Below, in pieces: positions 1 through 64,000 of a stretch of 64,000 bases of DNA; position 1 is the stretch's first letter, and each line of letters begins with the position of its first letter. Made by a program: the position numbers and the translations under genes. This DNA comes from an uncultured Opitutales bacterium. Lineage in GTDB: Bacteria > Verrucomicrobiota > Verrucomicrobiia > Opitutales > T3Sed10-336. The notes under the pieces were generated by a model. The model searched no databases. It was not told the origin of the DNA and was given only the letters and a program-made list of their open reading frames with translations. The stretch spans positions 18,480 to 82,479 of the forward strand of contig CAZYAN010000009.1 in assembly GCA_964645585.1 (NCBI GenBank), written 5' to 3'.

Positions 1-538
1 TGAGACCGCCATAAACCGCCCACGCTCCCGCCACCAGACCGAGCACCGCAATCGAAAAGAAGAGGTCCCACCCAAACAGCGCCTGTAACGCAAGGCCGCC
101 GCCATAAAGCACCGCCGCCAGAAACGCGACGATGTTGCTGATGATCGTCACAATCGCGAAAAAAGTGCGGAGGGTAAAATTGAACCGGCGTTCGAGAAAC
201 TCCGGAACCGTGAATACTTTCGTCGCCAGCAAGAACGGAATGAAAAACCAGATCAGCAGCGTGAATGCCTGCACATTGCCCCACTCCGCCATCGCCACAC
301 TGATTCCGAAAACAAAGGCGGCGCCGACCATCCCCATAAAATGCTCGGTACTGATGTTCGAACCGATAAACGACGTTCCGACGACATACCAAGGGAGACC
401 GCGGCCGGCTAAAAAATAATCCTCCGCCTTCTCCTTCTTCTTGCGCCCAACCCACATCCCGACGGCGCACAAACCTGCGATATACGCGGCGAATACCACG
501 TAATCCCAAAAATGGAGGGAAAACCCTTCGAGCCTCAT
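1..538 (-). CDS. sodium:solute symporter (SSS family), N-terminal part; the gene continues beyond the left edge of the window
   Basis: Absent from the ORF track because it runs off the edge. The reverse complement from ATG at 538-536 reads MRLEGFSLHFWDYVVFAAYIAGLCAVGMWVGRKKKEKAEDYFLAGRGLPWYVVGTSFIGSNISTEHFMGMVG... This is a typical SSS/SGLT N-terminus (TM1, basic loop, YFLAGR, SNISTEHF). The listed + ORF 132..419 is its antisense shadow. Confidence 0.75.
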   Translation of the reverse strand, partial: MRLEGFSLHFWDYVVFAAYIAGLCAVGMWVGRKKKEKAEDYFLAGRGLPWYVVGTSFIGSNISTEHFMGMVGAAFVFGISVAMAEWGNVQAFTLLIWFFIPFLLATKVFTVPEFLERRFNFTLRTFFAIVTIISNIVAFLAAVLYGGGLALQALFGWDLFFSIAVLGLVAGAWAVYGGL

Positions 539-749
539 AAAAATTCGATCAAGGAAAGAAGGCCGGAGCCGCGCCCATCCCCACAAGGCGCCGCAAGAAC
601 TCCAGTCGTCCGAAACTCTCCTGCTCAGGTGTTCTGGAGGCAAGGGGGCATTGTCGCGTTTTGCAAGCCATAAATTCCAGATTTTGTATACATTTCCAAT
701 TGATCTTTCGTCAAAGGCATGGCAGGGTTGAATCGATTTTCAATCAAAA

Positions 750-2171
750 ATGGCCATCGAAAATAACAATCTCACACAACAAAAAACAGCCGGATCCACC
801 CGGGTAGTTCAGAATAACCAACAATGGATTCCAGGGGGCGTCGTCTCCCTGAACCGCAAGGTCGAGCCGAACCTTTGCTTTTCACGGGGCCGCGGCAGCC
901 GTGTGTGGGATGTCGATGGAAACGAATACATTGACTACCAGGCCGCCTTCTCCGCCTACTTCCTTGGCCACAACGACCCGGACATCAATGCCGCGGTCCG
1001 CAAGGCGATTGATGAAGATCACGTCCTGATGGGCGCCGGTCCGACGGAGCGGGAGGGCGAACTCGCCGAGCTTATTTGCCGACATGTTCCTTCGGTTGAG
1101 CGTGTCCAACTTACCAATACCGGCTCCGAGGCAACCTACCACGCAATACGGATTGCACGGGCTCACACTGGCCATGACGACATCATCATCGTCCAAGGCG
1201 GTTACAACGGCTGGCACAACGATGTTGCCGCCAACGTCATCAGCAGCCTTGACGCGGTCGGTCCGCGCGTTTCCCCGGGCGAGTATCCGTTTGACGCGAT
1301 TTCGGCTGGCATTCCCGATGTCCAGAAGCGGTATGTTCACGTCGTCAATTACAACGACCTCGACTCGGTGCGCCACGTCCTGCGGCGCCACAGGATCGCC
1401 TGCATGATTCTCGAGCCGGTCCTGCAGAACATCGGGATCGTCCATCCGCAACGCGGTTACCTGCAAGGTTTGCGCAAGCTGGCCGATGAATTTGGATTTC
1501 TCCTGATCTTCGACGAAGTTAAAACCGGCTTTCGCCACGCTCTTGGCGGATACCAGAGTCTCTGCGGCGTCCAGCCGGATCTCTGCACGTTCGGAAAAGC
1601 GATCGCTAACGGCTATCCAATCGGCGTGATCGGCGGCCGCGCGGATCTGATGGACTATTTCGCTCACCGCGATCCCCAAAAGCGAGTGTTGATCGCCGGC
1701 ACCTACAATGCCCATCCAATCGCTCTCGCCGCCGCGATTGCGACGATCACAAAGCTGGCAGAAACCGACTCCCCAACGGTCTACACGCACACCTCAGAAC
1801 TGGGGAAAATGCTCGAAGACGGGGTCAATTCGATCCTGAGCAAATATGATCGCCCCTTCCATTTTGCGCGCCAAGGATCAGCCTTCTGTCTCTATTTCAT
1901 GGACCGTGCCCCGCGCGATTTCCACGACATCGCTGAAAACCACGACTTCGCCTTCGACGCGACGCTGCGGCGTGCCTTGATTGAGGAGGGAATCTACCAG
2001 TTCCCTCTTCCAATTAAACAGGGAAGCATCTCCTACGCCCATACCAAGAGCGACATCGAAGTCACCTTGGAGAAGCTGGAAGCCGTCCTTGCTCGACTTG
2101 AGCAACCAACTGCTGGAAGAGCTGGACAGAAGACGGTCCAGCCCTCCCGCACGGCGTCCATTTCCAAGTGA
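750..2171 (+). CDS. class-III PLP-dependent aminotransferase (glutamate-1-semialdehyde 2,1-aminomutase-like)
   Basis: 473-aa ORF. GSEATYHAIRIARAHTG, DEVKTGFR and the lysine context FGKAIANGYPIG are class-III aminotransferase/GSA-aminomutase signatures. The substrate cannot be assigned from sequence. Confidence 0.85.
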   Translation: MAIENNNLTQQKTAGSTRVVQNNQQWIPGGVVSLNRKVEPNLCFSRGRGSRVWDVDGNEYIDYQAAFSAYFLGHNDPDINAAVRKAIDEDHVLMGAGPTEREGELAELICRHVPSVERVQLTNTGSEATYHAIRIARAHTGHDDIIIVQGGYNGWHNDVAANVISSLDAVGPRVSPGEYPFDAISAGIPDVQKRYVHVVNYNDLDSVRHVLRRHRIACMILEPVLQNIGIVHPQRGYLQGLRKLADEFGFLLIFDEVKTGFRHALGGYQSLCGVQPDLCTFGKAIANGYPIGVIGGRADLMDYFAHRDPQKRVLIAGTYNAHPIALAAAIATITKLAETDSPTVYTHTSELGKMLEDGVNSILSKYDRPFHFARQGSAFCLYFMDRAPRDFHDIAENHDFAFDATLRRALIEEGIYQFPLPIKQGSISYAHTKSDIEVTLEKLEAVLARLEQPTAGRAGQKTVQPSRTASISK

Positions 2172-2348
2172 CAGGCCGCACTGATCGTCAGCGCATCACG
2201 CTGGAAGCAGCGGGAACATCGGACCAGCGACGACGTTTCACCTCCAGCTGGCTGCTATTCGTTAATCTCGCCCGCTTGCCTGAGTTGACCAGCATGCGGG
2301 CGACCCGTTCTCTCTGGCGCTCCGATTTTTGTAGCCTCCATTTTCCTC

Positions 2349-3707
2349 GTGAACGAGGATGGAGGAATGAGGGTCAGGCGAATCCTATTCCTGGCGATGA
2401 GCGGCGTGCGGATTTACAACAAACGCCTTCTCGACTTGGGATTGACTCTGCCCGGTTTTGTCGAGCGCGGCAAAACGATCGCCGGGCTTCCCAGTCTCGG
2501 CCTGCTCACCTTAGCCGCCCACACACCTGCGGATTGGGAGATTGCCTACCAAGAGTTGGACGACCTTCCAGCGGATGCAGGAATTCAGATCGCGCAAGAG
2601 GGGTTTTCCATTGTCGCCATCTCGGCGTTGACCGCTCGCGTTCAGGATGCCTACCGTCTAGCCGACCAGCTTCGGAAAGCTGGAATTACTGTGATAATCG
2701 GTGGTCTCCACGCCAGTGCGCTGCCTGGTGAAGCCGCCGCCCATGCCGACATTGTAGTCCGCGGAGAGGGAGAGCTTGTTTGGAAACAGGTCTTGGCGGA
2801 TTGGGAGGCGGGGCGGGCTCGCCGGATCTACGACGCCCGCTTGTTCAATGATCGCACCGATCCTTTTCGATCGCCGGAACTCCCGATCCCTCGGTACGAT
2901 TTGCTGGACCTGGGACAATATAATCGAATCACGTTGCAAACCACACGAGGCTGCCCGCTCGATTGCTCATTCTGTGCCGCTTCCAGATTGATCAGCCCCT
3001 ACCGAAAAAAGCCCCCGGCACAGATCCGGCGCGAACTGGAGGCCATCCTCGATCGCTGGAACCGCCCCTTCATTGAGCTCGCCGATGACAACACCTTCGT
3101 AGACAAAGCCTGGAGCCGTCAGTTGGTTGAGGTCTTCACCGATTATCCGATCAAGTGGTTTACGGAAACGGACATCTCGCTCGCGGATGACCGAAAACTT
3201 CTCGAACAGCTCAGTACATCCGGCTGTGCTCAGGTTTTAATCGGACTGGAATCAGCCAACGCCGCATCCCTCAACTCTCTGGATACCCGCCATTGGAAAG
3301 CCCGGCGATCCCAAAACGTACGCGATCGTATTCGTATTATTCAGAATCACGGAATTACCGTGAATGGATGCTTTGTCGTCGGGTTTGAAGAGGACGATAT
3401 GAACGGCTTCAGCCAAACACTCGATTATATCGATTCACTGGAGCTCGCGGAGGTGCAAGTTACCGTTCTCACTCCGTTCCCCGGAACGCGGCTCAGACAG
3501 CAACTGGAATACGAGAACCGTATTCTGCCGACGGTAACATGGAGCCACTATACGCTTTTCGATGTCACCTACCGCCCGGCTCGCCTGAGCGTCTCTGAAT
3601 TGGAAGCCGGCTTTGCCTGGCTGATCTCAGAAGTTTACTCCAAGCAAAGGGTTCGTCATCGTCAATCGATCATCAAAGACTGCTTAGCCGCCCGCACTCC
3701 ATCATGA
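2349..3707 (+). CDS. B12-binding-domain radical SAM protein
   Basis: 452-aa ORF with GTG at 2349; an alternative ATG at 2367 is preceded by GAGGA. The N-terminal part is a cobalamin-binding-type Rossmann region (LPSLGLLTLAAH, VIIGGLHASALP). The radical-SAM cluster motif is TTRGCPLDCSFCAA (CX3CX2C). Confidence 0.85.
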   Translation: MNEDGGMRVRRILFLAMSGVRIYNKRLLDLGLTLPGFVERGKTIAGLPSLGLLTLAAHTPADWEIAYQELDDLPADAGIQIAQEGFSIVAISALTARVQDAYRLADQLRKAGITVIIGGLHASALPGEAAAHADIVVRGEGELVWKQVLADWEAGRARRIYDARLFNDRTDPFRSPELPIPRYDLLDLGQYNRITLQTTRGCPLDCSFCAASRLISPYRKKPPAQIRRELEAILDRWNRPFIELADDNTFVDKAWSRQLVEVFTDYPIKWFTETDISLADDRKLLEQLSTSGCAQVLIGLESANAASLNSLDTRHWKARRSQNVRDRIRIIQNHGITVNGCFVVGFEEDDMNGFSQTLDYIDSLELAEVQVTVLTPFPGTRLRQQLEYENRILPTVTWSHYTLFDVTYRPARLSVSELEAGFAWLISEVYSKQRVRHRQSIIKDCLAARTPS

Positions 3708-4414
3708 ACGACCGTCAGCCTGCCCGCACCGTTTTCTTTAGCTTGTGGATGCGCCTTCTCTTTTTCCGGGCATCGCGTGAGGATTACAACACCCTGCGCC
3801 GCGGTCATTTTTGGGCGGGCCTTTTGATCACCTGGCTGGTCGGAATTGGCCGCTATTGGGACGATCCCCGCGCCGAGCCGCTGCAAATTCTCGGGGCCGG
3901 GTCAGTGATTTATATCTTCGTGCTCGCCGCGATTCTTTGGATCATTTTTAAGCCCGCGGCCCCAAAGCAGTTTTCCTATCTCCATATCCTGACGTTCATC
4001 GCCCTGACGTCGCCCCCCGCTGTCATTTATGCAATTCCAATCGAAAAGTGGGCGGATCTGGCAACGGCAAATAAGCTCAATCTGATTTCACTCGGAATCG
4101 TCGCGACGTGGCGCGTCGGTCTCCTGTTCCACTACTTGACCGTCCATGGTCGGCTCGATGGTCTGCGAACGTTTATCTGCGGCACGATGCCGCTCGCTGT
4201 GATCTTCGTAGCTTTACTTTCCCTGAACCTGCATCACGTGGTTTTCGATATCATGGGAGGAATCCGCGAAGCCGACTCCAGCTCCCAAGACGCCGCCTAC
4301 GCAATCCTGTTCTCCCTGTCCGTCCTCGCAATTCCCCTTTCAGGTTTATCGACGCTGCTCTGGCTCCTGATGCTTTTCAGCCGTCCTAAAGAATCGGATA
4401 CAAAACGGGGGTGA
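3704..4414 (+). CDS. polytopic membrane protein, family not recognised
   Basis: 236 aa. The start overlaps the radical-SAM stop (ATGA at 3704-3707), suggesting co-translation. It has several hydrophobic helices (AGLLITWLVGIG, VIYIFVLAAILWIIF, MPLAVIFVALLSL, ILFSLSVLAIPLSGLSTLLWLLMLF). Confidence 0.6.
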   Translation: MNDRQPARTVFFSLWMRLLFFRASREDYNTLRRGHFWAGLLITWLVGIGRYWDDPRAEPLQILGAGSVIYIFVLAAILWIIFKPAAPKQFSYLHILTFIALTSPPAVIYAIPIEKWADLATANKLNLISLGIVATWRVGLLFHYLTVHGRLDGLRTFICGTMPLAVIFVALLSLNLHHVVFDIMGGIREADSSSQDAAYAILFSLSVLAIPLSGLSTLLWLLMLFSRPKESDTKRG

Positions 4415-4424
4415 AGGAACCCCC
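4398..4424 (-). terminator. candidate intrinsic terminator at the convergent junction, downstream of the giant-gene operon
   Basis: The hairpin GGGGGT(4407-4412)/ACCCCC(4419-4424) overlaps the stop of the + gene. On the minus strand it is followed by CGTTTTGT. The stem is short, so this is weak. Confidence 0.35.
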
Positions 4425-4448
4425 ATCCCCTGATGCACGTGACCTGGT

Positions 4449-6368
4449 CTACCGCTGCACGACTCGTAACCGGATAAACCGGCGGTCGGAGGCGTTGAAA
4501 CTCGTCCGGTCGCGGACCGTTACCGTTTCGCTGTCGCCCGCATCGATCACACTGACAACTTCCGTGTAGTCCGACCCCGAGAACCAGTCGGCCAGATTCC
4601 GCGAAACTTCGACGATGTAATCCATGTCGTCCCGGTCCTTCGGTCGGTTAAACGTCAACGATACGTAGCGTTCATTATCGATCTCGACCTCTCCGTAAGC
4701 TGGAAGCAAATGCCGCTGATAGACATCCGGCTCCAAACCGAGCGCATAACGGAGGAGATTCGGAATTCCGTCGACCGGCGATGGCGCACCGGGCGCGTAT
4801 GCCGACAGATCGCCGCTCAAGCCGCCGCCTTTCGCAATCTGCTCGCCCTGCCAGCCGGCAAACGTCGGCGAACCTGTTACCCGCAGACGCATGAATCGCT
4901 TCGATGCTTCCTCCATCGGGGTCAAATCCCGCACGGTCACGTCTTCCCAAGCTCCCGCGTCCTCCACTCGTACAATCTCTGTGTACTCCGGTCCCGACTG
5001 CCAGTCCGCCAATCCACTGCCGACTTCCGCCAGGTAATTCAAATCCGTCGCACCCTTAGCTCGGCGATACCGCACGGTCAGGTAGCGTTTGCCATCTTCG
5101 AAAACTTCCGACCCGGCCGCGGGCAAACCCCGCGGAGATGGATTCGCCCCATTCAAATAGAACGCGTACCGCAACAGGTTCGGCACCCCCCGTCCACCAG
5201 GGTCCGCGCCCGGACCTCCGATTTCCGGATTCTCCCGGTCCGCTTCATCCGGATAGTTGGCCAATTGCCAAAAACTGTAGGCCGTTGAAACGGTAAAGAT
5301 TCCGCTCGCCCCTTCCCGCCCCTCGGCATCCTGAGCCAAAAGCTCATGCTCGCCCGGATCGGTCACAGCAACCAAATACGACGCCAGGACTCCTCCTTCA
5401 AACGGCGTCGTCGTCCCGCCTCCCGAAGCCAAATTTCCGGTGGCGCTCAAATCGACGGATTCATCAAAACTCGGCACCGTCCGCCCTAAACTGTCAACCG
5501 CGCGAATCGTCACCGTAAAGGGAACACCGACGGTCTGCGGCCCGACCGCATCAAACGCGAATCCAGCGACAGTCACCGGTTCATCATCCAGACCGAATAC
5601 GAACACCTCCGCATTCGCCACTTCGAAGACACCGCTGAATGTCAGGGTTGTCTCCGCCGCCGGCCGCGAGTCGGGACTGCCGAACAGCGTCAGCGTATAG
5701 GTGTTCTCCCCGCTCAAGCCGCCCGTCGTGCTCCCGTCAGCACTCACCAGATCGTCCAGGTTGAAAAACGCCTGATTCGGACCAGCCCCGTCGCCAATCA
5801 CCGCGGCAAGTCCGTACGGCGACGATGGCGTCTTCAGCAACAGCGCTCGCCCCGCCAGATCGTCCCTCGAAAACTCGACGAGCAATTGTCGCGATCCCGC
5901 CACAAACCCGGTCTTGTCCGTGGTCCGTACCGAAGGCAATGGTGCCGCATCCGGCAATATCCGTCCCGGTCCCGGCACCGCAAGCGGGGTCTCGTTCACC
6001 TGAAAATAATAGGTTGTCCCCGGCTCGCACCCGCTCACCCGCACGAGCATCGACCCGCTCTCTGCCATCCCTTGTTCCAGCGATCGCCGCACACCGCGAG
6101 CAATGTATCCTTCCGGCAAATACAAATCACCCGTATGCAGCGGAAATGCCTCAATCCGCAAATTGCCGGTGATCTCTATACTTCCACCCTCGTCCGAAAA
6201 AACGGAGATCCCCGGCGTCGCCGCACTCGGTGCCTGCCACAAAACGGAAAATCCATCCGGACTGACCTGCACTACGTGCGGTTCCTCGCCATAAACAGCA
6301 ACCGCGGCAATCGTCGCCAGCCAAACCGGAAGCAGCCATCTTCCAAAAGTTCTTCTCATAACTTTCAC
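4449..6368 (-). CDS. secreted protein with an FN3-like N-terminal domain, an Ig-like middle and a duplicated ~130-aa C-terminal domain
   Basis: 639 aa with signal peptide MKVMRRTFGRWLLPVWLATIAAVAVYG. It has two paralogous C-terminal modules (GVPNLLRYAFYL...RFMRLRV and GIPNLLRYALGL...RFIRLRV). The GTG start overlaps the upstream stop (GTGA at 6365-6368). It is the last gene of the operon. Confidence 0.7.
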   Translation of the reverse strand: MKVMRRTFGRWLLPVWLATIAAVAVYGEEPHVVQVSPDGFSVLWQAPSAATPGISVFSDEGGSIEITGNLRIEAFPLHTGDLYLPEGYIARGVRRSLEQGMAESGSMLVRVSGCEPGTTYYFQVNETPLAVPGPGRILPDAAPLPSVRTTDKTGFVAGSRQLLVEFSRDDLAGRALLLKTPSSPYGLAAVIGDGAGPNQAFFNLDDLVSADGSTTGGLSGENTYTLTLFGSPDSRPAAETTLTFSGVFEVANAEVFVFGLDDEPVTVAGFAFDAVGPQTVGVPFTVTIRAVDSLGRTVPSFDESVDLSATGNLASGGGTTTPFEGGVLASYLVAVTDPGEHELLAQDAEGREGASGIFTVSTAYSFWQLANYPDEADRENPEIGGPGADPGGRGVPNLLRYAFYLNGANPSPRGLPAAGSEVFEDGKRYLTVRYRRAKGATDLNYLAEVGSGLADWQSGPEYTEIVRVEDAGAWEDVTVRDLTPMEEASKRFMRLRVTGSPTFAGWQGEQIAKGGGLSGDLSAYAPGAPSPVDGIPNLLRYALGLEPDVYQRHLLPAYGEVEIDNERYVSLTFNRPKDRDDMDYIVEVSRNLADWFSGSDYTEVVSVIDAGDSETVTVRDRTSFNASDRRFIRLRVVQR

Positions 6369-7303
6369 CTCAGGGATTCACTTCCGCCCAGAACCTCGGC
6401 CTCCAACAAATCCAGCTCCGCCTGGAGGTCCGCGTCGTCACCGAGTCGCCGGTAAAACGAACCGCCCCAGCGGCCGGTTCCCGAACGGCCCCCGTGACGC
6501 AGAATCTCCTCGCCTCCAGCCAGAATCACGACACGTCGATTGCCCGACGCCCGGATCAGTTCCGCCATCCGCTCCGCTCGGCCGTCACCGCTGTCAATCA
6601 AAACCAGCAATCCGTCCTCGGGCCCAATTCCTTCGAGCGCACCGAGGCTTGTCGGTTTCGCGGCGGTCTCTCCGGCCGGGCCGTCCGCGAAAGCCACCCG
6701 GCGAACTTCCGGCTTCGGAACATCCAGAACGCGTGCCTCCGGGAACACCGACCGGAGATCAGTCAATTCCGGCAAACTTGACGCGACCCGGACCGGTCCC
6801 GGTTCGCTCGCCGGCTCACTCACCGGGGGTGCCTCGCGCAAATCCACCAGCACCGCCTCTCGCTGCGCCTTCGCCAACTGCTGGTACGTAATATACGGAA
6901 GGTGCTCGACCGTCATTCCCGCCGGGCGAGTCGTCGGCAGCGCGGCCGATTCCCATGCCGCAATTCCGCCCGCCAACACGCGTGCGCGGATTCCTTCCTT
7001 TTGGTCCAGCAGCAGCATCGCCCCTTCACCCGAAACTCGCCCGAGCCCGTCTCCGTACACCACCACTTCGCCGAGCGGAGGCAGGCCGCGGCGCGCGATC
7101 GCCGGCAATGCCACGTGAATCGCCCCCGGCAAATGCCCTTCCGCGTACTCACGCTCGGTCCGCGCATCGATCAGCGTCAGCTTGTTCCCTTCTTCGAGCT
7201 CCCGGGCCAAATCGGCCGCCGTCACCATTCCCGCACCGTAACCATTCGCTCCGGCCGCAGCGATGCCGGCCGCCATCCAGATCCAAATTCTTTTCACAAC
7301 CAT
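6365..7303 (-). CDS. secreted tandem rhodanese-like domain protein, cysteine-free (predicted non-catalytic)
   Basis: 312 aa with an N-terminal hydrophobic signal. The rhodanese fold motif is LTLIDARTEREYAEGHLPGAIHV...VVVYGDGLGRVS...LAGGIAAWE, with a second degenerate copy (LLVLIDSGDGRAE...VVILAGG). The whole translation contains no Cys. Confidence 0.75.
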   Translation of the reverse strand: MVVKRIWIWMAAGIAAAGANGYGAGMVTAADLARELEEGNKLTLIDARTEREYAEGHLPGAIHVALPAIARRGLPPLGEVVVYGDGLGRVSGEGAMLLLDQKEGIRARVLAGGIAAWESAALPTTRPAGMTVEHLPYITYQQLAKAQREAVLVDLREAPPVSEPASEPGPVRVASSLPELTDLRSVFPEARVLDVPKPEVRRVAFADGPAGETAAKPTSLGALEGIGPEDGLLVLIDSGDGRAERMAELIRASGNRRVVILAGGEEILRHGGRSGTGRWGGSFYRRLGDDADLQAELDLLEAEVLGGSESLR

Positions 7304-7316
7304 GTCGCGAAACCTC

Positions 7317-10300
7317 TTAAAGTTCGGGCCGCCATCCGGTCACCGGTTCGACCATGTCTACAAAAATTACCGCCACTTCAGGAATCGGAAAATCCGGCCC
7401 GGTCAGCAAACCGTTCCGCACTTCAATCGTCTTCCAAAATCCCGACGCCGCATCCAGCATCCGCAGGGCACGCACGTTCTCTGCACCGAGCTGACGCGCC
7501 ATCCGGTGCGCCGTATAGCCTGCCGGGAAACCGGCATAGCCGAGACTCGTCACCCCGTCGCTAAGATCGATTTCTCCCGAAACCGTTCCCAGATCGAGGA
7601 TCCGCCCTTCATCGAAAGAGACCCACAAGAATCCGCCTTCCTGGAGCGTGAAATTCTCACCGCTCGCCGCACCGCCTTCCCAGCTCGCCCGCTCGATCTC
7701 GACCGCGGGCAGCAAGTTCGACACGCGCTCGATCGCCACAACGCCCGCCCGATCCTGCCACGCTTCAAGCAAATTAAACGCGTCTCCATAGCGATCCGCC
7801 AAGGCCGCGGTCACAACCACCGCGTTGTTGTTGTCGAACACCTGCTGCAACGCGGGAATTCCCGCAGTGCGAATCTCCTCGCCGCCATCGGTCGTTTCCT
7901 GCCAGACCAGCTGACCGGCCGCCAGCACCGGACGCGTCTTCGCCGAGATCGTATTCGTCAGCGGAGCCACCCGAAGATTATCCAGGCTCAGCAGCCGGAT
8001 GTTGCTCAAATTCGCCCCGACCGAATCTTCCTCCATCACGACCCAATGGCCAAGCAGGAACGGACGCGTCTCGTTCTCCGGCGAATTCGTCAGGCGGGTT
8101 TCCGTTCCCCGCAGCAAATCCATCCCGTACAGCTCCAGTTGCGTGTGACGGTTGTCCTGCCACACAATCCAGTTTCCAAAAATTTTCGGATGATACTGGC
8201 CGTCCGTGTTGTCGGTGATCCGGCGCGTTTCCCCGGTTTCCAAATCCGCGAAGTAGATTTCGCCCGGCCCAACATCCCGATGGTCCTGCCAAACGATCCG
8301 TCCGGCATGAATATCCAGATCCTGCTGATTCTCGGTGCTCGGATTCACCAGGAAGTTTTCGCCGGTCAAAATGTTAATCGCCCGGATCTGCCACGGCGCC
8401 TGACTGTCGTTCACCGGCCGGCTCTGGAAGGCGATCCATGGCCAATCGATTACCGGCTTGATATCATTTCGTTCCGGACTGCTCGTTACGCGCGATGCCG
8501 GCGCGAATGTATTCAAATCCCGGATCCAAATATCCCAGGCGCCATTCTCGCGCCGTCCCTGCCAGACGACATAACGTCCGTCGGTATACGGATTCTCCTG
8601 GGCGGCCGACCCGGTTGTGATCGGCTGCACCGGTGCCGACGGCGCAGTCAAACGGCGTCCGACAATGTTCCACGATCCTTCTGCCCGGTCCTGCCAGACG
8701 ACCCAGTCGCCCCGCGCGTGCGGTCCGGCAGCGCCCCGGCTCGCGTCCGCAACGGTCGCTTCCCCCGCCGCCAGATTCTGCACCTGAACCAGCTTAGACG
8801 CGTGCGCCACGTTCCCGAGACTGTCCACCAATCGGACGCGCACCACATACCAGCCGGCCGGCGCCAAATTTCCGGCGTCATCCCGGCCGTCCCACAAGAA
8901 GCGGACCGTTTGACCCTGCACGCCAGGGAACGTCGCCGATCGTACCAAGGTCAAACGCGAAAAATCCGAACCGTATTCAGGATCGACAACCCAAGTAACC
9001 GTCGTTGCGTTCTCCGCCTCCTGCCATTCATCCCCGGTTTTCCCGATCAGCGAAACCGTCTGTGTGCCGGGCGTGAGCGCCGACAGCGAGATCGGCTCCG
9101 TCAATGGCGCTTCCGCCCGGAAATATCCGCCGTTGATCGTCCAGCGATATAGATCCGCGCCCGCCGACTCCACCGTCAACGTCACCGACCGCGCCGCGGT
9201 TGGACTCGGCGGAACTCCGGCCACGGAAAACGCCGGCGCCGAAGCGTCCACCTTCCACGTAACCTCCAGCGCCTCGCTTTCGGGCAAATACCCGCCGTGT
9301 ATCGAACGGCCCAATACGGCCACCGTCACATCCCCTGACAATCCGTCCAGGACGAGCTTCTCAGCAACCGGCCGTTCCTCGGACCACGTGCCCCCATTCA
9401 GCCGGTAACGGTAAAAATCGACGTGACTGCCGCTCACCGTCAAACTGGCCGATCCCGATGGCGCCGGCGACGGGGGCACTCCGGCGATCGTCGGCCAAGC
9501 GATCACGCCCGCGAAGATATCGATTTGCGCATCGACCGCGACCGCGCCTGGGGCCGCGGTCACCGAAATCTCCGCTCCGTCCGGACGTACCGACAGCGTT
9601 TCTCCGCTGTGCAGCAGCGAAACTTCCTCCGAATCGAAGTCCGCGATTAAACCGGCCTCACCCGGCAAAACCACAATCGCCGTTTTCTCCGCTTCCCGGT
9701 TCCCCGCGATATCCTCCGCGTAATACGTGATCTGGTGTTCGCCTGGTTCACGGATCGTAAACGGCAAAGCCGGACGGAAGGCTTCGTCACCGATTTTATA
9801 ATACATGCTCACCGGACTTTCATCTTCCGCGATAAAGAAGATTTCCGTCTCCCGGTTCACATAATATTTTCCGTCGGCCTCAAAGACTTCGCCGGCAAAA
9901 TGGATTTCCGTAACCGGTGGTTCGTTGTCGAGCCCGGATTCTTTGTACTCGACCGTGTATTCGTAGGTCGCGCCGAGATCGACGAGGTCGAACAGATTCA
10001 AGTAGGTCAGCTTTCGGTTGCTGCCCGGTTCATAACGGATATTCGTCCAGACGTTCCGCCCGTTGATCACTTTTCCATCGGAGCGAACAACTCGCTCAAT
10101 CGCGAAACGCGCCTGCCCCGGATCGTCGATGCGCACAAATCCCCATCCTTCAAAATCAGCAGTCACGTCCATCGTAAACTTCCGGTCCGGTCCGATTCCC
10201 GACGTGACAGTGACCTGCGTTAAATGATTCACCGGCGTCACATTCCCTTCGCTTTCATACATCGCGTCGGGAATCAGGGCCTCATTCCGGTCGGTCACCG

Positions 10301-11297
10301 CGAGGAAATCGAGAATCCCGTCGCGTCCAGGCTGGTCATTGATCACTTCACGCACAATAAAGTGCGCGTCGATCGAACGGATGACCGAAGTCTCCATCCC
10401 GCCCAATTCCGATGAGTGCGTATACGATGCCTTGAAATCGATAAATTCGCCGGAAAGCGACGTAATCATATCCCAGGCGCCTTTCTTCGTTTCGCCTGGA
10501 TAAATATCGCCTAGATCGACCAGCAAACTCGCCCGGTCGAGCGGACTGTCCATCACCCGGGCACCCAGCAAACGCGCAACCAGCAACAGCCCTTGGTTGT
10601 TCTCGACAATCCGCGGCTGCTGCGAATCAATCTTCAAGCTCCGCGCGATCCCGTAACCGGTGTTCTTTACCAAGACTCCCAGCGTAAACGGAATCGGGCT
10701 TTCCACTTCCGGCGTGAACGGATCATCGGCCTGAACGTCACGCGGCATAAAATAAGTGATTTCCAGCTCCGGCTCCGGATAGACCGAAATTGTTTCCGGA
10801 ATCGCGAACATGTTGTCTTCCGGAATCTCCACACCCGCGACTTTTCCGCTCATGTTGACTCCGACCAAATATTCCTTTCCGCGCGGATCCGTCCCGCCCG
10901 CGCCGATCTTCGGAATAATAAACCAGCGTATCTGCGCCGTCTTCGTCGGTCCAATCACGCCATCACCATCAATCCGGTTGATGTCGCGCAATCCGAGCTG
11001 TCGCACAAAAAACATGTCGGAAACGTCCGTGCCTTCCTCATCGTCCGGATCGTAGAAAACGAGGCTGGCGTAGAAATCCGTGATCGGATCCTCGCTTTCA
11101 TTGTTGGTGATTTCGAGCGTCGCTTCGAATCCCATCCGCTCGATGGTCAGCTCCTGCAGGATCTCGATCTTAGCAGTCGCGCAAATTCCCTGAAATTGCT
11201 GCTGCGCCGCCGCCGGCACCGCAAGTGCCGCCAGCATCACAGCCGCCGCGGCACCCCGGCAGATCCGCTCGATTGGTTTCATCAAAAATCGCTTCAC
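7317..11297 (-). CDS. large secreted protein: unknown N-terminal region, Ig-like repeats, FlgD-Ig-like domain, 7-bladed 'VWQD' beta-propeller, unknown C-terminal domain
   Basis: 1,326 aa with signal peptide ...AAAVMLAALAVPAAAQQ. Seven blades appear at about 7860-8720 (WVVWQDRAEGSWNIV, YVVWQGRRENGAWDIW, RIVWQDHRDVGPGEIY, NWIVWQDNRHTQLELY, QLVWQETTDGGEEI and others). There is an FlgD-Ig-like FLWDGRDDAGNLAPAGWYVVRV. The GTG start overlaps the giant ORF stop (GTGA, 11294-11297); an alternative ATG is at 11282. Confidence 0.8.
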   Translation of the reverse strand: MKRFLMKPIERICRGAAAAVMLAALAVPAAAQQQFQGICATAKIEILQELTIERMGFEATLEITNNESEDPITDFYASLVFYDPDDEEGTDVSDMFFVRQLGLRDINRIDGDGVIGPTKTAQIRWFIIPKIGAGGTDPRGKEYLVGVNMSGKVAGVEIPEDNMFAIPETISVYPEPELEITYFMPRDVQADDPFTPEVESPIPFTLGVLVKNTGYGIARSLKIDSQQPRIVENNQGLLLVARLLGARVMDSPLDRASLLVDLGDIYPGETKKGAWDMITSLSGEFIDFKASYTHSSELGGMETSVIRSIDAHFIVREVINDQPGRDGILDFLAVTDRNEALIPDAMYESEGNVTPVNHLTQVTVTSGIGPDRKFTMDVTADFEGWGFVRIDDPGQARFAIERVVRSDGKVINGRNVWTNIRYEPGSNRKLTYLNLFDLVDLGATYEYTVEYKESGLDNEPPVTEIHFAGEVFEADGKYYVNRETEIFFIAEDESPVSMYYKIGDEAFRPALPFTIREPGEHQITYYAEDIAGNREAEKTAIVVLPGEAGLIADFDSEEVSLLHSGETLSVRPDGAEISVTAAPGAVAVDAQIDIFAGVIAWPTIAGVPPSPAPSGSASLTVSGSHVDFYRYRLNGGTWSEERPVAEKLVLDGLSGDVTVAVLGRSIHGGYLPESEALEVTWKVDASAPAFSVAGVPPSPTAARSVTLTVESAGADLYRWTINGGYFRAEAPLTEPISLSALTPGTQTVSLIGKTGDEWQEAENATTVTWVVDPEYGSDFSRLTLVRSATFPGVQGQTVRFLWDGRDDAGNLAPAGWYVVRVRLVDSLGNVAHASKLVQVQNLAAGEATVADASRGAAGPHARGDWVVWQDRAEGSWNIVGRRLTAPSAPVQPITTGSAAQENPYTDGRYVVWQGRRENGAWDIWIRDLNTFAPASRVTSSPERNDIKPVIDWPWIAFQSRPVNDSQAPWQIRAINILTGENFLVNPSTENQQDLDIHAGRIVWQDHRDVGPGEIYFADLETGETRRITDNTDGQYHPKIFGNWIVWQDNRHTQLELYGMDLLRGTETRLTNSPENETRPFLLGHWVVMEEDSVGANLSNIRLLSLDNLRVAPLTNTISAKTRPVLAAGQLVWQETTDGGEEIRTAGIPALQQVFDNNNAVVVTAALADRYGDAFNLLEAWQDRAGVVAIERVSNLLPAVEIERASWEGGAASGENFTLQEGGFLWVSFDEGRILDLGTVSGEIDLSDGVTSLGYAGFPAGYTAHRMARQLGAENVRALRMLDAASGFWKTIEVRNGLLTGPDFPIPEVAVIFVDMVEPVTGWRPEL

Positions 11298-14200
11298 GGC
11301 TCGATCCCCATTTCAACAAATGCTTCAAACAATTCCGTGCCGGGCGCTCCGCACTCGTGCTCCAGCAAGATGCCGCCTGCATAGAAAACGCCGTCGTCTT
11401 CCATGTGCAGCGTGTAAACCGTCTCCCGCTCGGGAAGCTCCGCCACGCGCGTAACCTTCCAGAGCCGGCCGTCGTCTCCGTGCAGCCAGTCGCCAGCCTC
11501 CACGTTGACCGCGGCAGTCCAGCCGGTGCCGTCCACCCAGATTCGGTGATCGTTCGTCACCTTCAACGAGCTCCCCGCGCCGCCGAAGACCGGTTCATAA
11601 AAGATCTCCCGGACCTTGGCGGATTCGCGCGTCCGAATCTCAGCCACCGGATTGCCGATTCCCGAACCCGAGAACAACCGGTCGCCCACCGCCAGCTCGT
11701 CGATTCGCCGCACAGAGCCGTCCGCCAACGTCACCAGAGTTTCTCCCGTCACACAGGCGGCCGCCGTCATCGGCCAGCTTCCGCCGCCGCCCCAGACGGT
11801 TCCGCCTCCTCCGCCGCTCGGGAGCGGCCTGCCGGTGATCTGGCCTTCCGGCAACTGGGCCAGCGCACACGCGAGTCCCTTGATGATGGTGTTAGCGATA
11901 CAAACCGCCTTCACAACTTTGATCTTTTTCAGGATCTTTCCACTGACGCCTTTGCACGCGAAGTCCAGCAACTTGTCGATGTTGATCGTCGCTGACGCGC
12001 CCGGGTAATAACTCGCCCCATCCGGGCATTCCGACTCGCCCCGCGCAAGCAGCGTCAAGGTAACATCGCCATACTTGAAATTCTTATAACAATCGATCGC
12101 GTCGCCCAGACTCCCGCCGCCTTCGCCCATCGCGACGCGCCCGCCGCCACCGCCCGCAGCCAGTTCCTCCTCGGTCCCGAAATACTCCACTCGGGTCGGA
12201 ATCAAGATCGTTTCCTGCGCCCGGATCTCGGGAATATAGGTGATCAATGGCGTCAACTCCGCGGACTCGACTCGCTTTCCGAAGATTTCCGCGTCAAATA
12301 CGCTGATCAATCCTTCATTCCTCACCTCGAACATCACCGTGCCGACAAACCCCGGCTCGACTTCGCTCAAGGTAACGTTCTGCGGCGTCATCACCAGCAC
12401 CGGCACCGGCACCCGCGTCTGGAACGTCTGCTCAATTTTAATCTCGTAACGGTCGGTATACGGAACGGGAACGACCGAGAAATTGACCGTCACCATGCTG
12501 CGGTCCAAACGGGTCTCGACCGTCGTCGTCTCGTCCGGACTGACCCGCACGATTCCGGTCGTTCCAGAATGCCCGGCCGCCGTCACCCGCCACGACCAGT
12601 CGCCTTCCATCAAATCCGGAACCACAACTTCCCCTTCCGCGTCAGTCTCAAACGGTCCGGCCTCGATGCCCAGCAGTGCGTTTCTCATGAGAACCGTCGC
12701 GTTCGGCACCGGCAGCACAAGAACGTTATCGACCAGGAATTGCACGGATCCGGTCTGCGACGAGGTGATCCGCGTAAAAATATTCAAATGAAAATCGCTC
12801 ACCGTATTTCCGCCCCGGATCGTGATCGTATCGTTGTAGAATCCTTGATCCAGACTCGACGGCGGCGTCAGCACGACTGAGAAGGTAAACGTTTCGCCGA
12901 CTTCCAAATCCGGCAAAAGCACCGTCCCGTCCGGCTCCATCGGCAAATTCACCGTCATCCACGAATATTCCGCCGGCAGGATCATCACCGCATCCTCCAG
13001 CGTCCGCAGCCCGCGGTTCTCAATCGTCACTTCGCGGCTGAAAATCTCGCCGCGATTCAGGCTCGCCTGTACGTAACCAACCCTCGGGCTCGGGACCGCA
13101 AGGATCGGATTCGCCGCGAGCAAACTTACCTCTCCCGTAAACAGGGCCGACGCGCCTTCCGCCGAAACCAGGCGGAACTCCACCAGCGCATGATCTGGCG
13201 ATTCCAATTCCGCCTGCAAACGCAGCTTCACGGTCCGCCGCTGACCGCCCGCCGCCAGGCTGGGAACCGCCTCCACGAGCGACCCCGTCAGCGCTTCGGT
13301 CGCCACTTTCTCGCCGTCAATGACTTCGAACGCCGAAAATTCCAGAGCGAAATCCGTAAGCGGCAGATCACCCGGATTGATCAACCCGATGCTGAAATCG
13401 AGCGTGTCGTTCTTCGACATCCGTATTGTGCCCCGCGCCGGAGCACTGTAAACCCGGTAGAACTGGAACGCTGTTTGATCCAGCCGGTCGACCACGTCCG
13501 GATGCGCCGCCCATACCTGGAAACTTCCTCCAAGACCCGCAGTCGGCCGGTATTCAAAGGCATAATTTCCGTTGGCGTCTGTGGTCGTTTCCTCAAACCA
13601 GTGGATGCCGCGCGTCGAGAAACCGATGTGCAACGGCACCTCCGGCACCGGCAAGCCTGTCTCCCGGTCCAGCGCCTGGCCCGTCAAAATCACCGTGTCG
13701 TCATCCGCGTACAGCGCCTTGTCCGACATCGATGTCCCGTAATAGGGGGTCTGCGTCAGCCCCGAACTCATCATGCCAACGAGCGGACCCGACACGCGCT
13801 CCTCGGCTGTCCCGATCGCGTGATATATCTTCGCCAGCTCGGCCTGCAGAATCGCGCCGCCGCCTTCACCCAGCACTTCCGGTATCAATACATCGGGTAC
13901 GGTGACCGTCCGCGACTCGCCCGGCTGCAGCCGCCAGAATCCAGTTCCGTCCGGTGCGAAAATCAAGCCAGGCACAAGCGACGCGAAACTGGTCCGGCTC
14001 ATCTCGACTCCCTGCGGATTCAAGACCGCAATCGACAGATCGCCCGGCTCGGCCCCGCCCTCGCGAATCAGCACGACGTCCATGTCCGCGTAGCCGCGAT
14101 TGAAAACCGTGACGGTGAACTCGTTCAAACCGCCAGCCAGCGGCGCCGACGGCGTCGTCACACTCATCATCAGTCCCGGTGACGTCACCGCGTTATAAGA

Positions 14201-17200
14201 AACCGTCCGGCGGTAAATGGCCTGACTCCCGCCGTCGTCCACCTGCTGCAAAGCCTCGATCTCGAACAGCCGTGCCCCCGCCGAATGGCTCACGCCCGGA
14301 AACACCAGCGTCTCGACAGCGCTCTCCCCGCTCAAAACGAATGCGTTGATCGCCTTCCGGATCGAAACTTCCGGCTCCTCACTCGAAGTTCTCCGCAAGC
14401 CAATCTCGTGCAGTGACCAGCCCTGGGCTCCCGCCAAGTTCGTTGCACTGACTTCGTAACGATCGAAATACACCGCTCGCATCGGCTGGTCGGCCCCGTC
14501 ATTCCCGGGATTAAATCGCGCCGACAATTCGATCGGATAAACGGTCAGCGCACGCGCGGCGCTCTCTTGCCCAGAAGCGTTCACCGTGCGAACCGCGTAA
14601 CTCACAGGTTCGGTCCCAATCGTCAGCGTGTCCTGATACAGGGTGCCAACAACCGGTATCGTGTTCCGTTTCGCTCCGTTCCGGTAGATGTTTACCCCGA
14701 CAGCAGTCGGATCCGGCGAATTCCATTGCAACAACGGAGCGAAGCCATCCTCAACCGTCACTCGCAAGCTCGTCACCGCGCCCACATGCAATTCGAGCGT
14801 TGCCGAATCGCTCAGGTTTTCGTTTCCGACCGCATCGACGGCAGCCACGGCGTACGTGATCTCCCCGCGCGGCGGCGAATCGTTGATTTCTCCCGCCGAG
14901 CTAACGGTCCGGATCACCGTTCCATTTCGGTAAACCCGGTACGCCGCCGGAACTTCTTCCTCCGCAGGCGCCTCCCACGAAACCCGGATTCCCGTCACTC
15001 CTAAACTCGCGGCCAAATTCAGCGGTTTGCCCGGAGGTGTCCGGTCCGACACGCCCGGCACTTCATTCGACGCCGCACTTTCCGACGAAAACCGGCTCGC
15101 GGTTATCGAATACAGATACGTCCCATCCGCTGGGGGCAAATCGACAAATTCCGTCGCCGTCACGCCGGCCGCCAGCAATTCGCCCGCCTCAAGGCTTCCG
15201 TCCTCGCGACGAAAAACCGCGTATTCTTCCGCTCCGCTGGCCGCGTCCCATTCCAAGCGAATCTCACCGCCAGCAAGCGAAGTCGTCCGCAAGCCGACCG
15301 GAACCGGCGGCGGCTCCGGCAAGGCTGTCGTGTAAATTTCAATTTCAGCGCCGTCGGCGATTACGGTTCCTTCGTTGCCCAGCGCGTCTACCGTCTCCAG
15401 GAAAAACTCCCCGAAGCCCGAGCCCATCGCCGGCGTCAGCGTCAACGTTCCGCTCCAGCTCGCTCCTTCCCCAGTCAGCGCAATGGCGAGATTCTGACCG
15501 TCCGGCGCCCGAAAACTTAACTCCGGTGTCATCCCGGCCGGAACCGGCTTGCTCAGCGCCAAACCGACTTCCATCGTCACGTCCGCCAAAACCTGAACGG
15601 GAACTGCACGGTCGATCGTCACCACGCCGGTCGGGCGCGTCAGATCGAAAACCAAGGCCGGTCCGGCCGGTGTTCCAACGAATTCATTGCCGACTAAATC
15701 CCGGCCGGATACTCGGACTTCCGCCACGCCGCTCGAAGCCGACAGCGGCGACACTGGGAAGGTCCCTTGATACACCAGTTGCGAAACCTGGCTCAGTGTC
15801 ACCGTGATCGGACTGCTCGCACCTTGCGCGCGCAGGGTCAGCATCGGCGTTGCCGCAAGCGGTTCATCGGCCGTCAAACTGATCGTCAGCGTCCCCGGGC
15901 CGACCGGCGAGGCGTGGCTGTAAGAAATCGTAAACGCAGGCGGCGAAGTGTCGTAGTCGACTTCCCGAAGGTTTGAAATCGGGCTCATGTTCCCCGCGTT
16001 ATCGACCCCGACCACCGCGAAGAAGTAAATCCCGGTCGGCAGGCCGTCCACCGTGTAGTCCATGGCGAACCCGGCTTCGGCTTGCCCGCTCGCCTCTTCC
16101 GCGGCCGAGAACGGCTCCTCATCCCAAAGGAGACGGAAGGTCGCCGCCCGCTTGCCGTCCGGCTGGTAGCGCCAGGTGAATGAAACCCCTTCGCTCGGCG
16201 AGAAAACCGGCTCTTCCAAAATCACCGACGCCGGCGGCCCCGTGTCCCGCTCAACCGTCACGGGCAGTGACGAGCCGCTGCCCAAATCGTCAAACGCAAT
16301 CACCGAGAACTCATTACTTCCTTCCACCAACTCCACATCGGCGAAGGCAAACCGTCCGTCCGCACCCACCTCGGCCGTCGCCATCGGAACCCCGTTCCGC
16401 GTCAGTCGAACCGAGACAGAGGCTTCCGCCGTGCCCTCGACATCGACCGTGTCCGCGTTCGTCAAGAAACCATCCGCCGGCGAGGTGATCCGCGGAGCGG
16501 CGGGCGGTGTCGGCTGCACCGTCACATTGTGCTCGCGCGTCGCTACGCGTCCGCCATTGTCCGTCGCGCGCAGCATCACCCGGTAGATGCCCGGACTCAA
16601 TCCCTGCGGATTCCATTGGCCAGACAAATTGCCGCCGCTCGCGGTCAGCACCGGAACGCCATTGACCAAAAACTCGATCGATGCCACACCGAGGACCGCG
16701 GTTGCACTGCCGGTAACCTCGGTCGGACGAGTCACCAGTTGGCCTTCGCTCAGATTGAATTCGGCGATCGCAGGCCCGTCTGTCACGTATTCAATCGGGA
16801 ATGACACCGCCGGACTGGTCTCGCCCGACACGCTTTGGAATTGAACAAAGACCGTTTTCAGCCCACCGGATGGCGACAATTCAAACGTCACATCATACGG
16901 ATAAGCGGTGTAAATATCGCTCTCATCCTGCACCGGAACGTCTTGGAAGAAGGTTCCGCTAAAGGTCGAGTCTTCACTGATCCGGTAAGCGACCGCATTC
17001 GGCGAAGCCAGTGTCACGCCCAGGTTCCGCGTTCCCGTTTGCGAAATTCCACCCGCGGCTGCAGCAGCAGGAGCCAGAACCGGCTCCTGCACCAGCGGAT
17101 TCGCCGCGTCCACATTGCCTTCCAGCCCCGCTTCAATCTCCGGGGCCAGACTCGTCCCCCACCAGTTCCCTTGGGCAGTCAATGTCGATCCGGTTTCCGC

Positions 17201-20200
17201 CCGCGCATTCACTCCATTGCTCTTCACAACGGAGTCAATCAGTGTTACCGAGCTGTTTCCGCTTAAATCAATCCCGGTTTGATTCAACAGCGCCAGCGAA
17301 TCGCCAACCAGCTGGGCGGAAACGCCGTCGAAAGTTATGCCGGTCGTGTTCCACGCGAGTCGCAATGCGTTCAAATCCGCGTTCGTATCCGAAATTTGGA
17401 TTCCATCGCCGTAACGCACCCAGACATGATGCAGGATCGAATCCCCGGCGTTCGGGCCAATCGCGATTCCTGTCCAGTCTCCCGGTGCCGCAGTCCCGCC
17501 TTCTTCATTGGCGGAGGTGAAATGAATCGGCGCGATCGCGGTCCCTTCGGCGATCAGGGCGCCGTTTTCCACCGTTAATCCCGCGCCATCGACAAATCGC
17601 AAGGTCGTTCCCGGCTGCACCGTCAATCGCGCGCCGTTCGTCACCACAAGCGATTCGTGAACCACAATTTCGGTTTCCCCGTCGCCGCCGACCTCCAGAT
17701 CGCCGGCGATCGCCCCGGCGAGAGGATCGGACCAGCGGACACTTGTCACCGCCGGATCGAACTCGCCAATTCGATTAAAGCCGACCACCGCAAAATGATA
17801 TTCCCGCGTCCGGTCGAGGTTCAGGTGCTCAAACATCGAAGCTGCCGCACCCAGCTCGGCAACCGGGGTCATCCCTGCCACAGATGTAAACGGAGCGTCC
17901 GATACAAATACCCGGAAGCCGGCAAAGCCGACCAATCCATTTTTTGGGTACGACGGCCAGCTCAGCCGCACACCGCTCAAATCGACGTTCGTCAGCGAAA
18001 TCGTCACTGGCGGCGGCAAATCGCTTTCAAGCCGCACCAGCAGCGACTCCAGCGCGGAGTCCGCATTGCCGGCCGCGTCAACCGCGGCGACCGCCACGTG
18101 ATAATCCGTGTCCGGCTGCAAGTTTGAGAACGTAAAGCTCCGTGCGGCCTTCCCCGCTCCCGAGAACACCGGGATTTCGTGAATCGAAGTAAACGGTGCG
18201 CTGTGACGGTAGATCCGGAAGGCGCTCAAATCCGCCGGCGCCGTGTAATCGGACCAGGAAACCGTCGCTGAACTTGTCGTGGTCGCCGCAATCGTCAGAG
18301 CCGGATGCTCCGGCGGCGTCGCGTCCACCGTGAATTCGAAAACGGTTCCCGCTTCCATCTCGCGGCCATCCAGATCTTTCGCTCCAGCCAGATGCAGCAA
18401 GAAGGTTCCATCGTGTCCGGCGCCGAATGTCACCGGCGGCGTCGTAAATGTGTCGTTATTGACGGCACCGCGACTCCAGACACCATTCCCTGGGAACACC
18501 GGCGCGGGCGTTTCACTGTCTGATTGCAAGGTCGCCACCGGGACCGCCGCCGGATCCATCGTCCGGTCAAAACGCACGCTGATTTGATAAGCCAATCCCG
18601 CCGGAACCGCGCCCGATTTACTTCCGGACGCCGCCACAACCGCCGGCCGCAAACTGCGCGCCTGGTAGTGCGCCACAAAGTGCATCTCGGCCGGATCGAG
18701 CGTCGTAAACAGTTTCTCCACCGTCCGCAGGCCGCTGAAATGCGTCCCGTTCAGTGTGAACTTTTCGAATACGTATTCCGTATCGTCCTGAACAACCGTC
18801 GCCGGGGCCGAAAGGGTTGTCGTCTCCCCGTTGCTGAAGGTTCCCGCGCCGGACACCGCCGCGATGCCTGCCGGTTCGGTTGCCGTCGTCACTTCATGAA
18901 CCGGATTCGCCTCCGTGAAATGCGCCGTCAGCGACCGCGCCTCAACCGCCGCAAACGCCAGCACCGGTTCCGTCGAAATCGTTGTCCCGCCTTCTGACCA
19001 GTGACTGAACAGATAACCCGGCTGCGGGTTCGCCGTCAGCTCGACGGCACTGCCGTGCTGGTGCGCGCCTCCTCCTGAAATCGTGCCCCCTCCCGCCGGA
19101 TTGGCCGACACCGCGATGAAATAATTCGGCAGCGCGAAGACCGCGGTCAGTTCCCGGTCGCGAATCGCCGTAAAGGTGTAGGACGCGTTCCCGCTTCGGA
19201 ACGCCCCGTTCTCCGCCCAGTTGACAAAGCGATACGGCAAGACCGATGTGTCCGGTGTCGCCGTCACCGTCACGGTCGCTCCCTCCGGATAGACACCGCC
19301 GCCGCTCACCGAGCCGCCTTCAGCCGGAACAGCGTCCAAACTGATGGTGAAAAACGCGGTAATGCTGAAGGTCGCGACGGCGAGATTCTGCTCCGCGACC
19401 GCGTGTCCGTCAGGGCCGTATTCAAAATGTGCATCATCAGCGTCGGTACGGACTTCCACCCGGTAGTTTCCTGGAAGCGCCGTCGCGAAACTCGCCGCCC
19501 CCGGAACGAACGCATCCACCGCCAAATCCTCCGTCACCTCACTTCGCTCATCGAACACGACGGTGTTCGTCGCCAGGTGACGCACCTGCACCCGGTCGGC
19601 GAATCCGCCAGTCACCATTGCCGCACCCCGGTTCCAAGTCTCCCACGAAACATGGTAGACGCCGTCCCCGTCCGGTCCGGTCAGCGTCAGATTCTCAACC
19701 ATCAGATCCGGGTAGTCGTTCAGCTCAACCGTAAACGGCGATTCGGTGAAGGTTTCATTATCCCCTTCGAGCACGAACTCATTCACGACGTTTGTCGAAT
19801 CCGTGCGGACAATGACGTAAAAGCTCCCCGCTATCCCGTCCGGAATTCGCACCTGCCGGGTTACGGTGTACGTCTCGCCCGGCGCCAAGACGCCGGATCG
19901 CTGGTGCAAATCAAGGGCGAAATCGTCCTCATCGCCGAAAATCGTGTTCGCTGACAGCACCGCTTCGTCATACCAGACACCGACCTGCGTCGCTTGAGAC
20001 CCAACGTTGCCGACCTCGTATTCGATCGTAAACGTCTCGCCGCTCTTGATATTCTCCACGCCCGACGCCGACAGGTTGACCACCTGCAAATTGGGGAAGC
20101 TCACGCCGCCGCTCGGGACAATCAGGGCGTCCAGAATATATTCGCTCATCAATCCGCCCGTGCTTCCGGAACTGCGCACGAGCGCGAAATATTCGCCCGT

Positions 20201-23200
20201 CTGCGTAATCTCGATTTCAGCGACTCCATCGAATGGACGCCCGCTGCCGGCTTCGCTCATGTATTGGTTGTCCGCATTGTAAAGGCTGACCACCGGTGCC
20301 ATCGGACTGCTCTGCGGCAGGCGGACGCTCAGGAAAATCGTTTCCCCGGCCTGCACAGTTCCCAGCGAGAAATAATCCAAATCGCCCGACACCCATGCGA
20401 AGCCTCCGACGGCACCCGCCCGCCCGCCTTCAACCGGTGAAAGCGTCAATGGAGTCGCCGTCGCAATCGACTCGTTCGGCTCGAGTTCAACCTCGATGCC
20501 GCGATAAAGGGAGAGCCGGAATCGATGTTCATTATAATAACTGTACCAGGGCCAGACCCGCAGGTAATACTTCCCGGTTGCCGGGATCACCATCGGTGTC
20601 GAAAGCCCGCGGCCGTTGGACGCCGGCTGGAAGGTCCAAAGTATGCTGCCGTCTTCCCGCTCGATACGGAAGTTCATGCCCGACGATCCCGGATTTCCCG
20701 GATTCTCGGAAACCAGCACCAAAATGTCGCCTTCCTCCGCCTCGAAAGCCCAATACTCAACATCGGCGGTGTTCAGCAAAAATCCGCGCCCGGCGCCCGA
20801 GATCAATCCCGGCTGGGAACTCGTCATCGCCAAATCAGTCGCCGTCTCCCGGCTGTCATTCGGCTCCCGCTCGCTCGCGAATCCCGGGATTTGCGCAATC
20901 GCGAAATGCCGCGTATGCGCGGCTGCCAGCGGATTTCCCGCCCGATCCTTCAATCCGGTCTTTGCGGTAAACCGGTATTCGTCCGGCTGAAGATTGCCGC
21001 CGGCGACCCGCAGCGACGCCGTCAAGCCTGTCGAATAACTCGATAACGGCACCACCTCCCAAAGCACGTCGTCCTCAGTATCGAAAAGTCCGTCGGGGCC
21101 GGCGCCGCGCAATTCATAATTCGCGGAATCATTCACCGTTTCCGCCAGCATGTCCTCCGAAAAGCCAAGCGTGAACCGATCAATCAAGGCAAGCGTCGAC
21201 GCGCCTTCTTCCGGCAGTGAATTGCTTGTGATGAACGGCGCCACTTCATCAATCACATCGACATACAGCCGATAATCCGCCATCAATCCCGCTGTTCCCG
21301 AGTTGGGCCGCAGCCGAATGTAGTGAGCGCCTTCGCTTTCCACAACGTACGCGAAATCCATATCGGCCTCGTCCACGGACAACGCGGTGATCGTGCCCCC
21401 AGTCGTACCACCCGTCCAGCCCGCCGCCGCGTAGAGATCGGCGATTTCCTGGGCGGACAGAGCTCGCGGAAACAAAGCCACTTCATCAATCTGTCCAGCA
21501 AAGAAGCCGCCCACCGGCGTGCTGTGTCCGATCCCGTACGTATTCCCGCCCGTCCACGGGATTCCGATCGAAACATCCGCGCCTTCCTGTTCGCCGTTGA
21601 CGTACAAACGCATCGAACCGTTTTGCGCCGCCGTGACCGCAACAAAATACCAGGTCTCCGCTTGCGCCGTCGTTGTTCCGGTCACGGTTTTTCCGGTACC
21701 GTCGTACAGATAGTGCGCAAATTTTCCCGCGCCATCGATATGGACAACATGGCTCCAGTTGCCGTGGAAATTCGTTCCCGAAGTCCGGCTGAAAATCGTC
21801 CGGCCAGATGTCGCGGTCGGCTTCACCCACGCGGCGATGGTAAAATTGGCCAAATTGGCCCCGTCGGCGACCCTCACATACGCATCGCTTCCGTTAAAGG
21901 CAATCGACGTGTCCGCGTCTCCCGCGATCGCACCCTCTTCAAGAAACGTTGCACCGCCGCTCAAAACACCGTCTTGACTTCCGTCCGCGGTCGCGGAGTC
22001 AGCCACCGCGGTTCCCTCGCTCTCTCCAAACCGCCAGTAGCCGCGCGGCCCCAGCGTCTGCACCATCTGAAAATAGGCATCGTCGCTCGACGTCAGTACA
22101 TTCAGCGTCACCGAGGCACTGGTCCGCGATCCGACATGATTTTCAACCACCACATGGAAGGTGCCGGCATCTTCCGGCTGAACGTCCGTCAGCGAATAAG
22201 TCGCCGATGTCGCCCCGTTGATTGCCACCCCATTCCGGTACCATTGGTACGACAGGGGTTCCGCGCCGCCCGCCTCGACGGAAAACTCAACATCGCCCCC
22301 AACCAGCGCCGCCCGGCTTATCGGCTGCCGCGCAATCACCGGCCGTCCGGCAGGCGCGCTGAACCGCACATTTCCGTCCTTGTCTAAAACTTCGACCGTG
22401 CCCTCAAAGGTGCTCTCCGGCGTCTGACTCAACCTAAACCGCAACTCCGTTCCCGGCGTCACATTGCCTACCGAGAAGACGTCGCCCGAATCTCCCGCTC
22501 GCAGGTAGCCGAGCATCCGCCCTTCTTGAGCGCCCTGATTCAGCGTCAGCGGGATCGTGTTCGCCTGGCCAATATTGTCATTGCTTTCGCTTTCGACCGT
22601 CCAAGTCGACGGCGCGAGCAAAATCCGGAAGCGATATTCGCCGGTGTAGTTGTACCAATGCCTCACCTGGATCGCGTACGTACCGCTCACCGGAAGCACC
22701 CGTGACAACTGCTCCGTCCCGTAAGAACTGGTGATCGATCCCAACTCGCTTCCATCCGGGCCGATCAGAGCAAACCGCAATCCCGTGCCGGATGAGTAGG
22801 TGAGGTTCTCCGACGCCAGCAGGATCCGATCCTGCGCGTTCGCACTGAAGGTCCAGTAATCGTAGTCCGCGACGTCGCCGCTCGAAACGGCGCCTCGTCC
22901 GGCGACCGAACGGAATCCGCTGCCGACCGGATCCTCCGCCACGAAATGCCCTTCCCGACCCAGATAGATCGTCAAGGTGTTTCCGCCCGAAGCGACAACA
23001 GCCAAATCCGGCAAGCCGTCTCCGTCGAAATCGCCGGTCGTCACGGAGCGCACCGTCGATCCCGCCCCGTAAACCGCCGGCGAGTCAAACAGCCATCCGC
23101 CGCGATTTTCTCGTATGCTCAGATTGTTGCCGCGGGCAATCAGCGCGTCCGGAAAACCGTCTCCACGCAAATCCGCCAGCACGATCTCCCGATTGGAGCT

Positions 23201-26200
23201 GCTCCCGCCAACCGTGTAACTCCGAGGCTCTTCAAACGTTCCGTCGCCGTTCGATCGCAAGAGGTTGAACTGGCTGTTTGATCCGGAAATCGAGACCAGA
23301 TCGTCAAACCCGTCGCCGTCAATGTCTCCCGCCGCCACGCCGTCCGGATTCGCCAAAACCGCGTATTCGGTCCCCGCCCCGAATGTTCCATCACCAACGC
23401 CGGCATACACCGAAAGGGTGTTCAACGCATTGTTCGCCACCGCCAAATCCAAAACGCCGTCTCCATCGAAATCCCCCAGTGCCACGCCGGTCGGCCGCGA
23501 ATTCGGCTGATCGATCCCGGCCCCGGCGGCAAACGTCCCATCCCCGTTCCCCAGCAAAACGCTTACGGAATGGCCGTTGTAATTCGCTGTTACCAAATCC
23601 AAGACACCATCGCCGTTCAGATCACCCACCGCGAGGGCGCGCGGACTGGATCCAACCGGATAGGTTGCCGGCGCCGCGAGCGTGCCGTCGCCTTGGTTCA
23701 AGAGAATGCTAATCGTATTCGGTCCGTCGTTGACTACAGCCACATCCGGAAACCCGTCTTCATCGAAATCCCCGGCTTCCAAGGCCCACGGATTCGAACC
23801 GACCGGATAATCCACTCGCGCCGCGAAACTGCCGTCTCCGTTTCCGAGCAAAATGCTCACCGTATTCGCTCCCTGATGCGCGATCACCAAATCCGCCGCG
23901 CCGTCCCCATCGAAATCAGCCGTCCGCACAGAGTAGGGGCTGGAACCGACCGTGGTGGAGGAGATCTGCCGAAACGACCCATCAAAACCCGCGGCGGGTC
24001 CGCCCAGCGAAACTCCTGTTTCAAAACTGTTGTTTCCGCTCCGCTCGAGAATGAAGTTTCCAAGCGGCGCCATTGTGAATTGTCTCACGAACGGCTCAGC
24101 CAGCGGATTGCCCGCCAGGTCTTCGACCGTATCCAAGATCCTGAACCGGTAATCACCAGGCTGGAGCGGCCCGTCCGATATAAAATAAGAGGCACTCAAT
24201 CCGGCGCCGTAACTCGGGGTCGTCGTCACGGTGTACACCTCGTCATCCGCCGTCTCAAAAATTCCGTCCGCACCCGCGTTCCGCAGTTCATAACTCGCCG
24301 GGTCATTCACGAAACTCGCTTTCAAATCCTCCGAGAAATTCGCGCTGAACCGGTCGATCAAAGCGGTTGAGGTCGTCCCTTCCGCCGGAAGCGAAACGGA
24401 AACGATCTCGGGTGCCTCCAGGTCCCGCGGCACATCGATCTCGAGCTCCAGCAGATAGACCGCTGCCACCCCGCTCGATGACGAGCCCGCCCGCACCCGC
24501 GCATAATAGCGGCCTTCCTCAGCCACCGTAAAGGTCAGCTCCGTTTCCCCTTCCGTCGCCGACGCAACCGCAGTCCCGTCCTGGCGCAAAAGGTCGATGA
24601 CCGGACTCAGCGTGCTCGTCGCGGGAAGCTGGAGCGCGATCCGAATTTCCGTATCCACCGGCATGTCCGCCAGCGGCACATCGGTCCCCGGCTGCGTGTT
24701 CCGGAAATGGAAAACGTCTCCCGCGTCCCCGTGGCGGATATACCCTAAAACTTTCGCCCTCTGCAGCGCGTCAATTCGCGTGAACACCGGCTGATTCGCC
24801 TGCCCGGGATTGTTGTTGGATTCGCCTTCCGCCTGCCAATCGCCCGGGGCCAGCGTCACCCGGAAACGGTATTCTCCCGAGAAATTATAATAGTGCCGCA
24901 CCTGGATCCCATAAGTTCCCGTAACAGGCAAAATGGTGCTCAGTTGCTCCGTCCCGTTGTTACTGGTCATCGCGATCAATTCGCTGCCGTCCGGCCGCAA
25001 GACCGCGTAGCGCAACCCGGTGCTGCTGTTGTGGCCAACCGATTCCGATCCAAGCAACAGGCGTTCGCCAGCCGACGCGCTGAACGACCAGTAATCGTAA
25101 TGCTCGGTTCCCGTATCGGCGATGTTTCCGCGGCCCGCGCCGGTTCTGACACCGGTTCCCGCCGGGTCCGCCGCCAGAATCCGCGCCCCCCTTCCGAACA
25201 GCAGCGTGATCGTACTGTCTGTCGCGCTCACCGCCGCGATATCCGGCCGGCCGTCGTCATTAAAATCGCCGATCGCCGCCGAACGAACCGAGCGGTTCGC
25301 GCCGTAGCGAACGGGGGATTCAAATACCATCTCCCCCCGGTTGTAGCGGACAACCACCTCGTTTCGGCCCGAAATCACCAGATCCGGCCGCCCGTCGCCA
25401 TCCAAATCGTGAAAACGGACTTCAAAACTCGCCGAACTTCCTCCGATACTGCTGTAAGCAACCGCATCCGCGAAATTCCCGCCGCCGGTCGCGCGGAAGA
25501 CGCTGACTTCCGTTCCCGACGTGTGAACCGCCACGATATCGTCCAGCCCATCGCCGTCGAGGTCCGCGACCCCCACCCCGTTCGGACGTCCCGCGGGCGT
25601 GTACGCCGATGACTCACCGAAGGTTCCATCACCATTTCCGAGCCGGATGTATATCGCGTTGTTGTCTTCCGCGGCCACCGCGATATCAAGCTTCCCGTCT
25701 CCGTCAAAATCGCCCAGTGCGACACCCCGCAGATCCGTCCCGACACCGGTCACCGCCGCTCCCGCGATAAGGGCGCCGGTGCCGTCGCCGAGAAACAGGC
25801 TGACCGATGCGCCGCTCCGGTTCGAAACCATGACATCGAGATGGCCGTCGCCATCGAGATCGCCCACCGCCAGCGCTCCCGGATTCGAGCCGACCGGATA
25901 CGACACCGCATCCGCGAAGGTCCCGTCGCCATGACCCAGCAAAATACTGAGCGTATTCGAACCCTCGTTGACCACCGCAAGATCGAGTTCTCCGTCCCCA
26001 TTGAAATCCGCCAGTTCCAAAGCGATCGGATTGCTTCCGACCGGGTAATCGACGGGCTCCGCAAAGGTTCCATCTCCATTGCCCGCGAAAATCCGCACCG
26101 CGTCTGGACCAAAGAGCGCAACGGCCAAATCGTCAAAACCGTCCCCGTCAAAATCGGCGGCCCGAATAGAACGGGGATCGGAACCCGTCGAGATCGTCCC

Positions 26201-29200
26201 CTCCGCAAAGAACGATCCATCGAAAAGACCCGCCGGAAAGGAGCTCAAACTGGTCGCCGTTTCAAAACTGCTGTTTGGATACTGCTCCATCACGTAATCC
26301 CCAAGAGTCTCCAGCGTGAAGAATTGCACGTAATCCTCCTCGAGCGTGTTCCCCGACCGGTCAGCCACTGCCGAGAAAACCGTGAAGCGGTAATCCCCCG
26401 CCTGCAGCGGACCGTCCGTGATCCGCATCGAAAAGTTCAGGCCGGAAGCATAGGCAGGAGCAGCCGCCAGCGTGTACACCTCATCGTCCGCCGTATCGAA
26501 AAGCCCATCCGCGCCCGCCGCGCGAAGATCGTAGTTCGACATATCGTTTACCGGCACCGCCAAAAGATCCTCGCTGAAATCCACCCGAAACCGATCGATC
26601 TCCGCGGTCGAAACGCCCGTTGGCAGTGTCGTCGAAACGACCTCCGGCGGCACGACATCGGCCGGAATTTCCAGCTCCGCCTCGAGAAAATATTGCGAGG
26701 CCAAACCGGCCGTTCCGGGACTCGCCGAGACTCTGACGTAATGACGGCCGCCTTGTCCCGCCGGTACCGTGTACGTCAGCGAAGGTGCGCCCGTCTCCTC
26801 CGAAGCGACCAGATTCCCGCTTGCATTTCGGAGTTCGAGATTCACTTCCAAAGGACTCGACGACGGGCGGCTCTGCTGAATTCGGATTACCGTTCCTTCC
26901 GGCAACGGGTAGAGCGGAACGTCATCCGTAAGCGGGATTGGCAAGAACGACCAGAAATCCGCCGCGTCCCCGTGATGAATATGACCAAACGCGCTCGCCC
27001 GGTGAATTCCATCCGCCAATACAACCGCCATCGCATCCGCTTGGCCGGTGTTGTCGTTCGACTCGCTTTCCGCGATCCATGGCGCGGGAGCGAGCGTCAC
27101 CCGGAAACGATATTCCCCGGTATAGCCGTAATAGTGGCGCACCCGCACGAAATACGTCCCGGTCGCCGGCAAAACCCCCGAGGCTTGTCCGGATCCGTTG
27201 TTACTCGTCAGCGACAGAACCGAGCCGCCATCCGAGCGCAGCAGGTCATACCGAAGCCCGGTTCCGCCTCCATTCCCCACCGATTCCGACGCGAGGATGA
27301 TCCGGTCGCCTTCCTCGCCTGAAAAACTCCAGTAATCATAATCATCCGCGCTATTGCTGACGACATGACCCCGACCGCCGATAGAGCGGATGCCCGAACC
27401 GGCCGGGTCCTCCACCAGCGGATCGAGCGGCGTCGCCGTTGCCATGGAGTTGTTCCCGATCGTCTCGAATCGCAATTGCCCGAGGGTCTCGATCGTGAAA
27501 TTCCGGACAAAGGCCGGATTCAACGGATTCCCCGCCCGGTCCGTCACCGCCGTATTGATCGTCAGCCGCAACTCGCCAGGCTGAAGCGGCCCGTCCGCTA
27601 TTGTCAATTGGACGGTCGGCCCATCCACATAGGTCCCGACCGACAGCTCATGGACATGGTCATCGCCGGTACCAAAGACGTTGTCGGGTCCCGCGTGACG
27701 CAGCTCGTAATTCGCCGCGTTCGTCACCGACCCGCCATGCATATCCTCCGAATAGGTGACGGAAAACTGATAGAAGATGTCGCTGGATGCGGCTCCTTCA
27801 TCCGGCAGAGTCGTCCCGACAACTTCCGGCGAAACACCATCGGTCATTTTCACCGACACCAAGTAACGCGCGTCCATTCCCCAGACCGGATCGATCGGCG
27901 CGGCCGACTCGACCCGCAACGGCCGGGTTTCTTCTGTCCCGCCGCCGAGAACACCGTCACGCCCGTTCGGCGAGAGATCGACCACGGCCGTCCCGCTCGC
28001 TTCATTAAACTGCCAATATCCCGCAAGTCCGCTTTCGCCGCCCGACAAAAGCTGATCGAAGTCGGCCGCGATTTCCGCGTCCGAGCGCGCCACCCGCCAA
28101 ATCCTCAACTCCTCAAGATCGCCGTTGACGCTCTGGTTCGGATCGAACCTCCCGCCCACGCTGTCCTGATCCTGACCCAGCAAAAACGCGTCCGCGGCCA
28201 CCTGTAGATCATTGAGCGTCGTGGATCGCGCTCCTTGAGGCACGCCGTCAATGGCGAGCCGAACCTCCCCGGCCGTCTGGTCTCGCACAATCGAAAAGTG
28301 CCGCCACCTGCCATCGGCAATGCTCGGAATAGTCCAGCTCACCATGCTCGAGCTGCTCTCGCCGGTGTGAAACTCAAACCGGGTGCTGTTCGCGAAGAAA
28401 AGAAGGATTTCGTTGTCGTTCCCCGCGTTCGCCCCGCTCACGATCGACTGCGCTCCGGTCTTCGTCGTCCGGAACCAAAACTCCACGGTCAAATCCGTCG
28501 CGCCGTTGACCGTCTCCGTCGGAAGAAAAACGATATCGTCATTCCCATCAAACCGAAGCGCGCCGCCGCCAACCCGCCGCGGCGAAACGCGGACGAAATA
28601 CGAATCCGTCTCCGGAATAGCATAATGCAGCAGTTCTCCGTCGACGCTTGCCAGCGCCTCCTCGGAACCGGCCCGAAAAACCGCGATATTCGCCTCTCCG
28701 GCCGCTAAACTCCCCATATCACGGGAGAGTGCGACCTGGATCTCATTTCCCGCATTCGCTCCGCCGATCCGGTACCAGTCCGACATGTCGTTGCGGGGCA
28801 GCAACCCGCCGGCGCGCAGCGTATACTCGCCAGCACCCGGATAGCTGATCAGTGAGGATGCCGTCGCCGCCGAATCATTCGGTTCAAACTCCAGATCCAG
28901 CGACCGGCCTAAATCAAAACGGATCTGAAACGGGGAAACGGCATGATCGGTAAAGGCCCGCACCCGGTACGTTCCAGGGGACGAAAAAACATGCCGTTGC
29001 AAAAGCGCCACACCGTCGGTCCCGCCATTGACACTTCCGACTTCCTGACCCGACGCGTTCAGCAACCGGAGTTTCGGACGCGAAGCACCGTTCTCCGCCT
29101 CCACGCGAACCGTCAGCAAGTCGCCGGTTTCCGCGTCCAGCGCCCATTCACTCACCTGACCGGTCGCCGCGAATTCACCGTCGGCAAGAAAACTGAAGTA

Positions 29201-29377
29201 ACCGCTGCCGGCAGGACCTTCCGTAAATAATACCGGCTGCGGTTGCGCCCGCACCTGTGCCGCGATCGCGATTAATGCGATCATCGCAACGGATAGGACG
29301 GCTGCCGAACGGCGAATGAACTGACTGCATCCTGAAGGGATCACGAGAGAAAGAGGATGGGCCATAAGAAGGGCCAA
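11294..29377 (-). CDS. giant (6,027 aa) multidomain secreted/surface protein ending in a Hint domain
   Basis: Single uninterrupted 18,084-nt ORF. The start is TTG at 29377, or more likely ATG at 29365. The signal peptide is RRSAAVLSVAMIALIAIAAQVRA. Approximate modules recognised by eye follow. PPC-like pairs carry the (D/E)YDYW(S/T)FS...RFRVTLAP motif. LamG/ConA-like domains lie at ~28060-28565 and ~21430-22040. SbsA-type Ig modules carry PPEVVSTTLP...NYDLRAAGADGLFDTADDEVY. Two 7-bladed FG-GAP/VCBS propellers lie at ~25190-26170 and ~22960-23925 (DFDGDGFDDLAV, DFNGDGELDLAV and others). An I-set Ig lies at ~22090-22345 (PLSYQWYRNGVAINGATSATYSL...DAGTFHVVVEN). CARDB-like modules are at ~19400-20100. 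InlB-B-like repeats are at ~18690-19330 (GGSVSGGGVYPEGATVTVTATP...YRFVNWAENG). An FN3 pair is at ~17750-18320 and a right-handed beta-helix at ~17150-17660. Many Ig/FN3-like sandwiches follow, then carboxypeptidase-regulatory-like folds and the Hint domain. Confidence 0.9.
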   Translation of the reverse strand: MALLMAHPLSLVIPSGCSQFIRRSAAVLSVAMIALIAIAAQVRAQPQPVLFTEGPAGSGYFSFLADGEFAATGQVSEWALDAETGDLLTVRVEAENGASRPKLRLLNASGQEVGSVNGGTDGVALLQRHVFSSPGTYRVRAFTDHAVSPFQIRFDLGRSLDLEFEPNDSAATASSLISYPGAGEYTLRAGGLLPRNDMSDWYRIGGANAGNEIQVALSRDMGSLAAGEANIAVFRAGSEEALASVDGELLHYAIPETDSYFVRVSPRRVGGGALRFDGNDDIVFLPTETVNGATDLTVEFWFRTTKTGAQSIVSGANAGNDNEILLFFANSTRFEFHTGESSSSMVSWTIPSIADGRWRHFSIVRDQTAGEVRLAIDGVPQGARSTTLNDLQVAADAFLLGQDQDSVGGRFDPNQSVNGDLEELRIWRVARSDAEIAADFDQLLSGGESGLAGYWQFNEASGTAVVDLSPNGRDGVLGGGTEETRPLRVESAAPIDPVWGMDARYLVSVKMTDGVSPEVVGTTLPDEGAASSDIFYQFSVTYSEDMHGGSVTNAANYELRHAGPDNVFGTGDDHVHELSVGTYVDGPTVQLTIADGPLQPGELRLTINTAVTDRAGNPLNPAFVRNFTIETLGQLRFETIGNNSMATATPLDPLVEDPAGSGIRSIGGRGHVVSNSADDYDYWSFSGEEGDRIILASESVGNGGGTGLRYDLLRSDGGSVLSLTSNNGSGQASGVLPATGTYFVRVRHYYGYTGEYRFRVTLAPAPWIAESESNDNTGQADAMAVVLADGIHRASAFGHIHHGDAADFWSFLPIPLTDDVPLYPLPEGTVIRIQQSRPSSSPLEVNLELRNASGNLVASEETGAPSLTYTVPAGQGGRHYVRVSASPGTAGLASQYFLEAELEIPADVVPPEVVSTTLPTGVSTAEIDRFRVDFSEDLLAVPVNDMSNYDLRAAGADGLFDTADDEVYTLAAAPAYASGLNFSMRITDGPLQAGDYRFTVFSAVADRSGNTLEEDYVQFFTLETLGDYVMEQYPNSSFETATSLSSFPAGLFDGSFFAEGTISTGSDPRSIRAADFDGDGFDDLAVALFGPDAVRIFAGNGDGTFAEPVDYPVGSNPIALELADFNGDGELDLAVVNEGSNTLSILLGHGDGTFADAVSYPVGSNPGALAVGDLDGDGHLDVMVSNRSGASVSLFLGDGTGALIAGAAVTGVGTDLRGVALGDFDGDGKLDIAVAAEDNNAIYIRLGNGDGTFGESSAYTPAGRPNGVGVADLDGDGLDDIVAVHTSGTEVSVFRATGGGNFADAVAYSSIGGSSASFEVRFHDLDGDGRPDLVISGRNEVVVRYNRGEMVFESPVRYGANRSVRSAAIGDFNDDGRPDIAAVSATDSTITLLFGRGARILAADPAGTGVRTGAGRGNIADTGTEHYDYWSFSASAGERLLLGSESVGHNSSTGLRYAVLRPDGSELIAMTSNNGTEQLSTILPVTGTYGIQVRHYYNFSGEYRFRVTLAPGDWQAEGESNNNPGQANQPVFTRIDALQRAKVLGYIRHGDAGDVFHFRNTQPGTDVPLADMPVDTEIRIALQLPATSTLSPVIDLLRQDGTAVASATEGETELTFTVAEEGRYYARVRAGSSSSGVAAVYLLELEIDVPRDLEAPEIVSVSLPAEGTTSTALIDRFSANFSEDLKASFVNDPASYELRNAGADGIFETADDEVYTVTTTPSYGAGLSASYFISDGPLQPGDYRFRILDTVEDLAGNPLAEPFVRQFTMAPLGNFILERSGNNSFETGVSLGGPAAGFDGSFRQISSTTVGSSPYSVRTADFDGDGAADLVIAHQGANTVSILLGNGDGSFAARVDYPVGSNPWALEAGDFDEDGFPDVAVVNDGPNTISILLNQGDGTLAAPATYPVGSSPRALAVGDLNGDGVLDLVTANYNGHSVSVLLGNGDGTFAAGAGIDQPNSRPTGVALGDFDGDGVLDLAVANNALNTLSVYAGVGDGTFGAGTEYAVLANPDGVAAGDIDGDGFDDLVSISGSNSQFNLLRSNGDGTFEEPRSYTVGGSSSNREIVLADLRGDGFPDALIARGNNLSIRENRGGWLFDSPAVYGAGSTVRSVTTGDFDGDGLPDLAVVASGGNTLTIYLGREGHFVAEDPVGSGFRSVAGRGAVSSGDVADYDYWTFSANAQDRILLASENLTYSSGTGLRFALIGPDGSELGSITSSYGTEQLSRVLPVSGTYAIQVRHWYNYTGEYRFRILLAPSTWTVESESNDNIGQANTIPLTLNQGAQEGRMLGYLRAGDSGDVFSVGNVTPGTELRFRLSQTPESTFEGTVEVLDKDGNVRFSAPAGRPVIARQPISRAALVGGDVEFSVEAGGAEPLSYQWYRNGVAINGATSATYSLTDVQPEDAGTFHVVVENHVGSRTSASVTLNVLTSSDDAYFQMVQTLGPRGYWRFGESEGTAVADSATADGSQDGVLSGGATFLEEGAIAGDADTSIAFNGSDAYVRVADGANLANFTIAAWVKPTATSGRTIFSRTSGTNFHGNWSHVVHIDGAGKFAHYLYDGTGKTVTGTTTAQAETWYFVAVTAAQNGSMRLYVNGEQEGADVSIGIPWTGGNTYGIGHSTPVGGFFAGQIDEVALFPRALSAQEIADLYAAAGWTGGTTGGTITALSVDEADMDFAYVVESEGAHYIRLRPNSGTAGLMADYRLYVDVIDEVAPFITSNSLPEEGASTLALIDRFTLGFSEDMLAETVNDSANYELRGAGPDGLFDTEDDVLWEVVPLSSYSTGLTASLRVAGGNLQPDEYRFTAKTGLKDRAGNPLAAAHTRHFAIAQIPGFASEREPNDSRETATDLAMTSSQPGLISGAGRGFLLNTADVEYWAFEAEEGDILVLVSENPGNPGSSGMNFRIEREDGSILWTFQPASNGRGLSTPMVIPATGKYYLRVWPWYSYYNEHRFRLSLYRGIEVELEPNESIATATPLTLSPVEGGRAGAVGGFAWVSGDLDYFSLGTVQAGETIFLSVRLPQSSPMAPVVSLYNADNQYMSEAGSGRPFDGVAEIEITQTGEYFALVRSSGSTGGLMSEYILDALIVPSGGVSFPNLQVVNLSASGVENIKSGETFTIEYEVGNVGSQATQVGVWYDEAVLSANTIFGDEDDFALDLHQRSGVLAPGETYTVTRQVRIPDGIAGSFYVIVRTDSTNVVNEFVLEGDNETFTESPFTVELNDYPDLMVENLTLTGPDGDGVYHVSWETWNRGAAMVTGGFADRVQVRHLATNTVVFDERSEVTEDLAVDAFVPGAASFATALPGNYRVEVRTDADDAHFEYGPDGHAVAEQNLAVATFSITAFFTISLDAVPAEGGSVSGGGVYPEGATVTVTATPDTSVLPYRFVNWAENGAFRSGNASYTFTAIRDRELTAVFALPNYFIAVSANPAGGGTISGGGAHQHGSAVELTANPQPGYLFSHWSEGGTTISTEPVLAFAAVEARSLTAHFTEANPVHEVTTATEPAGIAAVSGAGTFSNGETTTLSAPATVVQDDTEYVFEKFTLNGTHFSGLRTVEKLFTTLDPAEMHFVAHYQARSLRPAVVAASGSKSGAVPAGLAYQISVRFDRTMDPAAVPVATLQSDSETPAPVFPGNGVWSRGAVNNDTFTTPPVTFGAGHDGTFLLHLAGAKDLDGREMEAGTVFEFTVDATPPEHPALTIAATTTSSATVSWSDYTAPADLSAFRIYRHSAPFTSIHEIPVFSGAGKAARSFTFSNLQPDTDYHVAVAAVDAAGNADSALESLLVRLESDLPPPVTISLTNVDLSGVRLSWPSYPKNGLVGFAGFRVFVSDAPFTSVAGMTPVAELGAAASMFEHLNLDRTREYHFAVVGFNRIGEFDPAVTSVRWSDPLAGAIAGDLEVGGDGETEIVVHESLVVTNGARLTVQPGTTLRFVDGAGLTVENGALIAEGTAIAPIHFTSANEEGGTAAPGDWTGIAIGPNAGDSILHHVWVRYGDGIQISDTNADLNALRLAWNTTGITFDGVSAQLVGDSLALLNQTGIDLSGNSSVTLIDSVVKSNGVNARAETGSTLTAQGNWWGTSLAPEIEAGLEGNVDAANPLVQEPVLAPAAAAAGGISQTGTRNLGVTLASPNAVAYRISEDSTFSGTFFQDVPVQDESDIYTAYPYDVTFELSPSGGLKTVFVQFQSVSGETSPAVSFPIEYVTDGPAIAEFNLSEGQLVTRPTEVTGSATAVLGVASIEFLVNGVPVLTASGGNLSGQWNPQGLSPGIYRVMLRATDNGGRVATREHNVTVQPTPPAAPRITSPADGFLTNADTVDVEGTAEASVSVRLTRNGVPMATAEVGADGRFAFADVELVEGSNEFSVIAFDDLGSGSSLPVTVERDTGPPASVILEEPVFSPSEGVSFTWRYQPDGKRAATFRLLWDEEPFSAAEEASGQAEAGFAMDYTVDGLPTGIYFFAVVGVDNAGNMSPISNLREVDYDTSPPAFTISYSHASPVGPGTLTISLTADEPLAATPMLTLRAQGASSPITVTLSQVSQLVYQGTFPVSPLSASSGVAEVRVSGRDLVGNEFVGTPAGPALVFDLTRPTGVVTIDRAVPVQVLADVTMEVGLALSKPVPAGMTPELSFRAPDGQNLAIALTGEGASWSGTLTLTPAMGSGFGEFFLETVDALGNEGTVIADGAEIEIYTTALPEPPPVPVGLRTTSLAGGEIRLEWDAASGAEEYAVFRREDGSLEAGELLAAGVTATEFVDLPPADGTYLYSITASRFSSESAASNEVPGVSDRTPPGKPLNLAASLGVTGIRVSWEAPAEEEVPAAYRVYRNGTVIRTVSSAGEINDSPPRGEITYAVAAVDAVGNENLSDSATLELHVGAVTSLRVTVEDGFAPLLQWNSPDPTAVGVNIYRNGAKRNTIPVVGTLYQDTLTIGTEPVSYAVRTVNASGQESAARALTVYPIELSARFNPGNDGADQPMRAVYFDRYEVSATNLAGAQGWSLHEIGLRRTSSEEPEVSIRKAINAFVLSGESAVETLVFPGVSHSAGARLFEIEALQQVDDGGSQAIYRRTVSYNAVTSPGLMMSVTTPSAPLAGGLNEFTVTVFNRGYADMDVVLIREGGAEPGDLSIAVLNPQGVEMSRTSFASLVPGLIFAPDGTGFWRLQPGESRTVTVPDVLIPEVLGEGGGAILQAELAKIYHAIGTAEERVSGPLVGMMSSGLTQTPYYGTSMSDKALYADDDTVILTGQALDRETGLPVPEVPLHIGFSTRGIHWFEETTTDANGNYAFEYRPTAGLGGSFQVWAAHPDVVDRLDQTAFQFYRVYSAPARGTIRMSKNDTLDFSIGLINPGDLPLTDFALEFSAFEVIDGEKVATEALTGSLVEAVPSLAAGGQRRTVKLRLQAELESPDHALVEFRLVSAEGASALFTGEVSLLAANPILAVPSPRVGYVQASLNRGEIFSREVTIENRGLRTLEDAVMILPAEYSWMTVNLPMEPDGTVLLPDLEVGETFTFSVVLTPPSSLDQGFYNDTITIRGGNTVSDFHLNIFTRITSSQTGSVQFLVDNVLVLPVPNATVLMRNALLGIEAGPFETDAEGEVVVPDLMEGDWSWRVTAAGHSGTTGIVRVSPDETTTVETRLDRSMVTVNFSVVPVPYTDRYEIKIEQTFQTRVPVPVLVMTPQNVTLSEVEPGFVGTVMFEVRNEGLISVFDAEIFGKRVESAELTPLITYIPEIRAQETILIPTRVEYFGTEEELAAGGGGGRVAMGEGGGSLGDAIDCYKNFKYGDVTLTLLARGESECPDGASYYPGASATINIDKLLDFACKGVSGKILKKIKVVKAVCIANTIIKGLACALAQLPEGQITGRPLPSGGGGGTVWGGGGSWPMTAAACVTGETLVTLADGSVRRIDELAVGDRLFSGSGIGNPVAEIRTRESAKVREIFYEPVFGGAGSSLKVTNDHRIWVDGTGWTAAVNVEAGDWLHGDDGRLWKVTRVAELPERETVYTLHMEDDGVFYAGGILLEHECGAPGTELFEAFVEMGIEP
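11354..11755 (-). other. Hint (Hedgehog/intein, bacterial intein-like) domain, residues ~5875-6008 of the giant protein
   Basis: Block A with the nucleophile is AAA|CVTGETLVTLADGSVRRIDELAVGDRLFS; Cys5875 is codon 11753-11755. The TXXH block is LKVTNDHRIWV. The C-terminal blocks are VYTLHMEDDGVFYAGGILLEHE followed by Cys. Only CGAPGTELFEAFVEMGIEP (19 aa) follows. Confidence 0.75.
11756..12169 (-). other. poly-Gly-bracketed Cys/Lys-rich cassette immediately upstream of the Hint domain
   Basis: The sequence is AAGGGGGRVAMGEGGGS...DCYKNFKYGD...ECPDG...KLLDFACKGVSGKILKKIKVVKAVCIANTIIKGLACALAQL...PSGGGGGTVWGGGGSW. Five Cys and a Lys-rich amphipathic stretch are present. The local DNA (about 11880-11990) is visibly AT-richer than the surrounding ORF. 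Confidence 0.6.
22345..27470 (-). repeat. intragenic tandem super-repeat with a ~2.24-kb period (PPC-PPC-SbsA_Ig-FG-GAP propeller unit)
   Basis: The DYDYW-type codon block recurs at 27329, 25088 and 22853 (spacing 2241 and 2235 nt). A more diverged fourth copy sits at 20750. Units are clearly paralogous at protein level but diverged at DNA level, so this is not an assembly duplication. Confidence 0.8.
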
Positions 29378-29650
29378 TTATCGAAATTACGGGCAGAGGA
29401 ACAACGAAATATCCAGTTGTGCCGGCTATTAGAAAGTTAGCTAATCGCACGCTGCCCCGACGCTGGTTAACCCGCCAGTCAACGGAATCTCTTTTCCTCA
29501 TTCAAGCCATAAAGGCCGCTTTCGGCCCAAAACCTGCTAGCATTAGGAATTCTAATTCGATGGACCAGCGGCGCACGAGGCCGATTCCGCGGGCATCCAA
29601 CCGCGCACCTCACGGCCGGGAGATGGCTGCCCGCCGCTCCCCGGCGAGCT

Positions 29651-30535
29651 CTACGCTTCCCACCGCCCGTATATCCCGCACGGCAAAATTTTGCCGTCAG
29701 CCTGGATCGGCAGACCGACCTCGCCGGAGGTAATCGTCCCTCCAGCGTCCGCGAAGAGCGCCTGGAGCAGATTGGCGACGACAGTCGGCGACAGCCGCGC
29801 GGTGTACGCGTTGAGCAGAAAGAACAGCGGATTGTCCGAGAGCACCCGGCGGCATTCGGCAAGCAGCTCCCAGAGGTGCTCCTCAAGCTTCCACATCTGG
29901 CCCTGGCTGCCTCGGCCGTATGTCGGCGGATCCATGATGATCGCGTCATACTTCCGGCCGCGCCGAATTTCGCGGCGGACGAATTTGAGACAGTCGTCAG
30001 CGATATAGCGGATCGGATGGTCCTTTAGACCCGATAGCGAGGCGTTCTCCCGGCACCAGCGAACCATCCCTTCCGCCGCGTCGACGTGACAGACCGACGC
30101 GCCCGCCGCGGCAGCAGCCACGGTCGCGCCGCCCGTGTATCCAAAAAGATTCAGCACCGAAATCGGCCGTCCCGCTCCGCGAATTCGGTCCGAAAACCAG
30201 TCCCAGTTAACCGCCTGCTCAGGAAACAGCCCGGTGTGTTTAAAATCCGTCGGACGGATACGAAAGCGGAACGCGCCGTATCCAATGACCCAAGATTCCG
30301 GGAGCGGCCGGCGAAATTCCCACTTCCCGCCTCCGCGGCTGCTCCGATGATAATATCCGTCGAAGCCGCTCCACTCTTCGCCCGACGCGCGCGGCCAAAT
30401 AATCTGCGGATCCGGCCGGACCAGCACATATTTGCCCCACCGTTCCTGCTTCATTCCGCTGCCGCAATCCAGCAAGGCGTAATCCGCCCAGCTGTCGGCA
30501 AGCAACATCGATGACGATGACCGGCTCTCGCTCAC
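29651..30535 (-). CDS. class I SAM-dependent methyltransferase (RlmI/PF10672-like catalytic domain without a PUA domain)
   Basis: 294 aa. The SAM motif is LNLFGYTGGATVAAAAAGASVCHVDAAE, the catalytic-region motif is YDAIIMDPPTYGRG, and FKHTGLFPEQ is also present. Confidence 0.8.
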   Translation of the reverse strand: MSESRSSSSMLLADSWADYALLDCGSGMKQERWGKYVLVRPDPQIIWPRASGEEWSGFDGYYHRSSRGGGKWEFRRPLPESWVIGYGAFRFRIRPTDFKHTGLFPEQAVNWDWFSDRIRGAGRPISVLNLFGYTGGATVAAAAAGASVCHVDAAEGMVRWCRENASLSGLKDHPIRYIADDCLKFVRREIRRGRKYDAIIMDPPTYGRGSQGQMWKLEEHLWELLAECRRVLSDNPLFFLLNAYTARLSPTVVANLLQALFADAGGTITSGEVGLPIQADGKILPCGIYGRWEA

Positions 30536-30732
30536 CCTGCTACTTGAGGCGAGTTCCCAACTGGATTCAACCCGGAACCGCGAAACCGAACAGATTTGTC
30601 ATTTCTCATTTTTCCTTTTCCATCTGTCATTCTTCATGGGAAATACACCCCCAATCCAGCAACCGCTCCACGGATTCTCCCGCTCCCAATCCCCAGATCT
30701 ATAATTTCAAATCTAAAATCTAAAAGAATGCC

Positions 30733-31506
30733 ATGTTCTTCTTCTTCGCTACCTGGGCCGATTGGATCGCATCCGAAGCGGCTGCACGCGCAGTCCGCGT
30801 CGCACTGACCCTGCTCATCGGCTTGCCGCTGATCATTCTCGCCGCCCGGGCTGTCGCGCGGCTGGCGACCGCTCGGATTTCCCCGCACGCGGGAATGCTT
30901 CTCTCCAAGGCGGTTTATTACACCGGCATTTTCGTTATCATCATGACCACGCTCCGGGAGTTCGGGTGGCACCTTACCGCGATTCTCGGCGCGGCCGGCA
31001 TCGCGGGCGTCGCGATCGGATTCGCGAGCCAGACAAGCCTGTCGAATATCATCAGCGGCCTGTTTCTCATTTGGGAGCGGCCGTTCCATATCGGCGACAC
31101 CATCGAAGTCGGCGCCACCAGCGGAACCGTCGATTCGATCGACCTGCTTTCCGTCAAATTGCGCACATTGGACAACCGTTTTGTCCGCCTCCCCAACGAG
31201 ATGCTCATCAAATCGAACCTCATCAACCACAGCCGCTTTCCGATCCGCCGCCACGATATTCCAATCGCGGTCGCGAGCAAAGAAGATGCCCGCCGCGTCC
31301 TGCGAATCCTGACCGATGCGGCAGCCAGCAATCCTCATTGTCTTAAAGAACCCGCCCCGACGATCTATCTCAACGGCTTCAACGCGTCGTCGCTTAACTT
31401 CGTCGTCGGCGTCTGGTCGTCCAAGGAAGATTCACCCGTTCTGCGCACCAGTCTCATCGCGGACATTAAGACGCGCTTCGACGCGGAAGGCATCGAGCCC
31501 CGGTGA
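30733..31506 (+). CDS. mechanosensitive ion channel family protein (MscS-type)
   Basis: 257 aa with N-terminal TM helices followed by GFASQTSLSNIISGLFLIWERPFHIGDTIEVG, the MscS TM3/beta-domain signature. Confidence 0.85.
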   Translation: MFFFFATWADWIASEAAARAVRVALTLLIGLPLIILAARAVARLATARISPHAGMLLSKAVYYTGIFVIIMTTLREFGWHLTAILGAAGIAGVAIGFASQTSLSNIISGLFLIWERPFHIGDTIEVGATSGTVDSIDLLSVKLRTLDNRFVRLPNEMLIKSNLINHSRFPIRRHDIPIAVASKEDARRVLRILTDAAASNPHCLKEPAPTIYLNGFNASSLNFVVGVWSSKEDSPVLRTSLIADIKTRFDAEGIEPR

Positions 31507-31524
31507 AGCAGCGGGCGAATGCCA

Positions 31525-31557
31525 TTCTAAAATAAAAACAAAACCGCCCCGGGGCGG
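31525..31557 (-). terminator. intrinsic terminator of the PRC-barrel gene (hairpin plus U-tract on the minus strand)
   Basis: A perfect GC palindrome CCGCCCC/GGGGCGG lies at 31544-31557. On the minus strand it is followed by TTTTGTTTTTATTTT (31529-31543). Confidence 0.65.
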
Positions 31558-31649
31558 CTGCCGCCGGGACGGTTGCTTGCTAACCTGACTCGAAGCTGTC
31601 GTCCGCGCCGTGCGGACAGCGATCAGCTGCTCGAAACGGATACGGGCCG

Positions 31650-32948
31650 TCAGTTAGGGCTCGGATATTCGCGGCGCGATTCCGCTCCCTGTTCTTTCTC
31701 CTTCTCCTTTTCCTTTTCCTTCTCCTCCTTCATTTTTTCGCGATCACGCCCTGGAGCGCCGAAGATCGACGAACCGCCGCTTTCTTCCCAGCGGAAGATT
31801 TGCGGGCTCTGCTGCGCCTGCGATCCCATCATCCGAGCCTGACGAACCCGCTGGTCGACTTCCTGCTCGCGCAACGTCTGCGCCTGCTCGAAGTCGCTCT
31901 GGCTCGCATTCAGCCGGACCTGATCTTCACCGCTGACCTGCAAGGCCTGCGGAACGACGGCAAACGTGCCTTCCGCCTCTTCGGCTTCCAGGAGCACGAG
32001 GTCCAACTGCCCTTTGTCGATGCTTATCAGGAAGTCGCTGATCTCACCGATCTTTTGCTGCTGCTGGTTTTGAACCTCCGCTTCCATCAGTTTGCTGCCG
32101 AGACGAGTTTGTCCCTTCTGCTGCTGCTGGGTTGAGGATGCCTGCGACCCCGGCTGCCGGGATTGCTGCGAGGACTGCGCGCTGCTGCTGCTGCTGCTCG
32201 ATTGCTGTCCCGGCTGCTGGGAGCGCTGACCGAACTCCCTCGCGGCGGCACCTGGCTGTTCCTGCTGTTCCTGTTGCTGCTGCCGCAATTGCTCGAGCTG
32301 GCTTTGCGGATCCTGCGACTGCTGCTGCTCCTCCTGCTGTTGCTGCTCCCGCTGTCCAGGAGCACCGAATTGCTGCTGCTGAGCATCATAGTCTTCCCCA
32401 AAGAACTGGTAGATCTGGCGGCCGCGCTGCGGCTGACCGAGTTGAGCGATCTCCGCTTCCTGCACAGTGGGTGCCTGCTCCCAGCGCTGCTGATCGATGT
32501 CGACCGTCAAAGCAATCTCCCCTTGCTGGTGCTGAACCCGGACCGCCCGCGACGGGATCGGCTTGAAGTCGCCGCCTTCGGCTCCGACCAGCAGGTAGGA
32601 TACCTCACCCGACTCGAGATTCACGGCGATGTCTTCAACCTCGCCGAGCTCCTCGCCCGACTGCGACTTGACTTCCTTGCCTTTCAGCTCGGACGCCTTC
32701 GTGCGGCTCTGCTGCGACTGCTGCATCCGCGCGCCGTACTGACGCTGCTGCTGTTGCTGTTGCTGCTGTTGCGCCTCCTCCTGCTGTTGCAGCCGCTCGG
32801 AAGGGCTTTGCTGCTGAGTCGCCTGACTCGACCTTTCGGCCTGAGACGGGCGCTCCTGCGCGACTAATGCCGCGCCGAAACTGAGAGCTGTTATCGCTCC
32901 AGCCATAATGATTTTTCGCGATGGGTTCATCATATTTTCTGTCGTCAC
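31650..32948 (-). CDS. secreted PRC-barrel domain protein with long Gln-rich low-complexity linkers
   Basis: 432 aa with signal peptide IIMAGAITALSFGAALVAQ. It has two PRC-barrel-like cores (GEELGEVEDIAVNLESGEVSYLLVG and QKIGEISDFLISIDKGQLDLVLLE). Poly-Q/QE tracts, an S7 run and a C-terminal KEEKEKEKEKEKE are present. Confidence 0.7.
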   Translation of the reverse strand: MTTENMMNPSRKIIMAGAITALSFGAALVAQERPSQAERSSQATQQQSPSERLQQQEEAQQQQQQQQQRQYGARMQQSQQSRTKASELKGKEVKSQSGEELGEVEDIAVNLESGEVSYLLVGAEGGDFKPIPSRAVRVQHQQGEIALTVDIDQQRWEQAPTVQEAEIAQLGQPQRGRQIYQFFGEDYDAQQQQFGAPGQREQQQQEEQQQSQDPQSQLEQLRQQQQEQQEQPGAAAREFGQRSQQPGQQSSSSSSSAQSSQQSRQPGSQASSTQQQQKGQTRLGSKLMEAEVQNQQQQKIGEISDFLISIDKGQLDLVLLEAEEAEGTFAVVPQALQVSGEDQVRLNASQSDFEQAQTLREQEVDQRVRQARMMGSQAQQSPQIFRWEESGGSSIFGAPGRDREKMKEEKEKEKEKEKEQGAESRREYPSPN

Positions 32949-33393
32949 TTTTGATGGTTATCGTCTTCCGGCTGTTCATGAGTCGGAGTGGATCCGAAAT
33001 GGACTGCCCCGCCGGTCTTTCCAACCAAGCACAAGGAATGCCAATCGCCGAAGAACACACCGCGAACGGGACGGCATTTTCCATTGCGCTGATGCGTAGC
33101 GACAAACGCGACAATCCCCGCGGCGCGCGCTGGCGGGCGGCTGGATTTTACGGATGCGGTTCGAGCGAATTGCAACGGGCGGCATCGGTGCCTTGCATCT
33201 TGCAAAGAGAAGCGAATACCGGGCGTCCGTGCGGCCCCTGTGAACCGCACGGCCGCATCTGGAGATCGAATCGCGAACGGCAGGATTACCACCCTTCAAA
33301 AAATCGCCCGCCTCTCTCTCCGCCGTCCTTCTTCGCAAAAAAGAACGGAAAAATCCTTGTCAGGCCAACTCGCCTCCGCCATCGATAAAACCC

Positions 33394-33669
33394 ATGATGT
33401 CGCACGACTCCCCGACGGAAAGCGCCAGACGCTATTGGCGCGTCAACCTTTGCCTGCTCGCTATCCTCCTTCCAATTTGGTTTGTTGTCTCCTTTGCGTT
33501 GAGCATCTGGTGGGCGGACCGGCTGAATCAATTTTCCATCGGCGGCTTTCCCTTGGGATTTTGGATTTCCCAGCAGGGCGCCATCTATGTCTTCGTGCTG
33601 CTGATCCTGATCTATGCCTGCGTGATGGGCCGCCTCGACCGTCGCTACAACGCGAAGGAGGGGCGCTGA
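33394..33669 (+). CDS. DUF4212-type small membrane subunit of a sodium:solute symporter
   Basis: 91 aa with RRYWRVNLCLL followed by two TM helices. It sits 1 nt upstream of the SSS permease gene, which is the conserved pairing. Confidence 0.8.
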   Translation: MMSHDSPTESARRYWRVNLCLLAILLPIWFVVSFALSIWWADRLNQFSIGGFPLGFWISQQGAIYVFVLLILIYACVMGRLDRRYNAKEGR

Positions 33670-33670
33670 G

Positions 33671-35410
33671 ATGGACATCAAAACCTGGACCTACATCCTG
33701 GTCGCGCTGAGCTTTGGCTTGTACATCGCGATCGCTGTGATCACCCGCGTGCGAAACACGCGCGGTTTTTACGTGGCGGGACACGGCGTGCCGGCGGTCT
33801 TCAATGGAATGGCGACAGCGGCAGACTGGATGAGCGCCGCCTCGTTCATCTCGATGGCAGGCATGATTTCCTACATGGGCTACAAAGGCTCGGTGTACCT
33901 GCTCGGCTGGACGGGCGGCTACGTTTTGCTGGCTCTCCTTCTTGCCCCGTACCTGCGAAAATTTGGCAAGTTCACCGTGCCGGATTTCGTCGGCGACCGC
34001 TACTACTCCAACATCGCCCGCGGAGTCGCTATTTTTTGCGCCATCTTTGTCTCGTTTACCTACGTCGCCGGGCAGATGCGCGGAGTCGGAGTCGTCTTTT
34101 CACGCTTTCTGGAAGTTGAGGTCAATACCGGCGTCATCATCGGCATGGTGATCGTCTTTCTCTATGCGACGATGGGAGGGATGAAGGGCATCACCTGGAC
34201 CCAAGTCGCCCAATACCTGGTGCTCATCGTCGCCTATATCGTGCCGGCAGTGGCGATTTCATGGCAGCTCACCGGCCAGCCGATCCCCCAGTTTGGATTC
34301 GGCGGGACAATTGCCGGGGGCGAACATGCCGGTGTCAAACTGCTCCAGGCCATCGACCAAATTCACCGCGATCTCGGCCTTCCGGAATACACCGCCGCGT
34401 ATGGTGAAGTCGGCCCAAGCATGTTCAATATGATCGCGATCACGCTGGCATTAATGGCCGGAACGGCCGGTCTGCCGCACGTGATCATCCGCTTCTACAC
34501 CGTCCGGACGGTCCACGCCGCGCGCTGGAGCGCCTTCTGGGCGATTCTTTTCATCGGAATGCTCTACACAACCGCACCGGCGATCGCCGCGTTCGCACGC
34601 GTCAATCTCGTGGAAACGTTACACGAAGTCCCCTACGAGGAGCGCCCCGCCTGGTTTCAGAATTGGGAGCAAACCGGATTGATTGAATTTAACGACAAGA
34701 ACGGCGACGGCATTATGGTGTTCAATGCCGATCCCGAGATCAGCGAAATCACCGTCGACCGCGACATCATCGTCCTCGCCAACCCCGAAATCGCCAAGCT
34801 CCCGGCCTGGATCGTCGGACTGGTCGCGGCTGGCGGCCTCGCCGCCGCCCTCTCCACAGCGGCCGGCCTTCTTTTGGTCATCTCGTCGAGCATTAGCCAT
34901 GACCTGATCAAGCGGATCCTGCGTCCGTCGATGAGCGAGAAAGAAGAATTGTTCGCGGCGCGCGTCGCCGCCGGTATCGCGGTCGTGATCGCCGGCTATT
35001 TCGGGATCAATCCCCCAGGATTCGTCGCTCAGGTGGTCGCGTTTGCCTTCGGTCTCGCGGCCAGCAGCTTCTTCCCAATCATTGTCCTCGGAATCTTCAG
35101 CACGCGCACCACGCGCGAAGGGGCAATCGCGGGAATGCTGACCGGTATCCTCTTCACCGGCGCCTACATCATCTATTTCCGCTTCTTCCAGCCGGAAGCA
35201 GGCGCCGACGAATGGCTTTTTGGCATCAGTCCGGAAGGGATTGGCACGGTCGGCATGATCCTGAACTTCGCCGTTACCCTGATCGTGACCGCCTTCACGA
35301 AGCCGCCGCCGGCGCATGTCCAAATGACCGTTCGCAATATCCGCCTGCCAACGGTTCCAACAACTCCCGCGGAGGAAGCGGCACAGGAGACCGTGCCAAG
35401 CGAGGGCTGA
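33671..35410 (+). CDS. sodium:solute symporter family permease (VC_2705/ActP-like subfamily)
   Basis: 579 aa and polytopic. Motifs include FYVAGHGVPAVFNGMATAADWMSAASFISMAG and GGMKGITWTQVAQY. It is paired with the DUF4212 gene. Confidence 0.85.
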   Translation: MDIKTWTYILVALSFGLYIAIAVITRVRNTRGFYVAGHGVPAVFNGMATAADWMSAASFISMAGMISYMGYKGSVYLLGWTGGYVLLALLLAPYLRKFGKFTVPDFVGDRYYSNIARGVAIFCAIFVSFTYVAGQMRGVGVVFSRFLEVEVNTGVIIGMVIVFLYATMGGMKGITWTQVAQYLVLIVAYIVPAVAISWQLTGQPIPQFGFGGTIAGGEHAGVKLLQAIDQIHRDLGLPEYTAAYGEVGPSMFNMIAITLALMAGTAGLPHVIIRFYTVRTVHAARWSAFWAILFIGMLYTTAPAIAAFARVNLVETLHEVPYEERPAWFQNWEQTGLIEFNDKNGDGIMVFNADPEISEITVDRDIIVLANPEIAKLPAWIVGLVAAGGLAAALSTAAGLLLVISSSISHDLIKRILRPSMSEKEELFAARVAAGIAVVIAGYFGINPPGFVAQVVAFAFGLAASSFFPIIVLGIFSTRTTREGAIAGMLTGILFTGAYIIYFRFFQPEAGADEWLFGISPEGIGTVGMILNFAVTLIVTAFTKPPPAHVQMTVRNIRLPTVPTTPAEEAAQETVPSEG

Positions 35411-35446
35411 GGGTTTCCCATTAGCACCTGAAGGGCAGCCGAAAGC

Positions 35447-35521
35447 TGGTGCACCCACCGGGAGTCGAACCCAGATCGTCGGCTCCGGAGGCCGATGTTC
35501 TATCCATTGAACTATGGGTGC
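35447..35521 (-). tRNA. tRNA-Arg (anticodon CCG), CCA encoded
   Basis: The minus strand reads GCACCCA TA GTTC AATGGATA GAAC A TCGGC CTCCGGA GCCGA CGAT CTGGG TTCGACT CCCGG TGGGTGC A CCA. This is a clean 75-nt cloverleaf folded by hand. Confidence 0.9.
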
Positions 35522-35626
35522 CGAAGAACTCGAAAAGATGACGGCGCAGACGCGAAATGCAAGTCTTTCCGGGAAGCAGCACGCGATTTTTGACGCGAAC
35601 AACGAACGCACGCCGAACGCGCGGCT

Positions 35627-36190
35627 CTACTTCCCCTTGACCTGAAAAATTTCGATCACTCGCTCAAGAATCTTGTCGACAGGCCAAAGCCGCCCCTGCC
35701 CCTCATAACCGCACGCGAGCATCCCTTCCTCAGGGCCGATGAATTCGTGCCCCCGCGCGCGAAGGGTCTCCAGATTGGCCCGAGTCGCCGGATGATCATA
35801 CATTTTGCCATTCATCGCGGGAGCGATCAGCACCGGCGCCCGGCACGCCAAATAAAGCGACGTCAGCTCGTCATCGGCCAAACCGTGAGCGAATTTCGCG
35901 AGCAAGTCAGCCGTCGCCGGAGCGACCAGCAACAGATCGGCCTTGTCGGCCAGTTCAATATGCCCCGGCTGCCACCCCCGCCCTTCTTCCCAAAGCGACC
36001 GCGCCACCGGATTGCGGCTCAGCACTTCCAGCGTCATCGGAGTGATAAACTCCTCCGCCGCGCGAGTCATGACCACATACGGGTTCGCCCCGAGTCTTCG
36101 CAAGCCACTGACCAAATCAGCCGCCTTGTACGCGGCGATCGATCCGGATACTCCGACAACAATGACCTTGCCGTTCAGCGGCTTGTCCAT
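35627..36190 (-). CDS. coaC: phosphopantothenoylcysteine decarboxylase-type flavoprotein (stand-alone CoaC domain)
   Basis: 187 aa with VGVSGSIAAYKAADLV, LLLVAPATADLLAKFAHGLADD and APAMNGKMY (PXMNXXMW-like). No CoaB domain is fused. Confidence 0.75.
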   Translation of the reverse strand: MDKPLNGKVIVVGVSGSIAAYKAADLVSGLRRLGANPYVVMTRAAEEFITPMTLEVLSRNPVARSLWEEGRGWQPGHIELADKADLLLVAPATADLLAKFAHGLADDELTSLYLACRAPVLIAPAMNGKMYDHPATRANLETLRARGHEFIGPEEGMLACGYEGQGRLWPVDKILERVIEIFQVKGK

Positions 36191-36245
36191 CGGTTCACAA
36201 AGGGTCTGCCTGACATAAAGCGCAACGAGAAATCGGCCGGCGCGC

Positions 36246-38207
36246 CTACTTCGCGCCGCCCGCCGTCGCCTCGGCTTCCGCCTGCGCTGCCGCTTTGGTG
36301 TCCGTCACGGCGATCGGCGCGGAAGCGGACGCGCCGCGGCCTTGATACCGCCGCATGAGAGCCGCCGCTACGAAGATCACTTCAAAAACCGCGAACGCTC
36401 CGACGTACTTCCCGCCCCCGGACCCGAATCCGTAGCTGTGCAAGCCGGCGCCCAAGACGAAATTGACGCCGTACCAGCACATGACAACGCTCATGAACCC
36501 GATCACCGCGCCAACGGTCATCCCGAAGCCTTTCCACCAGCCGGTGAGACGCCCGTGCAGCACAAACAGGTAACAGAGGATCGCGATCAGCGCCCAGGTT
36601 TCCTTCGGGTCCCAGCCCCAGAAGCGCCCCCAGGAATAATTGGCCCAAACCCCTCCAAGGATCACGCCGATCGTCAGGAGCAGAATCCCGACCTGGACCG
36701 CCCGATAAATGTAAGCGTGGAGAAAACGATTCTCCGGCATCCCCGGCCCCTTGATGATCTGCTTCGCCAGGACGACGTGCCCGAGCGCGAACGCGAGCGC
36801 AAATGCCGCATAGCTGATCGTCACCGTCAGCACATGGGTCGTCAGCCAAAAATTATCCCGCAAAACCGGCGTCAGCGGATCGATGTTCGGGTTGAGAATC
36901 ACCGGCACACTGTCCGCGAGAATCAGCAGCACCGCCGCCAGCAGTCCACCGCTTACCAAGTAATACCGGCAGCGGTAGCGCAGCTCGAACAGCAGCGAAA
37001 ACAGCAGAAGTCCAAAAGCCACCCAAATGACGGTTTCATACATGTTCGTCACCGGCGCCCGCCCGGAAATATAAACGCGCAGGCCCATGCCAATGCCGAG
37101 CAAGAGCCACGCGACCGCCCCGGTGCCGATTCCAAACCAGAAACCGGCCCGCCGTCCGGCCGACCAGGTCAGGCTGAGCACGATCGGAGACAGCAGGCAG
37201 AGGATCCACGCCCAACGGAAAAATTTGGTGTGTTCATACAGCAGCTCCGCCTGGATTTTCCCTTCCGCGGGCATCACCTCCGGAGCAAGCTCCCGTTGCA
37301 GCGAAACAAAATCCCGCGAGGCCAGCGCAAAATCCTTTTCCAGCGGCTCCCCATGATAGGCGGCAAACAGCAGCACCGTTTCCCGGTTCAACTCCCCCCA
37401 GGAATCGCCAGCGTAATATTTTCCGCCTTCCGGAACCGATACCCATGTTCCGCTCGCATCATCCGGATGCGGAACCACCGCGAACGCAGCCCCGCTTTGC
37501 AGTTGCTGGAAGGTCAGCAGACGCTGCGCCACCGTCGAAAACTTCTCCTGCAGCTCGGAAAACGCTTCCGCCCCTTCGCGGGAGCGCACGTCCTCCATCT
37601 CCTCATACAGCGTCTGGAACCGCGCGCTGCCGACAATCTCGCGAAACGAAAACCGGCTCCGCTCCAGGTCCAAATCAAGCGCTTCCTTCAAACCGCGGTG
37701 GTCGACCTTGATCACCGGCTGACCCGACCAGTCCCGCCCGCTCAGCCAGATCGAAACGATAAAGGGCATCGGCGAAACTTCGACCGACGGCGCGATCTCA
37801 AACTTCGACCGGCCGGCCATCGTCAGCAGCGACTCGCGGGCAAAGGTCAACAACGGCTTCTTGCGCCCGCCCGCCTGGATGATCAGCCCTTCCAACGCGG
37901 AATAATCGTGGTCCGGGAGCAAAACCGCCGGATCCACCGGCCGCGCCTCAGCCTCCGGTCGCTCCATCGCCGCGACATCCAAATGCGGATGATCATGCGC
38001 GTGATCGTGCGCTTCGCCTTCCGGGTGAGCATGATCATGAGCGCCGGCATGGGCGTGATCGTGGCCGGCGTGATCGTGAGGCGCCGCTCCTGAAGCGGAA
38101 GCCTCTTCCGTCCCCGTCTCCGGGGAGGCTGCCGGAACCGCGACAAGCGCGATCGGCGCGAAGAGCAGGGCGGTCGAGGCCGCCATTGCGAGCAGGTTCT
38201 TTTTCAT
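36246..38207 (-). CDS. ccsA: cytochrome c biogenesis protein CcsA (system II) with a long N-terminal extension containing a His-rich tract
   Basis: 653 aa. The tryptophan-rich heme-handling motif is WGRFWGWDPKETWAL, in a polytopic C-terminal half. The N-terminus has a signal peptide followed by HDHAGHDHAHAGAHDHAHPEGEAHDHAHDHPH. Confidence 0.85.
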   Translation of the reverse strand: MKKNLLAMAASTALLFAPIALVAVPAASPETGTEEASASGAAPHDHAGHDHAHAGAHDHAHPEGEAHDHAHDHPHLDVAAMERPEAEARPVDPAVLLPDHDYSALEGLIIQAGGRKKPLLTFARESLLTMAGRSKFEIAPSVEVSPMPFIVSIWLSGRDWSGQPVIKVDHRGLKEALDLDLERSRFSFREIVGSARFQTLYEEMEDVRSREGAEAFSELQEKFSTVAQRLLTFQQLQSGAAFAVVPHPDDASGTWVSVPEGGKYYAGDSWGELNRETVLLFAAYHGEPLEKDFALASRDFVSLQRELAPEVMPAEGKIQAELLYEHTKFFRWAWILCLLSPIVLSLTWSAGRRAGFWFGIGTGAVAWLLLGIGMGLRVYISGRAPVTNMYETVIWVAFGLLLFSLLFELRYRCRYYLVSGGLLAAVLLILADSVPVILNPNIDPLTPVLRDNFWLTTHVLTVTISYAAFALAFALGHVVLAKQIIKGPGMPENRFLHAYIYRAVQVGILLLTIGVILGGVWANYSWGRFWGWDPKETWALIAILCYLFVLHGRLTGWWKGFGMTVGAVIGFMSVVMCWYGVNFVLGAGLHSYGFGSGGGKYVGAFAVFEVIFVAAALMRRYQGRGASASAPIAVTDTKAAAQAEAEATAGGAK

Positions 38208-38214
38208 GGTTGCG

Positions 38215-39927
38215 TTAGCCCTCCTGGCCTTTTCGTTGCAGCGCGTTCAGTTCATCGATATCCAGTTCGTCGATGATGTCTTCCGGACGACGGCTTCGAT
38301 ACGAGCGCTTAAAGAAAATAAGATAGATACCACAGACGATTGTCAGGGATCCTATCCATTTAAAGAACCAGCCCGGATCACGCAAGACTTGCACTGAGCT
38401 TTCGGTCAAGTCCTCCGGGTTCCAGGAGGCCTGCGAAAACTTATAGGTGAATCCGGTCGCGAGCCGGTGAAACCCTGGCGGGTAAACGGCGGGAACATTC
38501 ATCCCGCAGGAGTCTTCCACCACGTCGCCGGTTTGCGCATTCGTGAAGCGCAAATAGCTCGTAAAGTTGGCCGGGTTATCCGTCCCTTCGTCTCGCGGAA
38601 CTTCGAAATTCATCAGCTCAACCTGGAAGGGCAGCGGCTCGCGCTTGTATCCAAACGCGAAACTTACCCGCTCATCATCAAGCCTGATGACGTGCGGGTC
38701 GCCCGCGACAAACCACTGGGGCTCGCTCTTCCGCCCGTCGCCCCAGTCGAGCCAGCCGCGCACCGCCGTCAGCCCGCCGGCTATCGCCGACTCCGTTTCG
38801 TGAAAACGTTTGTCCATTCTCGCCTCCGGAAGAACCTCAACCAGCGTCACGGTCCAATCCGCCCAGCCAGGCTGAAACCGGTCTCCGGGGACGAGCGTTC
38901 CTTCCTCGACGGCTCCGCTCGAGTTCACCGCGTGATACTCGACCCGGCCGTCATCACTGATCCGAAGTTGCAGCAGCGGCGACGGGTTCTCCATCTGCCC
39001 GAAGGTTCGGTCGATCGTGCGGCCCAGGCTGATTTGCGCGAGGCCGCCCAAGTCATAGAAGGATCCGTCCACCGGTTCTTCAATCAGCTCCACGCGCGTC
39101 GGCGCCCCGCCCATCATCGCGCTTCGCAAGTCGAGGCGCACGGCACCGGCCGGACTTCCCGGACTCGCCGTTACAGTCGTTTCTTCGACGAGCCTTTCGG
39201 TGTAACGGTCAAACACGAGCGTCGGTTCCGACGGCGCTCGGTTAAACCACTTGGTCGCCAGCCGTGCAAACGGGGCCGCCGGCGAACGGCTGTAATGGCC
39301 CGGCACCGGCATGTAGCGCGGCTTGTCCTCCGTCGGCTGACTGAGATCGACAGGAAAGGGCGCGCGATACAATTGGTCCGTCCGCGGATCGCCAAACTGA
39401 ATCGCCATTTCCGCCAGCAGCAGATAGCGTTGCGGCGCCTCCCCCGTATGGAGCGTCATCGATCCCTCGATCCCGAAATGCTTCCCAATGATCGCGCCGA
39501 TCAGCAAAATGATGATCCCGGCATGCGTCACCACGAACCCCGTGTGCTTCTTCTTCCACGGCAGCCGGGTCAGCGTCGCCGCGGCCAGATTGATGCAGAG
39601 AACGATCAGCCAAAAGGTGAACCAGGTGGCGTCGTAGATTCTGTGTCTCGCCAGCCGCGCGTCGAATTGGCTTTCCGTAACCGTCCCGAAAATCGACGCC
39701 AGGATGATCACGATAAACAACAGCATCGCCAGCTTGAGCGAGCCGAGCGCGTGAATTACGATCCACCCAAGCCCTTGGTGGTGAGCTGGACGCGCTGATC
39801 CGATTCTCCACCGGCGACGCCGCTTTGATGGAGGTTTTCTTCTCGGTTCTGCACTTTGCTGCTTCACATCGGCCATGCGTACGTCCCTGATAAAAAGCGG
39901 AAGGTAGTCCCAGTCAGGCTTCCGCAC
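38215..39927 (-). CDS. resB: cytochrome c biogenesis protein ResB/CcsB
   Basis: 570 aa. The topology (N-terminal TMs LKLAMLLFIVIILASIFGT, a large periplasmic domain, C-terminal TM) and the position 8 nt upstream of ccsA match ResB/CcsB. The true start may be the internal MADVKQQ at 39876. Confidence 0.8.
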   Translation of the reverse strand: MRKPDWDYLPLFIRDVRMADVKQQSAEPRRKPPSKRRRRWRIGSARPAHHQGLGWIVIHALGSLKLAMLLFIVIILASIFGTVTESQFDARLARHRIYDATWFTFWLIVLCINLAAATLTRLPWKKKHTGFVVTHAGIIILLIGAIIGKHFGIEGSMTLHTGEAPQRYLLLAEMAIQFGDPRTDQLYRAPFPVDLSQPTEDKPRYMPVPGHYSRSPAAPFARLATKWFNRAPSEPTLVFDRYTERLVEETTVTASPGSPAGAVRLDLRSAMMGGAPTRVELIEEPVDGSFYDLGGLAQISLGRTIDRTFGQMENPSPLLQLRISDDGRVEYHAVNSSGAVEEGTLVPGDRFQPGWADWTVTLVEVLPEARMDKRFHETESAIAGGLTAVRGWLDWGDGRKSEPQWFVAGDPHVIRLDDERVSFAFGYKREPLPFQVELMNFEVPRDEGTDNPANFTSYLRFTNAQTGDVVEDSCGMNVPAVYPPGFHRLATGFTYKFSQASWNPEDLTESSVQVLRDPGWFFKWIGSLTIVCGIYLIFFKRSYRSRRPEDIIDELDIDELNALQRKGQEG

Positions 39928-40101
39928 AATGAAATATGAGAATCTATAAAGAGAGAGACCCGTTCCAGTAAGTGTCGCTTATGCCCCGAAACCAGTCCTT
40001 TGCTTCCTCCCTTCGAGCCCCGTCACCGCGAAATGTTCCCGGCGATGCGGACCGCGGAGACTTTGCGGCCGCCAGGGTGAGCCCGGCGGATCTGGCGAAA
40101 T

Positions 40102-41304
40102 TCAACGAGTAACAATATCGTCCACGTGCAGAATAAATCCGCGCAAATATTCGCTTTCCGGCATGCCGGGCAGAACCGGATGATCGGGCGGCTGATGACA
40201 GAATTCGAGCACCCGGACCTCGCGGCGGGCGTCCGCCGCCGCCTCACCGAGCACCGCCAAAAACTCCGCCGCCCCAAAATGGTGCGAACACGAATAGGTC
40301 GCCAGAATTCCGCCCGGCGACAACTGTTTCATCGCCCGAAGATTAACCTCCTTATACCCGCGCGCCGCTCCGGAAAGTTCACCCCGCGACTTTCCAAACG
40401 GAGGCGGATCCAAGACAATCAGATCCCAGGTTTCATCAGTTTGTCTCAGAAAATCGAATACATTCGCCACCGTGAAATCCGCCTGAAGCCCGTTGCGCTC
40501 GGCGTTCCGCTCCGCCTGCTCGATCGCTTCCGCGGAATTGTCGACACCCTGCACCGACGCCGCCCCCGCACGCGCGGCATGCAGCGCGAACCCGCCTTGG
40601 TTGCAGAACGCGTCCAGCACCCGCCGGCCGGGAGCGTACGCCGCGACTCGACGATGCTCCTCGCGCTGATCGAGATAAAGACCGGTCTTTTGGCCGCGCG
40701 TCAGGTCGATCCCAAATTCAACGCCTCCGACATCGAGCCAGGCGGGCGCCAGATCGTTCCCCGAGCGCGTAAAGATGATTTCCTCCAGCCCTTCCCGCTG
40801 CCGCACCGATACGTCATTGCGAAAGACGATGTCACGCGGCTGCAGCAGTTCATGCAGCAGATCGCCGATGAGTCCGAGCCGTTTGTCCATCGCGAGCGTC
40901 ACCGCCTGGACCGCCAGCAGATCGCCGTATTGGTCGACGATCAGCCCGGGCAAACCGTCCGAGTCCGACCAGACCAGCCGCCGCGCCGCTTCATCCCGTC
41001 GCCGGCTAATCGCGCTTGCCAGCGCCGAACGCAGCAACTCCTCGTCCAGCGCAACGATCCCGCGTGCAAACCGTCGCCAGGCAATTTGCGAACGGCTGTT
41101 ATAAATCCCGCTCCCGAGCAACCGGCCGCGCGCGTCTTTGCAAAGCACCGCTTCGCCGTCCAGCTCCGCCGGCAGCAACCGCTCGATTTCATTCGCGAAC
41201 ACCCACGGATGGCCGCGCAGCACCCGCGGCCGGTTCGACGGCTTTAACCGAAGCGATGGCATTCGCGCCTTCATGAAAATTTTCCGGTCTGGTTTATTTG
41301 ACAC
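40102..41304 (-). CDS. rlmI: 23S rRNA (cytosine-C5)-methyltransferase RlmI-like (PUA plus class I SAM methyltransferase)
   Basis: 400 aa. The N-terminal motif is LRGHPWVFANEI. The SAM motif is VLDAFCNQGGFALHAARAGAASVQGVDNS, and DLIVLDPPPFGKS is also present. Confidence 0.8.
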   Translation of the reverse strand: MSNKPDRKIFMKARMPSLRLKPSNRPRVLRGHPWVFANEIERLLPAELDGEAVLCKDARGRLLGSGIYNSRSQIAWRRFARGIVALDEELLRSALASAISRRRDEAARRLVWSDSDGLPGLIVDQYGDLLAVQAVTLAMDKRLGLIGDLLHELLQPRDIVFRNDVSVRQREGLEEIIFTRSGNDLAPAWLDVGGVEFGIDLTRGQKTGLYLDQREEHRRVAAYAPGRRVLDAFCNQGGFALHAARAGAASVQGVDNSAEAIEQAERNAERNGLQADFTVANVFDFLRQTDETWDLIVLDPPPFGKSRGELSGAARGYKEVNLRAMKQLSPGGILATYSCSHHFGAAEFLAVLGEAAADARREVRVLEFCHQPPDHPVLPGMPESEYLRGFILHVDDIVTR

Positions 41305-42424
41305 GTCGAAAAAACCAGATGGCCACGAGTCCCATCACGAAGACCGGCATCCACGCCGCGACCATCGGCGCCAGCGCCCCGCGTTCTCCGACAATTCGAG
41401 CGATGTTTTCCAGGACATAATACGCGGCGAAAAGTCCGAGCGACTTCGAGATTCCGACCATCGGATTAACGCGAACGCCCGTCGTCGCAAATGGAATCGC
41501 CAAGCCGACAATGATCAAACAGCTGAACGCGCCCGCCATCACAGTGTGATATTGAACCTGCAGTCCGTTCGCCTTCGGATGGTCCTCACCGAGCAGGTCG
41601 AGCATCATGCCGATTTCATGGAGCGAAAGATCGCGCGACTTCTTGTTGAACAGCAGCATCGTCTCCGGCGTTTCGTTGAATGTATCGTTCATGTACTGCT
41701 CGAATTGCGGAGACTCCATCGACTCGCCGGTCTCCGGGTCGAAGATCATCCGCCGTCCGTCAATAAATACCCACTGCTGCCAGTAATCGTCAAAATACGC
41801 CTCCCGGGCCATCACGCGCTCGACCTCCCGCCGTTCCTCGTTGAGCTGAAACACGCTCACGCCAAACGCCCGGTAGGTAAACTGACTGAACCGGTTCATG
41901 AACCAGATGCGGTTCTCGCTCCGGTTGTCGAACGCGAGCGTTCGAATCAAACCGACATCCTCCGTCCCGCGGGCCTCCGCCAAATAGGAAAACTCAATAC
42001 CGTCGCGCATGCGCCGCGACTGCTCCACCGACCACGGAACCACCCGCGCGTTGAGACCGAGTAAAAGAATCGACAGCAGCGCCCCGCAAATCCAGATGGT
42101 GACCGTGATCCTGCCGATGCTCATCCCGCTCGCCCGCAAGGCCACAAATTCATTGTTGCGGTGCAAATTGCCGAGACAAAACAGGAGCGAAAGCAGCAAA
42201 GCGATCGGCAGAACGATCGGCAGAAATCCCGGAATGAGCACGAGATAATAAAGAAGGATCTGCCGCAAACCCGCCTGATAATCCATCAGGTCGCCGAAGT
42301 TCGAGTACATGTCGTTGAGCACCAGCAACCCCATCGTCACGGCAATGGAGATGCCAAACACCTTCAGCCACTCGCGCAGAATGTATCGGTCAACGGTCTT
42401 CAACGGTGGTAAAAGCAATGGCAA
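41294..42424 (-). CDS. LptF/LptG family LPS export permease
   Basis: 376 aa. LKTVDRYILREWLKVFGISIAVTMGLLVL is the YjgP/YjgQ N-terminus. The protein has 6 TMs with a periplasmic insert. It overlaps the rlmI start by 11 nt. Confidence 0.8.
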   Translation of the reverse strand: MPLLLPPLKTVDRYILREWLKVFGISIAVTMGLLVLNDMYSNFGDLMDYQAGLRQILLYYLVLIPGFLPIVLPIALLLSLLFCLGNLHRNNEFVALRASGMSIGRITVTIWICGALLSILLLGLNARVVPWSVEQSRRMRDGIEFSYLAEARGTEDVGLIRTLAFDNRSENRIWFMNRFSQFTYRAFGVSVFQLNEERREVERVMAREAYFDDYWQQWVFIDGRRMIFDPETGESMESPQFEQYMNDTFNETPETMLLFNKKSRDLSLHEIGMMLDLLGEDHPKANGLQVQYHTVMAGAFSCLIIVGLAIPFATTGVRVNPMVGISKSLGLFAAYYVLENIARIVGERGALAPMVAAWMPVFVMGLVAIWFFRRVK

Positions 42425-42575
42425 TCCCCCCGCTCCGCAAGCGGGAAAAATAAAAGTCGCTGATCCCAGCCCGGCTCACGATGCTCGCCCCCGCGGCTCG
42501 ACTTCCCAAAGTTGAGGCCCCCGGGCACCCCGCAATTCAGGACCTGGGCGAATCCATCCGCGGCATCGCCCTCGA

Positions 42576-43352
42576 TCACAGCGTCACGCGCAGACCGTCG
42601 CGCGCCAGCTTGACTCCCGCCGGCAGCTTCGCCTCCCACTCGCTGTGCTTCACGAGGTGCGTCAAATGGGTCAATCGTGTCGGCGCTCCGATCGCCAGCG
42701 CCGTTTCCACCGCTTCGCCTATCGTCATGTGAGTCGGATGCGGCTCCGGCCGCAGCGCGTCCAGCACCACCAGGTTCGAACCTTTTGCCATCTCGCGAGC
42801 CTCCGGCCCCACTCGTTTGCAATCGGTATAATAGGTGAACTTTGCCCCGCTGCTCTTTTCTTCAAAAACCAGGCCGAGAACGTCGACCGAGCCGTGCGGC
42901 AAAAGAACACTCCGGACCGTGCCGCCCGGCGTCTCGAGCAGCGGCGGCATCTCGTTCAGGCGGAACGCCGGGTACCCGCGAACCAGCGGCCGATCGCAGA
43001 TCGCATACGGGTAAACCGACCGGACACGCTCAAGCGTCTCCGGGGTCGAATAAACCATGAGCCCTTCATTTCCGCGCAGGTCACAAAAGCGCCTGAGATC
43101 GTCCATCCCAAGAATATGATCCGCGTGGCCGTGCGTGAGGATCACCATGTCGACGTGGCGCACCCCATGCTCAATACATTGCAAACGGAACTCTTGCGCC
43201 GCGTCGACCTGCACGTGAAAGCCGTCCATCACCACGTGAACGCTGGTGCGCGTCCGCCGGTCCCGCGGATCATCGGAGGTGCAGACTTCACAATCACAGG
43301 CGATCATCGGCACTCCCTGCGAAGTGCCGGTACCCAAAAACAGAACTTCCAT
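42576..43352 (-). CDS. MBL-fold metallo-hydrolase (PhnP-like)
   Basis: 258 aa with the ILTHGHADHILG metal motif. The N-terminal GTGTSQGVPMIACDCEVCTS Cys cluster is like that of PhnP-type phosphodiesterases. Confidence 0.75.
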   Translation of the reverse strand: MEVLFLGTGTSQGVPMIACDCEVCTSDDPRDRRTRTSVHVVMDGFHVQVDAAQEFRLQCIEHGVRHVDMVILTHGHADHILGMDDLRRFCDLRGNEGLMVYSTPETLERVRSVYPYAICDRPLVRGYPAFRLNEMPPLLETPGGTVRSVLLPHGSVDVLGLVFEEKSSGAKFTYYTDCKRVGPEAREMAKGSNLVVLDALRPEPHPTHMTIGEAVETALAIGAPTRLTHLTHLVKHSEWEAKLPAGVKLARDGLRVTL

Positions 43353-43372
43353 ACGACGCGAAAGCGAACGGA

Positions 43373-45127
43373 TTATCTTGCGGTTCCCGGCGAGGAACCA
43401 GGGCCGTTCAGCATTTGCTGCTGTTGCTCCGCGGCAAACGCCATTACTGCCTGGTACAGAGCCGCCACCGTCTCCGTCGGCACGGCCAAACCCGCCTCCG
43501 CCGCCCCGCCAGTCATCGATATGTTCGCCTTCACCGGCGCGAGCCGCCGATCCTTCAACTTCGCCAAAACTTCAGCGACTCCGGGAATGGGCACGGCGTC
43601 AATAAATCCTCCAAGGTAGCCGACCGGGTCGATTTCGGCCTTGACGAGATCGTTCTCCGAAAGCTGAAGCCGGGCGGCGAGATTGTTCTCAACCGGCTGA
43701 TCAAGCTTCACCGCTTCAATAATCCGGGTGATGTCATTGACGCTCGCCGCGTTTGCCAAATACCCGCCGACCACCGCGTAATACATGTCCTGCTGCTGCG
43801 TCCGAAGCAGCTCGGGCGCCGGCGCCTGGTCCTCATTCTTGTCCTCTCCCTCGGCGGTCGGCGCATCCGCCGCACCGGCAACCGGCATTTCCATCCGCAT
43901 GGCATGCACCGGCGTCCCTCCCGCGTCCAACTGATTCAACAGCAGCGTGTACTTGGGCAGCATCGCTTCCGCTTCACCGAGATCCTTCTGCAGTTCGCGC
44001 ATCAGCTCGACCGTTTCCTGGAGAAACCCAATCAGTTCTTCGTTGGTCAGGCTCGACGGCGCGAGACTCGACATCTTAACCTGAAAATCTTCGATTGATA
44101 AAACGCCTGCGGACCGCCCGTCGGTCGTGTCGAGCCACCGACGCGAGAGACTCTGGAAACCGGTCCAAATCTCCGGCGCTTTGCCCTTGATCGCCTCAGG
44201 CATCGCAGCCACCAGATGATCGATGTAACGGCGCGTCACGGCGACATCCATCCCGCCCAGGAAGCGAATGGCACCGTCCGCCGGAAGAAAACGGGCAAAG
44301 CCGAAATCGGCCGAGCGCTTCTGATTGAGAAACGCCGCCAGCTCAGACCCCGGTGCCGCCTGAATATAGAGCGCCTCCCGCAACGTCTCCGGCGAGAGGT
44401 CGACACCGATGCGGAGATCTTCGACGGCATCGATCTCCGTGGAAAGCGCCTGCAGCATCGGCTGGAGGAAGAGCTGTTCGACGCCGTTATCACCAGGCAT
44501 CACACGCAGCACTTCACGAAGCTTCCTCGCCACAGTCGCCCCCTTCAGCGCCAGCTCCACGTCGTACCGGCGCTCGCCGCGCATGAGCTCGATCAATTCC
44601 TCCTCGTGCCCGTCCACCAAAGTCGCCGATGCGTCCGCGGCCCACCCAAAGGTCCATCCGCCGGACTCCTTCAACTGGAGGTCCCAGGCCGGCAGCGATT
44701 GCCGCAATGGACTGGAATCCAGCAGTTTCATCACCCAAACGGCCTGAATATCCATGCCGCGCGCCACCAGAACCGCCCCCGCGTTCTCCCCCGGCGCAAA
44801 ACCGTCGAACATCGGATCGCCTAGCATCCCTCCAAGCATGGCCGTCAGCGAACTGGCCTGCGGGCCGGGCGCGATCCGCTGGGCCACCGCCGTGATCTTC
44901 GCGGAAAGTTCTTTCGGCGCCGGTCCCCGAATAACGCCCAGCACCTCGGCTGATCCCTGAGCGTTTTCCTGGGCGTCACCCGCGCCCGCATCGACCGGTG
45001 CCGCACGGCCCGCCAGAACCAGGGAAAGAAAAACTATCCCCGGAACGGATGCCTTGACGGCTTTCCAAACGGGCCGCGAAAAAGCAGCGAGAAAACATGA
45101 GTAGAAGCGGACCGGATCATTTTTCAT
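43373..45127 (-). CDS. hypothetical secreted/periplasmic protein
   Basis: 584-aa ORF with an N-terminal hydrophobic anchor (GIVFLSLVLAGRAAP) and coding-like composition. No family was recognised. Confidence 0.55.
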   Translation of the reverse strand: MKNDPVRFYSCFLAAFSRPVWKAVKASVPGIVFLSLVLAGRAAPVDAGAGDAQENAQGSAEVLGVIRGPAPKELSAKITAVAQRIAPGPQASSLTAMLGGMLGDPMFDGFAPGENAGAVLVARGMDIQAVWVMKLLDSSPLRQSLPAWDLQLKESGGWTFGWAADASATLVDGHEEELIELMRGERRYDVELALKGATVARKLREVLRVMPGDNGVEQLFLQPMLQALSTEIDAVEDLRIGVDLSPETLREALYIQAAPGSELAAFLNQKRSADFGFARFLPADGAIRFLGGMDVAVTRRYIDHLVAAMPEAIKGKAPEIWTGFQSLSRRWLDTTDGRSAGVLSIEDFQVKMSSLAPSSLTNEELIGFLQETVELMRELQKDLGEAEAMLPKYTLLLNQLDAGGTPVHAMRMEMPVAGAADAPTAEGEDKNEDQAPAPELLRTQQQDMYYAVVGGYLANAASVNDITRIIEAVKLDQPVENNLAARLQLSENDLVKAEIDPVGYLGGFIDAVPIPGVAEVLAKLKDRRLAPVKANISMTGGAAEAGLAVPTETVAALYQAVMAFAAEQQQQMLNGPGSSPGTAR

Positions 45128-45222
45128 GCCTATCGTTTACAGACACTTCGATCTCCTGTAAAATTGAAACGTCCCGCCGCGCGCTTTCTGGTTCTTCTCG
45201 ATGGCGGCGATCGGTGCCCGCA

Positions 45223-45930
45223 ATGAAACGTCTTGTTCAGCCGGAGATTCTCGACTCCCTCCCTCACGACCACCCCGAAGCAGCCGCCAACCGTCGCGAC
45301 CTCTTTTTAGTCAATTGGGTCATGGGCAACTTTCATTGGATTGGCTCAACGCTGAAACCGCTCCTTGCCAACGATGACCGGATCCTGGAGATCGGGGCGG
45401 GCGACGGACGGCTCGGACACTATTTGACGGCGACCGGGATCGGCGCGGAACATGGCGGATGCGGACTGGACCGCTGCCCCCGCCCTTCCCGATGGCCCGG
45501 ATACTGGGACTGGTTCCAGGACGACATTCGCACCTTCACCGATTATGACTCCTTCACCGTCCTTCTCGCGAATCTCATCCTCCACCAATTCGATGATGAA
45601 ACACTCAGATCGCTCGGCAGACGCATTTCACAATCCCGAATCCGCCTGGTCATCGCGAACGAGCCGGCTCGGCGCCGGATTCACCAAACCCAATTTCAAT
45701 TTCTTCGCCTATTCGGCCTCCACCCAATCAGCCGTCACGACGGACATGTCAGCATACATGCCGGCTTCCTCGGGAACGAGCTGCCCGATCGTCTTGAATT
45801 ATTGGGTACGGATTGGCAAGTTTCCGTTGGAACCACTTTCCTTGGCGGATACAGGATGATTGCGCGCCGGAGGGCCGACACGAGCGTGGACGCGCGGGGT
45901 CGGGCAAAGTCCGTACAGATGCTGCCGTGA
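45223..45930 (+). CDS. class I SAM-dependent methyltransferase (first gene of the type III PKS cluster)
   Basis: SAM motif I is RILEIGAGDGRLGHYL. I prefer the ATG at 45223 (MKRLVQPEILD...) over the track start 45097, which overlaps the convergent upstream gene. Confidence 0.7.
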   Translation: MKRLVQPEILDSLPHDHPEAAANRRDLFLVNWVMGNFHWIGSTLKPLLANDDRILEIGAGDGRLGHYLTATGIGAEHGGCGLDRCPRPSRWPGYWDWFQDDIRTFTDYDSFTVLLANLILHQFDDETLRSLGRRISQSRIRLVIANEPARRRIHQTQFQFLRLFGLHPISRHDGHVSIHAGFLGNELPDRLELLGTDWQVSVGTTFLGGYRMIARRRADTSVDARGRAKSVQMLP

Positions 45931-46952
45931 AACCGCTCCGCATCATCGGCGGCGGTCCCGCCGGACTCTCTCTCGGAATCGCTCTGCGAAACGCGCGTGT
46001 TCCGGTCACCGTCATCGAGGCCTTTCACTACCCGCGTCACCGCGTGTGCGGAGAATTCGTCAGCGGCGCCGGCATACGGTCCCTCGCCGACCTCGGTATC
46101 AAAAAACTGCTTACAGGCGCATCCGTCAACCGGACAACCGCCTGGTTCGCCGGCAACCGGCTCGTTCTGGCGCGCCCCCTGCCGGAACCGGCGATCGGCT
46201 TATCCCGCTTCGAACTCGACCGGCGGCTCGCGAAACAGTTCATCGCAGCCGGCGGCGATCTCCGAACCGGCCAGCGGATCAGCGAGTTCACGAGTCCGGC
46301 GGAATCGGCGACCGTCCTCGCTTGCGGCCGGCGAGCGGACGCGCGTTCCGGCTGGATCGGCCTGAAACTGCACTGCCGCGGCCTGCAAGTGGAACACGAC
46401 CTGACCATGCATTTCTGTTCCGGCGGCTATGTCGGGATTTCCCGGATCGAAAACGAAAGTTTCAATATCTGCGGTCTCTTCCGGCTCCGGCGGGAGATCG
46501 CTCCGGGCAAGGACAAGATGCTCACCGCCTACCTCAAGGCCGGCGGTCTCTCCGACCTCGCGGCCCGTCTCGACGCCGCGAGCATCGACCCGGCCTCGGT
46601 CACCGCGACAGCCAGATTGCGGTTTGCCTCCAACCCATGGCCGGAGGGTGTCGTTTGTATCGGTGATTCAAATACGGCGCTTCCCCCGTTCGCGGGAAAC
46701 GGAATCTCGATGGCATTTGAGAGCGCCGGGATTGCCTTCCCGCTCCTCCTGGGTTTCGCGAAAGGCGAGCGGCCATGGCCGGAGGTTCGCCGCTTGGCCC
46801 GTCAGCGGCTTCGCCGACACTTCCAGCGCCGTCTGCTTGCGGCGCGGCTCCTCCACCCGCTCCTCCTCCGGCCCCGGACCCTTCCCCCGCTCGCCTGGTC
46901 GCTCCACCGCGGAGCAATACCCTTTCCGCTCGCCTATCGAATGCTTCGCTGA
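45927..46952 (+). CDS. FAD-dependent oxidoreductase/monooxygenase (geranylgeranyl-reductase-like fold)
   Basis: The dinucleotide motif LRIIGGGPAGLSLGIAL follows directly after a GTG at 45927, which overlaps the methyltransferase stop (GTGA). The track ORF start at 45813 is an upstream extension in the same frame. Confidence 0.7.
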   Translation: MKPLRIIGGGPAGLSLGIALRNARVPVTVIEAFHYPRHRVCGEFVSGAGIRSLADLGIKKLLTGASVNRTTAWFAGNRLVLARPLPEPAIGLSRFELDRRLAKQFIAAGGDLRTGQRISEFTSPAESATVLACGRRADARSGWIGLKLHCRGLQVEHDLTMHFCSGGYVGISRIENESFNICGLFRLRREIAPGKDKMLTAYLKAGGLSDLAARLDAASIDPASVTATARLRFASNPWPEGVVCIGDSNTALPPFAGNGISMAFESAGIAFPLLLGFAKGERPWPEVRRLARQRLRRHFQRRLLAARLLHPLLLRPRTLPPLAWSLHRGAIPFPLAYRMLR

Positions 46953-46961
46953 TCCTTTGCC

Positions 46962-47993
46962 ATGTATTTACAATCCCTGACAACCGCCGTTCCGCCTCAC
47001 ACCTTCACCCAGCGAGACTGCTGGCACTTTGTCGAACGCTCACGTGCAGCAAGCACGCTCAAACCGCGTTCCCTCTCCTTGCTGCAAAAAGTCCTTCTCA
47101 GCGAAAACGGCATCGCCACGCGGCACTTCGCGATCAGCGATCTCGAGAACATTTTTGACTACCGCCCCGACGACCTCGCCCTGGCTTTTGAACGAGAAGC
47201 GCCCGCCCTGGCCGCCAACGCTCTGCGTCAGGCTCTCGATGAGGCAGAACTCGCTCCGAAGGCAATCGACGCGCTTTTCATCTGCACCTGCACCGGCTAT
47301 CTCTGCCCGGGGCTCAGCAGTCATGTCGCCGAATGCCTCGGTCTTCGAAGCGACTCGTTTTTGCAGGACGCAGTTGGCATCGGCTGCGGCGCGGCGATCC
47401 CGACGTTGCGAATGGTCAGCCATTTTCTTCAGGCCAATCCCGCCGCCACCGCCGCCTGCGTTGCCGTTGAGATCTGCTCGGCCGCGTTTTACCTCGACGA
47501 CGATCCAGGCGTCCTGATCAGCGCCTGCCTCTTTTCCGATGGGGCCGCGGCGAGCATTTGGACCGGACAGCGACAAGCCGACGAATTGCGGGCGTTTGCC
47601 TTCGATACGCTCCACTGGCCGGAACACCGCGAAATGCTTCGCTTCGAAGCGCGCAACGGCAAACTGCGCAATCGCCTGGCCAAAGCGGTTCCGGCGACCG
47701 CGGCAAAAGCCGTTAAAGCACTTTTCGACCGGCGCGGTCAGCAGCCGGTCGAAGCCGTCATCGCCCACCCGGGCGGGCGCGACGTGCTGATCTCCCTCGC
47801 GTCCGCGCTCCCCGAATACAGCTTGCCGGAGAGCGCGCGCGTTTTGCGGAATTACGGCAACATGAGCAGCCCGTCCGTGCTTTTTGCGCTGAAGGAACGC
47901 CTAAAGCAGACCCTTCCGCGCGACGATCTTTGGCTGGTCTCTTTTGGCGCCGGCTTCTCCTGCCACAGTTGCCGCCTCGGCCGCGGCGATTAG
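46962..47993 (+). CDS. type III polyketide synthase (chalcone/stilbene synthase family)
   Basis: 343 aa. The Cys-His-Asn triad contexts are FICTCTGYLCPG, IAHPGGRDVL and YGNMSSPSVLF, followed by FGAGFS. Confidence 0.9.
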   Translation: MYLQSLTTAVPPHTFTQRDCWHFVERSRAASTLKPRSLSLLQKVLLSENGIATRHFAISDLENIFDYRPDDLALAFEREAPALAANALRQALDEAELAPKAIDALFICTCTGYLCPGLSSHVAECLGLRSDSFLQDAVGIGCGAAIPTLRMVSHFLQANPAATAACVAVEICSAAFYLDDDPGVLISACLFSDGAAASIWTGQRQADELRAFAFDTLHWPEHREMLRFEARNGKLRNRLAKAVPATAAKAVKALFDRRGQQPVEAVIAHPGGRDVLISLASALPEYSLPESARVLRNYGNMSSPSVLFALKERLKQTLPRDDLWLVSFGAGFSCHSCRLGRGD

Positions 47994-48175
47994 GCCGGGA
48001 TCCCATGCGTGGAAGCGGCATCTTGCGCGGGTTATACGGATCAGCTGCTGGAAGCCGCCGCCACTTTCTGTTATTCTAGCGCCATTCGTGATTCCTCCGT
48101 GCGGTTAGCGAATCCGCCAAATGAATTCGTGTTTCATTCGTCCGCATTCATGGTTTACATGGATTCCAAAACATC

Positions 48176-48931
48176 ATGGCCAAACTCAATGATATTGTAA
48201 CGTGGTGCAACGAGCGCGTCCGCATCCCGGAGGTCGCCGACTTTCCAGGCGCGCACAACGGACTGCAGTTCGCCAACCGGGGCGAGGTCCGCAAGATCGG
48301 CGCGGCGGTCGACGCGGGTCTGCGTCCGTTCGAATTCGCGATGGAACGCGGGATCGATTTCCTGATCGTCCACCACGGCATGTTTTGGGATCCCTTCGTG
48401 CCGATTGCCGGGACGGCCTACGAAAAGGTTCGAAAGCTGCTCGAAGGCGACTGCGCGGTTTACAGTGCGCACCTTCCGCTCGATTTGCATCCGGAGATCG
48501 GCAACAACGTCCTGCTTGCCAAGAAAATCGGCCTTACACCCTCCGGCTCATTCCTCCCATTCGAAGGAAACGATGTCGGCGTCATCGCAACAGGACCGAT
48601 TTCGCGAAAGGAACTTTCCAAGCGGCTCCGAGAGGCATTTCCCGGCACATTCCGCGCGCTCGAATTCGGTGCATCCGAGCTGGAGAAGGTCGCCATCCTG
48701 ACCGGCAGCGGGCAGAGCGCGGTCGCCCATCTTCGCGCCGCCGGTGTCGATACGCTGATTACGGGCGAAGTAAAACAAAACACGTTCAACATCGCGCAGG
48801 AGCAGCAATTGAATGTGTATTTGTGCGGCCATTACAGGACAGAAACATTCGGCGTATGCGCGCTTGCCGGCGAAGTCGCGGAGCGCTTCGGCCTGCCGTG
48901 GGAATTTATCGAAACCGAATGTCCTCTGTAG
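48176..48931 (+). CDS. Nif3-like dinuclear metal centre protein
   Basis: 251 aa with DFLIVHHGMFW, a conserved C-terminal LITGEVK, and HYRTE. Confidence 0.8.
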   Translation: MAKLNDIVTWCNERVRIPEVADFPGAHNGLQFANRGEVRKIGAAVDAGLRPFEFAMERGIDFLIVHHGMFWDPFVPIAGTAYEKVRKLLEGDCAVYSAHLPLDLHPEIGNNVLLAKKIGLTPSGSFLPFEGNDVGVIATGPISRKELSKRLREAFPGTFRALEFGASELEKVAILTGSGQSAVAHLRAAGVDTLITGEVKQNTFNIAQEQQLNVYLCGHYRTETFGVCALAGEVAERFGLPWEFIETECPL

Positions 48932-49067
48932 GCTTGCACGGTGCTAACATAACAAAAAGGCGCAGCGGCTTCCAGCAGCTGATCCGCATACCAAACGGCA
49001 AGATGCCGCTTCCACGCTTCGCTCCCAAAACCGCCCGTTTCGTTCTATCCATCCCCTTGCCGATCTG

Positions 49068-50045
49068 ATGGCTTCTCACGTTGAACAAGAAATTCGGGCC
49101 GCCATCGCGGCGGCTGGCGGTGCGATTCCCTTCGCCGATTTCATGCGAATCGCGCTGTATCATCCGGAGCATGGCTATTACACCCAGCCTCGGCCGCGCG
49201 TCGGGTTCGGCGGTTCGACGGATTTTTTTACGGCGACATCGACCGGTCAGGTTTTTGGAGAACTGGTGGTCGAAGCGGCGCGGCGTCTGCTCGAGCCGGA
49301 CGATCCCGCTGATTTTTCCTTCGTCGAGATCGGCGCGGAGCCGGGCGTCAGCGTCCTTCCGTCCAACCATCCCTTTCGCGACAGCGCGGTACTGCGGCTC
49401 GGCGAATGTGTGCGGATTCCTGAACGCGCGATTGTCTTTTCAAACGAACTTTTCGACGCGCAGCCCTTCCACCGGCTGGTCGCGTCAGGCGGGACTTGGC
49501 GCGAGCTCGGCGTCACCTGGCGCGACGGTTTTGCTGAAGCTCTTCTTCCCGGGTTTTCGCCGCCAGTTCGATCGGTCGCCGCGCGGCTGCCTTCCGCGGC
49601 CGTCGAGGGGTATCATCTCGACCTGCCGATCAAAGCAGCGGAATTGGTTCGAACGTTGGCCAACCGTTCGGATTGGACGGGGCTGCTCCTCGTCTTTGAT
49701 TACGGAAAAACCTGGACGGAACTGATCGAAGCAACGCCGCAGGGGACCGCCCGCGCGTATCGCCGCCACCGGCAATCGAACGATTTGCTCGCGGATCCGG
49801 GAGAGCAGGATCTCACCTGCCACATTTGCTGGGACTGGATCGAAGAGGCCGCGCGGGAATGCGGTTTTCATTCGATCGCGCTCGAAAGTCAGGAAGCGTT
49901 TCTCGTCAAACGGGCGACGGCTGCCATCGAGACGATCATCACCGCCAATCCGGCGCGCTTCGATCCGCGAAGACAAACCCTGCAGCAACTGCTGCATCCG
50001 GGAAACATGGGACAGAAGTTTCAGGTCCTGTCCGCGCGCCGCTGA
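49068..50045 (+). CDS. MidA/NDUFAF7-family SAM-dependent methyltransferase (DUF185)
   Basis: 325 aa with FADFMRIALYHPEHGYY, FVEIGAEPG and VFSNELFDAQPFHRL. Confidence 0.75.
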   Translation: MASHVEQEIRAAIAAAGGAIPFADFMRIALYHPEHGYYTQPRPRVGFGGSTDFFTATSTGQVFGELVVEAARRLLEPDDPADFSFVEIGAEPGVSVLPSNHPFRDSAVLRLGECVRIPERAIVFSNELFDAQPFHRLVASGGTWRELGVTWRDGFAEALLPGFSPPVRSVAARLPSAAVEGYHLDLPIKAAELVRTLANRSDWTGLLLVFDYGKTWTELIEATPQGTARAYRRHRQSNDLLADPGEQDLTCHICWDWIEEAARECGFHSIALESQEAFLVKRATAAIETIITANPARFDPRRQTLQQLLHPGNMGQKFQVLSARR

Positions 50046-50166
50046 CTCCGTCCGAATCGGGAACACTTCCACTATCGAATATCCCGCAAACTTTGGAATA
50101 GCCACGGCGAGCCGGAATCGGCAGAAGTAACCATGACGCGGCCCGCCTTCGGGTCAGGCGCCATGG

Positions 50167-52659
50167 ATGCCCATGATTACGACCGACGACGAAACTTCCC
50201 CTTCCACGACAGCGGAGCCGCGAGTCGAGCGCCGCTTGCGATCAACGCCCTGGATCGGTGCGATCAGCCTGACGGTCCTGGCGGCCGCGACTATCGTCTC
50301 GCTCGATGCTCCGCTCGGGACAGCGGTTTACGGCCCGCCCCTGTTTCCCGCCGCGGCCGTCGCGTTCGCTTTGGTTGCCGTGACCGCGATTGTCGTTCTC
50401 GCCGCTTCGGGAAAACGTCTTGCATCCCATCCGGCACGCTGGGCGGTATTTGCCTTGGCCGCAGTTCTTCTCGCTCTCATGGCAAGTCCGTATCGCGATC
50501 GCGCGGCATTCCCCTCGCTGGTGCTCCTGCTGCTGCCGGCCGCAACCTTTCTGATCGCCGCTTGGCTGTCAGGCGTGAAAAGTCCCGCCGCGAGCGCCCG
50601 CAATCTCTTCCGAGTCGCCGGTGCCGTCGGGATCGGCATCACCGTCTGGGGTCTGTGTAACTGGGCCATTGTTGACTTCGGCACGGAGACGGGGCTTGTG
50701 GATCAGCTCGCGGGAATAACCGGTCTTGAACTGACGTATCCATCTCTTCTTGACATTGAGAACCCGCATCCGTTCGGGCATAAGAATTTCGCGGCCGCGT
50801 TTGCCGTACTTCTTCTGCCGCTGCTCGCCGGACTCGTTGCCGCCGACCGAACGAAGATCCGTCCGATTTGGATCGCGGGCGTTCCGTTGACGCTCCTGTA
50901 TTTCGTCTCCGCTGAAAGCCGGGCCGGGTGGCTGGCGCTCGCGGCGATGATCGCTTTTGCTCTCATCCTTTGGCTGCCCAGGCTGCCGTCGAACCGCTGG
51001 AAATGGTCCTTGATCCCGCTGCTCGCCGTGATCGCGGCCATTCCGTTTCTCGCCAGCCCGCGACTGCGTGAAACGGCCGGACAGATTTTTGAAAAGGGAT
51101 CCTTGGCCTCGCTTGACCCGTACCGCTGGGAGATGGCTCAAGTCGGTCTCGCGGCGGGAAGCGCGCGGCCGCTTACCGGATCCGGTCCGGGGACCCTTCC
51201 GTTGGTTTCGCCCGAAACAGGGATTTCGGCGAATTACCCTGTAGTCTACCAAGTCCACTCCACGCCGCTGCAACTTTACGCGGAAACCGGTTTCGCCGGA
51301 CTTGCAGGCTTTTTGGTTCTCGCGGGGGCAATTGCCGCTGCTTGGTGGCGCTTGCGAAGAAGCGCGGCCGACGATGACTCGGAAGAAGCAATCTTGTTGT
51401 CCACTGCCGCGGCAGCCGCACTTGCCGGGTATGGCGTCTTTGCGCTGACCGATTACCAGCTCGATGTTCCGCTGATCGCGCTGCTGATCGCGGTTCCGGC
51501 GGGCACGATCCTCGGCTTGTCGCACGACGCCTCCCGCCGTGCTCCCGAACGATCAGTCACGCTCGTTCAGCGCTTCTGGATCGGCTTCGTCGGAGTCGTC
51601 ATTCTGCTTTCGCTTCCGCTGCTTTGGTGGAACGCGAACGGCGTACTCGCCCGCCGGCATCTCGCGCGGGCGACCGTTCATTTACAGGAAAAAGACGTCG
51701 AAAGCTTTTTTGAGGAAACCGAGCGCGCTCATCGCCGTGCGCCGACCGAACCGTTTTACTTGAACCAGGCCGCCAACGTATCGCTGATCGACGCCCTCCG
51801 CGCCGAGGACCCCGCGGAAAAGCAGCGACTCGCGCAGGCAGCCCGCGAAACGCTCGAGCGATCCCTGGAAATCGCCCCGGCGCAAGATGGCGTGCATTTC
51901 AACCTCGGAGTTGTCCTTGAAATTCTCGAACACCCGGCTGAAGCGCTGGAAACGTTCGAACGAGCGAGTGAACTCAACCCGCGCAAACGGTTTGCGCACT
52001 TCCTGCGCGGCCGCACCCTGCTGGCACTTGGACGGCCGGCGGAGGCGGCGGAGGCGTTCGCGGCGGAATTGCTCGTGAATCCCCAATCACTATTCCTTCC
52101 GCTTTGGCACGATCCGGAGATTGCCCCGCACCTGGAAGCACGTGACGAAGCATTCTTCCGGCGGATCTCGAAAAACCGATCCCAAAAAGCGCTTCGCACC
52201 GGATACCTTCTCCACTGGTGGCGGGGTGAACGCAGCCAGTTCGAGTTCGAAGGGGATCTGACCCAACAACCTGACGGGTTTCAAGTCATTGCGATGGCGA
52301 TAAGCGGAGAACCGGAGGACGCGATTGCCGCCGCGCCGGAGAGTCCGGAAGCGTTTCTCGTACGTGCCTGGCGGGAGCCCGAAGAGGCGGAACGCTGGCT
52401 GCGCGCGGGCTTCTTCAAGGCGGCCACGGCCGCCTACAGCCATAACAATCTCCACGCAATTGGTGATGCGCTGGACGAGGGAGAAACTTTTTCAGACGGA
52501 TTTCGCGCGCTTCTGACGGCTGCCGGACAGCCGGCCGAAGGCGTCCGCAACCTCCCGCGGGCCCCCGGCCTTTTCGAACGAAACCTCTACGGTCCATCCC
52601 TCTACGACGGCTTCGTCTACACCCGCCCAATCAGTCAAATTCTCCTGACTTGGGAATGA
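50167..52659 (+). CDS. O-antigen ligase (Wzy_C)-like polytopic membrane protein with a C-terminal TPR region
   Basis: 830 aa. The N-terminal ~470 aa are multi-TM, with the loop AESRAGWLALAAMIAF typical of O-antigen ligase/polymerase families. The C-terminal half has TPR-like helices (AEALETFERASELNPRKRFAHFLRGRTLLALGRPAEAAEAF). Confidence 0.7.
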   Translation: MPMITTDDETSPSTTAEPRVERRLRSTPWIGAISLTVLAAATIVSLDAPLGTAVYGPPLFPAAAVAFALVAVTAIVVLAASGKRLASHPARWAVFALAAVLLALMASPYRDRAAFPSLVLLLLPAATFLIAAWLSGVKSPAASARNLFRVAGAVGIGITVWGLCNWAIVDFGTETGLVDQLAGITGLELTYPSLLDIENPHPFGHKNFAAAFAVLLLPLLAGLVAADRTKIRPIWIAGVPLTLLYFVSAESRAGWLALAAMIAFALILWLPRLPSNRWKWSLIPLLAVIAAIPFLASPRLRETAGQIFEKGSLASLDPYRWEMAQVGLAAGSARPLTGSGPGTLPLVSPETGISANYPVVYQVHSTPLQLYAETGFAGLAGFLVLAGAIAAAWWRLRRSAADDDSEEAILLSTAAAAALAGYGVFALTDYQLDVPLIALLIAVPAGTILGLSHDASRRAPERSVTLVQRFWIGFVGVVILLSLPLLWWNANGVLARRHLARATVHLQEKDVESFFEETERAHRRAPTEPFYLNQAANVSLIDALRAEDPAEKQRLAQAARETLERSLEIAPAQDGVHFNLGVVLEILEHPAEALETFERASELNPRKRFAHFLRGRTLLALGRPAEAAEAFAAELLVNPQSLFLPLWHDPEIAPHLEARDEAFFRRISKNRSQKALRTGYLLHWWRGERSQFEFEGDLTQQPDGFQVIAMAISGEPEDAIAAAPESPEAFLVRAWREPEEAERWLRAGFFKAATAAYSHNNLHAIGDALDEGETFSDGFRALLTAAGQPAEGVRNLPRAPGLFERNLYGPSLYDGFVYTRPISQILLTWE

Positions 52660-52864
52660 GTCACAATGAAGAACCACGAATGGACACGACTACACACGAA
52701 TTTAATGATTTAGAAAACGGTGAGCCGGTATTGTTGTTCACCGATTAAGGAAGATGATCGTCAAAGGATCACCTGCTTGCCTCCTCATTCGGACTCCTTC
52801 GTGCCTATTCGTAATTAAGAGTCTTCTTCTTAACCACTGGAACTCACGTTACTGTCTTATCCAT

Positions 52865-53249
52865 TCAACGCAGATAGCGCTGATCGATCCGCTTGACCTG
52901 GGTGAATTGGCCGCGGAAAAGCGCGTCGACCAAAGCTTTGGTCTCCTCGGGGATTTTCTTTAGCGATTCTTCTAAAGAGGGCAAGTTGGCGTCGGCCGCA
53001 CCTCCCGCGTCACCCGCGAATTCAGGCGGTTCCGATTCGTCCCCGGGCGTTGCGGAAGCGGCGGCCGCAAACGCGCGCTCCCAATGCTCTTCGTCGTAAC
53101 CTTGGTCGTCCGTTTCAGGCAACGTATCTTCCTCGACGGATCGCGAAGGTTCCGCGTTCAGCGAGGAGGAAGCGGGAGAGGAAAAATCCGCCTTCGGAAC
53201 GGATGGCGCGGCAGACTCAGCTTGCGGCTCGGTCAGGACTTTTTTTTTT
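52865..53249 (-). CDS. dnaX: -1 frame continuation of dnaX (putative tau-specific C-terminal extension, ~128 aa)
   Basis: My hand translation of the -1 frame from the A-run gives [56 protein letters not shown]...[32 protein letters not shown] with no stop. The track ORF 52865..53122 is its 3' part and has no convincing independent start. Confidence 0.6.
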
Positions 53250-54423
53250 GGGCCGCGCCGGCAGCCGCCGCCGGTTCGGCGACGCCGCCCCCGTTCATCT
53301 CGTCCGGAAGGCCCTCCGCCAAAGCGGTGATCTCCCGGATCAGCGTGTCAATTGCGCGAGCCCGGCTCGCTTCCAGAGCCTTCAGGAGAACAACCTCCAA
53401 ATTGACCTTCTCGGAGAGCCCGGTTTTCACGCTCTCCTCGCCCGCCTGCAATTCATCAAGCAGGCGAACCAGCGCCTCGGTGGTCAGCGCAATGCCGAGT
53501 CGATCACTTCGGCCGCGGTTGCGGATCGCATCGAGCAGCACCTCGCGAACGACCTCTTGCAAATCGAGGAGAACCCGAAACAGATCGCGGCCTTCCGCGG
53601 CGATCTCATCGACCATCTCAACAATCTTTACCGCGTCGCCCGACGCAACCGCCGAGGCCAGCGCCGAGATCCGCTCGCGGTCGACGAGCCCATAAACGTC
53701 CAGAACATCGCTGGCCGAAATCTTCTCGCCGCAAAACGCGATCATCTGGTCGAGGATCGACTGTCCGTCGCGCATGCCGCCTTGCGCAAGGCGCGCGATC
53801 GCCCGCAAGGCTTCGTCGTCCGCGTCAATTTTCTCTTCGCGGCAGATCAGCGCCAGACGTTCCGCGATCAAGTCCTCGGAAATCGGTTTCAGCTCAAAAC
53901 GCTGGCAGCGCGAGACGATCGTCGGGAGAACTTTTTGCGCTTCCGTCGTGGCAAAGACAAACTTCACATGCGCGGGCGGCTCTTCGAGCGTCTTCAACAA
54001 GGCGTTGAATGCCTGGTTCGAAAGCATATGGACCTCGTCGATGATGTAGATCTTAAAGCGCCCCTGCGTCGGCGCATAGCGCACGTCGTCGCGAAGGTCT
54101 CGAATCTGGTCGACCGAATTGTTGGAGGCGCCGTCAATCTCCATGACATCCATCGAGGAGCCGGAGTTGATCGCCCGGCAGTTGGCGCACTCCCCGCACG
54201 GCGTCGGGGTCGGGCCTTTGTCGCAGTTCAGCGCGCGGGCGAAAATGCGCGCGGTTGAGGTCTTGCCAGTTCCGCGCGGACCGACGAAAAGATAGGCGTG
54301 CGCGATCCGGCCGCTTTCGATGGCATTGCGGAGCGTCCGCACGATATGGTCCTGCCCGACGACGTCCGCAAACTGCTGCGGCCGCCATTTCCTCGCGATA
54401 ACCTCGTACCCTGCTTCTGCCAT
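53233..54423 (-). CDS. dnaX: DNA polymerase III subunit gamma/tau, zero-frame product (gamma-like, 396 aa)
   Basis: Walker A is GPRGTGKTS. The zinc module is [11 protein letters not shown], followed by IIDEVHML and SRCQRF. The ORF ends ...GAAQKKKS* inside an A10 run. Confidence 0.9.
53240..53249 (-). promoter_or_regulatory. A10 homopolymer containing an in-phase A_AAA_AAG slippery heptamer (candidate recoding or transcriptional slippage site)
   Basis: The minus strand reads GCC CAA AAA AAA AAG TCC TGA. The heptamer A_AAA_AAG is in the same phase as the E. coli dnaX frameshift site. Confidence 0.6.
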
Positions 54424-54505
54424 ATTAACTGTCTGTTATTTGGTTACTGGTTATCGGTTATTCGTTTTCAGTGATCGCCCGGTCACGGAGAGAGAAGAAA
54501 AAAAA

Positions 54506-54606
54506 GTGGCCAGGCACCCTACGGCACATGCGGATCATGGTCACCGTTGCTACCTTCCGGTCCTGGCGGAGTTCACCTGTCCGGCATTGCATAGGACCTG
54601 GCCACC
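54506..54606 (-). ncRNA. ffs: signal recognition particle RNA (small 4.5S type)
   Basis: The minus strand reads GGTGGCCAGGTCCTATGCAATGCCGGACAGGTGAACTCCGCCAGGACCGGAAGGTAGCAACGGTGACCATGATCCGCATGTGCCGTAGGGTGCCTGGCCAC followed by T8. It contains the conserved domain-IV core CAGGaCCGGAAGGuAGCA with a GGAA tetraloop. The 5' and 3' ends pair (GGTGGCCAGG/CCTGGCCAC). It sits directly upstream of dnaX, a common synteny. Confidence 0.8.
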
Positions 54607-54906
54607 TTCGAAGCTACGTCGCCTTCTCCCCAATTCAACCCAAAAGCCGCGGATTTTTCCGCGTGCGACGCAAACATCGAATTATCCGCGGCTTATCGAT
54701 CGGCAACACGCAGGCGCCGCTTGCGGGGCGCGCAACCATCGCCGAAAGCGGTCTTCCAAACCCGAAAGACGCTTCTAAGGGATTTCCCGTTTCCCCGGGC
54801 GTCCTGTTGTTGAGAAACCATCGACCGCTTATATTCCGCAACCGGGCGAAGCGTTTTCGCCGATCATCCGATAAACCCGAACCACAACACAAAACGAAGA
54901 AGAACC

Positions 54907-55839
54907 ATGTTCCTGCGAATTGACCGACTGCCTGTTCAACTCCCCGTCTCCCCAAAAGAAGATCCGATTGCCGCGAAAAATGTGCAGGAGCTGCTCGGCG
55001 GCCGCTTCGGCGAAATGTCGACCTTAATGAACTACACCTATCAGTCGTTCGGCATGCGCGGCCGCGAAAAGATCCGTCCGTTTTACGCCCTGATCGCCAA
55101 TATCGCCGCGGAGGAGTTCGGCCATATCGAGATCGTTTCGGCTGCGATCAACTCCTGTCTCAACGGCCCGCGGACCGATTTCGACGATTCCGGCACGATG
55201 GAGGAAGGCGTCTGGAAGGACCTTCCCGGCGGGGTTTTCGGCGGGCATTACATCGCCTCTGGACAAAGCGCGCTGCCCGTCGATTCGCGAGGTATGCCGT
55301 GGACCGGCGATTACGTCTTTTCCTCCGGCAACCTGATCCTCGACCTCCTCCACAACTTTTTCCTCGAAAACGGCGCCCGCACCCAAAAGTTGCGCGTCTA
55401 CCAGATGACGGACAACCCGGCCGCGCGCATGATGCTCGGCTACCTCTTTGTGCGCGGCGGCGTCCACGCCATGGCCTACGCCAAGGCGCTTGAAGAGCTG
55501 ACCGGTGTCAAAATGAGCCAGATGCTGCCCATTCCCAAAATCGGCAATGCCTCCTGCCCCGAATCCCGGAAGTTTATGGAAGAGGGCGTTCACCTGCGTC
55601 TCTATCGCCTGTCGCCGAATGATTATCACGAAGCCGGCGCCATTTGGGACGGTGAAGCGCCGAAAGAATACACGGAAGGTTTCTGTGACGGCGGCCGCTT
55701 TGAATTTGTCGACGCGCCTCCATCCGGGGGTGATCTCACCCATCTCGCGGGAATCGCGTCGAGTTTTTCGCCCGAATATGCACCTGAAGAGATCATGGAG
55801 ATCGCCAGCAAACTTTACAAAAAAGCAAAAAATCTTTGA
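54907..55839 (+). CDS. manganese catalase family protein
   Basis: 310 aa. The N-terminus MFLRIDRLPVQLP...ELLGGRFGEMSTLMNYTYQSF and the metal ligand region AAEEFGHIE are the Mn-catalase signature. Confidence 0.85.
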   Translation: MFLRIDRLPVQLPVSPKEDPIAAKNVQELLGGRFGEMSTLMNYTYQSFGMRGREKIRPFYALIANIAAEEFGHIEIVSAAINSCLNGPRTDFDDSGTMEEGVWKDLPGGVFGGHYIASGQSALPVDSRGMPWTGDYVFSSGNLILDLLHNFFLENGARTQKLRVYQMTDNPAARMMLGYLFVRGGVHAMAYAKALEELTGVKMSQMLPIPKIGNASCPESRKFMEEGVHLRLYRLSPNDYHEAGAIWDGEAPKEYTEGFCDGGRFEFVDAPPSGGDLTHLAGIASSFSPEYAPEEIMEIASKLYKKAKNL

Positions 55840-55905
55840 TCCGAAGAAGGATCGCCTTCCGAATCATGATTGCCGCCGACATCCTTCTCCGGCAAAATAC
55901 GGCGG

Positions 55906-57465
55906 ATGGCGGAGGAGTTTGATTTCTTGATTATCGGGTCGGGCATGGCCGGATTGAGCGCCGGCGCCTTGCTCGCGCATGCCGGACACTCCGTCTGCCT
56001 TCTCGAAGCCCACGAACATCCAGGAGGATGCGCCCACAGTTTCCCGATGGGTCCGTACACGTTCTGCGCGGCGGTCCACTACATCTTTTATTGCGGCGAG
56101 GGAGAACCGGTTTTCAACCTCCTGAAAAAACTCGGACTTCACGAGACGGTGACGTTTGAGCGTCTCGACCCGAATGGCTACGATCACTTTAGCTGCCCCG
56201 AAGCGGGCATCCGTCTGGGCATACCGAACGGCCTCGATTGCTGGGCGGAACGGCTGATCGATCGGTTTCCCGAACATCGCACGCGCATCCGCGGGTTCTT
56301 TGACGTCGTTCGCGCGATTACCCGGGAGCTGCGCGACCTTCCGTATGAATGGTCCTGGCGCGAATACTTCAACGCGATTTTCCGCAGCCGCGCCATCCTG
56401 CGCTATCGGCGGTGGACGCTGCAAAATCTCTTCGACCGTCTCGCGCTCCCAGCCGAGGTGCAGGCCGTTCTCGCGACGCAGGTCGGCGATCTTGGCCTTC
56501 CCCCCGAACGGGTTTCGCTCGTGATCTACGCTGCCCTCATTTGGAGCTATGGTCTCGGCGCCTACCATCCGACGCATCACTTCCGGCATTTGGTCGAGTC
56601 GCTGGCCAACGTCATCCGCCAATCGCCTCGAAGCGAATTCCTTCTCAACGCGGAGGTGTCACGGCTCTCGCTGCGATCCGGACGGTTGACGGAAGCCGTC
56701 ACGCGCGACGGGAGCGTCTTTCGCGCCCGCGTCTTCCTTGCGAACACCGATCCAAAAACCTGCGTTGAGCTGATCGGTCGCGAACATTTCAGCTCGTCCT
56801 TTCTCAGAAAGATCGAATACTCGTATTCAGTCTCTTCTTACACAGTCTACCTGGCGATCCGCGATATCGATCTGCGAGCTTGCGGATTTGGAAACTGGAA
56901 TATCTGGCACTATCCCCATCTCGATCTCAATCGCGCGTATCGCGATCAAGTCGACGGAAACGATCTCAGCAACCCGTGGCTTTTCCTTTCGACGCCGACT
57001 CTCTGCGCCCCCCGCGCCTCGCCGCGCGCCTGCCCGGACGGAGAAGAAATACTCGAAGTCGTCACCGTCGCTGGCCATGACTCCTTCGCCTCGCTCCGCC
57101 ACAACGATCGGCGCGCGTACAACAAGAAGAAGCGAGAAATCACCGCCGGCATTTTGAAGCTGATCGAACGTCACTACATCCCCGGCCTGCGCGCCCACCT
57201 GACGTTCAAACTGTCGGGAACTCCCGCGACAAATGTGCGCTATCTCTGGGCTCCGGCCGGCAACATTTACGGCAGCGAGTTGACTCCCGCCAACGTCGAC
57301 TTCGACCGCCTCAGACACCGCACGCCGATTCCCAACCTCTTTCTCACCGGTGCCAGTTCCGCCTTTCCCAGTGTCGGCGCGACTGTGCTCGGAGGCTCAC
57401 GTCTCTACACTCGCCTGACGGGGGATCCAGTGAATCCGGCGCGCGACCTTCACGGCACTTGGTAA
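55906..57465 (+). CDS. NAD(P)/FAD-dependent oxidoreductase of the phytoene desaturase (CrtI-like) family
   Basis: MAEEFDFLIIGSGMAGLSAGALLAHAGHSVCLLEAHEHPGG is an FAD dinucleotide fold. The C-terminal motif is LFLTGASSAFPSVG. The track start 55870 is 12 codons upstream. Confidence 0.75.
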   Translation: MAEEFDFLIIGSGMAGLSAGALLAHAGHSVCLLEAHEHPGGCAHSFPMGPYTFCAAVHYIFYCGEGEPVFNLLKKLGLHETVTFERLDPNGYDHFSCPEAGIRLGIPNGLDCWAERLIDRFPEHRTRIRGFFDVVRAITRELRDLPYEWSWREYFNAIFRSRAILRYRRWTLQNLFDRLALPAEVQAVLATQVGDLGLPPERVSLVIYAALIWSYGLGAYHPTHHFRHLVESLANVIRQSPRSEFLLNAEVSRLSLRSGRLTEAVTRDGSVFRARVFLANTDPKTCVELIGREHFSSSFLRKIEYSYSVSSYTVYLAIRDIDLRACGFGNWNIWHYPHLDLNRAYRDQVDGNDLSNPWLFLSTPTLCAPRASPRACPDGEEILEVVTVAGHDSFASLRHNDRRAYNKKKREITAGILKLIERHYIPGLRAHLTFKLSGTPATNVRYLWAPAGNIYGSELTPANVDFDRLRHRTPIPNLFLTGASSAFPSVGATVLGGSRLYTRLTGDPVNPARDLHGTW

Positions 57466-58638
57466 AAAGCGCTGCCGCGCAAGAATGTCGTTCGCCGCGT
57501 AAAGACCGGTCAAAAAGCTGTCCTCCAACCCGCAGATGTTGTGATCGCCGATCGTATATAGATTCGGTCGCGGTGAAAGCGGCCGCCATTGATCACCTGC
57601 AAGGACGACCGCTGTTTTCCAGCAGACCCGGCCGTCGACCCGCGGCCGTTCATAATAAACCGACAAATCGGGTTCCGGTTCGCGCGAGAAAACCAGGTCA
57701 TAATCGCCGAGCGGCAAGAGGACCGTTGCGGGGCCGCCGGTTCCAGGAAATACCGTGCGTCCCGGCAGGTACTGCCGGCGGCGGCGGCCTTGCACATGGA
57801 TCGCGCAGCAGGATACCGTGCGAACAGATTTGGAGTATCCGAGCCAGTCCGAGTCGGGGCAAAACGAGCGCGCATTGTTCACGGGCGTCGCAATGACCAC
57901 GCTGCGCGCGCGATAGAGGCGCGTCTCCGTTCCCACAAGGAACTTTCCAAAAGGCGCGGGCTCGACCTGGAGCACTTTGCCCAGATCAATCCGCCGCTCG
58001 TATCCCGCCGTCATTCGGTCGAGGGTCGACGAAAAGTCCGCTACGTACGTCGGCAGCAGAATGGGCATCAAGCAGGCCAGGTAGTAAAATGTATTGATAT
58101 TTTGGGTACTCGAAAAAACGGTCGACGAAACGATCGGATTTGTAAAGAGCCGATCAACCTCCTCCAGACCGTTCCGGCGCACGAACTCCTCCGCCGGTTC
58201 TCGAACCGCGTTGAGCAGCACCGAGTCCTGTTGAAGGAGCTCCGCCTGACAGCAGAAGGGGACGCCGCCGCGCAGCGCGTTCAGGCGGCGCCGAAACTCG
58301 ATCAGTCCGCGGTACAGGCGAGCGATCTTTCCGCTGTGACAAATGTTTGACGGGTGAAAGATCTTCCTGAACCGGTCGCGTTCGCCATCGTGAAGGAAGT
58401 AAACGTCGTTCATCCGGACACGCCTTCCCGGCCGGACAAACCGCAGGACGTTGCGATAATCACTGGTCAGGTACGTGGCGCCGAAATTCCGCGACGGCGG
58501 TCCGCTTTTCGCATGCATCCGCCCTCCCAATCGATCGGTGACCATGACAAAGCTGCTTCCCCTCTCGTGGAGGCGGCGGGCGCAGCTCAGCCCGGCGATT
58601 CCGCCGCCTATGATCACTGTGTCGGTTTCCCGCGGCAT
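57397..58638 (-). CDS. FAD-dependent oxidoreductase (amine-oxidase-like fold)
   Basis: 413 aa with TVIIGGGIAGLSCARRLHERG...DRLGGR and a C-terminal YTIGDHNICGLEDSFLTGLYAA. Its 3' end overlaps the convergent CrtI-like gene by 69 nt. Confidence 0.7.
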   Translation of the reverse strand: MPRETDTVIIGGGIAGLSCARRLHERGSSFVMVTDRLGGRMHAKSGPPSRNFGATYLTSDYRNVLRFVRPGRRVRMNDVYFLHDGERDRFRKIFHPSNICHSGKIARLYRGLIEFRRRLNALRGGVPFCCQAELLQQDSVLLNAVREPAEEFVRRNGLEEVDRLFTNPIVSSTVFSSTQNINTFYYLACLMPILLPTYVADFSSTLDRMTAGYERRIDLGKVLQVEPAPFGKFLVGTETRLYRARSVVIATPVNNARSFCPDSDWLGYSKSVRTVSCCAIHVQGRRRRQYLPGRTVFPGTGGPATVLLPLGDYDLVFSREPEPDLSVYYERPRVDGRVCWKTAVVLAGDQWRPLSPRPNLYTIGDHNICGLEDSFLTGLYAANDILARQRFLPSAVKVARRIHWIPRQASVET

Positions 58639-58911
58639 GTCGATTTGGGGTCGAAAAACGTGGCAACAGCACCATAACCCCGCAGGAAACGCGTTTCCAT
58701 CAGGGCGCTCCCCGAGTCATCGATACGACAATGCCGGGGGTCCCCTTTTTTCTGACCGCTGTCGGAAAATCACTGAGAGCCGCTTCAGGCGGACCGGTGT
58801 TTGCGAGCATCGTCAAAGGCCATTAGGATTTCCCAAAAGAGAAGAGGAATAGGGAACCGCGCAACAGCAACCACGCGTCTAGCGGCAGGCGCGATCAACG
58901 GAGGACTTACT

Positions 58912-59280
58912 ATGATTTCAACGCGAACCCACGGAATTCTTGACTACGTGATCGGAGCCTTGCTGATTATCGCGCCTTGGCTCCTAGGCTTTGCCGATGG
59001 CGGCGCCGCGATGTGGACGCCGATTCTGATCGGAGCGGCCATCATCGCTTCCGCGCTGTTCACCAAATACGAACTTGGGGTGGTTCGAGCGCTCCCGATG
59101 CGTGTCCATCTCGGACTGGATATCGTGCTCGGCATCTTCCTCGCACTCTCACCATGGCTCTTGGGCTTCTCAGAGCTCGTGTGGGCTCCGCACCTGATCG
59201 TCGGGCTCATCGTCCTCGGGAGCGGAATGATGACCCACAAGACATCTCCCCTCGAACAGGCAACCATTCGCCATCCCTGA
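58912..59280 (+). CDS. SPW-repeat small membrane protein
   Basis: ATG at 58912 is preceded by GGAGGA. MISTRTHGILDYVIGALLIIAPWLLGF ... LGIFLALSPWLLGF forms two (S/A)PW repeats in 4 TM helices. The track start 58801 is an unlikely upstream extension. Confidence 0.65.
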   Translation: MISTRTHGILDYVIGALLIIAPWLLGFADGGAAMWTPILIGAAIIASALFTKYELGVVRALPMRVHLGLDIVLGIFLALSPWLLGFSELVWAPHLIVGLIVLGSGMMTHKTSPLEQATIRHP

Positions 59281-59430
59281 CCGCCAGATTCACGGGGTTA
59301 GTGCGCTGGGAACGCTGGAAGATTCGCTCGCTTCGCGCCAGCGTGCGGGCGCCCCTGTCCGCCTTGGAAATAACCCGCACGCGCAATCGGCAGGGTGCGT
59401 CGTCTACCATGATCGCGCGCCGCTCATGAA

Positions 59431-59504
59431 CCGAGCGGTGTGCATGGCTATTTGTGTGAGCGTCCCAACCGTATCGCGAGGGTTCGACTCCCTCCGCCCG
59501 GACC
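59431..59504 (+). pseudogene. decayed tRNA-Gly-like sequence, inverted relative to the intact tRNA-Gly(CCC)
   Basis: The sequence is CCGAGCGGTGTGCATGGCTATTTGTGTGAGCGTCCCAACCGTATCGCGAGGGTTCGACTCCCTCCGCCCGGACC. The 24 nt at 59477-59500 are identical to the T-arm and acceptor 3' strand of the tRNA at 59990-60064. The rest is about two-thirds identical by eye, with a broken anticodon stem, an acceptor mismatch and no CCA. Confidence 0.55.
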
Positions 59505-59637
59505 GTTCTAGCTTCGACCGATGATCCCGACCCCAAGTTACGAGACGCACTTGACTTACGAAGATGCGTTTCACAGAATCCACTAAACTGCTTTTCCACA
59601 TGACACCCTTTTCTGGTGCCCCGAAGCTATCAGCCAG

Positions 59638-59967
59638 ATGGGTGGCCAACTCGTCTCCCTCGTTCAAACCTCCTACGCGCTCAACCGCTTCATCACTGGA
59701 CACATCATCACGAAAACCGGCCCCCTCACCATCGAACGCATCGAAGACCAGTCGATGGTCCTGCTCGGCGGCGACGGCTCCCGGCAAAACGACCACTACC
59801 GCCCATGGATCGATTCCGACGGCGCCTCAAACGCGGATCCCCTTCACGGCAACAACGCCAACATCCTCTACGTCGACGGCCACGTTTCCCCCATGAGCCG
59901 GAAAGAGTGGGAAGATCTCCGCTCCGACAAAGACAATATCTTCTGGTACAACCCGAGCTACTACTGA
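59638..59967 (+). pseudogene. C-terminal fragment of a prepilin-type H-X9-DG (DUF1559-like) protein, lacking the N-terminal methylation/TM segment
   Basis: The 109-aa ORF ends ...DPLHGNNANILYVDGHVSPM..., i.e. H-X9-DG followed by GHV. This is the signature C-terminus of the large pseudopilin-like families of Planctomycetes, Verrucomicrobia and Lentisphaerae. No FTLIELLVV-type N-terminus occurs in any frame upstream. Confidence 0.5.
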
Positions 59968-59989
59968 GCCCTCGAAGCGGAAGGGTGAC

Positions 59990-60064
59990 TGGTGCGGGCG
60001 GAGGGAGTCGAACCCTCGTCTCAAGCTTGGGAAGCTCACATAATAGCCGTTATACGACGCCCGC
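59990..60064 (-). tRNA. tRNA-Gly (anticodon CCC), CCA encoded
   Basis: The minus strand reads GCGGGCG TC GTATAACGGCTATTAT G TGAGC TTCCCAA GCTTG AGAC GAGGG TTCGACT CCCTC CGCCCGC A CCA. It closely resembles E. coli tRNA-Gly(CCC) as I recall it. The D-stem has one U-U mismatch. Confidence 0.85.
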
Positions 60065-60142
60065 TTCCGTCAAATAACGCTCCCTAGCAATCGACCGTTT
60101 GCGGATTTTTTCAAGCCGAAAACGCAGGTCGCGACAGCCTGC

Positions 60143-61408
60143 TCATTCATGGCGCAAAGCGATGATCGGGTCCAAACCGGCCGCGCGGATCGCGGGATAG
60201 AGTCCGAACGTCACACCGACCGCGATACTTACGCCAAAGGAGAGGACGATCGAATACACCGGAACGACCGTCGGCATCCCAGAGAGCTGTTCGATAATCT
60301 GCGGGACGATGACCCCCGCGACGATGCCGATCAATCCGCCCGTGCTCGACAAAACGACGGTTTCAACAAGGAATTGACCGACGATCTGCGCCCGCCTCGC
60401 GCCGAGCGCCCGGCGGACGCCGATCTCGCGCGTCCGCTCCGTCACCGACGCGAGCATGATGTTCATGATGCCGATCCCCCCGACAAGCAAACTGATTCCC
60501 GCGATCGATCCGAGGACAATATTAAACGTGCGCTGCGTCTGCTCCGCCTCCCGCAGAAGCGCGAGGGGAACACTGACCCGGTAATCCTCCCGCTGGTGAA
60601 ACCGCGCGAGCATTTTCTGAATCGCCGCGGCTGTGGACTCCACATTCTTGATGCTGTCGACCTCCACCACCAATTGGTGCAGCTCCACCCGGGAACGCTC
60701 CGTCGAACCTTCGCGGCGCCGAATGACCACATCGCCAAATCGCTCGCGAGCGGTTGTCATCGGGATATACGCGTCAATCGCCTGGTCCGGCGTCTGCACG
60801 CCGCCGACCGTCCCGCCAGAATCGCTGCGGATAATCCCAACCACCTTGTAATAATTTTGCCCGATCCGGATGCTGTGCCCCATCGCTTCCTCCGTCGCGA
60901 GAAGGCGCCGGGCTGACTCCTCCGTCAATACACACACATTCGCCCGATCACGCATGTCGCTTTCACTCAGGCGACGGCCGGCGACCAAATCCCGCTCAAC
61001 CAGGTCGAACCAGTCCGGTGTCGTGCCGACAATCCGAAGCTCCATCCGTCTCGCCCCGACACGGGCTTCGTAGGGAATCAGCTTGGCCGGCACCATTCGC
61101 CGGACGTTGGGAATGGTTTCCTTGATGCGCAGCTCGTCATCGTACGTGAGCCCGTAAATACTCATTCGCACGCGCTCCGTTGCCCGGTCCTCCTGCGGCT
61201 GCAGCGAATAGATGATGATATTTTGGCTCCCAAGGCGCCGAATGCGCTCCTGGGCCTCCCGGCTCGCCCCGGTCCCGACCGCAAGCATCGCGATAACGCT
61301 CCCGACGCCGAAAACGACCCCCAGCATCGTCAAAAAGGAACGCAGCTTGTGCAGCAGCAGCGTCTTAACACCGAGTTGAATCAAACGAATGTGACGGGAA
61401 AAATTCAT
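60143..61408 (-). CDS. ABC transporter permease, MacB/FtsX type (no fused ATPase domain)
   Basis: 421 aa. The N-terminal TM is LRSFLTMLGVVFGVGSVIAMLAVG, followed by a periplasmic core domain. The C-terminal FtsX module is GGIGIMNIMLASVTERTREIGVRRALGARRAQIV. Confidence 0.85.
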   Translation of the reverse strand: MNFSRHIRLIQLGVKTLLLHKLRSFLTMLGVVFGVGSVIAMLAVGTGASREAQERIRRLGSQNIIIYSLQPQEDRATERVRMSIYGLTYDDELRIKETIPNVRRMVPAKLIPYEARVGARRMELRIVGTTPDWFDLVERDLVAGRRLSESDMRDRANVCVLTEESARRLLATEEAMGHSIRIGQNYYKVVGIIRSDSGGTVGGVQTPDQAIDAYIPMTTARERFGDVVIRRREGSTERSRVELHQLVVEVDSIKNVESTAAAIQKMLARFHQREDYRVSVPLALLREAEQTQRTFNIVLGSIAGISLLVGGIGIMNIMLASVTERTREIGVRRALGARRAQIVGQFLVETVVLSSTGGLIGIVAGVIVPQIIEQLSGMPTVVPVYSIVLSFGVSIAVGVTFGLYPAIRAAGLDPIIALRHE

Positions 61409-61458
61409 GAAAAGAGGAATCGTCAGCCTAAATCATACACGGGCGGCTCCCCTCTCGC

Positions 61459-63174
61459 CTATTCCGCATGGGCGCTCCGGTCCGCGCCCGCGGTTTCCGA
61501 GCCAGCAACATGCTCCTCCGCGGCCGGTGCTTCGTCGCCCGACTCATCCTCAGGGACCGTCTCCTCCATCGGCTTGTCATTCTCCATCCGATCGTAAAGT
61601 GGCGGCGCCAGCAAAACCCGTTCGCCAGGCTCAAGGCCGCTGCGAATATGTACCATCCGATTGTTGTCATACCCGATTTCAACCGGGCGCGCGACCGGCG
61701 GGCCGCCCTTCTCCGGAAGGAGGTACACGTAGTGCTGATCGTTATATTTGATGACCGCCTGCAACGGCACGTAAACCACGTCCTTCAGTTCGTCGATGAC
61801 CACCTCCACCCGGCAGCTCATCCCGGTTCGCAGGCTGTGGGTGCCTGTGTCGATTTCGACTTCCGTCTTGTAGACCGTCAGATCCGGATTCAGCCAGACG
61901 CTTTGCGCGTCGGGCATCGGCGCGATTTTCCGGACCCTGCCTTCAAAATAAGTGCCGGGCCGGGCGTCGACTGTGATCCGTGCAGGCATGCCGACAGAGA
62001 TTCTGTCGAGGGAGGATTCGTGAACAGAGATGTCCGCGACCATTCCTTCCGATGAGGGAAGATAAATCAGTTCCTGGCGTTCGCTGATCTCCTGTCCAGC
62101 CTGGAGCGGCTCGTTATTGCCCCAGCGCCGCTGATTGGCGCTGGTTTCATACACGACCATCCCGGCGGCAGGAGCGCGAATCTTCGTGTAGGAAAGCTGC
62201 TGCTCGATTTCCGCCAGCTCGCGCTTCTCCTCTTCCAGCTTTTGGCGGGCCGAATCGAAATCCGCCTGCGCCTGCACAAGGTTCGCGTTCGCGGTCAATT
62301 TCACCCGGTCGAGCGCGCGCTCCGCCTGTTCGACATCGCTCCGCAACTGCTCCAGGTCCCGCCGGTGGGTGTACGTCTCCAGCAAGCGAAGCTGGCCTTC
62401 GGCGAGCTTCACCGCGACGCGAGCGCGCTCCATGGCCAAGCGATCGCCCTCGACCTCGAGTTCGGTAATAAATTCCTGCTGTGCGAGGGCGACCGAATCC
62501 TCGTACTGCTGCTGCGCCCGGATCAGCTCCTCGCGGGCGAGCTCGATTTCCGAAATCAGTTTCTCGCGCGCCTGGGCATACTCCCCATCCGCGGCGAGGT
62601 CGGATTCTGACCCGCCGCCTTCCGCCTCGCCGACAGGATTCTCAAGTTCGATGCCGGCACCGGCGAGCGCTTCCTGATCGCCGAGATAGCGGGCAAGATC
62701 CAGCCTCGCCAGACGCAGGGTCAGCTCGGCCGCCGCAATGTCGCTCTCGTTCTGGCTTTTGGTGACCGCAAGCTGCTCGCGGGCGCGGATGAATGTCGCT
62801 TCCGCGTTTTGCACTTCGATCCGCGACTCAACCAGATCGTTCTCCAGTTTGCTCGAATCAAATTCAGCTAACAGGTCGCCTTCCTCAACCACGGTTCCCT
62901 CCGGTACGACCCAGATGATCGTCGTCCGCCCTTTGATCCGGTTCGTGATGACTACCTGATCGCGGCTGCGCAAGGTGCCGGATTCGTTGACGCTGATCGT
63001 CAAATCTCCCCGCTTCGCTTCCGCCACCGGACCGTAGTCAGGAACTTCGCTGGTCATCCCCATCCAGGCCGTCACCGCGGCCCCGATAACCGCTAGTGCC
63101 GCCCCGAGAAAGATTCCCCGGCGAACGGCGCTCTTGCCCGGCTGCCTGTCTTTGGTTTCTGCTTCCGTCTTCAT
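61459..63174 (-). CDS. efflux periplasmic adaptor (HlyD/MacA family) with a long coiled-coil hairpin
   Basis: 571 aa with an N-terminal TM. The lipoyl-like motif is RIKGRTTIIWVVPEGTVVEEGDLLAEFDS. An extended heptad-rich region follows, then the beta-barrel/MP domains (YVYLLPEKGGPPVARPVEIG). The acidic C-terminal tail is unusual. Confidence 0.8.
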   Translation of the reverse strand: MKTEAETKDRQPGKSAVRRGIFLGAALAVIGAAVTAWMGMTSEVPDYGPVAEAKRGDLTISVNESGTLRSRDQVVITNRIKGRTTIIWVVPEGTVVEEGDLLAEFDSSKLENDLVESRIEVQNAEATFIRAREQLAVTKSQNESDIAAAELTLRLARLDLARYLGDQEALAGAGIELENPVGEAEGGGSESDLAADGEYAQAREKLISEIELAREELIRAQQQYEDSVALAQQEFITELEVEGDRLAMERARVAVKLAEGQLRLLETYTHRRDLEQLRSDVEQAERALDRVKLTANANLVQAQADFDSARQKLEEEKRELAEIEQQLSYTKIRAPAAGMVVYETSANQRRWGNNEPLQAGQEISERQELIYLPSSEGMVADISVHESSLDRISVGMPARITVDARPGTYFEGRVRKIAPMPDAQSVWLNPDLTVYKTEVEIDTGTHSLRTGMSCRVEVVIDELKDVVYVPLQAVIKYNDQHYVYLLPEKGGPPVARPVEIGYDNNRMVHIRSGLEPGERVLLAPPLYDRMENDKPMEETVPEDESGDEAPAAEEHVAGSETAGADRSAHAE

Positions 63175-63241
63175 CTGGTCAGTCCTGTTACTTGGGTAAA
63201 AATGCCAAATTCCCCGATTGGTTTCTCAACTTTTCCAAATC

Positions 63242-64000
63242 TCACCCCTCTCCGCCGCCAAGCTCCGGTTCGCCGGCCGCTGCCGGATCAAATTCCTCCC
63301 ACAGTCCTCGCTCGTTGATCCCGAGCACCCCGAGATCTCGCTGGAATGCCAGCTCGGCGATCCGGTAGCTGACAAGCGCATCGACCCGGCTGTTCTGGGC
63401 ATTGAGCAAATCTTCGTTCGCTTCAAGCACATCCCGGGTTTCGGCACGGCCGGCTTCCTGAAAGGCCTGCGCCTGGCGGACGCGGCGCTCAGCGATATCC
63501 AGCGCCCGCATGCGAATCTGATAATTCTCGCGCTGCTGGAGAAGGTTGCGCAATCCGTTGCGAACGTCCAATTTTACTTGGTCTTCCAAGGCTTGAAGGT
63601 TGCGAACGGATTGCTCGACTTCCAGCAGGCTCCGGCGGAACGCGAGGCCCTCGGCCCGTCGCGACCACGGAAGGTCCGCCTCCAGTCCGATCGAGTAGAT
63701 CCCGGTCGACGACGGGTCGAGCCGCGCGTTGGCAAGCCCGGCGGAGCCGATTCCCCGGCGCTCACCGACAGAGGCGCTGCCGATCAAATTCAGCCCCGGC
63801 CGCAGCGCATCGGCCGCGACCACCACCCGCCGCTGAGCGTCCTCGACTTCGCCCTCGGCAATTCGCAGATCGAGCCGATTCTCCCACGCCAGCTCGATCG
63901 CGCGCGCCTCAGCGATTTCATAGCGGCCGCCGACTCCGTCGCCGCGCAACTTGAGTTCGTCCGTCGCGGCCGCGTCGGTGTCGCCCGCGTCACCCAAAAT
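63242..64000 (-). CDS. TolC-family outer membrane efflux protein, C-terminal half; the gene starts beyond the right edge
   Basis: The frame stays open to position 64000. The repeat-2 helices are typical of TolC/OprM-type proteins (LDLRIAEGEVEDAQRRV..., VRQAQAFQEAGRAETRDVLEANEDLLNAQNSRVDALVSYRIAELAFQRDLG). Confidence 0.75.
   Translation of the reverse strand: MLGDAGDTDAAATDELKLRGDGVGGRYEIAEARAIELAWENRLDLRIAEGEVEDAQRRVVVAADALRPGLNLIGSASVGERRGIGSAGLANARLDPSSTGIYSIGLEADLPWSRRAEGLAFRRSLLEVEQSVRNLQALEDQVKLDVRNGLRNLLQQRENYQIRMRALDIAERRVRQAQAFQEAGRAETRDVLEANEDLLNAQNSRVDALVSYRIAELAFQRDLGVLGINERGLWEEFDPAAAGEPELGGGEG

Follow-up and report, generated by a model that had tools for sequence, protein, structure and literature searches.

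A conserved four-gene operon around a giant Hint-terminated protein: a candidate extracytoplasmic fibre or adhesin module

Gene layout and ends of the operon

Four genes on the minus strand of the 64-kb window (the whole stretch of DNA analysed here) encode a giant protein, a partner protein with a beta-propeller, a pseudo-rhodanese and a fourth protein (Table 1). A preliminary description of this DNA had listed four same-strand genes of these lengths, packed with GTGA overlaps and a 13-nt gap, and all of them were found where it had placed them. For the giant, the ATG at 29365 is likely the start rather than the TTG at 29377. The fourth gene more likely begins at the ATG at 6359, which lies 9 nt downstream of the start in the overlap and has AGGTGA ahead of it, so its junction with the rhodanese gene may be a 5-nt gap and not an overlap. 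The N-terminal signal sequences claimed for all four products were read as signal peptides, judged by eye.

Table 1. Features of the four-gene operon, in window coordinates.
Feature	Position	Strand	Remarks
Leader 5' of the giant gene	29378..29650	-	untranslated, 273 nt; proximal 200 nt relatively AT-rich
Giant gene	11294..29377	-	6027 aa counted from TTG; ORF without interruption
Sec-type signal peptide of the giant	29246..29365	-	MAHPLS...RRSAAVLSVAMIALIAIAAQVRA/QP; from translation, judged by eye
Variable head of the giant, aa ~45-2700	21278..29245	-	LamG/pentaxin, PPC, Big_5, two FG-GAP/VCBS propeller regions, I-set Ig, second LamG; Pfam
Conserved core of the giant, aa ~2700-5750	12128..21280	-	arrays of Ig-like, MG-like and fn3-like sandwiches
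Variable linker	11756..12127	-	Cys-containing, Ala/Gly-rich, poly-Gly run at end; alignment; AF2 pLDDT <50
Hint domain (BIL/PT-HINT type), aa 5875-6009	11351..11755	-	profile of 31 orthologous C-termini
Hint Cys5875	11753-11755	-	block A nucleophile, invariant in 31 orthologues
Hint His5944 of TxxH block	11546-11548	-	His invariant
Hint Cys6009	11351-11353	-	invariant
Tail of the giant past the Hint	11297..11350	-	18 aa, without toxin domain
Giant/partner junction	11294-11297	-	GTGA, read directly from the sequence
Partner (propeller) gene	7317..11297	-	1326 aa
N-module of the partner, aa 32-470	9888..11204	-	~440 aa, four beta-sandwiches, invariant unpaired Cys39
Partner/rhodanese junction	7304-7316	-	13-nt gap containing AAGAGG
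Pseudo-rhodanese gene	6365..7303	-	312 aa
Rhodanese/fourth-gene junction	6365-6368	-	GTGA, read directly from the sequence
Fourth gene	4449..6368	-	639 aa; 636 aa if begun at ATG 6359
Possible terminator	4403..4428 (approx.)	-	GC-rich hairpin then UUUUGUAU, ~20 nt past the fourth-gene stop; RNA fold

The leader of the giant gene had been described as AT-rich. This holds in relative terms for the proximal 200 nt (29378-29577), with a GC content of 46-54% compared to 60% in the window, but the distal 70 nt were GC-rich and the whole leader had 56.8% GC. A promoter presumably lies in the leader; a consensus scan at the 5' end of the operon gave no sigma-70 match. No Rfam family matched the leader, and a riboswitch, for c-di-GMP or another ligand, was rejected on these grounds. 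The window alone sets the 5' boundary of the operon, since a search with the C-terminal 1,627 aa of the giant returned only fragments of up to 2,700 aa. At the 3' end, the hairpin claimed earlier is present as a GC-rich stem followed by a U-run (UUUUGUAU), but the consensus terminator scan made no call at this end, the hairpin included, and the fold energy of the region was no better than that of shuffled sequence (z -0.16). The gene beyond the fourth gene is convergent. No genes for a secretion system or for anchoring were visible beside the operon, and neither a transglutaminase-like nor an RHS gene was found within the window.

Domain composition of the four products

By its sequence, the giant is built as a variable lectin and propeller head on a conserved core of predicted Ig-like domains of about 3,400 aa. 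Pfam and NCBIfam agreed with the FG-GAP, LamG, I-set Ig and terminal Hint domains of the preliminary description; the Hint match was weak and was later validated by profile search. Multiple FG-GAP/VCBS repeats of the beta-propeller type scored above threshold (in Pfam, FG-GAP_3 with 383 bits over 15 stretches and FG-GAP with 169.6 bits), LamG_3 and pentaxin-like matches were found in addition, and weak matches to TcdB_toxin_midN fell inside the FG-GAP regions. The core was matched by the Pfam families CARDB, Flg_new_2, fn3, Big_7, Glucodextran_B, the RGI_lyase beta domain and CarboxypepD_reg. A beta-helix had also been proposed; none was found, and those unannotated parts for which a model was made are Ig-like sandwiches. 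The AF2 model of aa 4830-6027 was all-beta with a pLDDT of ~90, and Foldseek with this C-terminal part returned only generic Ig/MG arrays at a TM of about 0.1, which were uninformative for a specific function. No catalytic domain was found in the giant by Pfam, in the AF2 model or by Foldseek. Pfam matched no RHS repeats in it either, and the RHS protein of another locus (L084) has no homologue in the window. RTX repeats and a C-terminal T1SS signal were likewise without a Pfam match in the giant, and ABC, MFP or TolC genes were not present in the flanks; the protein carries an N-terminal Sec signal where these T1SS RTX/Lap-type features are absent.

In other genomes, giant orthologues of 3463-6990 aa were found upstream of the partner gene. 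The head is missing from the 3463-aa orthologue (L162), and extra C-type lectin domains are present in others. A single tblastn HSP of ~40% identity extended in most loci from query residue ~2700, where the 10-kb flank ends, to residue 6010. The linker ahead of the Hint was considered as a membrane anchor. Hydrophobic stretches were present in only about half of the orthologues, and for this inconsistency a conserved TM anchor was rejected.

The profile of the Hint, built from 31 orthologous C-termini, matched 8w20_A (E 2e-21), the BIL domain 2lwy (2e-18), inteins and hedgehog (1e-5). Pfam PT-HINT was detected in 28 of the 31 orthologues, and the Hint of the window alone scored 24.7 bits, below the Pfam cut-off of 27.7. 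The domain has the block A nucleophile and the block B TxxH motif of the Hint superfamily in addition to the profile match to known Hint domains. In the window TxxH reads TNDH (aa 5941-5944); its Thr is kept in at least 90% of the 31 orthologues. The terminal Asn of splicing inteins, followed by Cys, Ser or Thr at +1, was not found; D, Q or H takes its place, position +1 varies and a Cys at +2 is invariant. The giant carries the Hint at its end in 74 of 75 loci. In 73 orthologues, what follows the Hint HMM is a variable and unstructured tail with a median length of 12 aa and a maximum of 58 aa.

The partner consists of a signal peptide, a mature N-terminus with the motif QQQFQGxC, the N-module, an OmpL47/PKD-like domain, two repeats of ~170 aa, a FlgD-Ig domain, the beta-propeller (aa ~860-1150; TIGR04275 repeats at 105 bits compared to a cut-off of 85) and a C-terminal domain. 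More than 500 full-length homologues were found at 50-76% identity, and conservation extends along the whole protein (mean column identity 63%). Within this partner subfamily only, the QQQFQGxC motif is nearly invariant, and an unpaired Cys close to the mature N-terminus is invariant throughout the N-module family. The AF2 model of aa 32-870 showed a string of beta-sandwiches. With this model Foldseek placed fragments of GhpA (PDB 9FLP and related entries) on top and SiiE further down, at TM-scores of ~0.1, so that these matches reflect the generic fold only. A sequence-profile search of the partner against the PDB gave no match.

The third product had been described as a Cys-free double rhodanese, and this was borne out. 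PF00581 scored 64.7 bits (cut-off 22.2), the second domain is a diverged rhodanese matching the first (hhalign 95.8%), and the secreted 312-aa protein contains no Cys. Instead of a catalytic Cys, the loops in the window read VVVYGDGLG and LIDSGDG; most of 70 orthologues have D or G at the catalytic-loop position, and a few have Cys. The fourth protein has a signal peptide, a conserved fn3-like N-terminal part of ~250 aa and a C-terminus that is specific to the lineage and has two repeats containing PNLLRYA. Its residues ~30-260 were matched by tblastn in most loci, and full-length matches were confined to Opitutales and Puniceicoccaceae. The protein is covered by no Pfam or NCBIfam model; a database search gave only 9 homologues, and homologues carry Pur_ac_phosph_N or Flg_new_2.

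Synteny and the wider N-module family

Through the 1326-aa partner protein we retrieved 81 loci, which represent at least 80 genomes. In essentially all of them, as far as the contigs reach, the giant, the partner, the pseudo-rhodanese and the fourth gene follow each other in this order on one strand. The loci carry lineage labels of Verrucomicrobiota, Kiritimatiellota, Lentisphaerota, Desulfobacterota, Myxococcota, Bradymonadia and Gammaproteobacteria, at least six labels at phylum level, a count that is approximate because several MAG labels (Bifidobacterium, Bacteroidales) are likely mis-binned. Of 55 evaluable loci, 42 retain the 4-nt overlap of the giant's stop codon with the partner's start codon, and in 46 of 48 loci the rhodanese gene begins -30 to +150 nt from the partner gene. 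Between loci the flanking genes are entirely different. At one locus giant and partner form a single reading frame (L027), and at another the rhodanese and the fourth gene are fused (L061). A loss of synteny had been named beforehand as an outcome that would refute the proposal of partnership; co-occurrence and order were compared across genomes and the synteny held, with the giant upstream and the rhodanese and fourth genes downstream of the partner. This supports the earlier view that the three smaller products belong with the giant as its partners and did not come to lie beside it by chance. The combination had also been presented as undescribed. With no Pfam or NCBIfam model for the N-module or the fourth protein and nothing retrieved by full-text literature searches, the four-gene system appears to be without an earlier description in Pfam, NCBIfam and the literature searched.

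The N-module, which no Pfam or NCBIfam model matched, was found in at least 1,793 protein clusters (50% identity; E<=1e-30), N-terminal in proteins of 430-3300 aa. We also considered whether it could be the cargo of a Hint; inside the other giants P0158 and P0177 the N-module is never preceded by a Hint. Among 80 loci with distant N-module genes, the neighbours include transglutaminase-like genes (36 loci), pseudo-rhodaneses (25), RHS genes (24) and giant-core homologues (10). The core homologues adjoin the distant N-module genes at 25-29% identity and are fused or adjacent to RHS toxin cages, and in the 24 RHS loci the N-module genes come after the RHS genes. In the wider family without Hint, the transglutaminase-like enzyme beside the N-module gene has an intact Cys-His-Asp triad. 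One locus (L069) holds both a Hint and a transglutaminase-like gene, and the RHS-type relatives with a Hint (L120, L127 and L150) resemble ordinary pre-toxin Hints. Judged from these neighbourhoods, the four-gene system is one branch of a much larger family tied to polymorphic-toxin (RHS/HINT) loci.

Possible function of the module

The reading we favour, with a probability of about 0.55, is that of a dedicated, co-inherited four-gene module which builds an extracytoplasmic fibre or adhesin complex and which arose from polymorphic-toxin scaffolds, with autoprocessing by the Hint at the giant-partner junction. Export to the surface, a physical complex of the products and a role in adhesion or capture would be expected from it. 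The giant would be exported via Sec, its N-terminal half serving as a swappable head of binding domains (LamG, pentaxin, PPC and FG-GAP, in relatives also C-type lectin) on a stalk formed by the conserved C-terminal ~3,400 aa of Ig-like domains. At the end of the stalk the Hint is predicted to undergo an N-S acyl shift at Cys5875 and to cut the giant from its last ~150 aa by autocleavage. Water could then resolve the thioester, so that the product is released or matures; a nucleophile of the partner or the envelope would lead to attachment instead. The partner would be made in step with the giant via the conserved 4-nt overlap and act as a base composed of N-module, Ig repeats and beta-propeller. 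The pseudo-rhodanese and the fn3 protein may be non-catalytic accessory subunits or assembly factors. The module would represent a toxin-less branch, the larger family co-encoding core-like proteins with RHS toxin cages, N-module proteins, transglutaminase-like enzymes and pseudo-rhodaneses. Given the RHS and HINT relatives, the function may also be antagonism in place of adhesion.

That a large repeat adhesin and unrelated secreted proteins were packed together by chance or genome compaction is highly improbable. PVC bacteria often encode giant Ig/FG-GAP proteins, and for none of the four products has a function been demonstrated, but order, strand and spacing are kept in the 81 loci of distant lineages amid entirely different flanks, the L027 and L061 fusions join members of the set, and the pseudo-rhodanese pairs with N-module genes in the distant family too. 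A working polymorphic toxin system is quite unlikely; here the giant would act in a contact-dependent manner, PT-HINT would free a C-terminal toxic peptide and the downstream genes would serve delivery or immunity. The likeness to polymorphic toxins with a pre-toxin HINT (PMC3482391) lies in the Sec signal, the long repeat or filament region for presentation, here Ig/FG-GAP arrays, and the Hint of PT-HINT type near the C-terminus, and PGAP names fragments of the giant 'polymorphic toxin-type HINT domain-containing protein'. The links of core homologues and N-module genes to RHS loci and the weak TcdB_toxin_midN matches point the same way. However, no variable toxin domain follows the peptidase, the tail being too small for one, and the gene directly downstream, where a small cognate immunity gene would stand, codes for the 1,326-aa secreted protein, which keeps 50% identity between phyla. 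The window lacks RHS repeats, and the DNA downstream showed neither orphan toxin cassettes nor poly-immunity arrays in the loci examined; three conserved large secreted partners stand there instead. Rhodanese is not mentioned in the polymorphic toxin paper (Zhang, Aravind and co-workers 2012, PMC3482391).

Another alternative is that the Hint acts as a ligase and does more than cut. Its thioester would be attacked by an amine of the envelope or by the partner, through Cys39 of its N-module or its conserved N-terminal amine, which would tie the C-terminus of the giant covalently to the base, in the way that cholesterol is joined to Hedgehog. In Hedgehog, too, the Hint is the last domain of a secreted protein, so that cleavage would free the whole N-terminal product as a thioester open to capture by a second molecule; the sterol-recognition region is lacking here and the similarity is distant (E 1e-5). 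This possibility, which we regard as unlikely, is consistent with the invariant Cys and His of a Hint at the extreme C-terminus, with the partner start overlapping the stop of the Hint-coding gene (42/55 loci), and with the QQQFQGxC motif, near-invariant in this subfamily only, beside the unpaired Cys kept family-wide. The Hint-less wider family has the intact-triad enzyme, itself thioester-forming, beside the N-module gene, and L027 joins giant and partner in one frame. The case is purely circumstantial, however; L069 has both Hint and transglutaminase-like gene, the RHS-type relatives look like ordinary pre-toxin Hints, and we know of no close precedent for a non-Cys N-terminus attacking a Hint thioester by aminolysis. 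In its full form, to which we give a similarly low probability, the Hint would join, after export, a fibre of 5,874 aa covalently to a base of 1,295 aa, and Hint-less sisters would use a membrane-anchored transglutaminase-like enzyme on the same N-module.

Other known systems resemble the favoured fibre or adhesin module in parts. Among single domains, BIL domains (PDB 2LWY) matched best in sequence (E 2e-18), and the nucleophilic Cys1 and the TxxH block are shared with them, but here the Hint lies at the very end of the protein and not inside a variable region, and its last residue is D, Q or H and not N, with the invariant Cys two residues on. The grappling hooks GhpA of Aureispira and SiiE share long strings of beta-sandwich domains with the partner model. 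GhpA is a T9SS substrate, whereas neither signals nor genes of a T9SS or T1SS turned up here. In the LapA/LapG system, the N-terminal module of a giant adhesin is handled by a periplasmic transglutaminase-like Cys protease. The transglutaminase-like gene beside distant-family N-module genes is reminiscent of this arrangement, but neither RTX repeats nor T1SS or transglutaminase-like genes are present in the window.

Giant bacterial genes are usually labelled 'repeat adhesin', and here such a giant comes with three fixed partners. That PVC bacteria, Desulfobacterota, Myxococcota and Gammaproteobacteria all retain the set as a unit argues for a real molecular machine in abundant environmental bacteria. 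The analysis also exposed the N-module as a very large unannotated domain family, a recurring secreted pseudo-rhodanese without a known role, and a terminal Hint without toxin, which poses the question of what purpose its thioester serves. Since cultured carriers exist (Haloferula sargassicola NBRC 104335 and Marinicellulosiphila megalodicopiae TOYAMA8), these questions are open to experiment. The links to RHS loci suggest how surface fibres and toxin-presenting scaffolds interconvert in evolution. If the ligase reading were true, the module would represent a Hedgehog-like protein-to-protein attachment in bacteria, and the N-module would serve generally as an acceptor domain when surface structures are assembled covalently.

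Arrangement of the four genes

The four open reading frames called in the window agreed exactly in position with the preliminary description and lie on the minus strand. The described overlap of the giant and the partner gene was present in the junction sequence as GTGA (11294-11297), the giant TGA overlapping the partner GTG, as was the 13-nt gap between the partner and the rhodanese gene, which contains AAGAGG. Further downstream the rhodanese TGA does overlap a GTG as proposed, but gene 4 more likely starts at the ATG at 6359, preceded by AGGTGA. For the giant, the ATG at 29365 is a more probable start than the TTG at 29377. Judged by eye, we agreed that all four N-termini have the appearance of Sec signal peptides.

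Open reading frames of the operon and its surroundings
Feature	Position	Strand	Product or remark
Giant gene	11294..29377	minus	6027 aa
Partner gene	7317..11297	minus	1326 aa, propeller protein
Rhodanese gene	6365..7303	minus	312 aa
Gene 4	4449..6368	minus	639 aa
Flanking ORF	30634-31338	minus	234 aa, no Pfam/NCBIfam match
Flanking ORF	3704-4414	plus	236 aa, no Pfam/NCBIfam match
ORF antisense to partner gene	7263-9152	plus	629 aa

The leader, described as AT-rich, was so only in relative terms (46-54% GC in the proximal 200 nt vs 60% in the window), and neither an Rfam family nor a sigma-70 consensus was matched in it. The hairpin reported downstream was seen by RNA folding approx. 20 nt past gene 4, GC-rich and followed by a U-run; it was not called by a consensus terminator scan. 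The gene beyond gene 4 is convergent. The antisense frame has an Arg/Pro-rich translation, as is typical for the strand opposite a GC-rich gene, and is thus most likely no gene.

Occurrence in other genomes

For the partner, more than 500 full-length homologues were found (approx. 1,330 aa, 50-76% identity), conserved end to end with a mean column identity of 63%. Scanning the partner alignment against one genome per GTDB species yielded 80 loci. By tblastn with the four window proteins, the same order and strand were found in essentially every locus with a long enough contig, and gene calls on four further contigs agreed with the four-gene order. Of 55 evaluable loci, 42 had the 4-nt overlap of giant stop and start codon; partner and rhodanese gene were spaced by -30 to +150 nt in 46 of 48, and in 60 of 64 gene 4 had its first in-frame start -16 to +45 nt from the rhodanese stop. 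The flanking genes vary from genome to genome, so what travels together is the set of four genes. The smaller proteins had been proposed as dedicated partners of the giant, to be checked by gene co-occurrence and order in related genomes; order and strand held in essentially all loci where contigs reach far enough, and this synteny supports the proposal.

Among the record labels were Opitutales, Puniceicoccaceae, Limisphaerales, Akkermansiaceae and the cultured Haloferula sargassicola; Kiritimatiellales and Pontiella; Lentisphaerales; Desulfobacterales; Myxococcota; Bradymonadia; and Gammaproteobacteria, among them Marinicellulosiphila megalodicopiae with a complete genome. A few labels, Bifidobacterium and Bacteroidales, are probably binning errors. 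Three MAGs each carried two cluster copies on different contigs (L007/L032, L026/L043, L050/L056).

Some homologous loci departed from this arrangement. In L027 giant and partner share a single frame of at least 4,639 aa: at L027:9700-10100 the stopless giant ORF continues through a Lys/Gly/Arg-rich tail into the partner signal peptide and QQQFQG motif; a natural fusion, loss of the stop or an error in sequencing may explain this. In a Verrucomicrobiae MAG (L061:13946-16408) rhodanese and gene 4 are fused in one 821-aa reading frame. In two gammaproteobacterial loci (L069:13926-14729, L073:13887-14585) partner and rhodanese are separated by an additional gene of 230-270 aa, and L069 is the sole giant-type locus with a transglutaminase-like gene (20116-21036), following a 1,489-aa fourth gene.

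Composition of the proteins

In the domain search the giant began with LamG/pentaxin (aa 277-437), PPC and Big_5, followed by two FG-GAP/VCBS propeller regions (FG-GAP_3, 383 bits), I-set Ig and a second LamG, and then by CARDB, Flg_new_2, fn3, Big_7, Glucodextran_B, RGI-lyase beta domain and CarboxypepD_reg. The previously named propeller, LamG, I-set and terminal Hint were thereby all matched, the Hint weakly. The AlphaFold model of aa 4830-6027 (mean pLDDT 78.8) showed unbroken beta-sandwich arrays at pLDDT of approx. 90 and a well-folded terminal domain, with the Cys/Gly-rich linker disordered, and Foldseek returned generic Ig/MG-domain arrays only. The beta-helix proposed earlier was found neither in the domain search nor in this model, and no catalytic domain was found in the giant.

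Giant orthologues on four contigs measured 6850, 6990, 5690 and 3463 aa. The shortest (L162:1-10004) has the CARDB-to-CarboxypepD_reg series without the FG-GAP or LamG head, and larger ones have added C-type lectin domains; the giant therefore consists of a conserved stalk topped by a binding head that varies. The context on the Hint side is retained in L162, as is the giant's 4-nt overlap with the partner. The stalk aligned as one tblastn HSP of approx. 40% identity back to about aa 2700, the limit set by the 10-kb flank.

Aligned giant C-termini shared a block A, C-[FL]-x-x-G-T-P-V-x-M-A-D-G, a block B, T-x-x-H, and a final motif, Y-F-A-N-G-x-L-V-x-[DQH]-x-C-G, with Cys5875, His5944 and Cys6009 invariant. 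A Hint profile built from 31 C-termini matched 8w20_A (E 2e-21), the BIL domain 2lwy (E 2e-18) and many inteins and hedgehog; PT-HINT was detected in 28 of the 31. Of 75 loci in which a giant ORF was visible, 74 had the Hint, and no toxin domain followed it (tail median 12 aa, maximum 58 aa). The domain lacks two features of splicing inteins, the terminal Asn and the +1 nucleophile. A membrane anchor in the preceding linker was dropped, because hydrophobicity was inconsistent among orthologues.

The partner contains TIGR04275 propeller repeats (105 bits, cut-off 85), OmpL47/PKD-like and FlgD-Ig domains. A unit of approx. 170 aa (window 8979-9491, aa 603-773), without a clear Pfam model, occurs twice in the partner according to the model and up to 13 times in unrelated large proteins, e.g. 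P0151. The 312-aa protein matched rhodanese (64.7 bits), its second half being a diverged second domain (hhalign 95.8%) with the loop LID-x-GDG. Among 70 orthologues the catalytic-loop position was mostly D or G (VVVY[DG]DGLG) and Cys in a few, so we consider the protein a conserved, presumably secreted and mostly non-catalytic rhodanese. Protein 4 had no Pfam or NCBIfam match. Its C-terminus (window 4452-5300, aa ~360-639) holds two repeats of approx. 110 aa, each with G-x-PNLLRYA, common only to Opitutales and Puniceicoccaceae orthologues and without a family match.

Relation to toxin loci and putative function

With partner aa 1-860 as query, a full HMMER search gave 1,793 clusters at E<=1e-30, which share the N-terminal ~440 aa (N-module). 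This module, without a model in Pfam or NCBIfam, lies at the N-terminus of 430-3300-aa proteins that bear DUF11, CARDB or SdrD repeats elsewhere; it is strongly conserved, and in it an unpaired Cys a few residues past the signal-peptide cut is invariant. The AlphaFold model of the partner N-terminal region showed beta-sandwiches only, and its top Foldseek matches, at TM of approx. 0.1, were GhpA grappling-hook fragments, other Ig arrays and MG domains.

A metagenome scan with distant N-module members only gave another 80 loci. On the strand of the N-module gene, neighbours were a membrane-anchored transglutaminase-like protein with intact Cys-His-Asp (36/80), a pseudo-rhodanese detected with its own HMM (25/80), an RHS-repeat toxin protein (24/80), a giant-core homologue (10/80; 25-29% identity over 1,000-1,600 aa) and a Hint, each time within an RHS protein (3/80). 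Core and RHS cage were fused in two of the loci with a core homologue. N-module gene, transglutaminase-like gene (GDCTE, YHNWAE and ADPQ motifs intact) and pseudo-rhodanese recur as a same-strand triad of permuted order (L082-L161). RHS proteins, some fused to a giant-core homologue, lie directly upstream of N-module genes (L084:3-12787, L094:3-13720, L142:3-13990, L115, L118, L150-L152), in L152 with a glutaredoxin-like small gene in between.

These adjoining or fused RHS genes link the family to polymorphic toxins. In such toxins PT-HINT is a releasing peptidase, and transglutaminase domains were noted in RHS toxins (Zhang and co-workers, PMC3482391); rhodanese is not mentioned in that paper. 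The giant, in contrast, ends in a Hint without a toxin, and the window has neither a transglutaminase-like nor an RHS gene, so the operon represents a toxin-less, Hint-ended branch of this family. That the four genes form a working toxin system is unlikely, since neither a toxin nor an immunity gene is present; the operon may have an antagonistic role. In a further, less likely reading a Hint thioester would be captured by the partner or the envelope; circumstantially, this is favoured by the position of the Hint, which resembles that in Hedgehog, and by two conserved features, the overlap of giant and partner gene and the N-terminus of the partner.

Hint, FG-GAP, LamG and rhodanese are separately known, and PGAP already names fragments of giant homologues PT-HINT proteins. 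As the preliminary description had supposed of the combination, the literature searched described neither the four genes as a fixed set nor a terminal Hint without a toxin, nor did it describe the N-module family or its pairing with pseudo-rhodanese and transglutaminase-like genes. We concluded that, most likely, the four genes encode an exported complex of the fibre or adhesin kind, its function being inferred from the gene set. The variable lectin/propeller part of the giant would form the head, carried by the Ig-like stalk with Hint autoprocessing at its end; the partner would be a co-translated base protein, and the rhodanese and protein 4 two non-catalytic accessory proteins.

Follow-up and report, generated by a model that had tools for sequence, protein, structure and literature searches.

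The final 153 residues of a 6,027-residue giant protein encoded in the window (the 64,000-nucleotide stretch of Opitutales DNA analyzed here) are, judging from profile matches and a structural model, a real self-processing domain of the Hedgehog/intein (Hint) type with predicted activity, and the Hint-capped giants form a large, unannotated Verrucomicrobiota family that lacks toxin cargo. The open reading frame of the giant protein was confirmed in the sequence (11294..29377, minus strand). It begins with a Sec-type signal peptide (residues ~1-44; 29246-29377, minus strand), downstream of which are FG-GAP, LamG, pentaxin, Big_5, PPC, fn3, CARDB, and CarboxypepD_reg domains. Pfam identified no anchoring or sorting domain of known type in the giant protein, in agreement with an earlier note on this DNA that had recognized no such signal. 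The protein contains eight Cys, comprising one in the signal peptide and seven in the last 265 residues. A conserved pre-Hint module (residues 5662-5874; 11756..12394, minus strand) can be aligned together with the Hint domain across most of the family and consists of a beta-sandwich, a low-confidence helical segment that carries two family-invariant Cys (C5763 and C5837; columns C102 and C176 of alignment A1), and a Gly-rich linker ending in GGGGSWPMTAAA. In an AF2 model of the giant C-terminus (366-aa query, 28-sequence alignment), the sandwich has a pLDDT of ~88 and the helical/Gly part of <50.

The Hint-fold domain spans Cys5875-His6007 (11357..11755, minus strand). The earlier note had placed such a domain at this C-terminus on the basis of sequence blocks, namely AAA-CVTGETLVTLADGSVRRIDELAVGDRLFS, VTNDH (T5941/H5944), and VFYAGGILLEHE followed by Cys; all were found, the codon of Cys5875 (11753-11755) coincides with the upper end of the region assigned to the domain, and CGAPGTELFEAFVEMGIEP closes the protein as described. 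Six Hint-clan Pfam models match the same stretch (e.g., Hint, 1e-4; PT-HINT, 1.5e-4, 22.4 bits), so that the profile search suggested in the note bears out the assignment in part, but every match falls under its gathering score (27.7 bits for PT-HINT). The top PDB sequence match is 2lwy, a bacterial intein-like domain. The suggested structure prediction was confident (pLDDT of 83-98 for residues 211-350 of the 366-aa query and >90 in the Hint domain), and Foldseek identified the model as a Hint fold with a probability of 1.00 to BIL2 (6y75; E = 2.5e-9), the gp41-1 intein (TM of 0.89, normalized to the target), BIL 2lwy, and Hedgehog 1at0.

Across the family, PT-HINT was matched by 14/14 Hint domains of alignment A2, above or near threshold (best, 47.7 bits), and the profile of that alignment matched BIL2 (2e-16) and 2lwy (1e-13) in the PDB. 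By sequence profile, the family belongs to the PT-HINT/A-type BIL lineage. The window Hint domain is a divergent member, with Val for Phe at position 2 and Ala for Gly at position -1. When compared to its closest relative, it has a dN of 0.205 and a dS of ~1.5, indicating purifying selection that is no weaker than in the rest of the protein.

The residues expected to drive cleavage at the N-terminus of the domain are retained. Cys1, the nucleophile of the predicted scissile junction Ala5874-Cys5875 (11753..11758, minus strand), is kept in 119/119 aligned terminal domains, and the residue at -1 is mostly Gly (61) or Ala (25); the junction consensus of the family is G-C-F and that of the window protein is A-C-V. 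Block B reads T-N-D-H (Thr5941 and His5944; 11546..11557, minus strand), and its Thr and His are invariant in alignment A1 (T280/H283), with the His present in 134/134 terminal domains. At the other end of the domain, alignment on gp41-1 (...FYANDILTHN), BIL2 (...FFANGVLAHN), and the family (...FYANGVLVHD-x-CG) puts Glu6006-His6007 (11357..11362, minus strand) at the intein penultimate-His and terminal-Asn positions, Glu6008 at +1, and Cys6009 at +2. The earlier note, in which His was penultimate, Glu the last residue, and Cys the +1 residue, was therefore off by one in register, while its point that a terminal Asn is lacking stands. The penultimate residue varies across terminal domains (H75/Q21/R16/E11/Y9), as does the last (D73/Q24/E17/N11/H9), and the combination of a last His and a penultimate Glu occurs in the window protein and its closest relative. 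Terminal Asn is found in 11/134 terminal copies versus 54/56 internal or tandem copies, and penultimate His in 75/134 terminal versus 56/57 internal copies. Conversely, Cys6009-Gly6010 (11348..11353, minus strand) represents a motif in which Cys occupies +2 in 124/126 terminal domains and Gly occupies +3 in 111; as such, the motif is absent behind internal Hint copies.

Collectively, the terminal copies appear to keep the catalytic set of Hedgehog, comprising C1, TxxH, and a second Cys but no Asn. Hedgehog autoprocessing runs through a branched thioester on the second Cys, using C1 and that Cys without an Asn (PMC12054796). The Hedgehog-style reading that the note had advanced is thus chemically sensible, since the selected residues match this set, even though its register was wrong and its claim of novelty too strong. 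Cys6009 lies, by eye, 1-2 residues from the position of Hedgehog C143 or the intein C+1, and only the N-terminal half of the domain aligned to Hedgehog with hhalign. Because D, Q, E, or N occupies the last Hint position in 125/134 terminal domains, slow C-terminal cleavage of the cyclization type may be possible for most of the family, the His of the window protein excepted. The penultimate His is also lost in the lineage of the window protein, and for this reason its predicted activity could be reduced. Folding of the Hint domain outside the cytoplasm could, in addition, lock Cys1 and Cys6009 in a disulfide.

The Hint domain is followed by a tail of 20 residues (Glu6008-Pro6027; 11297..11356, minus strand) and a stop codon, consistent with the earlier statement that no toxin-sized cargo is present. 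The sequence of this tail is variable across the family. Relative to the closest relative, its dN is 0.32 and its dS 0.48 (18 codons), versus a dS of ~1.5 elsewhere. The stop codon of the giant gene overlaps the start codon of the next gene in a GTGA (11294..11297, minus strand), indicative of translational coupling; an ATGA or GTGA overlap occurs in 27/33 related loci with a callable downstream ORF, and many related loci have a GGAGG-type Shine-Dalgarno a few bases upstream. A sorting signal at the tail end was considered and rejected in favor of an explanation at the DNA level, given the overlap, the GGAGG, and the low dS of the tail: the apparent motif is, as read from the nucleotide sequence, the ribosome-binding site and overlapping start of the downstream gene.

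The short tail is not peculiar to the window protein. In a sample of 151 proteins (150 representative matches and the window protein), the Hint domain lies within 70 aa of the C-terminus in 134, most of which are giants of 3,000-7,200 aa. Tail length, counted from the +2 Cys in 109 representatives, has a median of 19, a mode of 17, and a maximum of 61 aa, and no toxin-sized tail was found in family members with this operon. The Hint-plus-short-tail arrangement is therefore conserved, and the possibility raised in the earlier note that a large cargo had been truncated in this protein is contradicted by the many homologs that end alike.

The note had also observed that no immunity-like gene lies downstream, and the next gene indeed encodes a secreted protein of 1,326 aa (7317..11297, minus strand). 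This partner comprises a signal peptide, approximately four beta-sandwiches, OmpL47/PKD-type and Ig-like domains, a TolB-like beta-propeller, and a C-terminal domain; it is 43-58% identical across 35 related loci, always directly downstream of the giant gene. An AF2 model of its N-terminal 470 aa (pLDDT 87) retrieved only integrin-leg-like Ig chains with Foldseek. The sole Cys of the mature window partner, Cys39 (11181..11183, minus strand), occupies position 8 in the predicted mature sequence QQQFQGIC... and sits in a flexible, exposed N-terminal segment (AF2 pLDDT 53). It is invariant in 28/28 verrucomicrobial homologs and in all 32 sequences of alignment A4, Gammaproteobacteria included. 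The operon continues with a 312-aa rhodanese-like protein (6365..7303, minus strand) that has a signal peptide and contains no Cys, and is thus predicted to be catalytically dead, and with a 639-aa secreted protein (4449..6368, minus strand) for which Pfam returned no match. These four genes are common to ~35 Verrucomicrobiota genomes. Flanking genes are shared by 36/37 species-level genome loci, the exception being Trinickia (27% identity); almost all of these loci are labeled Verrucomicrobiota, with one Pontiellaceae and a few mislabeled MAGs.

Residues 5117-5730 of the giant protein (the sandwich and ~550 residues upstream) are homologous to Hint-less proteins of Orbus and Entomomonas (1,258 and 1,268 aa), which have Cys at equivalent tail positions (...PGC-SPQAS-C-ASGG and ...PAC-IPD-C-EDG-C-GG) and whose loci also encode rhodanese-like proteins of 286 and 287 aa. 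Homologs of the partner N-domain and of the giant C-terminal module adjoin Rhs toxins with Sec signals in Orbus, Entomomonas, and an ENA contig; in locus L040, only the partner N-domain family follows a 6,136-aa YD/Rhs giant. The coupled partner gene, its invariant single Cys, and the Hint-less gammaproteobacterial homologs had not featured in the earlier note.

We favor, with moderate confidence, a model in which the Hint domain is a domesticated, functional cap that acts only on its own N-terminal junction and matures a four-protein surface system. Following Sec export, Cys5875 together with Thr5941 and His5944 would carry out an N-to-S acyl shift at the Ala5874-Cys5875 junction. The acyl group, i.e., the 5,874-residue ectodomain, would probably pass to Cys6009 to form a Hedgehog-like branched thioester that is then resolved by water or another nucleophile. 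We infer that this would remove a ~17-kDa Hint-plus-tail cap and leave a mature protein ending in the Gly-rich linker, the tail being neither cargo nor sorting signal. Intein-type C-terminal cleavage would not be expected in the window protein because Glu-His stands in place of His-Asn. N-terminal autoprocessing is likely on sequence grounds, and transfer of the ectodomain to an acceptor is plausible.

Such a transfer is the essence of a possible but doubtful alternative, in which a specific acceptor rather than water attacks the Cys5875/Cys6009 thioester and becomes covalently joined to the ectodomain, as in Hedgehog or the Tetrahymena BUBL system. Candidate acceptors are an envelope lipid, peptidoglycan, and the partner, which could react through its Cys39 segment, its N-terminal amine, or a Lys. 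Cys1 alone would suffice for self-removal, yet the second Cys is almost always retained and the Asn lost, the same arrangement as in Hedgehog, where the acceptor attacks the branched thioester. Moreover, the nearest PDB relative by both profile and fold, Tetrahymena BIL2, conjugates its N-flank to Lys of other proteins, the giant protein has no other anchoring signal in Pfam, and the translationally coupled partner offers an invariant, flexible, and otherwise unpaired Cys. However, the short tail leaves no adduct-recognition region behind the Hint domain, and the partner Cys is not N-terminal, such that chemistry of the native chemical ligation type would not directly give a peptide bond. This Cys is also equally invariant in gammaproteobacterial systems whose giant homolog has no Hint domain, which suggests that its presence is unrelated to Hint chemistry and that a disulfide is its more likely role. 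An unlikely reading takes disulfides further: Cys5875, Cys6009, and/or partner Cys39 would form periplasmic disulfides, the precursor would never be cleaved, and the Hint fold would serve only as a structural cap or partner interaction surface. The clustering of Cys in the C-terminal module and the tail Cys of Hint-less homologs, suggestive of an ancestral disulfide role, are consistent with this, as is the Hedgehog C1-C143 disulfide, which reportedly forms and requires reduction before processing (PMC3051819). The invariance of the block-B Thr and His and the lack of any Cys1-to-Ser/Ala variant (0/119) are nevertheless hard to reconcile with a purely structural disulfide, and PT-HINT domains of toxins exported by Sec/T5SS are thought to be active outside the cytoplasm (PMC3482391).

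Two further readings concern what follows the domain. Release of a ~19-residue variable x-Cys-Gly peptide, or splicing of that peptide to the giant protein, would fit the D/Q/E/N at the last Hint position of most terminal domains (Asp and Gln reportedly can support cyclization in atypical inteins), the constrained tail length, and the resemblance of the G-C...C-G flanks, minus the Hint domain, to the tails of Hint-less homologs. We regard it as very unlikely: the Glu-His of the window protein and its closest relative precludes cyclization, the +1 residue is a non-nucleophile, and the tail is unconserved beyond Cys-Gly, with its 3' end explained by the ribosome-binding site of the downstream gene. 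Finally, the domain could be the relic of a PT-HINT toxin that lost its toxin and immunity gene, given its PT-HINT lineage and the Rhs toxin neighborhoods described above. This is largely refuted and hardly credible, since the short tail recurs in 134 representative clusters and in ~35 genomes with conserved synteny, the catalytic residues are invariant in a domain under purifying selection, and tails never reach toxin size in members with this operon.

A Hint domain of this kind resembles several known systems but differs from each. With PT-HINT (PF07591)/A-type BIL domains of secreted polymorphic toxins it shares profile-level family, fold, Cys1, TxxH, Sec-exported bacterial surface hosts, and the ...FYANGVLVH domain end. 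Those domains end in canonical His-Asn, whereas the family here mostly ends in H-D and the window protein in E-H; ~19 residues, with an invariant Cys-Gly at +2 and +3, stand where a toxin domain and immunity gene would follow, and the host protein and its operon show conservation instead of hypervariability. Hedgehog HhC shares the Hint fold, the alignable N-terminal half (hhalign probability of 95%), the G-C-F cleavage-site consensus of the family, the catalytic set, and a C-terminal location from which the upstream polypeptide is the product. It differs in possessing a sterol-recognition region after the Hint domain in place of a 20-residue tail, the window junction is A-C-V, the second Cys of the family is offset by about two residues from C143 (by eye), and the family is nearer in sequence to BIL/PT-HINT than to Hog. 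The best PDB match, BUBL BIL2 (6y75/6tmm), has a domain end that aligns with that of the family and is a precedent for transfer of an N-flank to another protein without ATP. Unlike the family, it is eukaryotic, cytoplasmic, and flanked by ubiquitin-like domains, and unlike the window Hint domain it keeps His-Asn, and its acceptor is a Lys in the C-flank domain. Class-1 mini-inteins (e.g., gp41-1) share the fold and recognizable blocks A, B, and G; the window domain, in contrast, has no terminal Asn, +1 nucleophile, or homing endonuclease, interrupts no conserved host domain, and is fixed in its lineage rather than sporadic. Alphaproteobacterial secreted proteins can likewise end in bacterial Hint domains that lack the canonical intein motif at the C-terminus, namely the B-type BIL/Hint_2 (PF13403) domains, for which N-terminal cleavage is known, but the profile match is marginal (E = 0.015 for the window protein; 4/14 family members) and host proteins and lineage differ.

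The suggestion in the earlier note that Hedgehog-like maturation of a bacterial adhesin would be new was overstated. N-terminal self-cleavage by BIL (Hint) domains of secreted bacterial proteins has been on record since 2003 (PMC7765530), and in the closest PDB relative of the family, also a BIL domain, the N-flank becomes conjugated to other proteins without ATP (PMC8616854). In the favored model, the reaction would be the maturation step of a conserved system comprising the giant protein, its coupled 1,326-aa partner, the presumably dead rhodanese-like protein, and the 639-aa protein. Since the family keeps the cutting or transfer chemistry but carries no toxin cargo, the probable role of the Hint cap is maturation of the giant protein, not cargo delivery.

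The giant open reading frame on the minus strand (11294..29377) encodes 6,027 residues that begin with a Sec-type signal peptide, followed by FG-GAP, LamG/pentaxin, Big_5, PPC, Ig, fn3, CARDB, and CarboxypepD_reg domains. Its last 153 residues open at Cys5875, whose codon (11753-11755) is the upper coordinate of the feature delimited in the earlier note, and comprise AAA directly before CVTGETLV, then VTNDH, then VFYAGGILLEHE followed by Cys; the C-terminal end is CGAPGTELFEAFVEMGIEP. Six Hint-clan Pfam models matched this domain (E 1e-4 to 6e-2, all below gathering scores), as did NCBIfam intein_Nterm (E 1e-3), and the best PDB sequence match was the bacterial intein-like (BIL) domain 2lwy from C. 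thermocellum (E 3e-3). Taken singly, these database matches are weak, whereas the modeled fold provides strong evidence. In an AF2 model built with a 28-sequence alignment, residues 211-350 of the 366-aa query had pLDDT values of 83-98, with values above 90 over the Hint domain. Searched with Foldseek, this model matched over 40 intein, BIL, and Hedgehog structures at probability 1.00; among them were Hedgehog 1at0, 2lwy, many inteins, Tetrahymena BIL2 6y75 (E 2.5e-9), and the gp41-1 intein (TM 0.89 normalised to target). The domain thus displays both hallmarks of the HINT superfamily, the horseshoe-like fold (AF2, Foldseek) and an N-terminal Cys/Ser nucleophile with a block-B TxxH (Cys5875, Thr5941, and His5944, all family-invariant). 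Collectively, the sub-threshold profile matches and the predicted fold bear out the proposal of the earlier note that the giant protein ends in a Hint domain.

The giant is nearly devoid of Cys: of its eight, one belongs to the signal peptide and seven cluster in the last 265 residues (C5763, 5784, 5808, 5826, 5837, 5875, and 6009); likewise, every Cys of four orthologues (P0002, P0012, P0014, and P0017) lies within the last ~370 residues. A low-confidence helical segment (11756-12100, minus strand) separates the last beta-sandwich from the Hint domain; it carries the family-invariant C5763 and C5837 and precedes a poly-Gly linker. This segment is moderately hydrophobic, with a Kyte-Doolittle 19-residue maximum of 1.76 here and up to 2.86 in the family protein P0024. 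The possibility that a transmembrane helix divides ectodomain and Hint domain, leaving the latter in the cytoplasm, was rejected as a family feature, because such maxima exceed 1.6 in only ~40% of members; in those members, the peaks sit in Ala/Gly-rich helices. Cys-count parity was also considered as a sign of an intermolecular disulfide and was dismissed because the pattern was not consistent.

To place the domain end, the window sequence was compared with gp41-1 (...FYANDILTHN), BIL2 (...FFANGVLAHN; the PDB sequence is that of the deposited N143A mutant), and the family consensus (...FYANGVLVHD-x-CG), all of which agree on the register. Glu6006-His6007 occupy the intein His-Asn positions, Glu6008 is at +1, and Cys6009 is at +2. 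The register assumed in the earlier note was therefore shifted by one residue, while its observation that a terminal Asn is absent holds after correction.

Word-indexed homology searches returned no match with the Hint domain alone and one fragment with the 366-aa query. An exhaustive HMMER search of the giant's last 366 residues against 1.84 billion representatives yielded 2,203 matches at E<=1e-3 and 175 at E<=1e-10, and the best 150 of the 2,203 together with the window protein (151 proteins) were analyzed. These proteins are named only 'hypothetical protein' or 'FG-GAP-like repeat-containing protein' at source. The Hint domain lies no more than 70 residues from the C-terminus in 134 of the 151, and most full-length proteins with such a terminal Hint are giants of 3,000-7,200 aa; the other 17 have internal or tandem copies, up to eight consecutively. 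Five of the family proteins (P0115, P0101, P0105, P0097, and P0029) are strings of 3-8 canonical (His-Asn) Hint domains joined head to tail, in which each Cys1 follows the Asn of the preceding domain at a distance of one to three residues. Measured from the +2 Cys, tails have a median of 19, a mode of 17, and a maximum of 61 residues and thus leave no room for a toxin domain in any protein. The earlier note had described a short tail without toxin-sized cargo and had proposed a survey of homologous giants for this arrangement; its retention in 134 of 151 proteins indicates a conserved feature rather than a truncation.

Alignment of 204 Hint domains to the family profile (135 terminal and 69 internal copies) revealed different residue patterns in the two groups. 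Cys1 is present in all aligned copies, whether terminal (119/119) or internal (62/62), and the block-B His in 134/134 terminal and 60/64 internal copies. At the penultimate position, internal copies have His in 56 of 57 cases, and terminal copies vary (H75, Q21, R16, E11, Y9); at the last position, Asn occurs in 54 of 56 internal copies, compared to D73, Q24, E17, N11, and H9 among terminal copies. The +1 position is variable in terminal copies and mostly a gap or Lys in internal ones. Terminal copies then have Cys at +2 (124/126) and Gly at +3 (111), positions at which internal copies have no conserved residue. These counts show that terminal copies have retained the N-terminal acyl-shift machinery, relaxed or changed the Asn-cyclisation machinery, and fixed a second Cys just past the domain. 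The closest relative, at locus L042, is 69% identical to the window protein across the final 366 residues. Between the two, the Hint domain has a dN of 0.205 and a dS of ~1.5, and is thus no less constrained than the remainder of the giant.

Only Cys-Gly is conserved in the tail, whose acidic character and lack of a hydrophobic stretch speak against a tripartite signal of the sortase/exosortase type. An apparent motif at the tail end, (E/G)-V-x-(K/R/P/Q), was considered as a peptide sorting or recognition motif and rejected. A downstream ORF could be called at 33 related loci; at 27 of these, and in the window, the giant stop codon overlaps the start of the next gene (ATGA or GTGA), and many of them have a GGAGG-type Shine-Dalgarno sequence a few bases before the overlap. 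The tail-end motif coincides with these elements, and tail dS is depressed (0.48 vs ~1.5, over only 18 codons). Together, these sequence features indicate that the motif reflects a translational-coupling signal rather than a peptide signal.

A scan at one genome per species recovered 37 loci, almost all labelled Verrucomicrobiota; one is from Pontiellaceae. MAGs at six loci with the verrucomicrobial operon (L002, L005, L017, L022, L032, and L035) are labelled Bifidobacterium, Bifidobacteriaceae, Saccharimonadales, or Akkermansia muciniphila, which are probably binning or labelling errors. The gene order of the window, namely the giant, a 1,326-aa secreted protein (7317..11297, minus strand; hereafter the partner), a rhodanese-like protein, and a 639-aa protein (4449..6368, minus strand), is kept in ~35 of 37 loci. 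Across related loci, the C-terminal 1,034 residues of the giant before the pre-Hint module are 39-49% identical and the partner is 43-58% identical. Just past the operon on the opposite strand (750-4414, plus strand) are genes for a class-III aminotransferase, a B12-binding radical SAM enzyme, and an unassigned 236-aa ORF, a cluster whose conservation was not seen in related loci as far as those reach. The window also encodes a bacterial small SRP RNA (54505-54603, minus strand, 68 bits), tRNA-Arg(CCG) (35447-35521, minus strand), and tRNA-Gly(CCC) (59990-60064, minus strand).

In addition to its signal peptide, the partner has roughly four Ig-like sandwiches, a TolB-like propeller, and domains of the OmpL47/PKD and Ig types. 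The mature N-terminus is predicted to read QQQxQGxC (QQQFQGIC in the window), which places a Cys at mature position 8 (codon 11181-11183, minus strand) that is invariant in 28/28 verrucomicrobial homologues and in 32/32 sequences of a broader alignment. This is the sole Cys of the mature window partner, and in the AF2 model it lies in a flexible segment (pLDDT 53). The N-terminal 470-aa fold was considered as a hint of enzymatic acceptor function and was rejected, given that AF2 and Foldseek revealed nothing beyond Ig-like sandwiches arranged in a chain similar to integrin legs. The rhodanese-like protein (6365-7303, minus strand) is exported and tandem, and its active-site Cys is replaced (VVVYGDGLGRVS). 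Since it has zero Cys, it is catalytically dead, which rules it out as a sulfur-transfer enzyme acting on a thioester; presumably it is a binding module and not a sulfurtransferase. It is conserved in both the verrucomicrobial operon and gammaproteobacterial loci.

Homologues of the partner N-domain with 37% identity were identified in Orbus, Gilliamella, and Entomomonas. Three loci, from Orbus (L038, 10001-21679), Entomomonas (L039, 10001-21844), and an ENA contig (L041, 10001-20987), encode, in order, a partner-like protein, a rhodanese-like protein, a 1,255-1,268-aa protein, and an Rhs toxin with a Sec signal. The cluster resembles an accessory gene set, so far undescribed, that serves exported Rhs toxins. 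The Orbus toxin is Ntox33, and a small ORF follows the Rhs toxin in both the Orbus and Entomomonas loci. The partner-like proteins keep the N-terminal Cys (...ECAEVKI...), and the 1,255-1,268-aa proteins, which have no Hint domain, are homologous to giant residues 5117-5730 and end in Gly-rich tails (...PMPITPGC-SPQAS-C-ASGGASNGAK and ...PMPLTPAC-IPD-C-EDG-C-GG...), with Cys where the verrucomicrobial proteins show G-C[Hint]x-C-G. This suggests that a Hint domain was either gained between two ancestral tail Cys or lost with both left behind. A further locus (L040, 1-13872) encodes a 6,136-aa YD/Rhs-type giant with a small Cys-rich domain at its end, directly followed by a partner-like 669-aa protein with a signal peptide and then ...SVCATVRIEI..., and, further downstream, a 240-aa ORF with a PEP-CTERM-like signal at its end (PEPASGVLLGMAAVWLSTVRRRR).

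With respect to lineage, the window domain scored 22.4 bits against Pfam PT-HINT (PF07591; cut-off 27.7), and all 14 Hint domains of the tighter family alignment (A2) matched this model at E<=0.01, the best with 47.7 bits. The A2 profile in turn matched BIL2 at 2e-16 and 2lwy at 1e-13. By contrast, Hint_2 (PF13403), which represents B-type BILs, matched the window domain below its cut-off (E 0.015; 16.1 vs 28.4 bits) and only 4 of the 14 A2 members at E<=0.01, and the domain does not qualify as B-type. In an hhalign comparison with Hedgehog HhC (with an approximate query sequence), only residues 1-76 of the N-terminal half aligned. The PT-HINT and BIL matches point to a divergent member of the PT-HINT/A-type BIL lineage, and both fold and profile place the domain within the HINT superfamily.

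Nevertheless, two features that define PT-HINT are missing: the conserved C-terminal His-Asn, which is Glu6006-His6007 here, and a position directly before a C-terminal toxin with a downstream immunity gene, replaced here by a 20-aa tail and the conserved gene for the secreted partner. The definitions of inteins and Hog domains also exclude it. Inteins have a terminal Asn (or Gln/Asp) and Cys/Ser/Thr at +1, whereas the window domain ends in His with Glu at +1 and its Cys at +2. Inteins are sporadic insertions in conserved hosts, whereas all related verrucomicrobial loci whose sequence was readable have the Hint domain at the C-terminus of the giant (Hint motif in 33/36, tblastn match in 36/36), and splicing restores an intein's host, whereas the C-flank here is 20 unconserved residues. 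Hog domains have a sterol- or adduct-recognition region after the Hint module, and only 20 residues follow it here. By analogy, the predicted working of the domain is closest to that of Hedgehog or BUBL, yet it is a member of neither. We class it as a two-cysteine terminal BIL that lacks both cargo and Asn and is fixed in a four-gene surface operon conserved in Verrucomicrobiota. A literature search for this architecture in Verrucomicrobia, or for PF07591/PF13403, found nothing relevant. The novelty claimed in the earlier note goes too far, as BIL domains had been overlooked (PMC7765530).

Inteins act through C1, then a C+1 nucleophile, and then Asn cyclisation. PT-HINT domains are located just before toxin domains, which they release (PMC3482391). 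In bacterial secreted proteins, BILs of types A and B catalyse cleavage at their N- or their C-terminus (PMC7765530), and Tetrahymena BIL2 needs no ATP to attach its N-flank to Lys residues on other proteins (PMC8616854). Hedgehog, which has no Asn, relies on C1 together with another conserved Cys, C143, to which the thioester passes to form a branched intermediate that is then attacked by cholesterol (PMC12054796). The terminal Hint family has been selected for the same residue set (C1, TxxH, a second Cys at the domain end, and no Asn), the invariant second Cys, a putative counterpart of C143, lying 134 residues after Cys1, and Hedgehog-like chemistry is therefore judged the most likely. An N-to-S acyl shift between Ala5874 and Cys5875 would be followed by a probable relay of the acyl group to Cys6009, and resolution of the thioester would remove a ~17-kDa Hint-tail cap and leave a giant ending in the Gly-rich linker. 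On the basis of these residues and the Hedgehog analogy, we consider it reasonably probable that the window Hint domain autoprocesses. Of the Hedgehog-style action put forward in the earlier note, the chemistry is credible and on firmer ground than that note supposed, and anchoring or transfer stays hypothetical.

Transfer of the thioester to a specific acceptor rather than to water is doubtful. The invariant partner Cys is one candidate, but its retention, with the tail Cys, in Hint-less relatives weakens the idea of a purpose-made acceptor and favours an ancestral disulfide between the partner and the C-terminal tail of the giant. In its fullest form, the terminal Hint would be an extracytoplasmic, ATP-independent bacterial protein ligase that acts once per molecule, converting the C-terminus of the ~5,900-residue, adhesin-like giant to a thioester, relaying it to the second Cys, and coupling it to the partner or an envelope component, a Hedgehog-type anchoring across Verrucomicrobiota that we regard as speculative and rather unlikely. 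A purely structural cap locked by a disulfide is unlikely; C1 and C143 of Hedgehog can form a disulfide, which must be reduced first (PMC12054796), and the acyl-shift residues are retained throughout the terminal copies. Release of the tail peptide, or splicing, is quite improbable, and Glu-His at the C-terminal junction rules out cyclisation-type C-terminal cleavage for the window protein specifically. A decayed toxin would fit the PT-HINT lineage, but conservation of the short tail runs against it, and we consider this reading very improbable indeed.

Three roles of Hint domains are known: splicing (inteins), toxin release (PT-HINT/BIL), and cholesterol ligation (Hedgehog). The family described here is large, bacterial, and wholly unannotated, and its PT-HINT-type domain has lost both cargo and Asn but keeps exactly the residue set of Hedgehog; it caps a giant conserved surface protein, coupled to a partner whose one Cys is invariant. 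Were the domain merely to remove itself, the finding would be a modest extension of the BIL catalogue. If cleavage or ligation is confirmed, it would provide a bacterial model of the two-cysteine Hedgehog mechanism, an evolutionary intermediate from toxin-releasing BILs to Hog domains, and a maturation step of an apparent core system of the verrucomicrobial envelope, in a phylum about whose surface biology little is known.

Follow-up and report, generated by a model that had tools for sequence, protein, structure and literature searches.

In E. coli, the dnaX frameshifting cassette combines the slippery heptamer A_AAA_AAG with an upstream SD-like element and a 3' stem-loop (Rfam RF00382), and the shift produces gamma. 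For Thermus thermophilus dnaX, two later articles (PMC1088944, PMC5009743) describe a run of nine A's (A9) where the gamma-coding part ends, with nearby stops in both alternative frames (Larsen et al., 2000, PNAS 97:1683), and state that RNA polymerase slippage was demonstrated, giving two products from one gene. The same articles describe the Shigella flexneri genes mxiE and spa13, in which a homopolymer joins overlapping ORFs and a non-templated nucleotide is needed for the longer, functional product. These two genes, for a type III secretion regulator (mxiE, with a run of U's) and a secretion component (spa13), are plasmid-borne.

The closest described layout is the two-ORF ('reversed') dnaX with a poly-A tract (Antonov, Coakley, Atkins, Baranov and Borodovsky, 2013, NAR 41:6514; PMC3711429), which was also noted in Atkins et al., 2016 (PMC5009743). 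Figure S3 of Antonov et al., 2013 contains nine A10 dnaX genes, including those of Coraliomargarita akajimensis (Opitutia, GACGAAAAAAAAAAGTCC...), Chlorobi and Bacteroidetes, and transcriptional realignment was predicted for the A10-type two-ORF dnaX (PMC3711429). No experimental test of two-ORF dnaX genes was found in the literature searched.

The window, which is the whole 64-kb stretch of DNA analysed, carries a two-ORF dnaX on its minus strand, with the following features.

53233..54423, minus strand: dnaX zero-frame ORF of 396 aa (from the ORF list and translation), covering domains I-III; standard decoding gives this gamma-like product
53240..53249, minus strand: A10 homopolymer (T10 on the plus strand), the slippage or recoding site, starting at codon position 2 (CAA AAA AAA AAG)
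53239..53245, minus strand: A_AAA_AAG heptamer, verified to be in phase, at the run's 3' end; possible -1 ribosomal slippage site
53217..53219, minus strand: +1-frame TGA, 7 codons past the run, which would end transcripts with one A fewer or two A's more
52865..53248, minus strand: -1-frame tail, the tau-specific C-terminal extension, which needs a -1 shift or one extra A
52868..52987, minus strand: conserved C-terminal motif of the tail, aligned in 49 species and 100 database proteins; predicted helical hairpin
54505..54603, minus strand: small SRP RNA (ffs; Rfam RF00169, 68.4 bits, E = 5e-14)

The ffs gene lies directly upstream of dnaX on the same strand and is context only, outside the recoding device. 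The tRNA genes in the window are tRNA-Arg(CCG) and tRNA-Gly(CCC) only, so that tRNA-Lys, which affects how slippery A_AAA_AAG is, is not among them.

At the frame junction, the minus strand of the window reads GCC CAA AAA AAA AAG TCC TGA. The zero-frame product ends in ...AAQKKKS, with its stop TGA at 53235..53233, one codon past the A10 run. A further in-phase heptamer, A_AAA_AAA, lies three bases 5' of A_AAA_AAG. The -1 frame is stop-free from 53248 down to the TGA at 52867..52865, with 124 codons after the shift, and the trans-frame product has 519 aa, with the tail KKKVLTEPQ...RIDQRYLR. The 85-aa ORF at 52865..53122 that gene callers report is the 3' part of this tail. The A10 run is the sole homopolymer of at least 9 bases in the window, which at 60% G+C would be expected to hold about 0.01 A/T runs of at least 10, so its presence is far beyond chance.

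The N-terminal part of the zero-frame product scored 448.8 bits with TIGR02397 dnaX_nterm (cut-off 250) and 488.8 bits with NF004046 (cut-off 400), and matched the Pfam families PF13177 (E = 1e-49), PF22608 (E = 3e-14) and PF12169 (E = 3e-10). An AAA+ ATPase module with its lid and domain III clearly identifies the zero-frame ORF as DnaX domains I-III. These results agree with an earlier note on this DNA, made from the letters alone, which had read the minus strand in the same way and had described a gamma-like 396-aa product of domains I-III ending at an in-phase A_AAA_AAG. That note had also given the C-terminal sequence of the tail and the trans-frame peptide, both of which were correct on re-translation; its -1 frame is indeed open to 52865, but has 124 codons and not the ~128 that it had counted.

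The window dnaX has the features that define the genes described by Antonov et al.: two adjacent ORFs, a poly-A run at the transition, and a second ORF that encodes the C-terminus of the same protein. It also shares with them the -1 change at the DNA level, the A10 placed right before the zero-frame stop, and the need for recoding to make tau, and no difference in kind was seen. The earlier note was right that the layout is the reverse of that in E. coli, but had treated it as unrecognised, whereas it was published in 2013 (PMC3711429).

With Thermus dnaX, the window dnaX has in common a homopolymeric A run, close stops and a similar context (GAGAAAAAAAAAGCCTGA), but the two genes have opposite polarity: the unslipped Thermus frame reads through to tau and slippage yields gamma, while in the window the DNA frame encodes gamma and one added A would give tau. 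Slippage was demonstrated in Thermus, whereas for the window dnaX we only infer it. In the related Kiritimatiellales, the polarity opposite to that of the window dnaX is kept, often with two tandem A9/A10 runs.

The E. coli system resembles the window in concerning the same gene, with an in-phase A_AAA_AAG, a -1 shift, a site at the domain III boundary and a gamma/tau pair. In contrast to the window, however, the E. coli shift gives gamma and not tau, and its run has 6 A's plus G, compared with 9-10 A's here. Of the E. coli-type cassette, the slippery heptamer is present here, but the stimulators are missing, in that there is neither a conserved 3' stem-loop nor a conserved 5' SD-like element (10/49 genes) and RF00382 is not matched. 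As in mxiE and spa13, a homopolymer in the window links overlapping ORFs and an extra nucleotide would be needed for the longer product, but the window device belongs to an essential replication gene and is itself conserved across a class.

The earlier note had proposed a comparison of dnaX among relatives. The window dnaX was set beside 49 genes from species-level genomes produced by many laboratories and platforms (n = 50), and the counts given here for these phylogenetically related Opitutia genes share ancestry. The out-of-frame layout was seen in all 50 genes, and each requires the identical change, either a -1 shift or an extra A. At the homologous site, the run was A10 in 43 and A9 in 7, so that 9 was the minimum. 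Substitutions alone, and no indels, separate the A9 from the A10 forms, and the A9 subclade is equally out of frame. Reading 5' from the tail, the -1 frame stays open through the run in every case. The base that follows is G in 41/50 genes and C in 9/50, and an in-phase slippery heptamer was found in 50/50, with the A_AAA_AAG ending in 41.

Among ten independent assemblies of the window's species, from different runs, nine had A10. The remaining one (Logan SRR26497570, L210) had A11, and its single ORF encoded 519 aa that match the predicted fusion exactly. In an environmental scan of 80 contigs with 55 distinct contexts, A10 was present in 78 and A9 in 2, and neither A11 nor A12 was found at the dnaX run in any of the 80. 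For one relative (L015), the run has been lost and the site reads GAA GAA AAA ACG, a degenerate form, while the same C-terminal motif lies within one 473-aa ORF; this lineage either reverted to the in-frame form or stayed in it. These results show that the dnaX frame split is genuine and is conserved across the class Opitutia.

In the tail, nucleotide diversity at codon positions 1, 2 and 3 of the -1 frame was 0.48, 0.46 and 0.65, respectively, and the median dN/dS was ~0.49. Stops in the conserved block were absent from the -1 frame in all 48 tails, as opposed to 79% and 63% of the tails in the other two frames. This pattern shows purifying selection on the tail in the -1 frame. In a large subclade, the conserved -1-frame peptide KKK-GLIERLE begins directly at the run. 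No conserved start codon was found among 49 tails: ATG is absent from 13, and the L004 tail lacks any ATG, GTG or TTG. The first ATGs of the tails are scattered over 24 different alignment columns, with an SD-like motif at only 4. Selection acts on the -1 frame, no start is conserved, and both L015 and the A11 assembly have the two parts fused in frame; together these results show that the second ORF is no gene of its own but encodes the C-terminus of DnaX.

The tail occupies the position of tau's C-terminus. When the 127-aa tail was the only query, a word-indexed protein search returned the same-species 85-aa ORF as the sole match, and relatives were found only with a profile built from 36 tails; the best 120 database matches were all listed as a separate 'hypothetical protein' of 57-123 aa. 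Alignment of 100 database proteins revealed invariant P, L, F, R, F and V in the C-terminal motif, which is presumed to be the partner-binding end of tau. The AlphaFold2 model of the last 75 residues, made with 100 homologues, is a short helical hairpin (helices 40-46 and 49-64, block-mean pLDDT ~87-89, pTM 0.30). A Foldseek search of the PDB with this model returned no match, and the model gave no structural connection to tau domain V; neither Pfam nor NCBIfam had a match to the tail, and a PDB sequence profile search returned noise only (E > 3). In hhalign, the Opitutia tails matched the extreme C-termini of outgroup single-ORF tau proteins weakly (P = 0.009, 19 columns), which is suggestive only of homology to the known tau C-terminus.

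The codon containing the first A's of the run was GAA in 38 and CAA in 4 of the 42 A10 phase-2 genes, and never GAG or CAG, whereas the same genes use GAA for 35% of Glu and CAA for 21% of Gln, and AAA for only 28% of Lys. These frequencies show that at least 9 A's are kept by selection against codon bias. Programmed transcriptional slippage sites of the Thermus dnaX and mxiE type have a homopolymeric A/T run of about 9 or more, which fills the RNA:DNA hybrid and is kept by selection, and the run here has this character. The earlier note had placed its emphasis on the in-phase heptamer, which is probably not the selected feature. In all 50 genes, the zero frame closes within 11 codons of the run and the +1 frame within 9 (background median 20 codons), although these close stops are partly not independent evidence because they are dictated in part by the conserved -1-frame peptide (CTG ATT GAG). 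The closely placed stops in both non-tau frames resemble those of Thermus dnaX (PMC1088944).

As for flanking signals, no hairpin that was conserved in position or unusually stable was found within 50 nt upstream or 70 nt downstream of the run, and the mean folding z near the run was -0.35 upstream and -0.60 downstream. A 5-nt SD-like motif within 22 nt upstream of the run was present in 10/49 genes and absent in 39/49. The subclade of L004, L014, L020 and L048 has GGAGGAG 9-11 nt upstream of the run, resembling the E. coli SD-like stimulator. An Rfam scan at E <= 1 returned the SRP RNA only, and the DnaX frameshift element RF00382 was unmatched.

Four explanations were rejected on this evidence: sequencing error, pseudogene formation, a separate downstream gene and phase variation. 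If the true gene were A11 with tau in frame, and A10 a sequencing or assembly error or a recent inactivation, then the A11 assembly with its single ORF (1/10), and the error-prone nature of homopolymers this long, would be accounted for. However, nine other assemblies from different runs have A10, all 50 species-level genomes, whatever the laboratory or platform, are out of frame in the same direction, the environmental contigs have A10 in 78/80 and A11 in 0/80, and the A9 subclade is out of frame by the same amount via substitutions and not indels. Furthermore, a class-wide conserved pseudogene is not credible because dnaX is essential. This explanation is thus exceedingly improbable, and the homopolymer error that the earlier note had offered as the trivial alternative fails as a general explanation; the 11 A's that it had named as refuting evidence do occur in one strain or run of the species, but not in the clade. 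Just as improbable is a gamma-only dnaX followed by an independently translated small protein (85 aa here). The best 120 database matches do present the tail as a separate protein, and at 53122 the window offers a TTG accompanied by an SD-like motif, but the starts are not conserved, the conserved -1-frame peptide begins at the run, 5' of any start codon, the -1 frame is always open through the run, and a single ORF contains the fusion in both L015 and the A11 assembly. DNA-level phase variation, in which replication slippage would toggle A10 and A11 in populations and turn full-length tau on and off, would fit the hypermutability of long homopolymers (PMC1088944), the one A11 haplotype among ten assemblies and the two A9 runs among 80 contigs. 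It is nevertheless very unlikely, as the consensus run length is highly uniform across species and samples, the in-frame A11 is absent from the 80 environmental contigs, and the 'off' state would not be viable without recoding because tau is essential.

Recoding of some kind is therefore almost certainly required for tau. The earlier note had proposed as much: for full-length tau, either the ribosome would have to shift by -1 or RNA polymerase would have to insert one A, and the unshifted product would be gamma-like. The conserved break (50/50), the selection on the tail, the lack of a conserved start and the L015 fusion bear this out. The main route could be E. coli-type -1 ribosomal frameshifting on A_AAA_AAG/A_AAA_AAA, in which the mRNA would be faithfully A10 and some ribosomes would slip before the zero-frame stop. 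The in-phase heptamer in every gene, with G after the run in 41/50, and the zero-frame stop, which in most genes comes one codon past the heptamer and might promote the shift, are consistent with this route, as is the uniform -1 direction, which Antonov et al. took as a criterion for ribosomal frameshifting (PMC3711429). The reversed dnaX, at least that of Chlorobium phaeobacteroides, was put in ribosomal terms by Atkins et al., 2016 (PMC5009743), and the GGAGGAG subclade has an SD-like element at 9-11 nt. In E. coli-derived in vitro systems, the bare A_AAA_AAG supports ~14-16% shifting without stimulators, so that a ribosomal contribution is possible. Seven bases would suffice for ribosomal slippage, yet 9-10 A's are present in every species despite codon bias; 9 genes end in AAC, which is weaker than AAG in bacteria; no 3' hairpin is conserved, SD-like elements are missing in 39/49 genes and the Rfam DnaX element is unmatched. 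The +1 frame also closes fast, which is relevant only if mRNAs of other lengths exist. Ribosomal frameshifting as the main source of tau is, on this balance, unlikely.

Instead, the selection for at least 9 A's, the close stops in the other frames and the lack of a conserved hairpin or SD stimulator make slippage by RNA polymerase the likeliest, and programmed transcriptional slippage is probably the main route to tau. Standard decoding would give the gamma-like 396-aa clamp-loader subunit, ending one codon past the A10. RNA polymerase would realign the nascent RNA on the T10 template tract, generating mRNAs of variable A-run length. Normal translation of the A11 mRNAs would then yield a 519-aa tau-like protein with a 124-residue C-terminal extension, whereas the A9, A10 and A12 mRNAs would end within a few codons and yield gamma-like products. 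Ribosomal -1 slippage on A_AAA_AAG and A_AAA_AAA may raise the tau yield. It is an inference from sequence that the slipping is done chiefly by RNA polymerase rather than the ribosome; so are the function of the long product as tau, through binding of Pol III alpha and DnaB, and the ratio of the two DnaX products. The default product in Opitutia would be gamma, with tau dependent on slippage.

Because the layout was recognised in 2013, no new category is opened here. What is new is that the site is fixed across Opitutia, as observed in 50 genes and 80 environmental contigs, that the tail is selected and not self-initiating, that L015 is in frame and that at least 9 A's are selected. The run length, the codon bias and the stops in both other frames add comparative evidence on the mechanism. 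Since gene calls report the orphan tau C-terminus as a 'hypothetical protein', DnaX is annotated as gamma-only, which could mislead replisome reconstructions for Verrucomicrobiota. The PVC group has both A-run polarities and is thus a good test system for the tau:gamma ratio and the role of polarity.

Overall, an essential replisome subunit would depend on a programmed 'error' in gene expression. It is conceivable, though decidedly doubtful, that the A10 tract does not merely set a fixed ratio but works as a tunable switch, with selection acting on its polarity and output, with A10 and A11 alleles perhaps coexisting within the window's species, and with a slippage frequency that follows the growth state, for example through ATP or NTP pools or transcription speed. 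If so, such a switch would couple tau supply and replisome assembly to physiology via RNA polymerase fidelity, and would constitute a previously untested mode of replication control.

The dnaX gene of the window ends its zero frame, on the minus strand, in the sequence GCC CAA AAA AAA AAG TCC TGA, and the elements in and around this site are the following:

54505..54603, minus strand: small SRP RNA gene (RF00169, 68 bits), on the dnaX strand and just upstream of that gene
54423..53233, minus strand: zero-frame ORF of dnaX, 396 aa, with the C-terminus ...AAQKKKS before the stop
53240..53249, minus strand: A10 homopolymer, starting at codon position 2
53239..53245, minus strand: A_AAA_AAG heptamer, in phase
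A10 run to the TGA at 52867..52865, minus strand: -1-frame tail, 124 codons past the shift with no stop
53217..53219, minus strand: +1-frame stop, 7 codons past the run

The heptamer is in phase because the A10 run begins at codon position 2. The sequence and the ORF translation agree with the earlier note, which had placed an in-phase A_AAA_AAG within A10 and the zero-frame stop one codon on, and the remainder of its description of the site was correct against the sequence; the -1 frame is open as claimed, the claimed length of ~128 codons being slightly high. DnaX domains I–III are clear in the N-terminal part (TIGR02397, 449 bits; PF13177, PF22608, PF12169), and family scans matched the tail to no curated family. 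The predicted trans-frame protein comprises 519 aa. The A10 run is the only homopolymer of at least 9 bases in the whole window (60% G+C), in which ~0.01 A/T runs of at least 10 would be expected by chance. A T8 tract (54498..54505) follows the SRP RNA gene on the same strand, ~75 nt ahead of the dnaX start, and is likely its terminator.

The trivial alternative raised in the earlier note, that A10 is a homopolymer sequencing error for A11, was rejected on the basis of assemblies, relatives and metagenome contigs. A10 was found in each of nine independent assemblies of the same species (from nine different runs, 99.6–100% identical). Of 80 related loci recovered by scanning one genome per species, 49 are from Opitutia and span Opitutaceae, Coraliomargarita, Pelagisphaera, Cephaloticoccus, Lacunisphaera, Rariglobus and others, and the two-ORF dnaX arrangement was present in all 49. 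With the window counted, the run is A10 in 43 and A9 in 7 of the 50 genes, and every gene shares the same out-of-frame arrangement, needing a -1 shift or one added nucleotide to reach a frame open for 91–170 codons. The A9 and A10 forms are separated by substitutions, not indels (TCA AAA AAA AAC versus GAA AAA AAA AAG), indicating that the frame relation has been kept since the common ancestor. In addition, metagenomes were scanned with the flanking sequence of the run in the largest subclade, A9 to A12 being allowed, and this returned 80 contigs (55 distinct contexts), with A10 in 78, A9 in 2 and an in-frame A11 in none.

Deviations were seen at single loci. The environmental contigs L114 (run at ~2264) and L167 (run at ~2271, reverse strand) carry A9, not A10, in the context GCG-A(n)-GGNCTGATTGA, so that their tail frame would need -1 or +2 nt rather than +1 nt; these are either assembly errors or variants tolerable only under transcriptional multi-length slippage. 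In the relative L045 (dnaX from 1995), the zero frame is interrupted by a TAG two codons ahead of the A10 run (GAG CCC TAG GGC GAA AAA AAA AAG), probably a base error of the MAG.

After an in-silico shift, all tails terminate in LP.L..L...IP...R..L..LFRAKF..V.R, and the peptide KKK-GLIERLE.RL, conserved in a large subclade, starts at the run itself. The nucleotide diversity of the tail is 0.48, 0.46 and 0.65 at codon positions 1, 2 and 3, and the median dN/dS is ~0.49. In the conserved block, the -1 frame is free of stops in all 48 sequences, whereas 79% and 63% of them have stops in the other two frames. As the earlier note had observed for the window, no independent start is evident: the 49 aligned tails have no conserved start codon, 13 of them lack ATG, the first ATGs are spread over 24 alignment columns with an SD-like motif at only 4, and the tail of the relative L004 contains no ATG, GTG or TTG over 108 codons. 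Among the Opitutia loci, only L015 (Ca. Moanabacter sp., dnaX from 3001) lacks the run: its homologous position (~codon 373) reads degenerate GAA GAA AAA ACG, and a single 473-aa ORF bears the same C-terminal motif, which makes it a natural in-frame tau. The dnaX genes of the outgroups (Kiritimatiellia, Lentisphaeria, other Verrucomicrobiota) are single ORFs of 440–700 aa, and their tau proteins gave a weak profile match to the extreme C-terminal motifs of the Opitutia tails (P = 0.009), which at most suggests homology of the tail to known tau domains. No PDB match to the tail was found by sequence or by fold; beyond a disordered linker, AlphaFold2 predicted only a short helical hairpin, which would fit a small partner-binding motif.

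The conserved arrangement and the selected tail lacking its own start support the earlier proposal that full-length tau needs a -1 slip or one added A, and we are highly confident that tau depends on recoding in some form. Both RNA polymerase slippage and a ribosomal shift yield the same protein. With moderate confidence, we propose from the comparative sequence data that RNA polymerase slippage is the main route: from a template with A10, programmed transcriptional slippage would lengthen the run to A11 in some of the mRNAs, which would encode tau. This mechanism is favored because the run has at least 9 A's in the 50 genes; the A's at its start are supplied by a GAA codon in 38 genes, by CAA in 4, and by GAG or CAG in none (in the same genes, GAA makes up 35% of Glu, CAA 21% of Gln and AAA 28% of Lys codons); no hairpin upstream or downstream of the run is conserved or unusually stable; an SD-like motif occurs in only 10 of 49 genes; the Rfam scan gave no match to the DnaX frameshift element; and stops are close. 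In 50 of 50 genes, which are non-independent samples, the zero frame meets a stop no more than 11 codons past the run and the +1 frame no more than 9 (background median to a +1-frame stop, 20 codons), a closeness that follows partly from the conserved -1-frame peptide and to that extent is not independent evidence. The quick closure of both non-tau frames resembles that described for Thermus dnaX, in which RNA polymerase generates mRNAs of variable run length (PMC1088944, PMC5009743). The sequences argue that the whole homopolymer, not just the ribosomal heptamer, would be the selected element.

Ribosomal -1 frameshifting could nevertheless contribute to tau, since the in-phase heptamer is present in every gene and bare A_AAA_AAG, assayed in vitro in systems derived from E. 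coli, shifts at ~14–16%. In the subclade of L004, L014, L020 and L048, GGAGGAG, an SD-like sequence formed by Glu-Glu codons, lies 9–11 nt upstream of the run, and the zero-frame stop lies 10–11 codons past it, versus 1–2 elsewhere; because of these two features, the ribosomal share may be larger in this lineage.

At 90% identity, this DnaX clusters with one 519-aa protein, P0124, whose sequence matches the predicted trans-frame product exactly. P0124 derives from a 50-kb contig of SRR26497570 (L210, Logan), in which A11 at 1315..1325, corresponding to window 53240..53249, places tau in a single ORF; this is 1 of 10 assemblies of the window's species. Over 4.2 kb, L210 differs from the window by the added A as the sole indel and by 13 SNPs, several private and some common to A10-bearing contigs, and represents a distinct haplotype. 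Either the homopolymer was miscalled, or this is a real strain whose polarity has switched to that of Thermus. If slippage is transcriptional, cells with either allele would be viable; A11 is nearly absent elsewhere, which shows A10 to be the state under selection.

The opposite, Thermus-type dnaX was observed in Kiritimatiellales and some other Verrucomicrobiota MAGs (L068–L072 and L074), where A9 or A10 runs are in frame with a 540–600-aa tau ORF and the -1 and +1 frames stop 1–4 and 1–14 codons off, respectively. Four of these outgroup loci have two such runs ~25 codons apart (for example, codons ~376 and ~397 in L068, ~375 and ~401 in L070); other outgroup dnaX loci have no A7+ run.

Overall, the observation in the window is confirmed and its interpretation supported. 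The two-ORF layout has been published (Antonov et al., 2013; PMC3711429), and the window gene, a further case of the same arrangement, therefore belongs to a known kind: that study reported 17 such genes from 12 genera, nine with A10, included Coraliomargarita akajimensis (class Opitutia) in its Figure S3, and, with Thermus as the analogue, predicted transcriptional realignment. Atkins et al. (2016; PMC5009743) also note reversed dnaX genes and treat at least that of Chlorobium phaeobacteroides as a ribosomal case. In the literature searched, we found no experimental test of these reversed genes. The best 120 database relatives of the tail (P0002–P0120) are 57–123-aa proteins with no Pfam domain, labeled 'hypothetical protein' wherever the source names them, indicating that the tau C-terminus is systematically split off and unannotated in Opitutia genomes and metagenomes. 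What is new is this systematic mis-annotation, the class-wide fixation of the site in Opitutia with the comparative evidence on its mechanism, and, given the Thermus-type outgroups beside Opitutia, the coexistence of both polarities within the PVC group.
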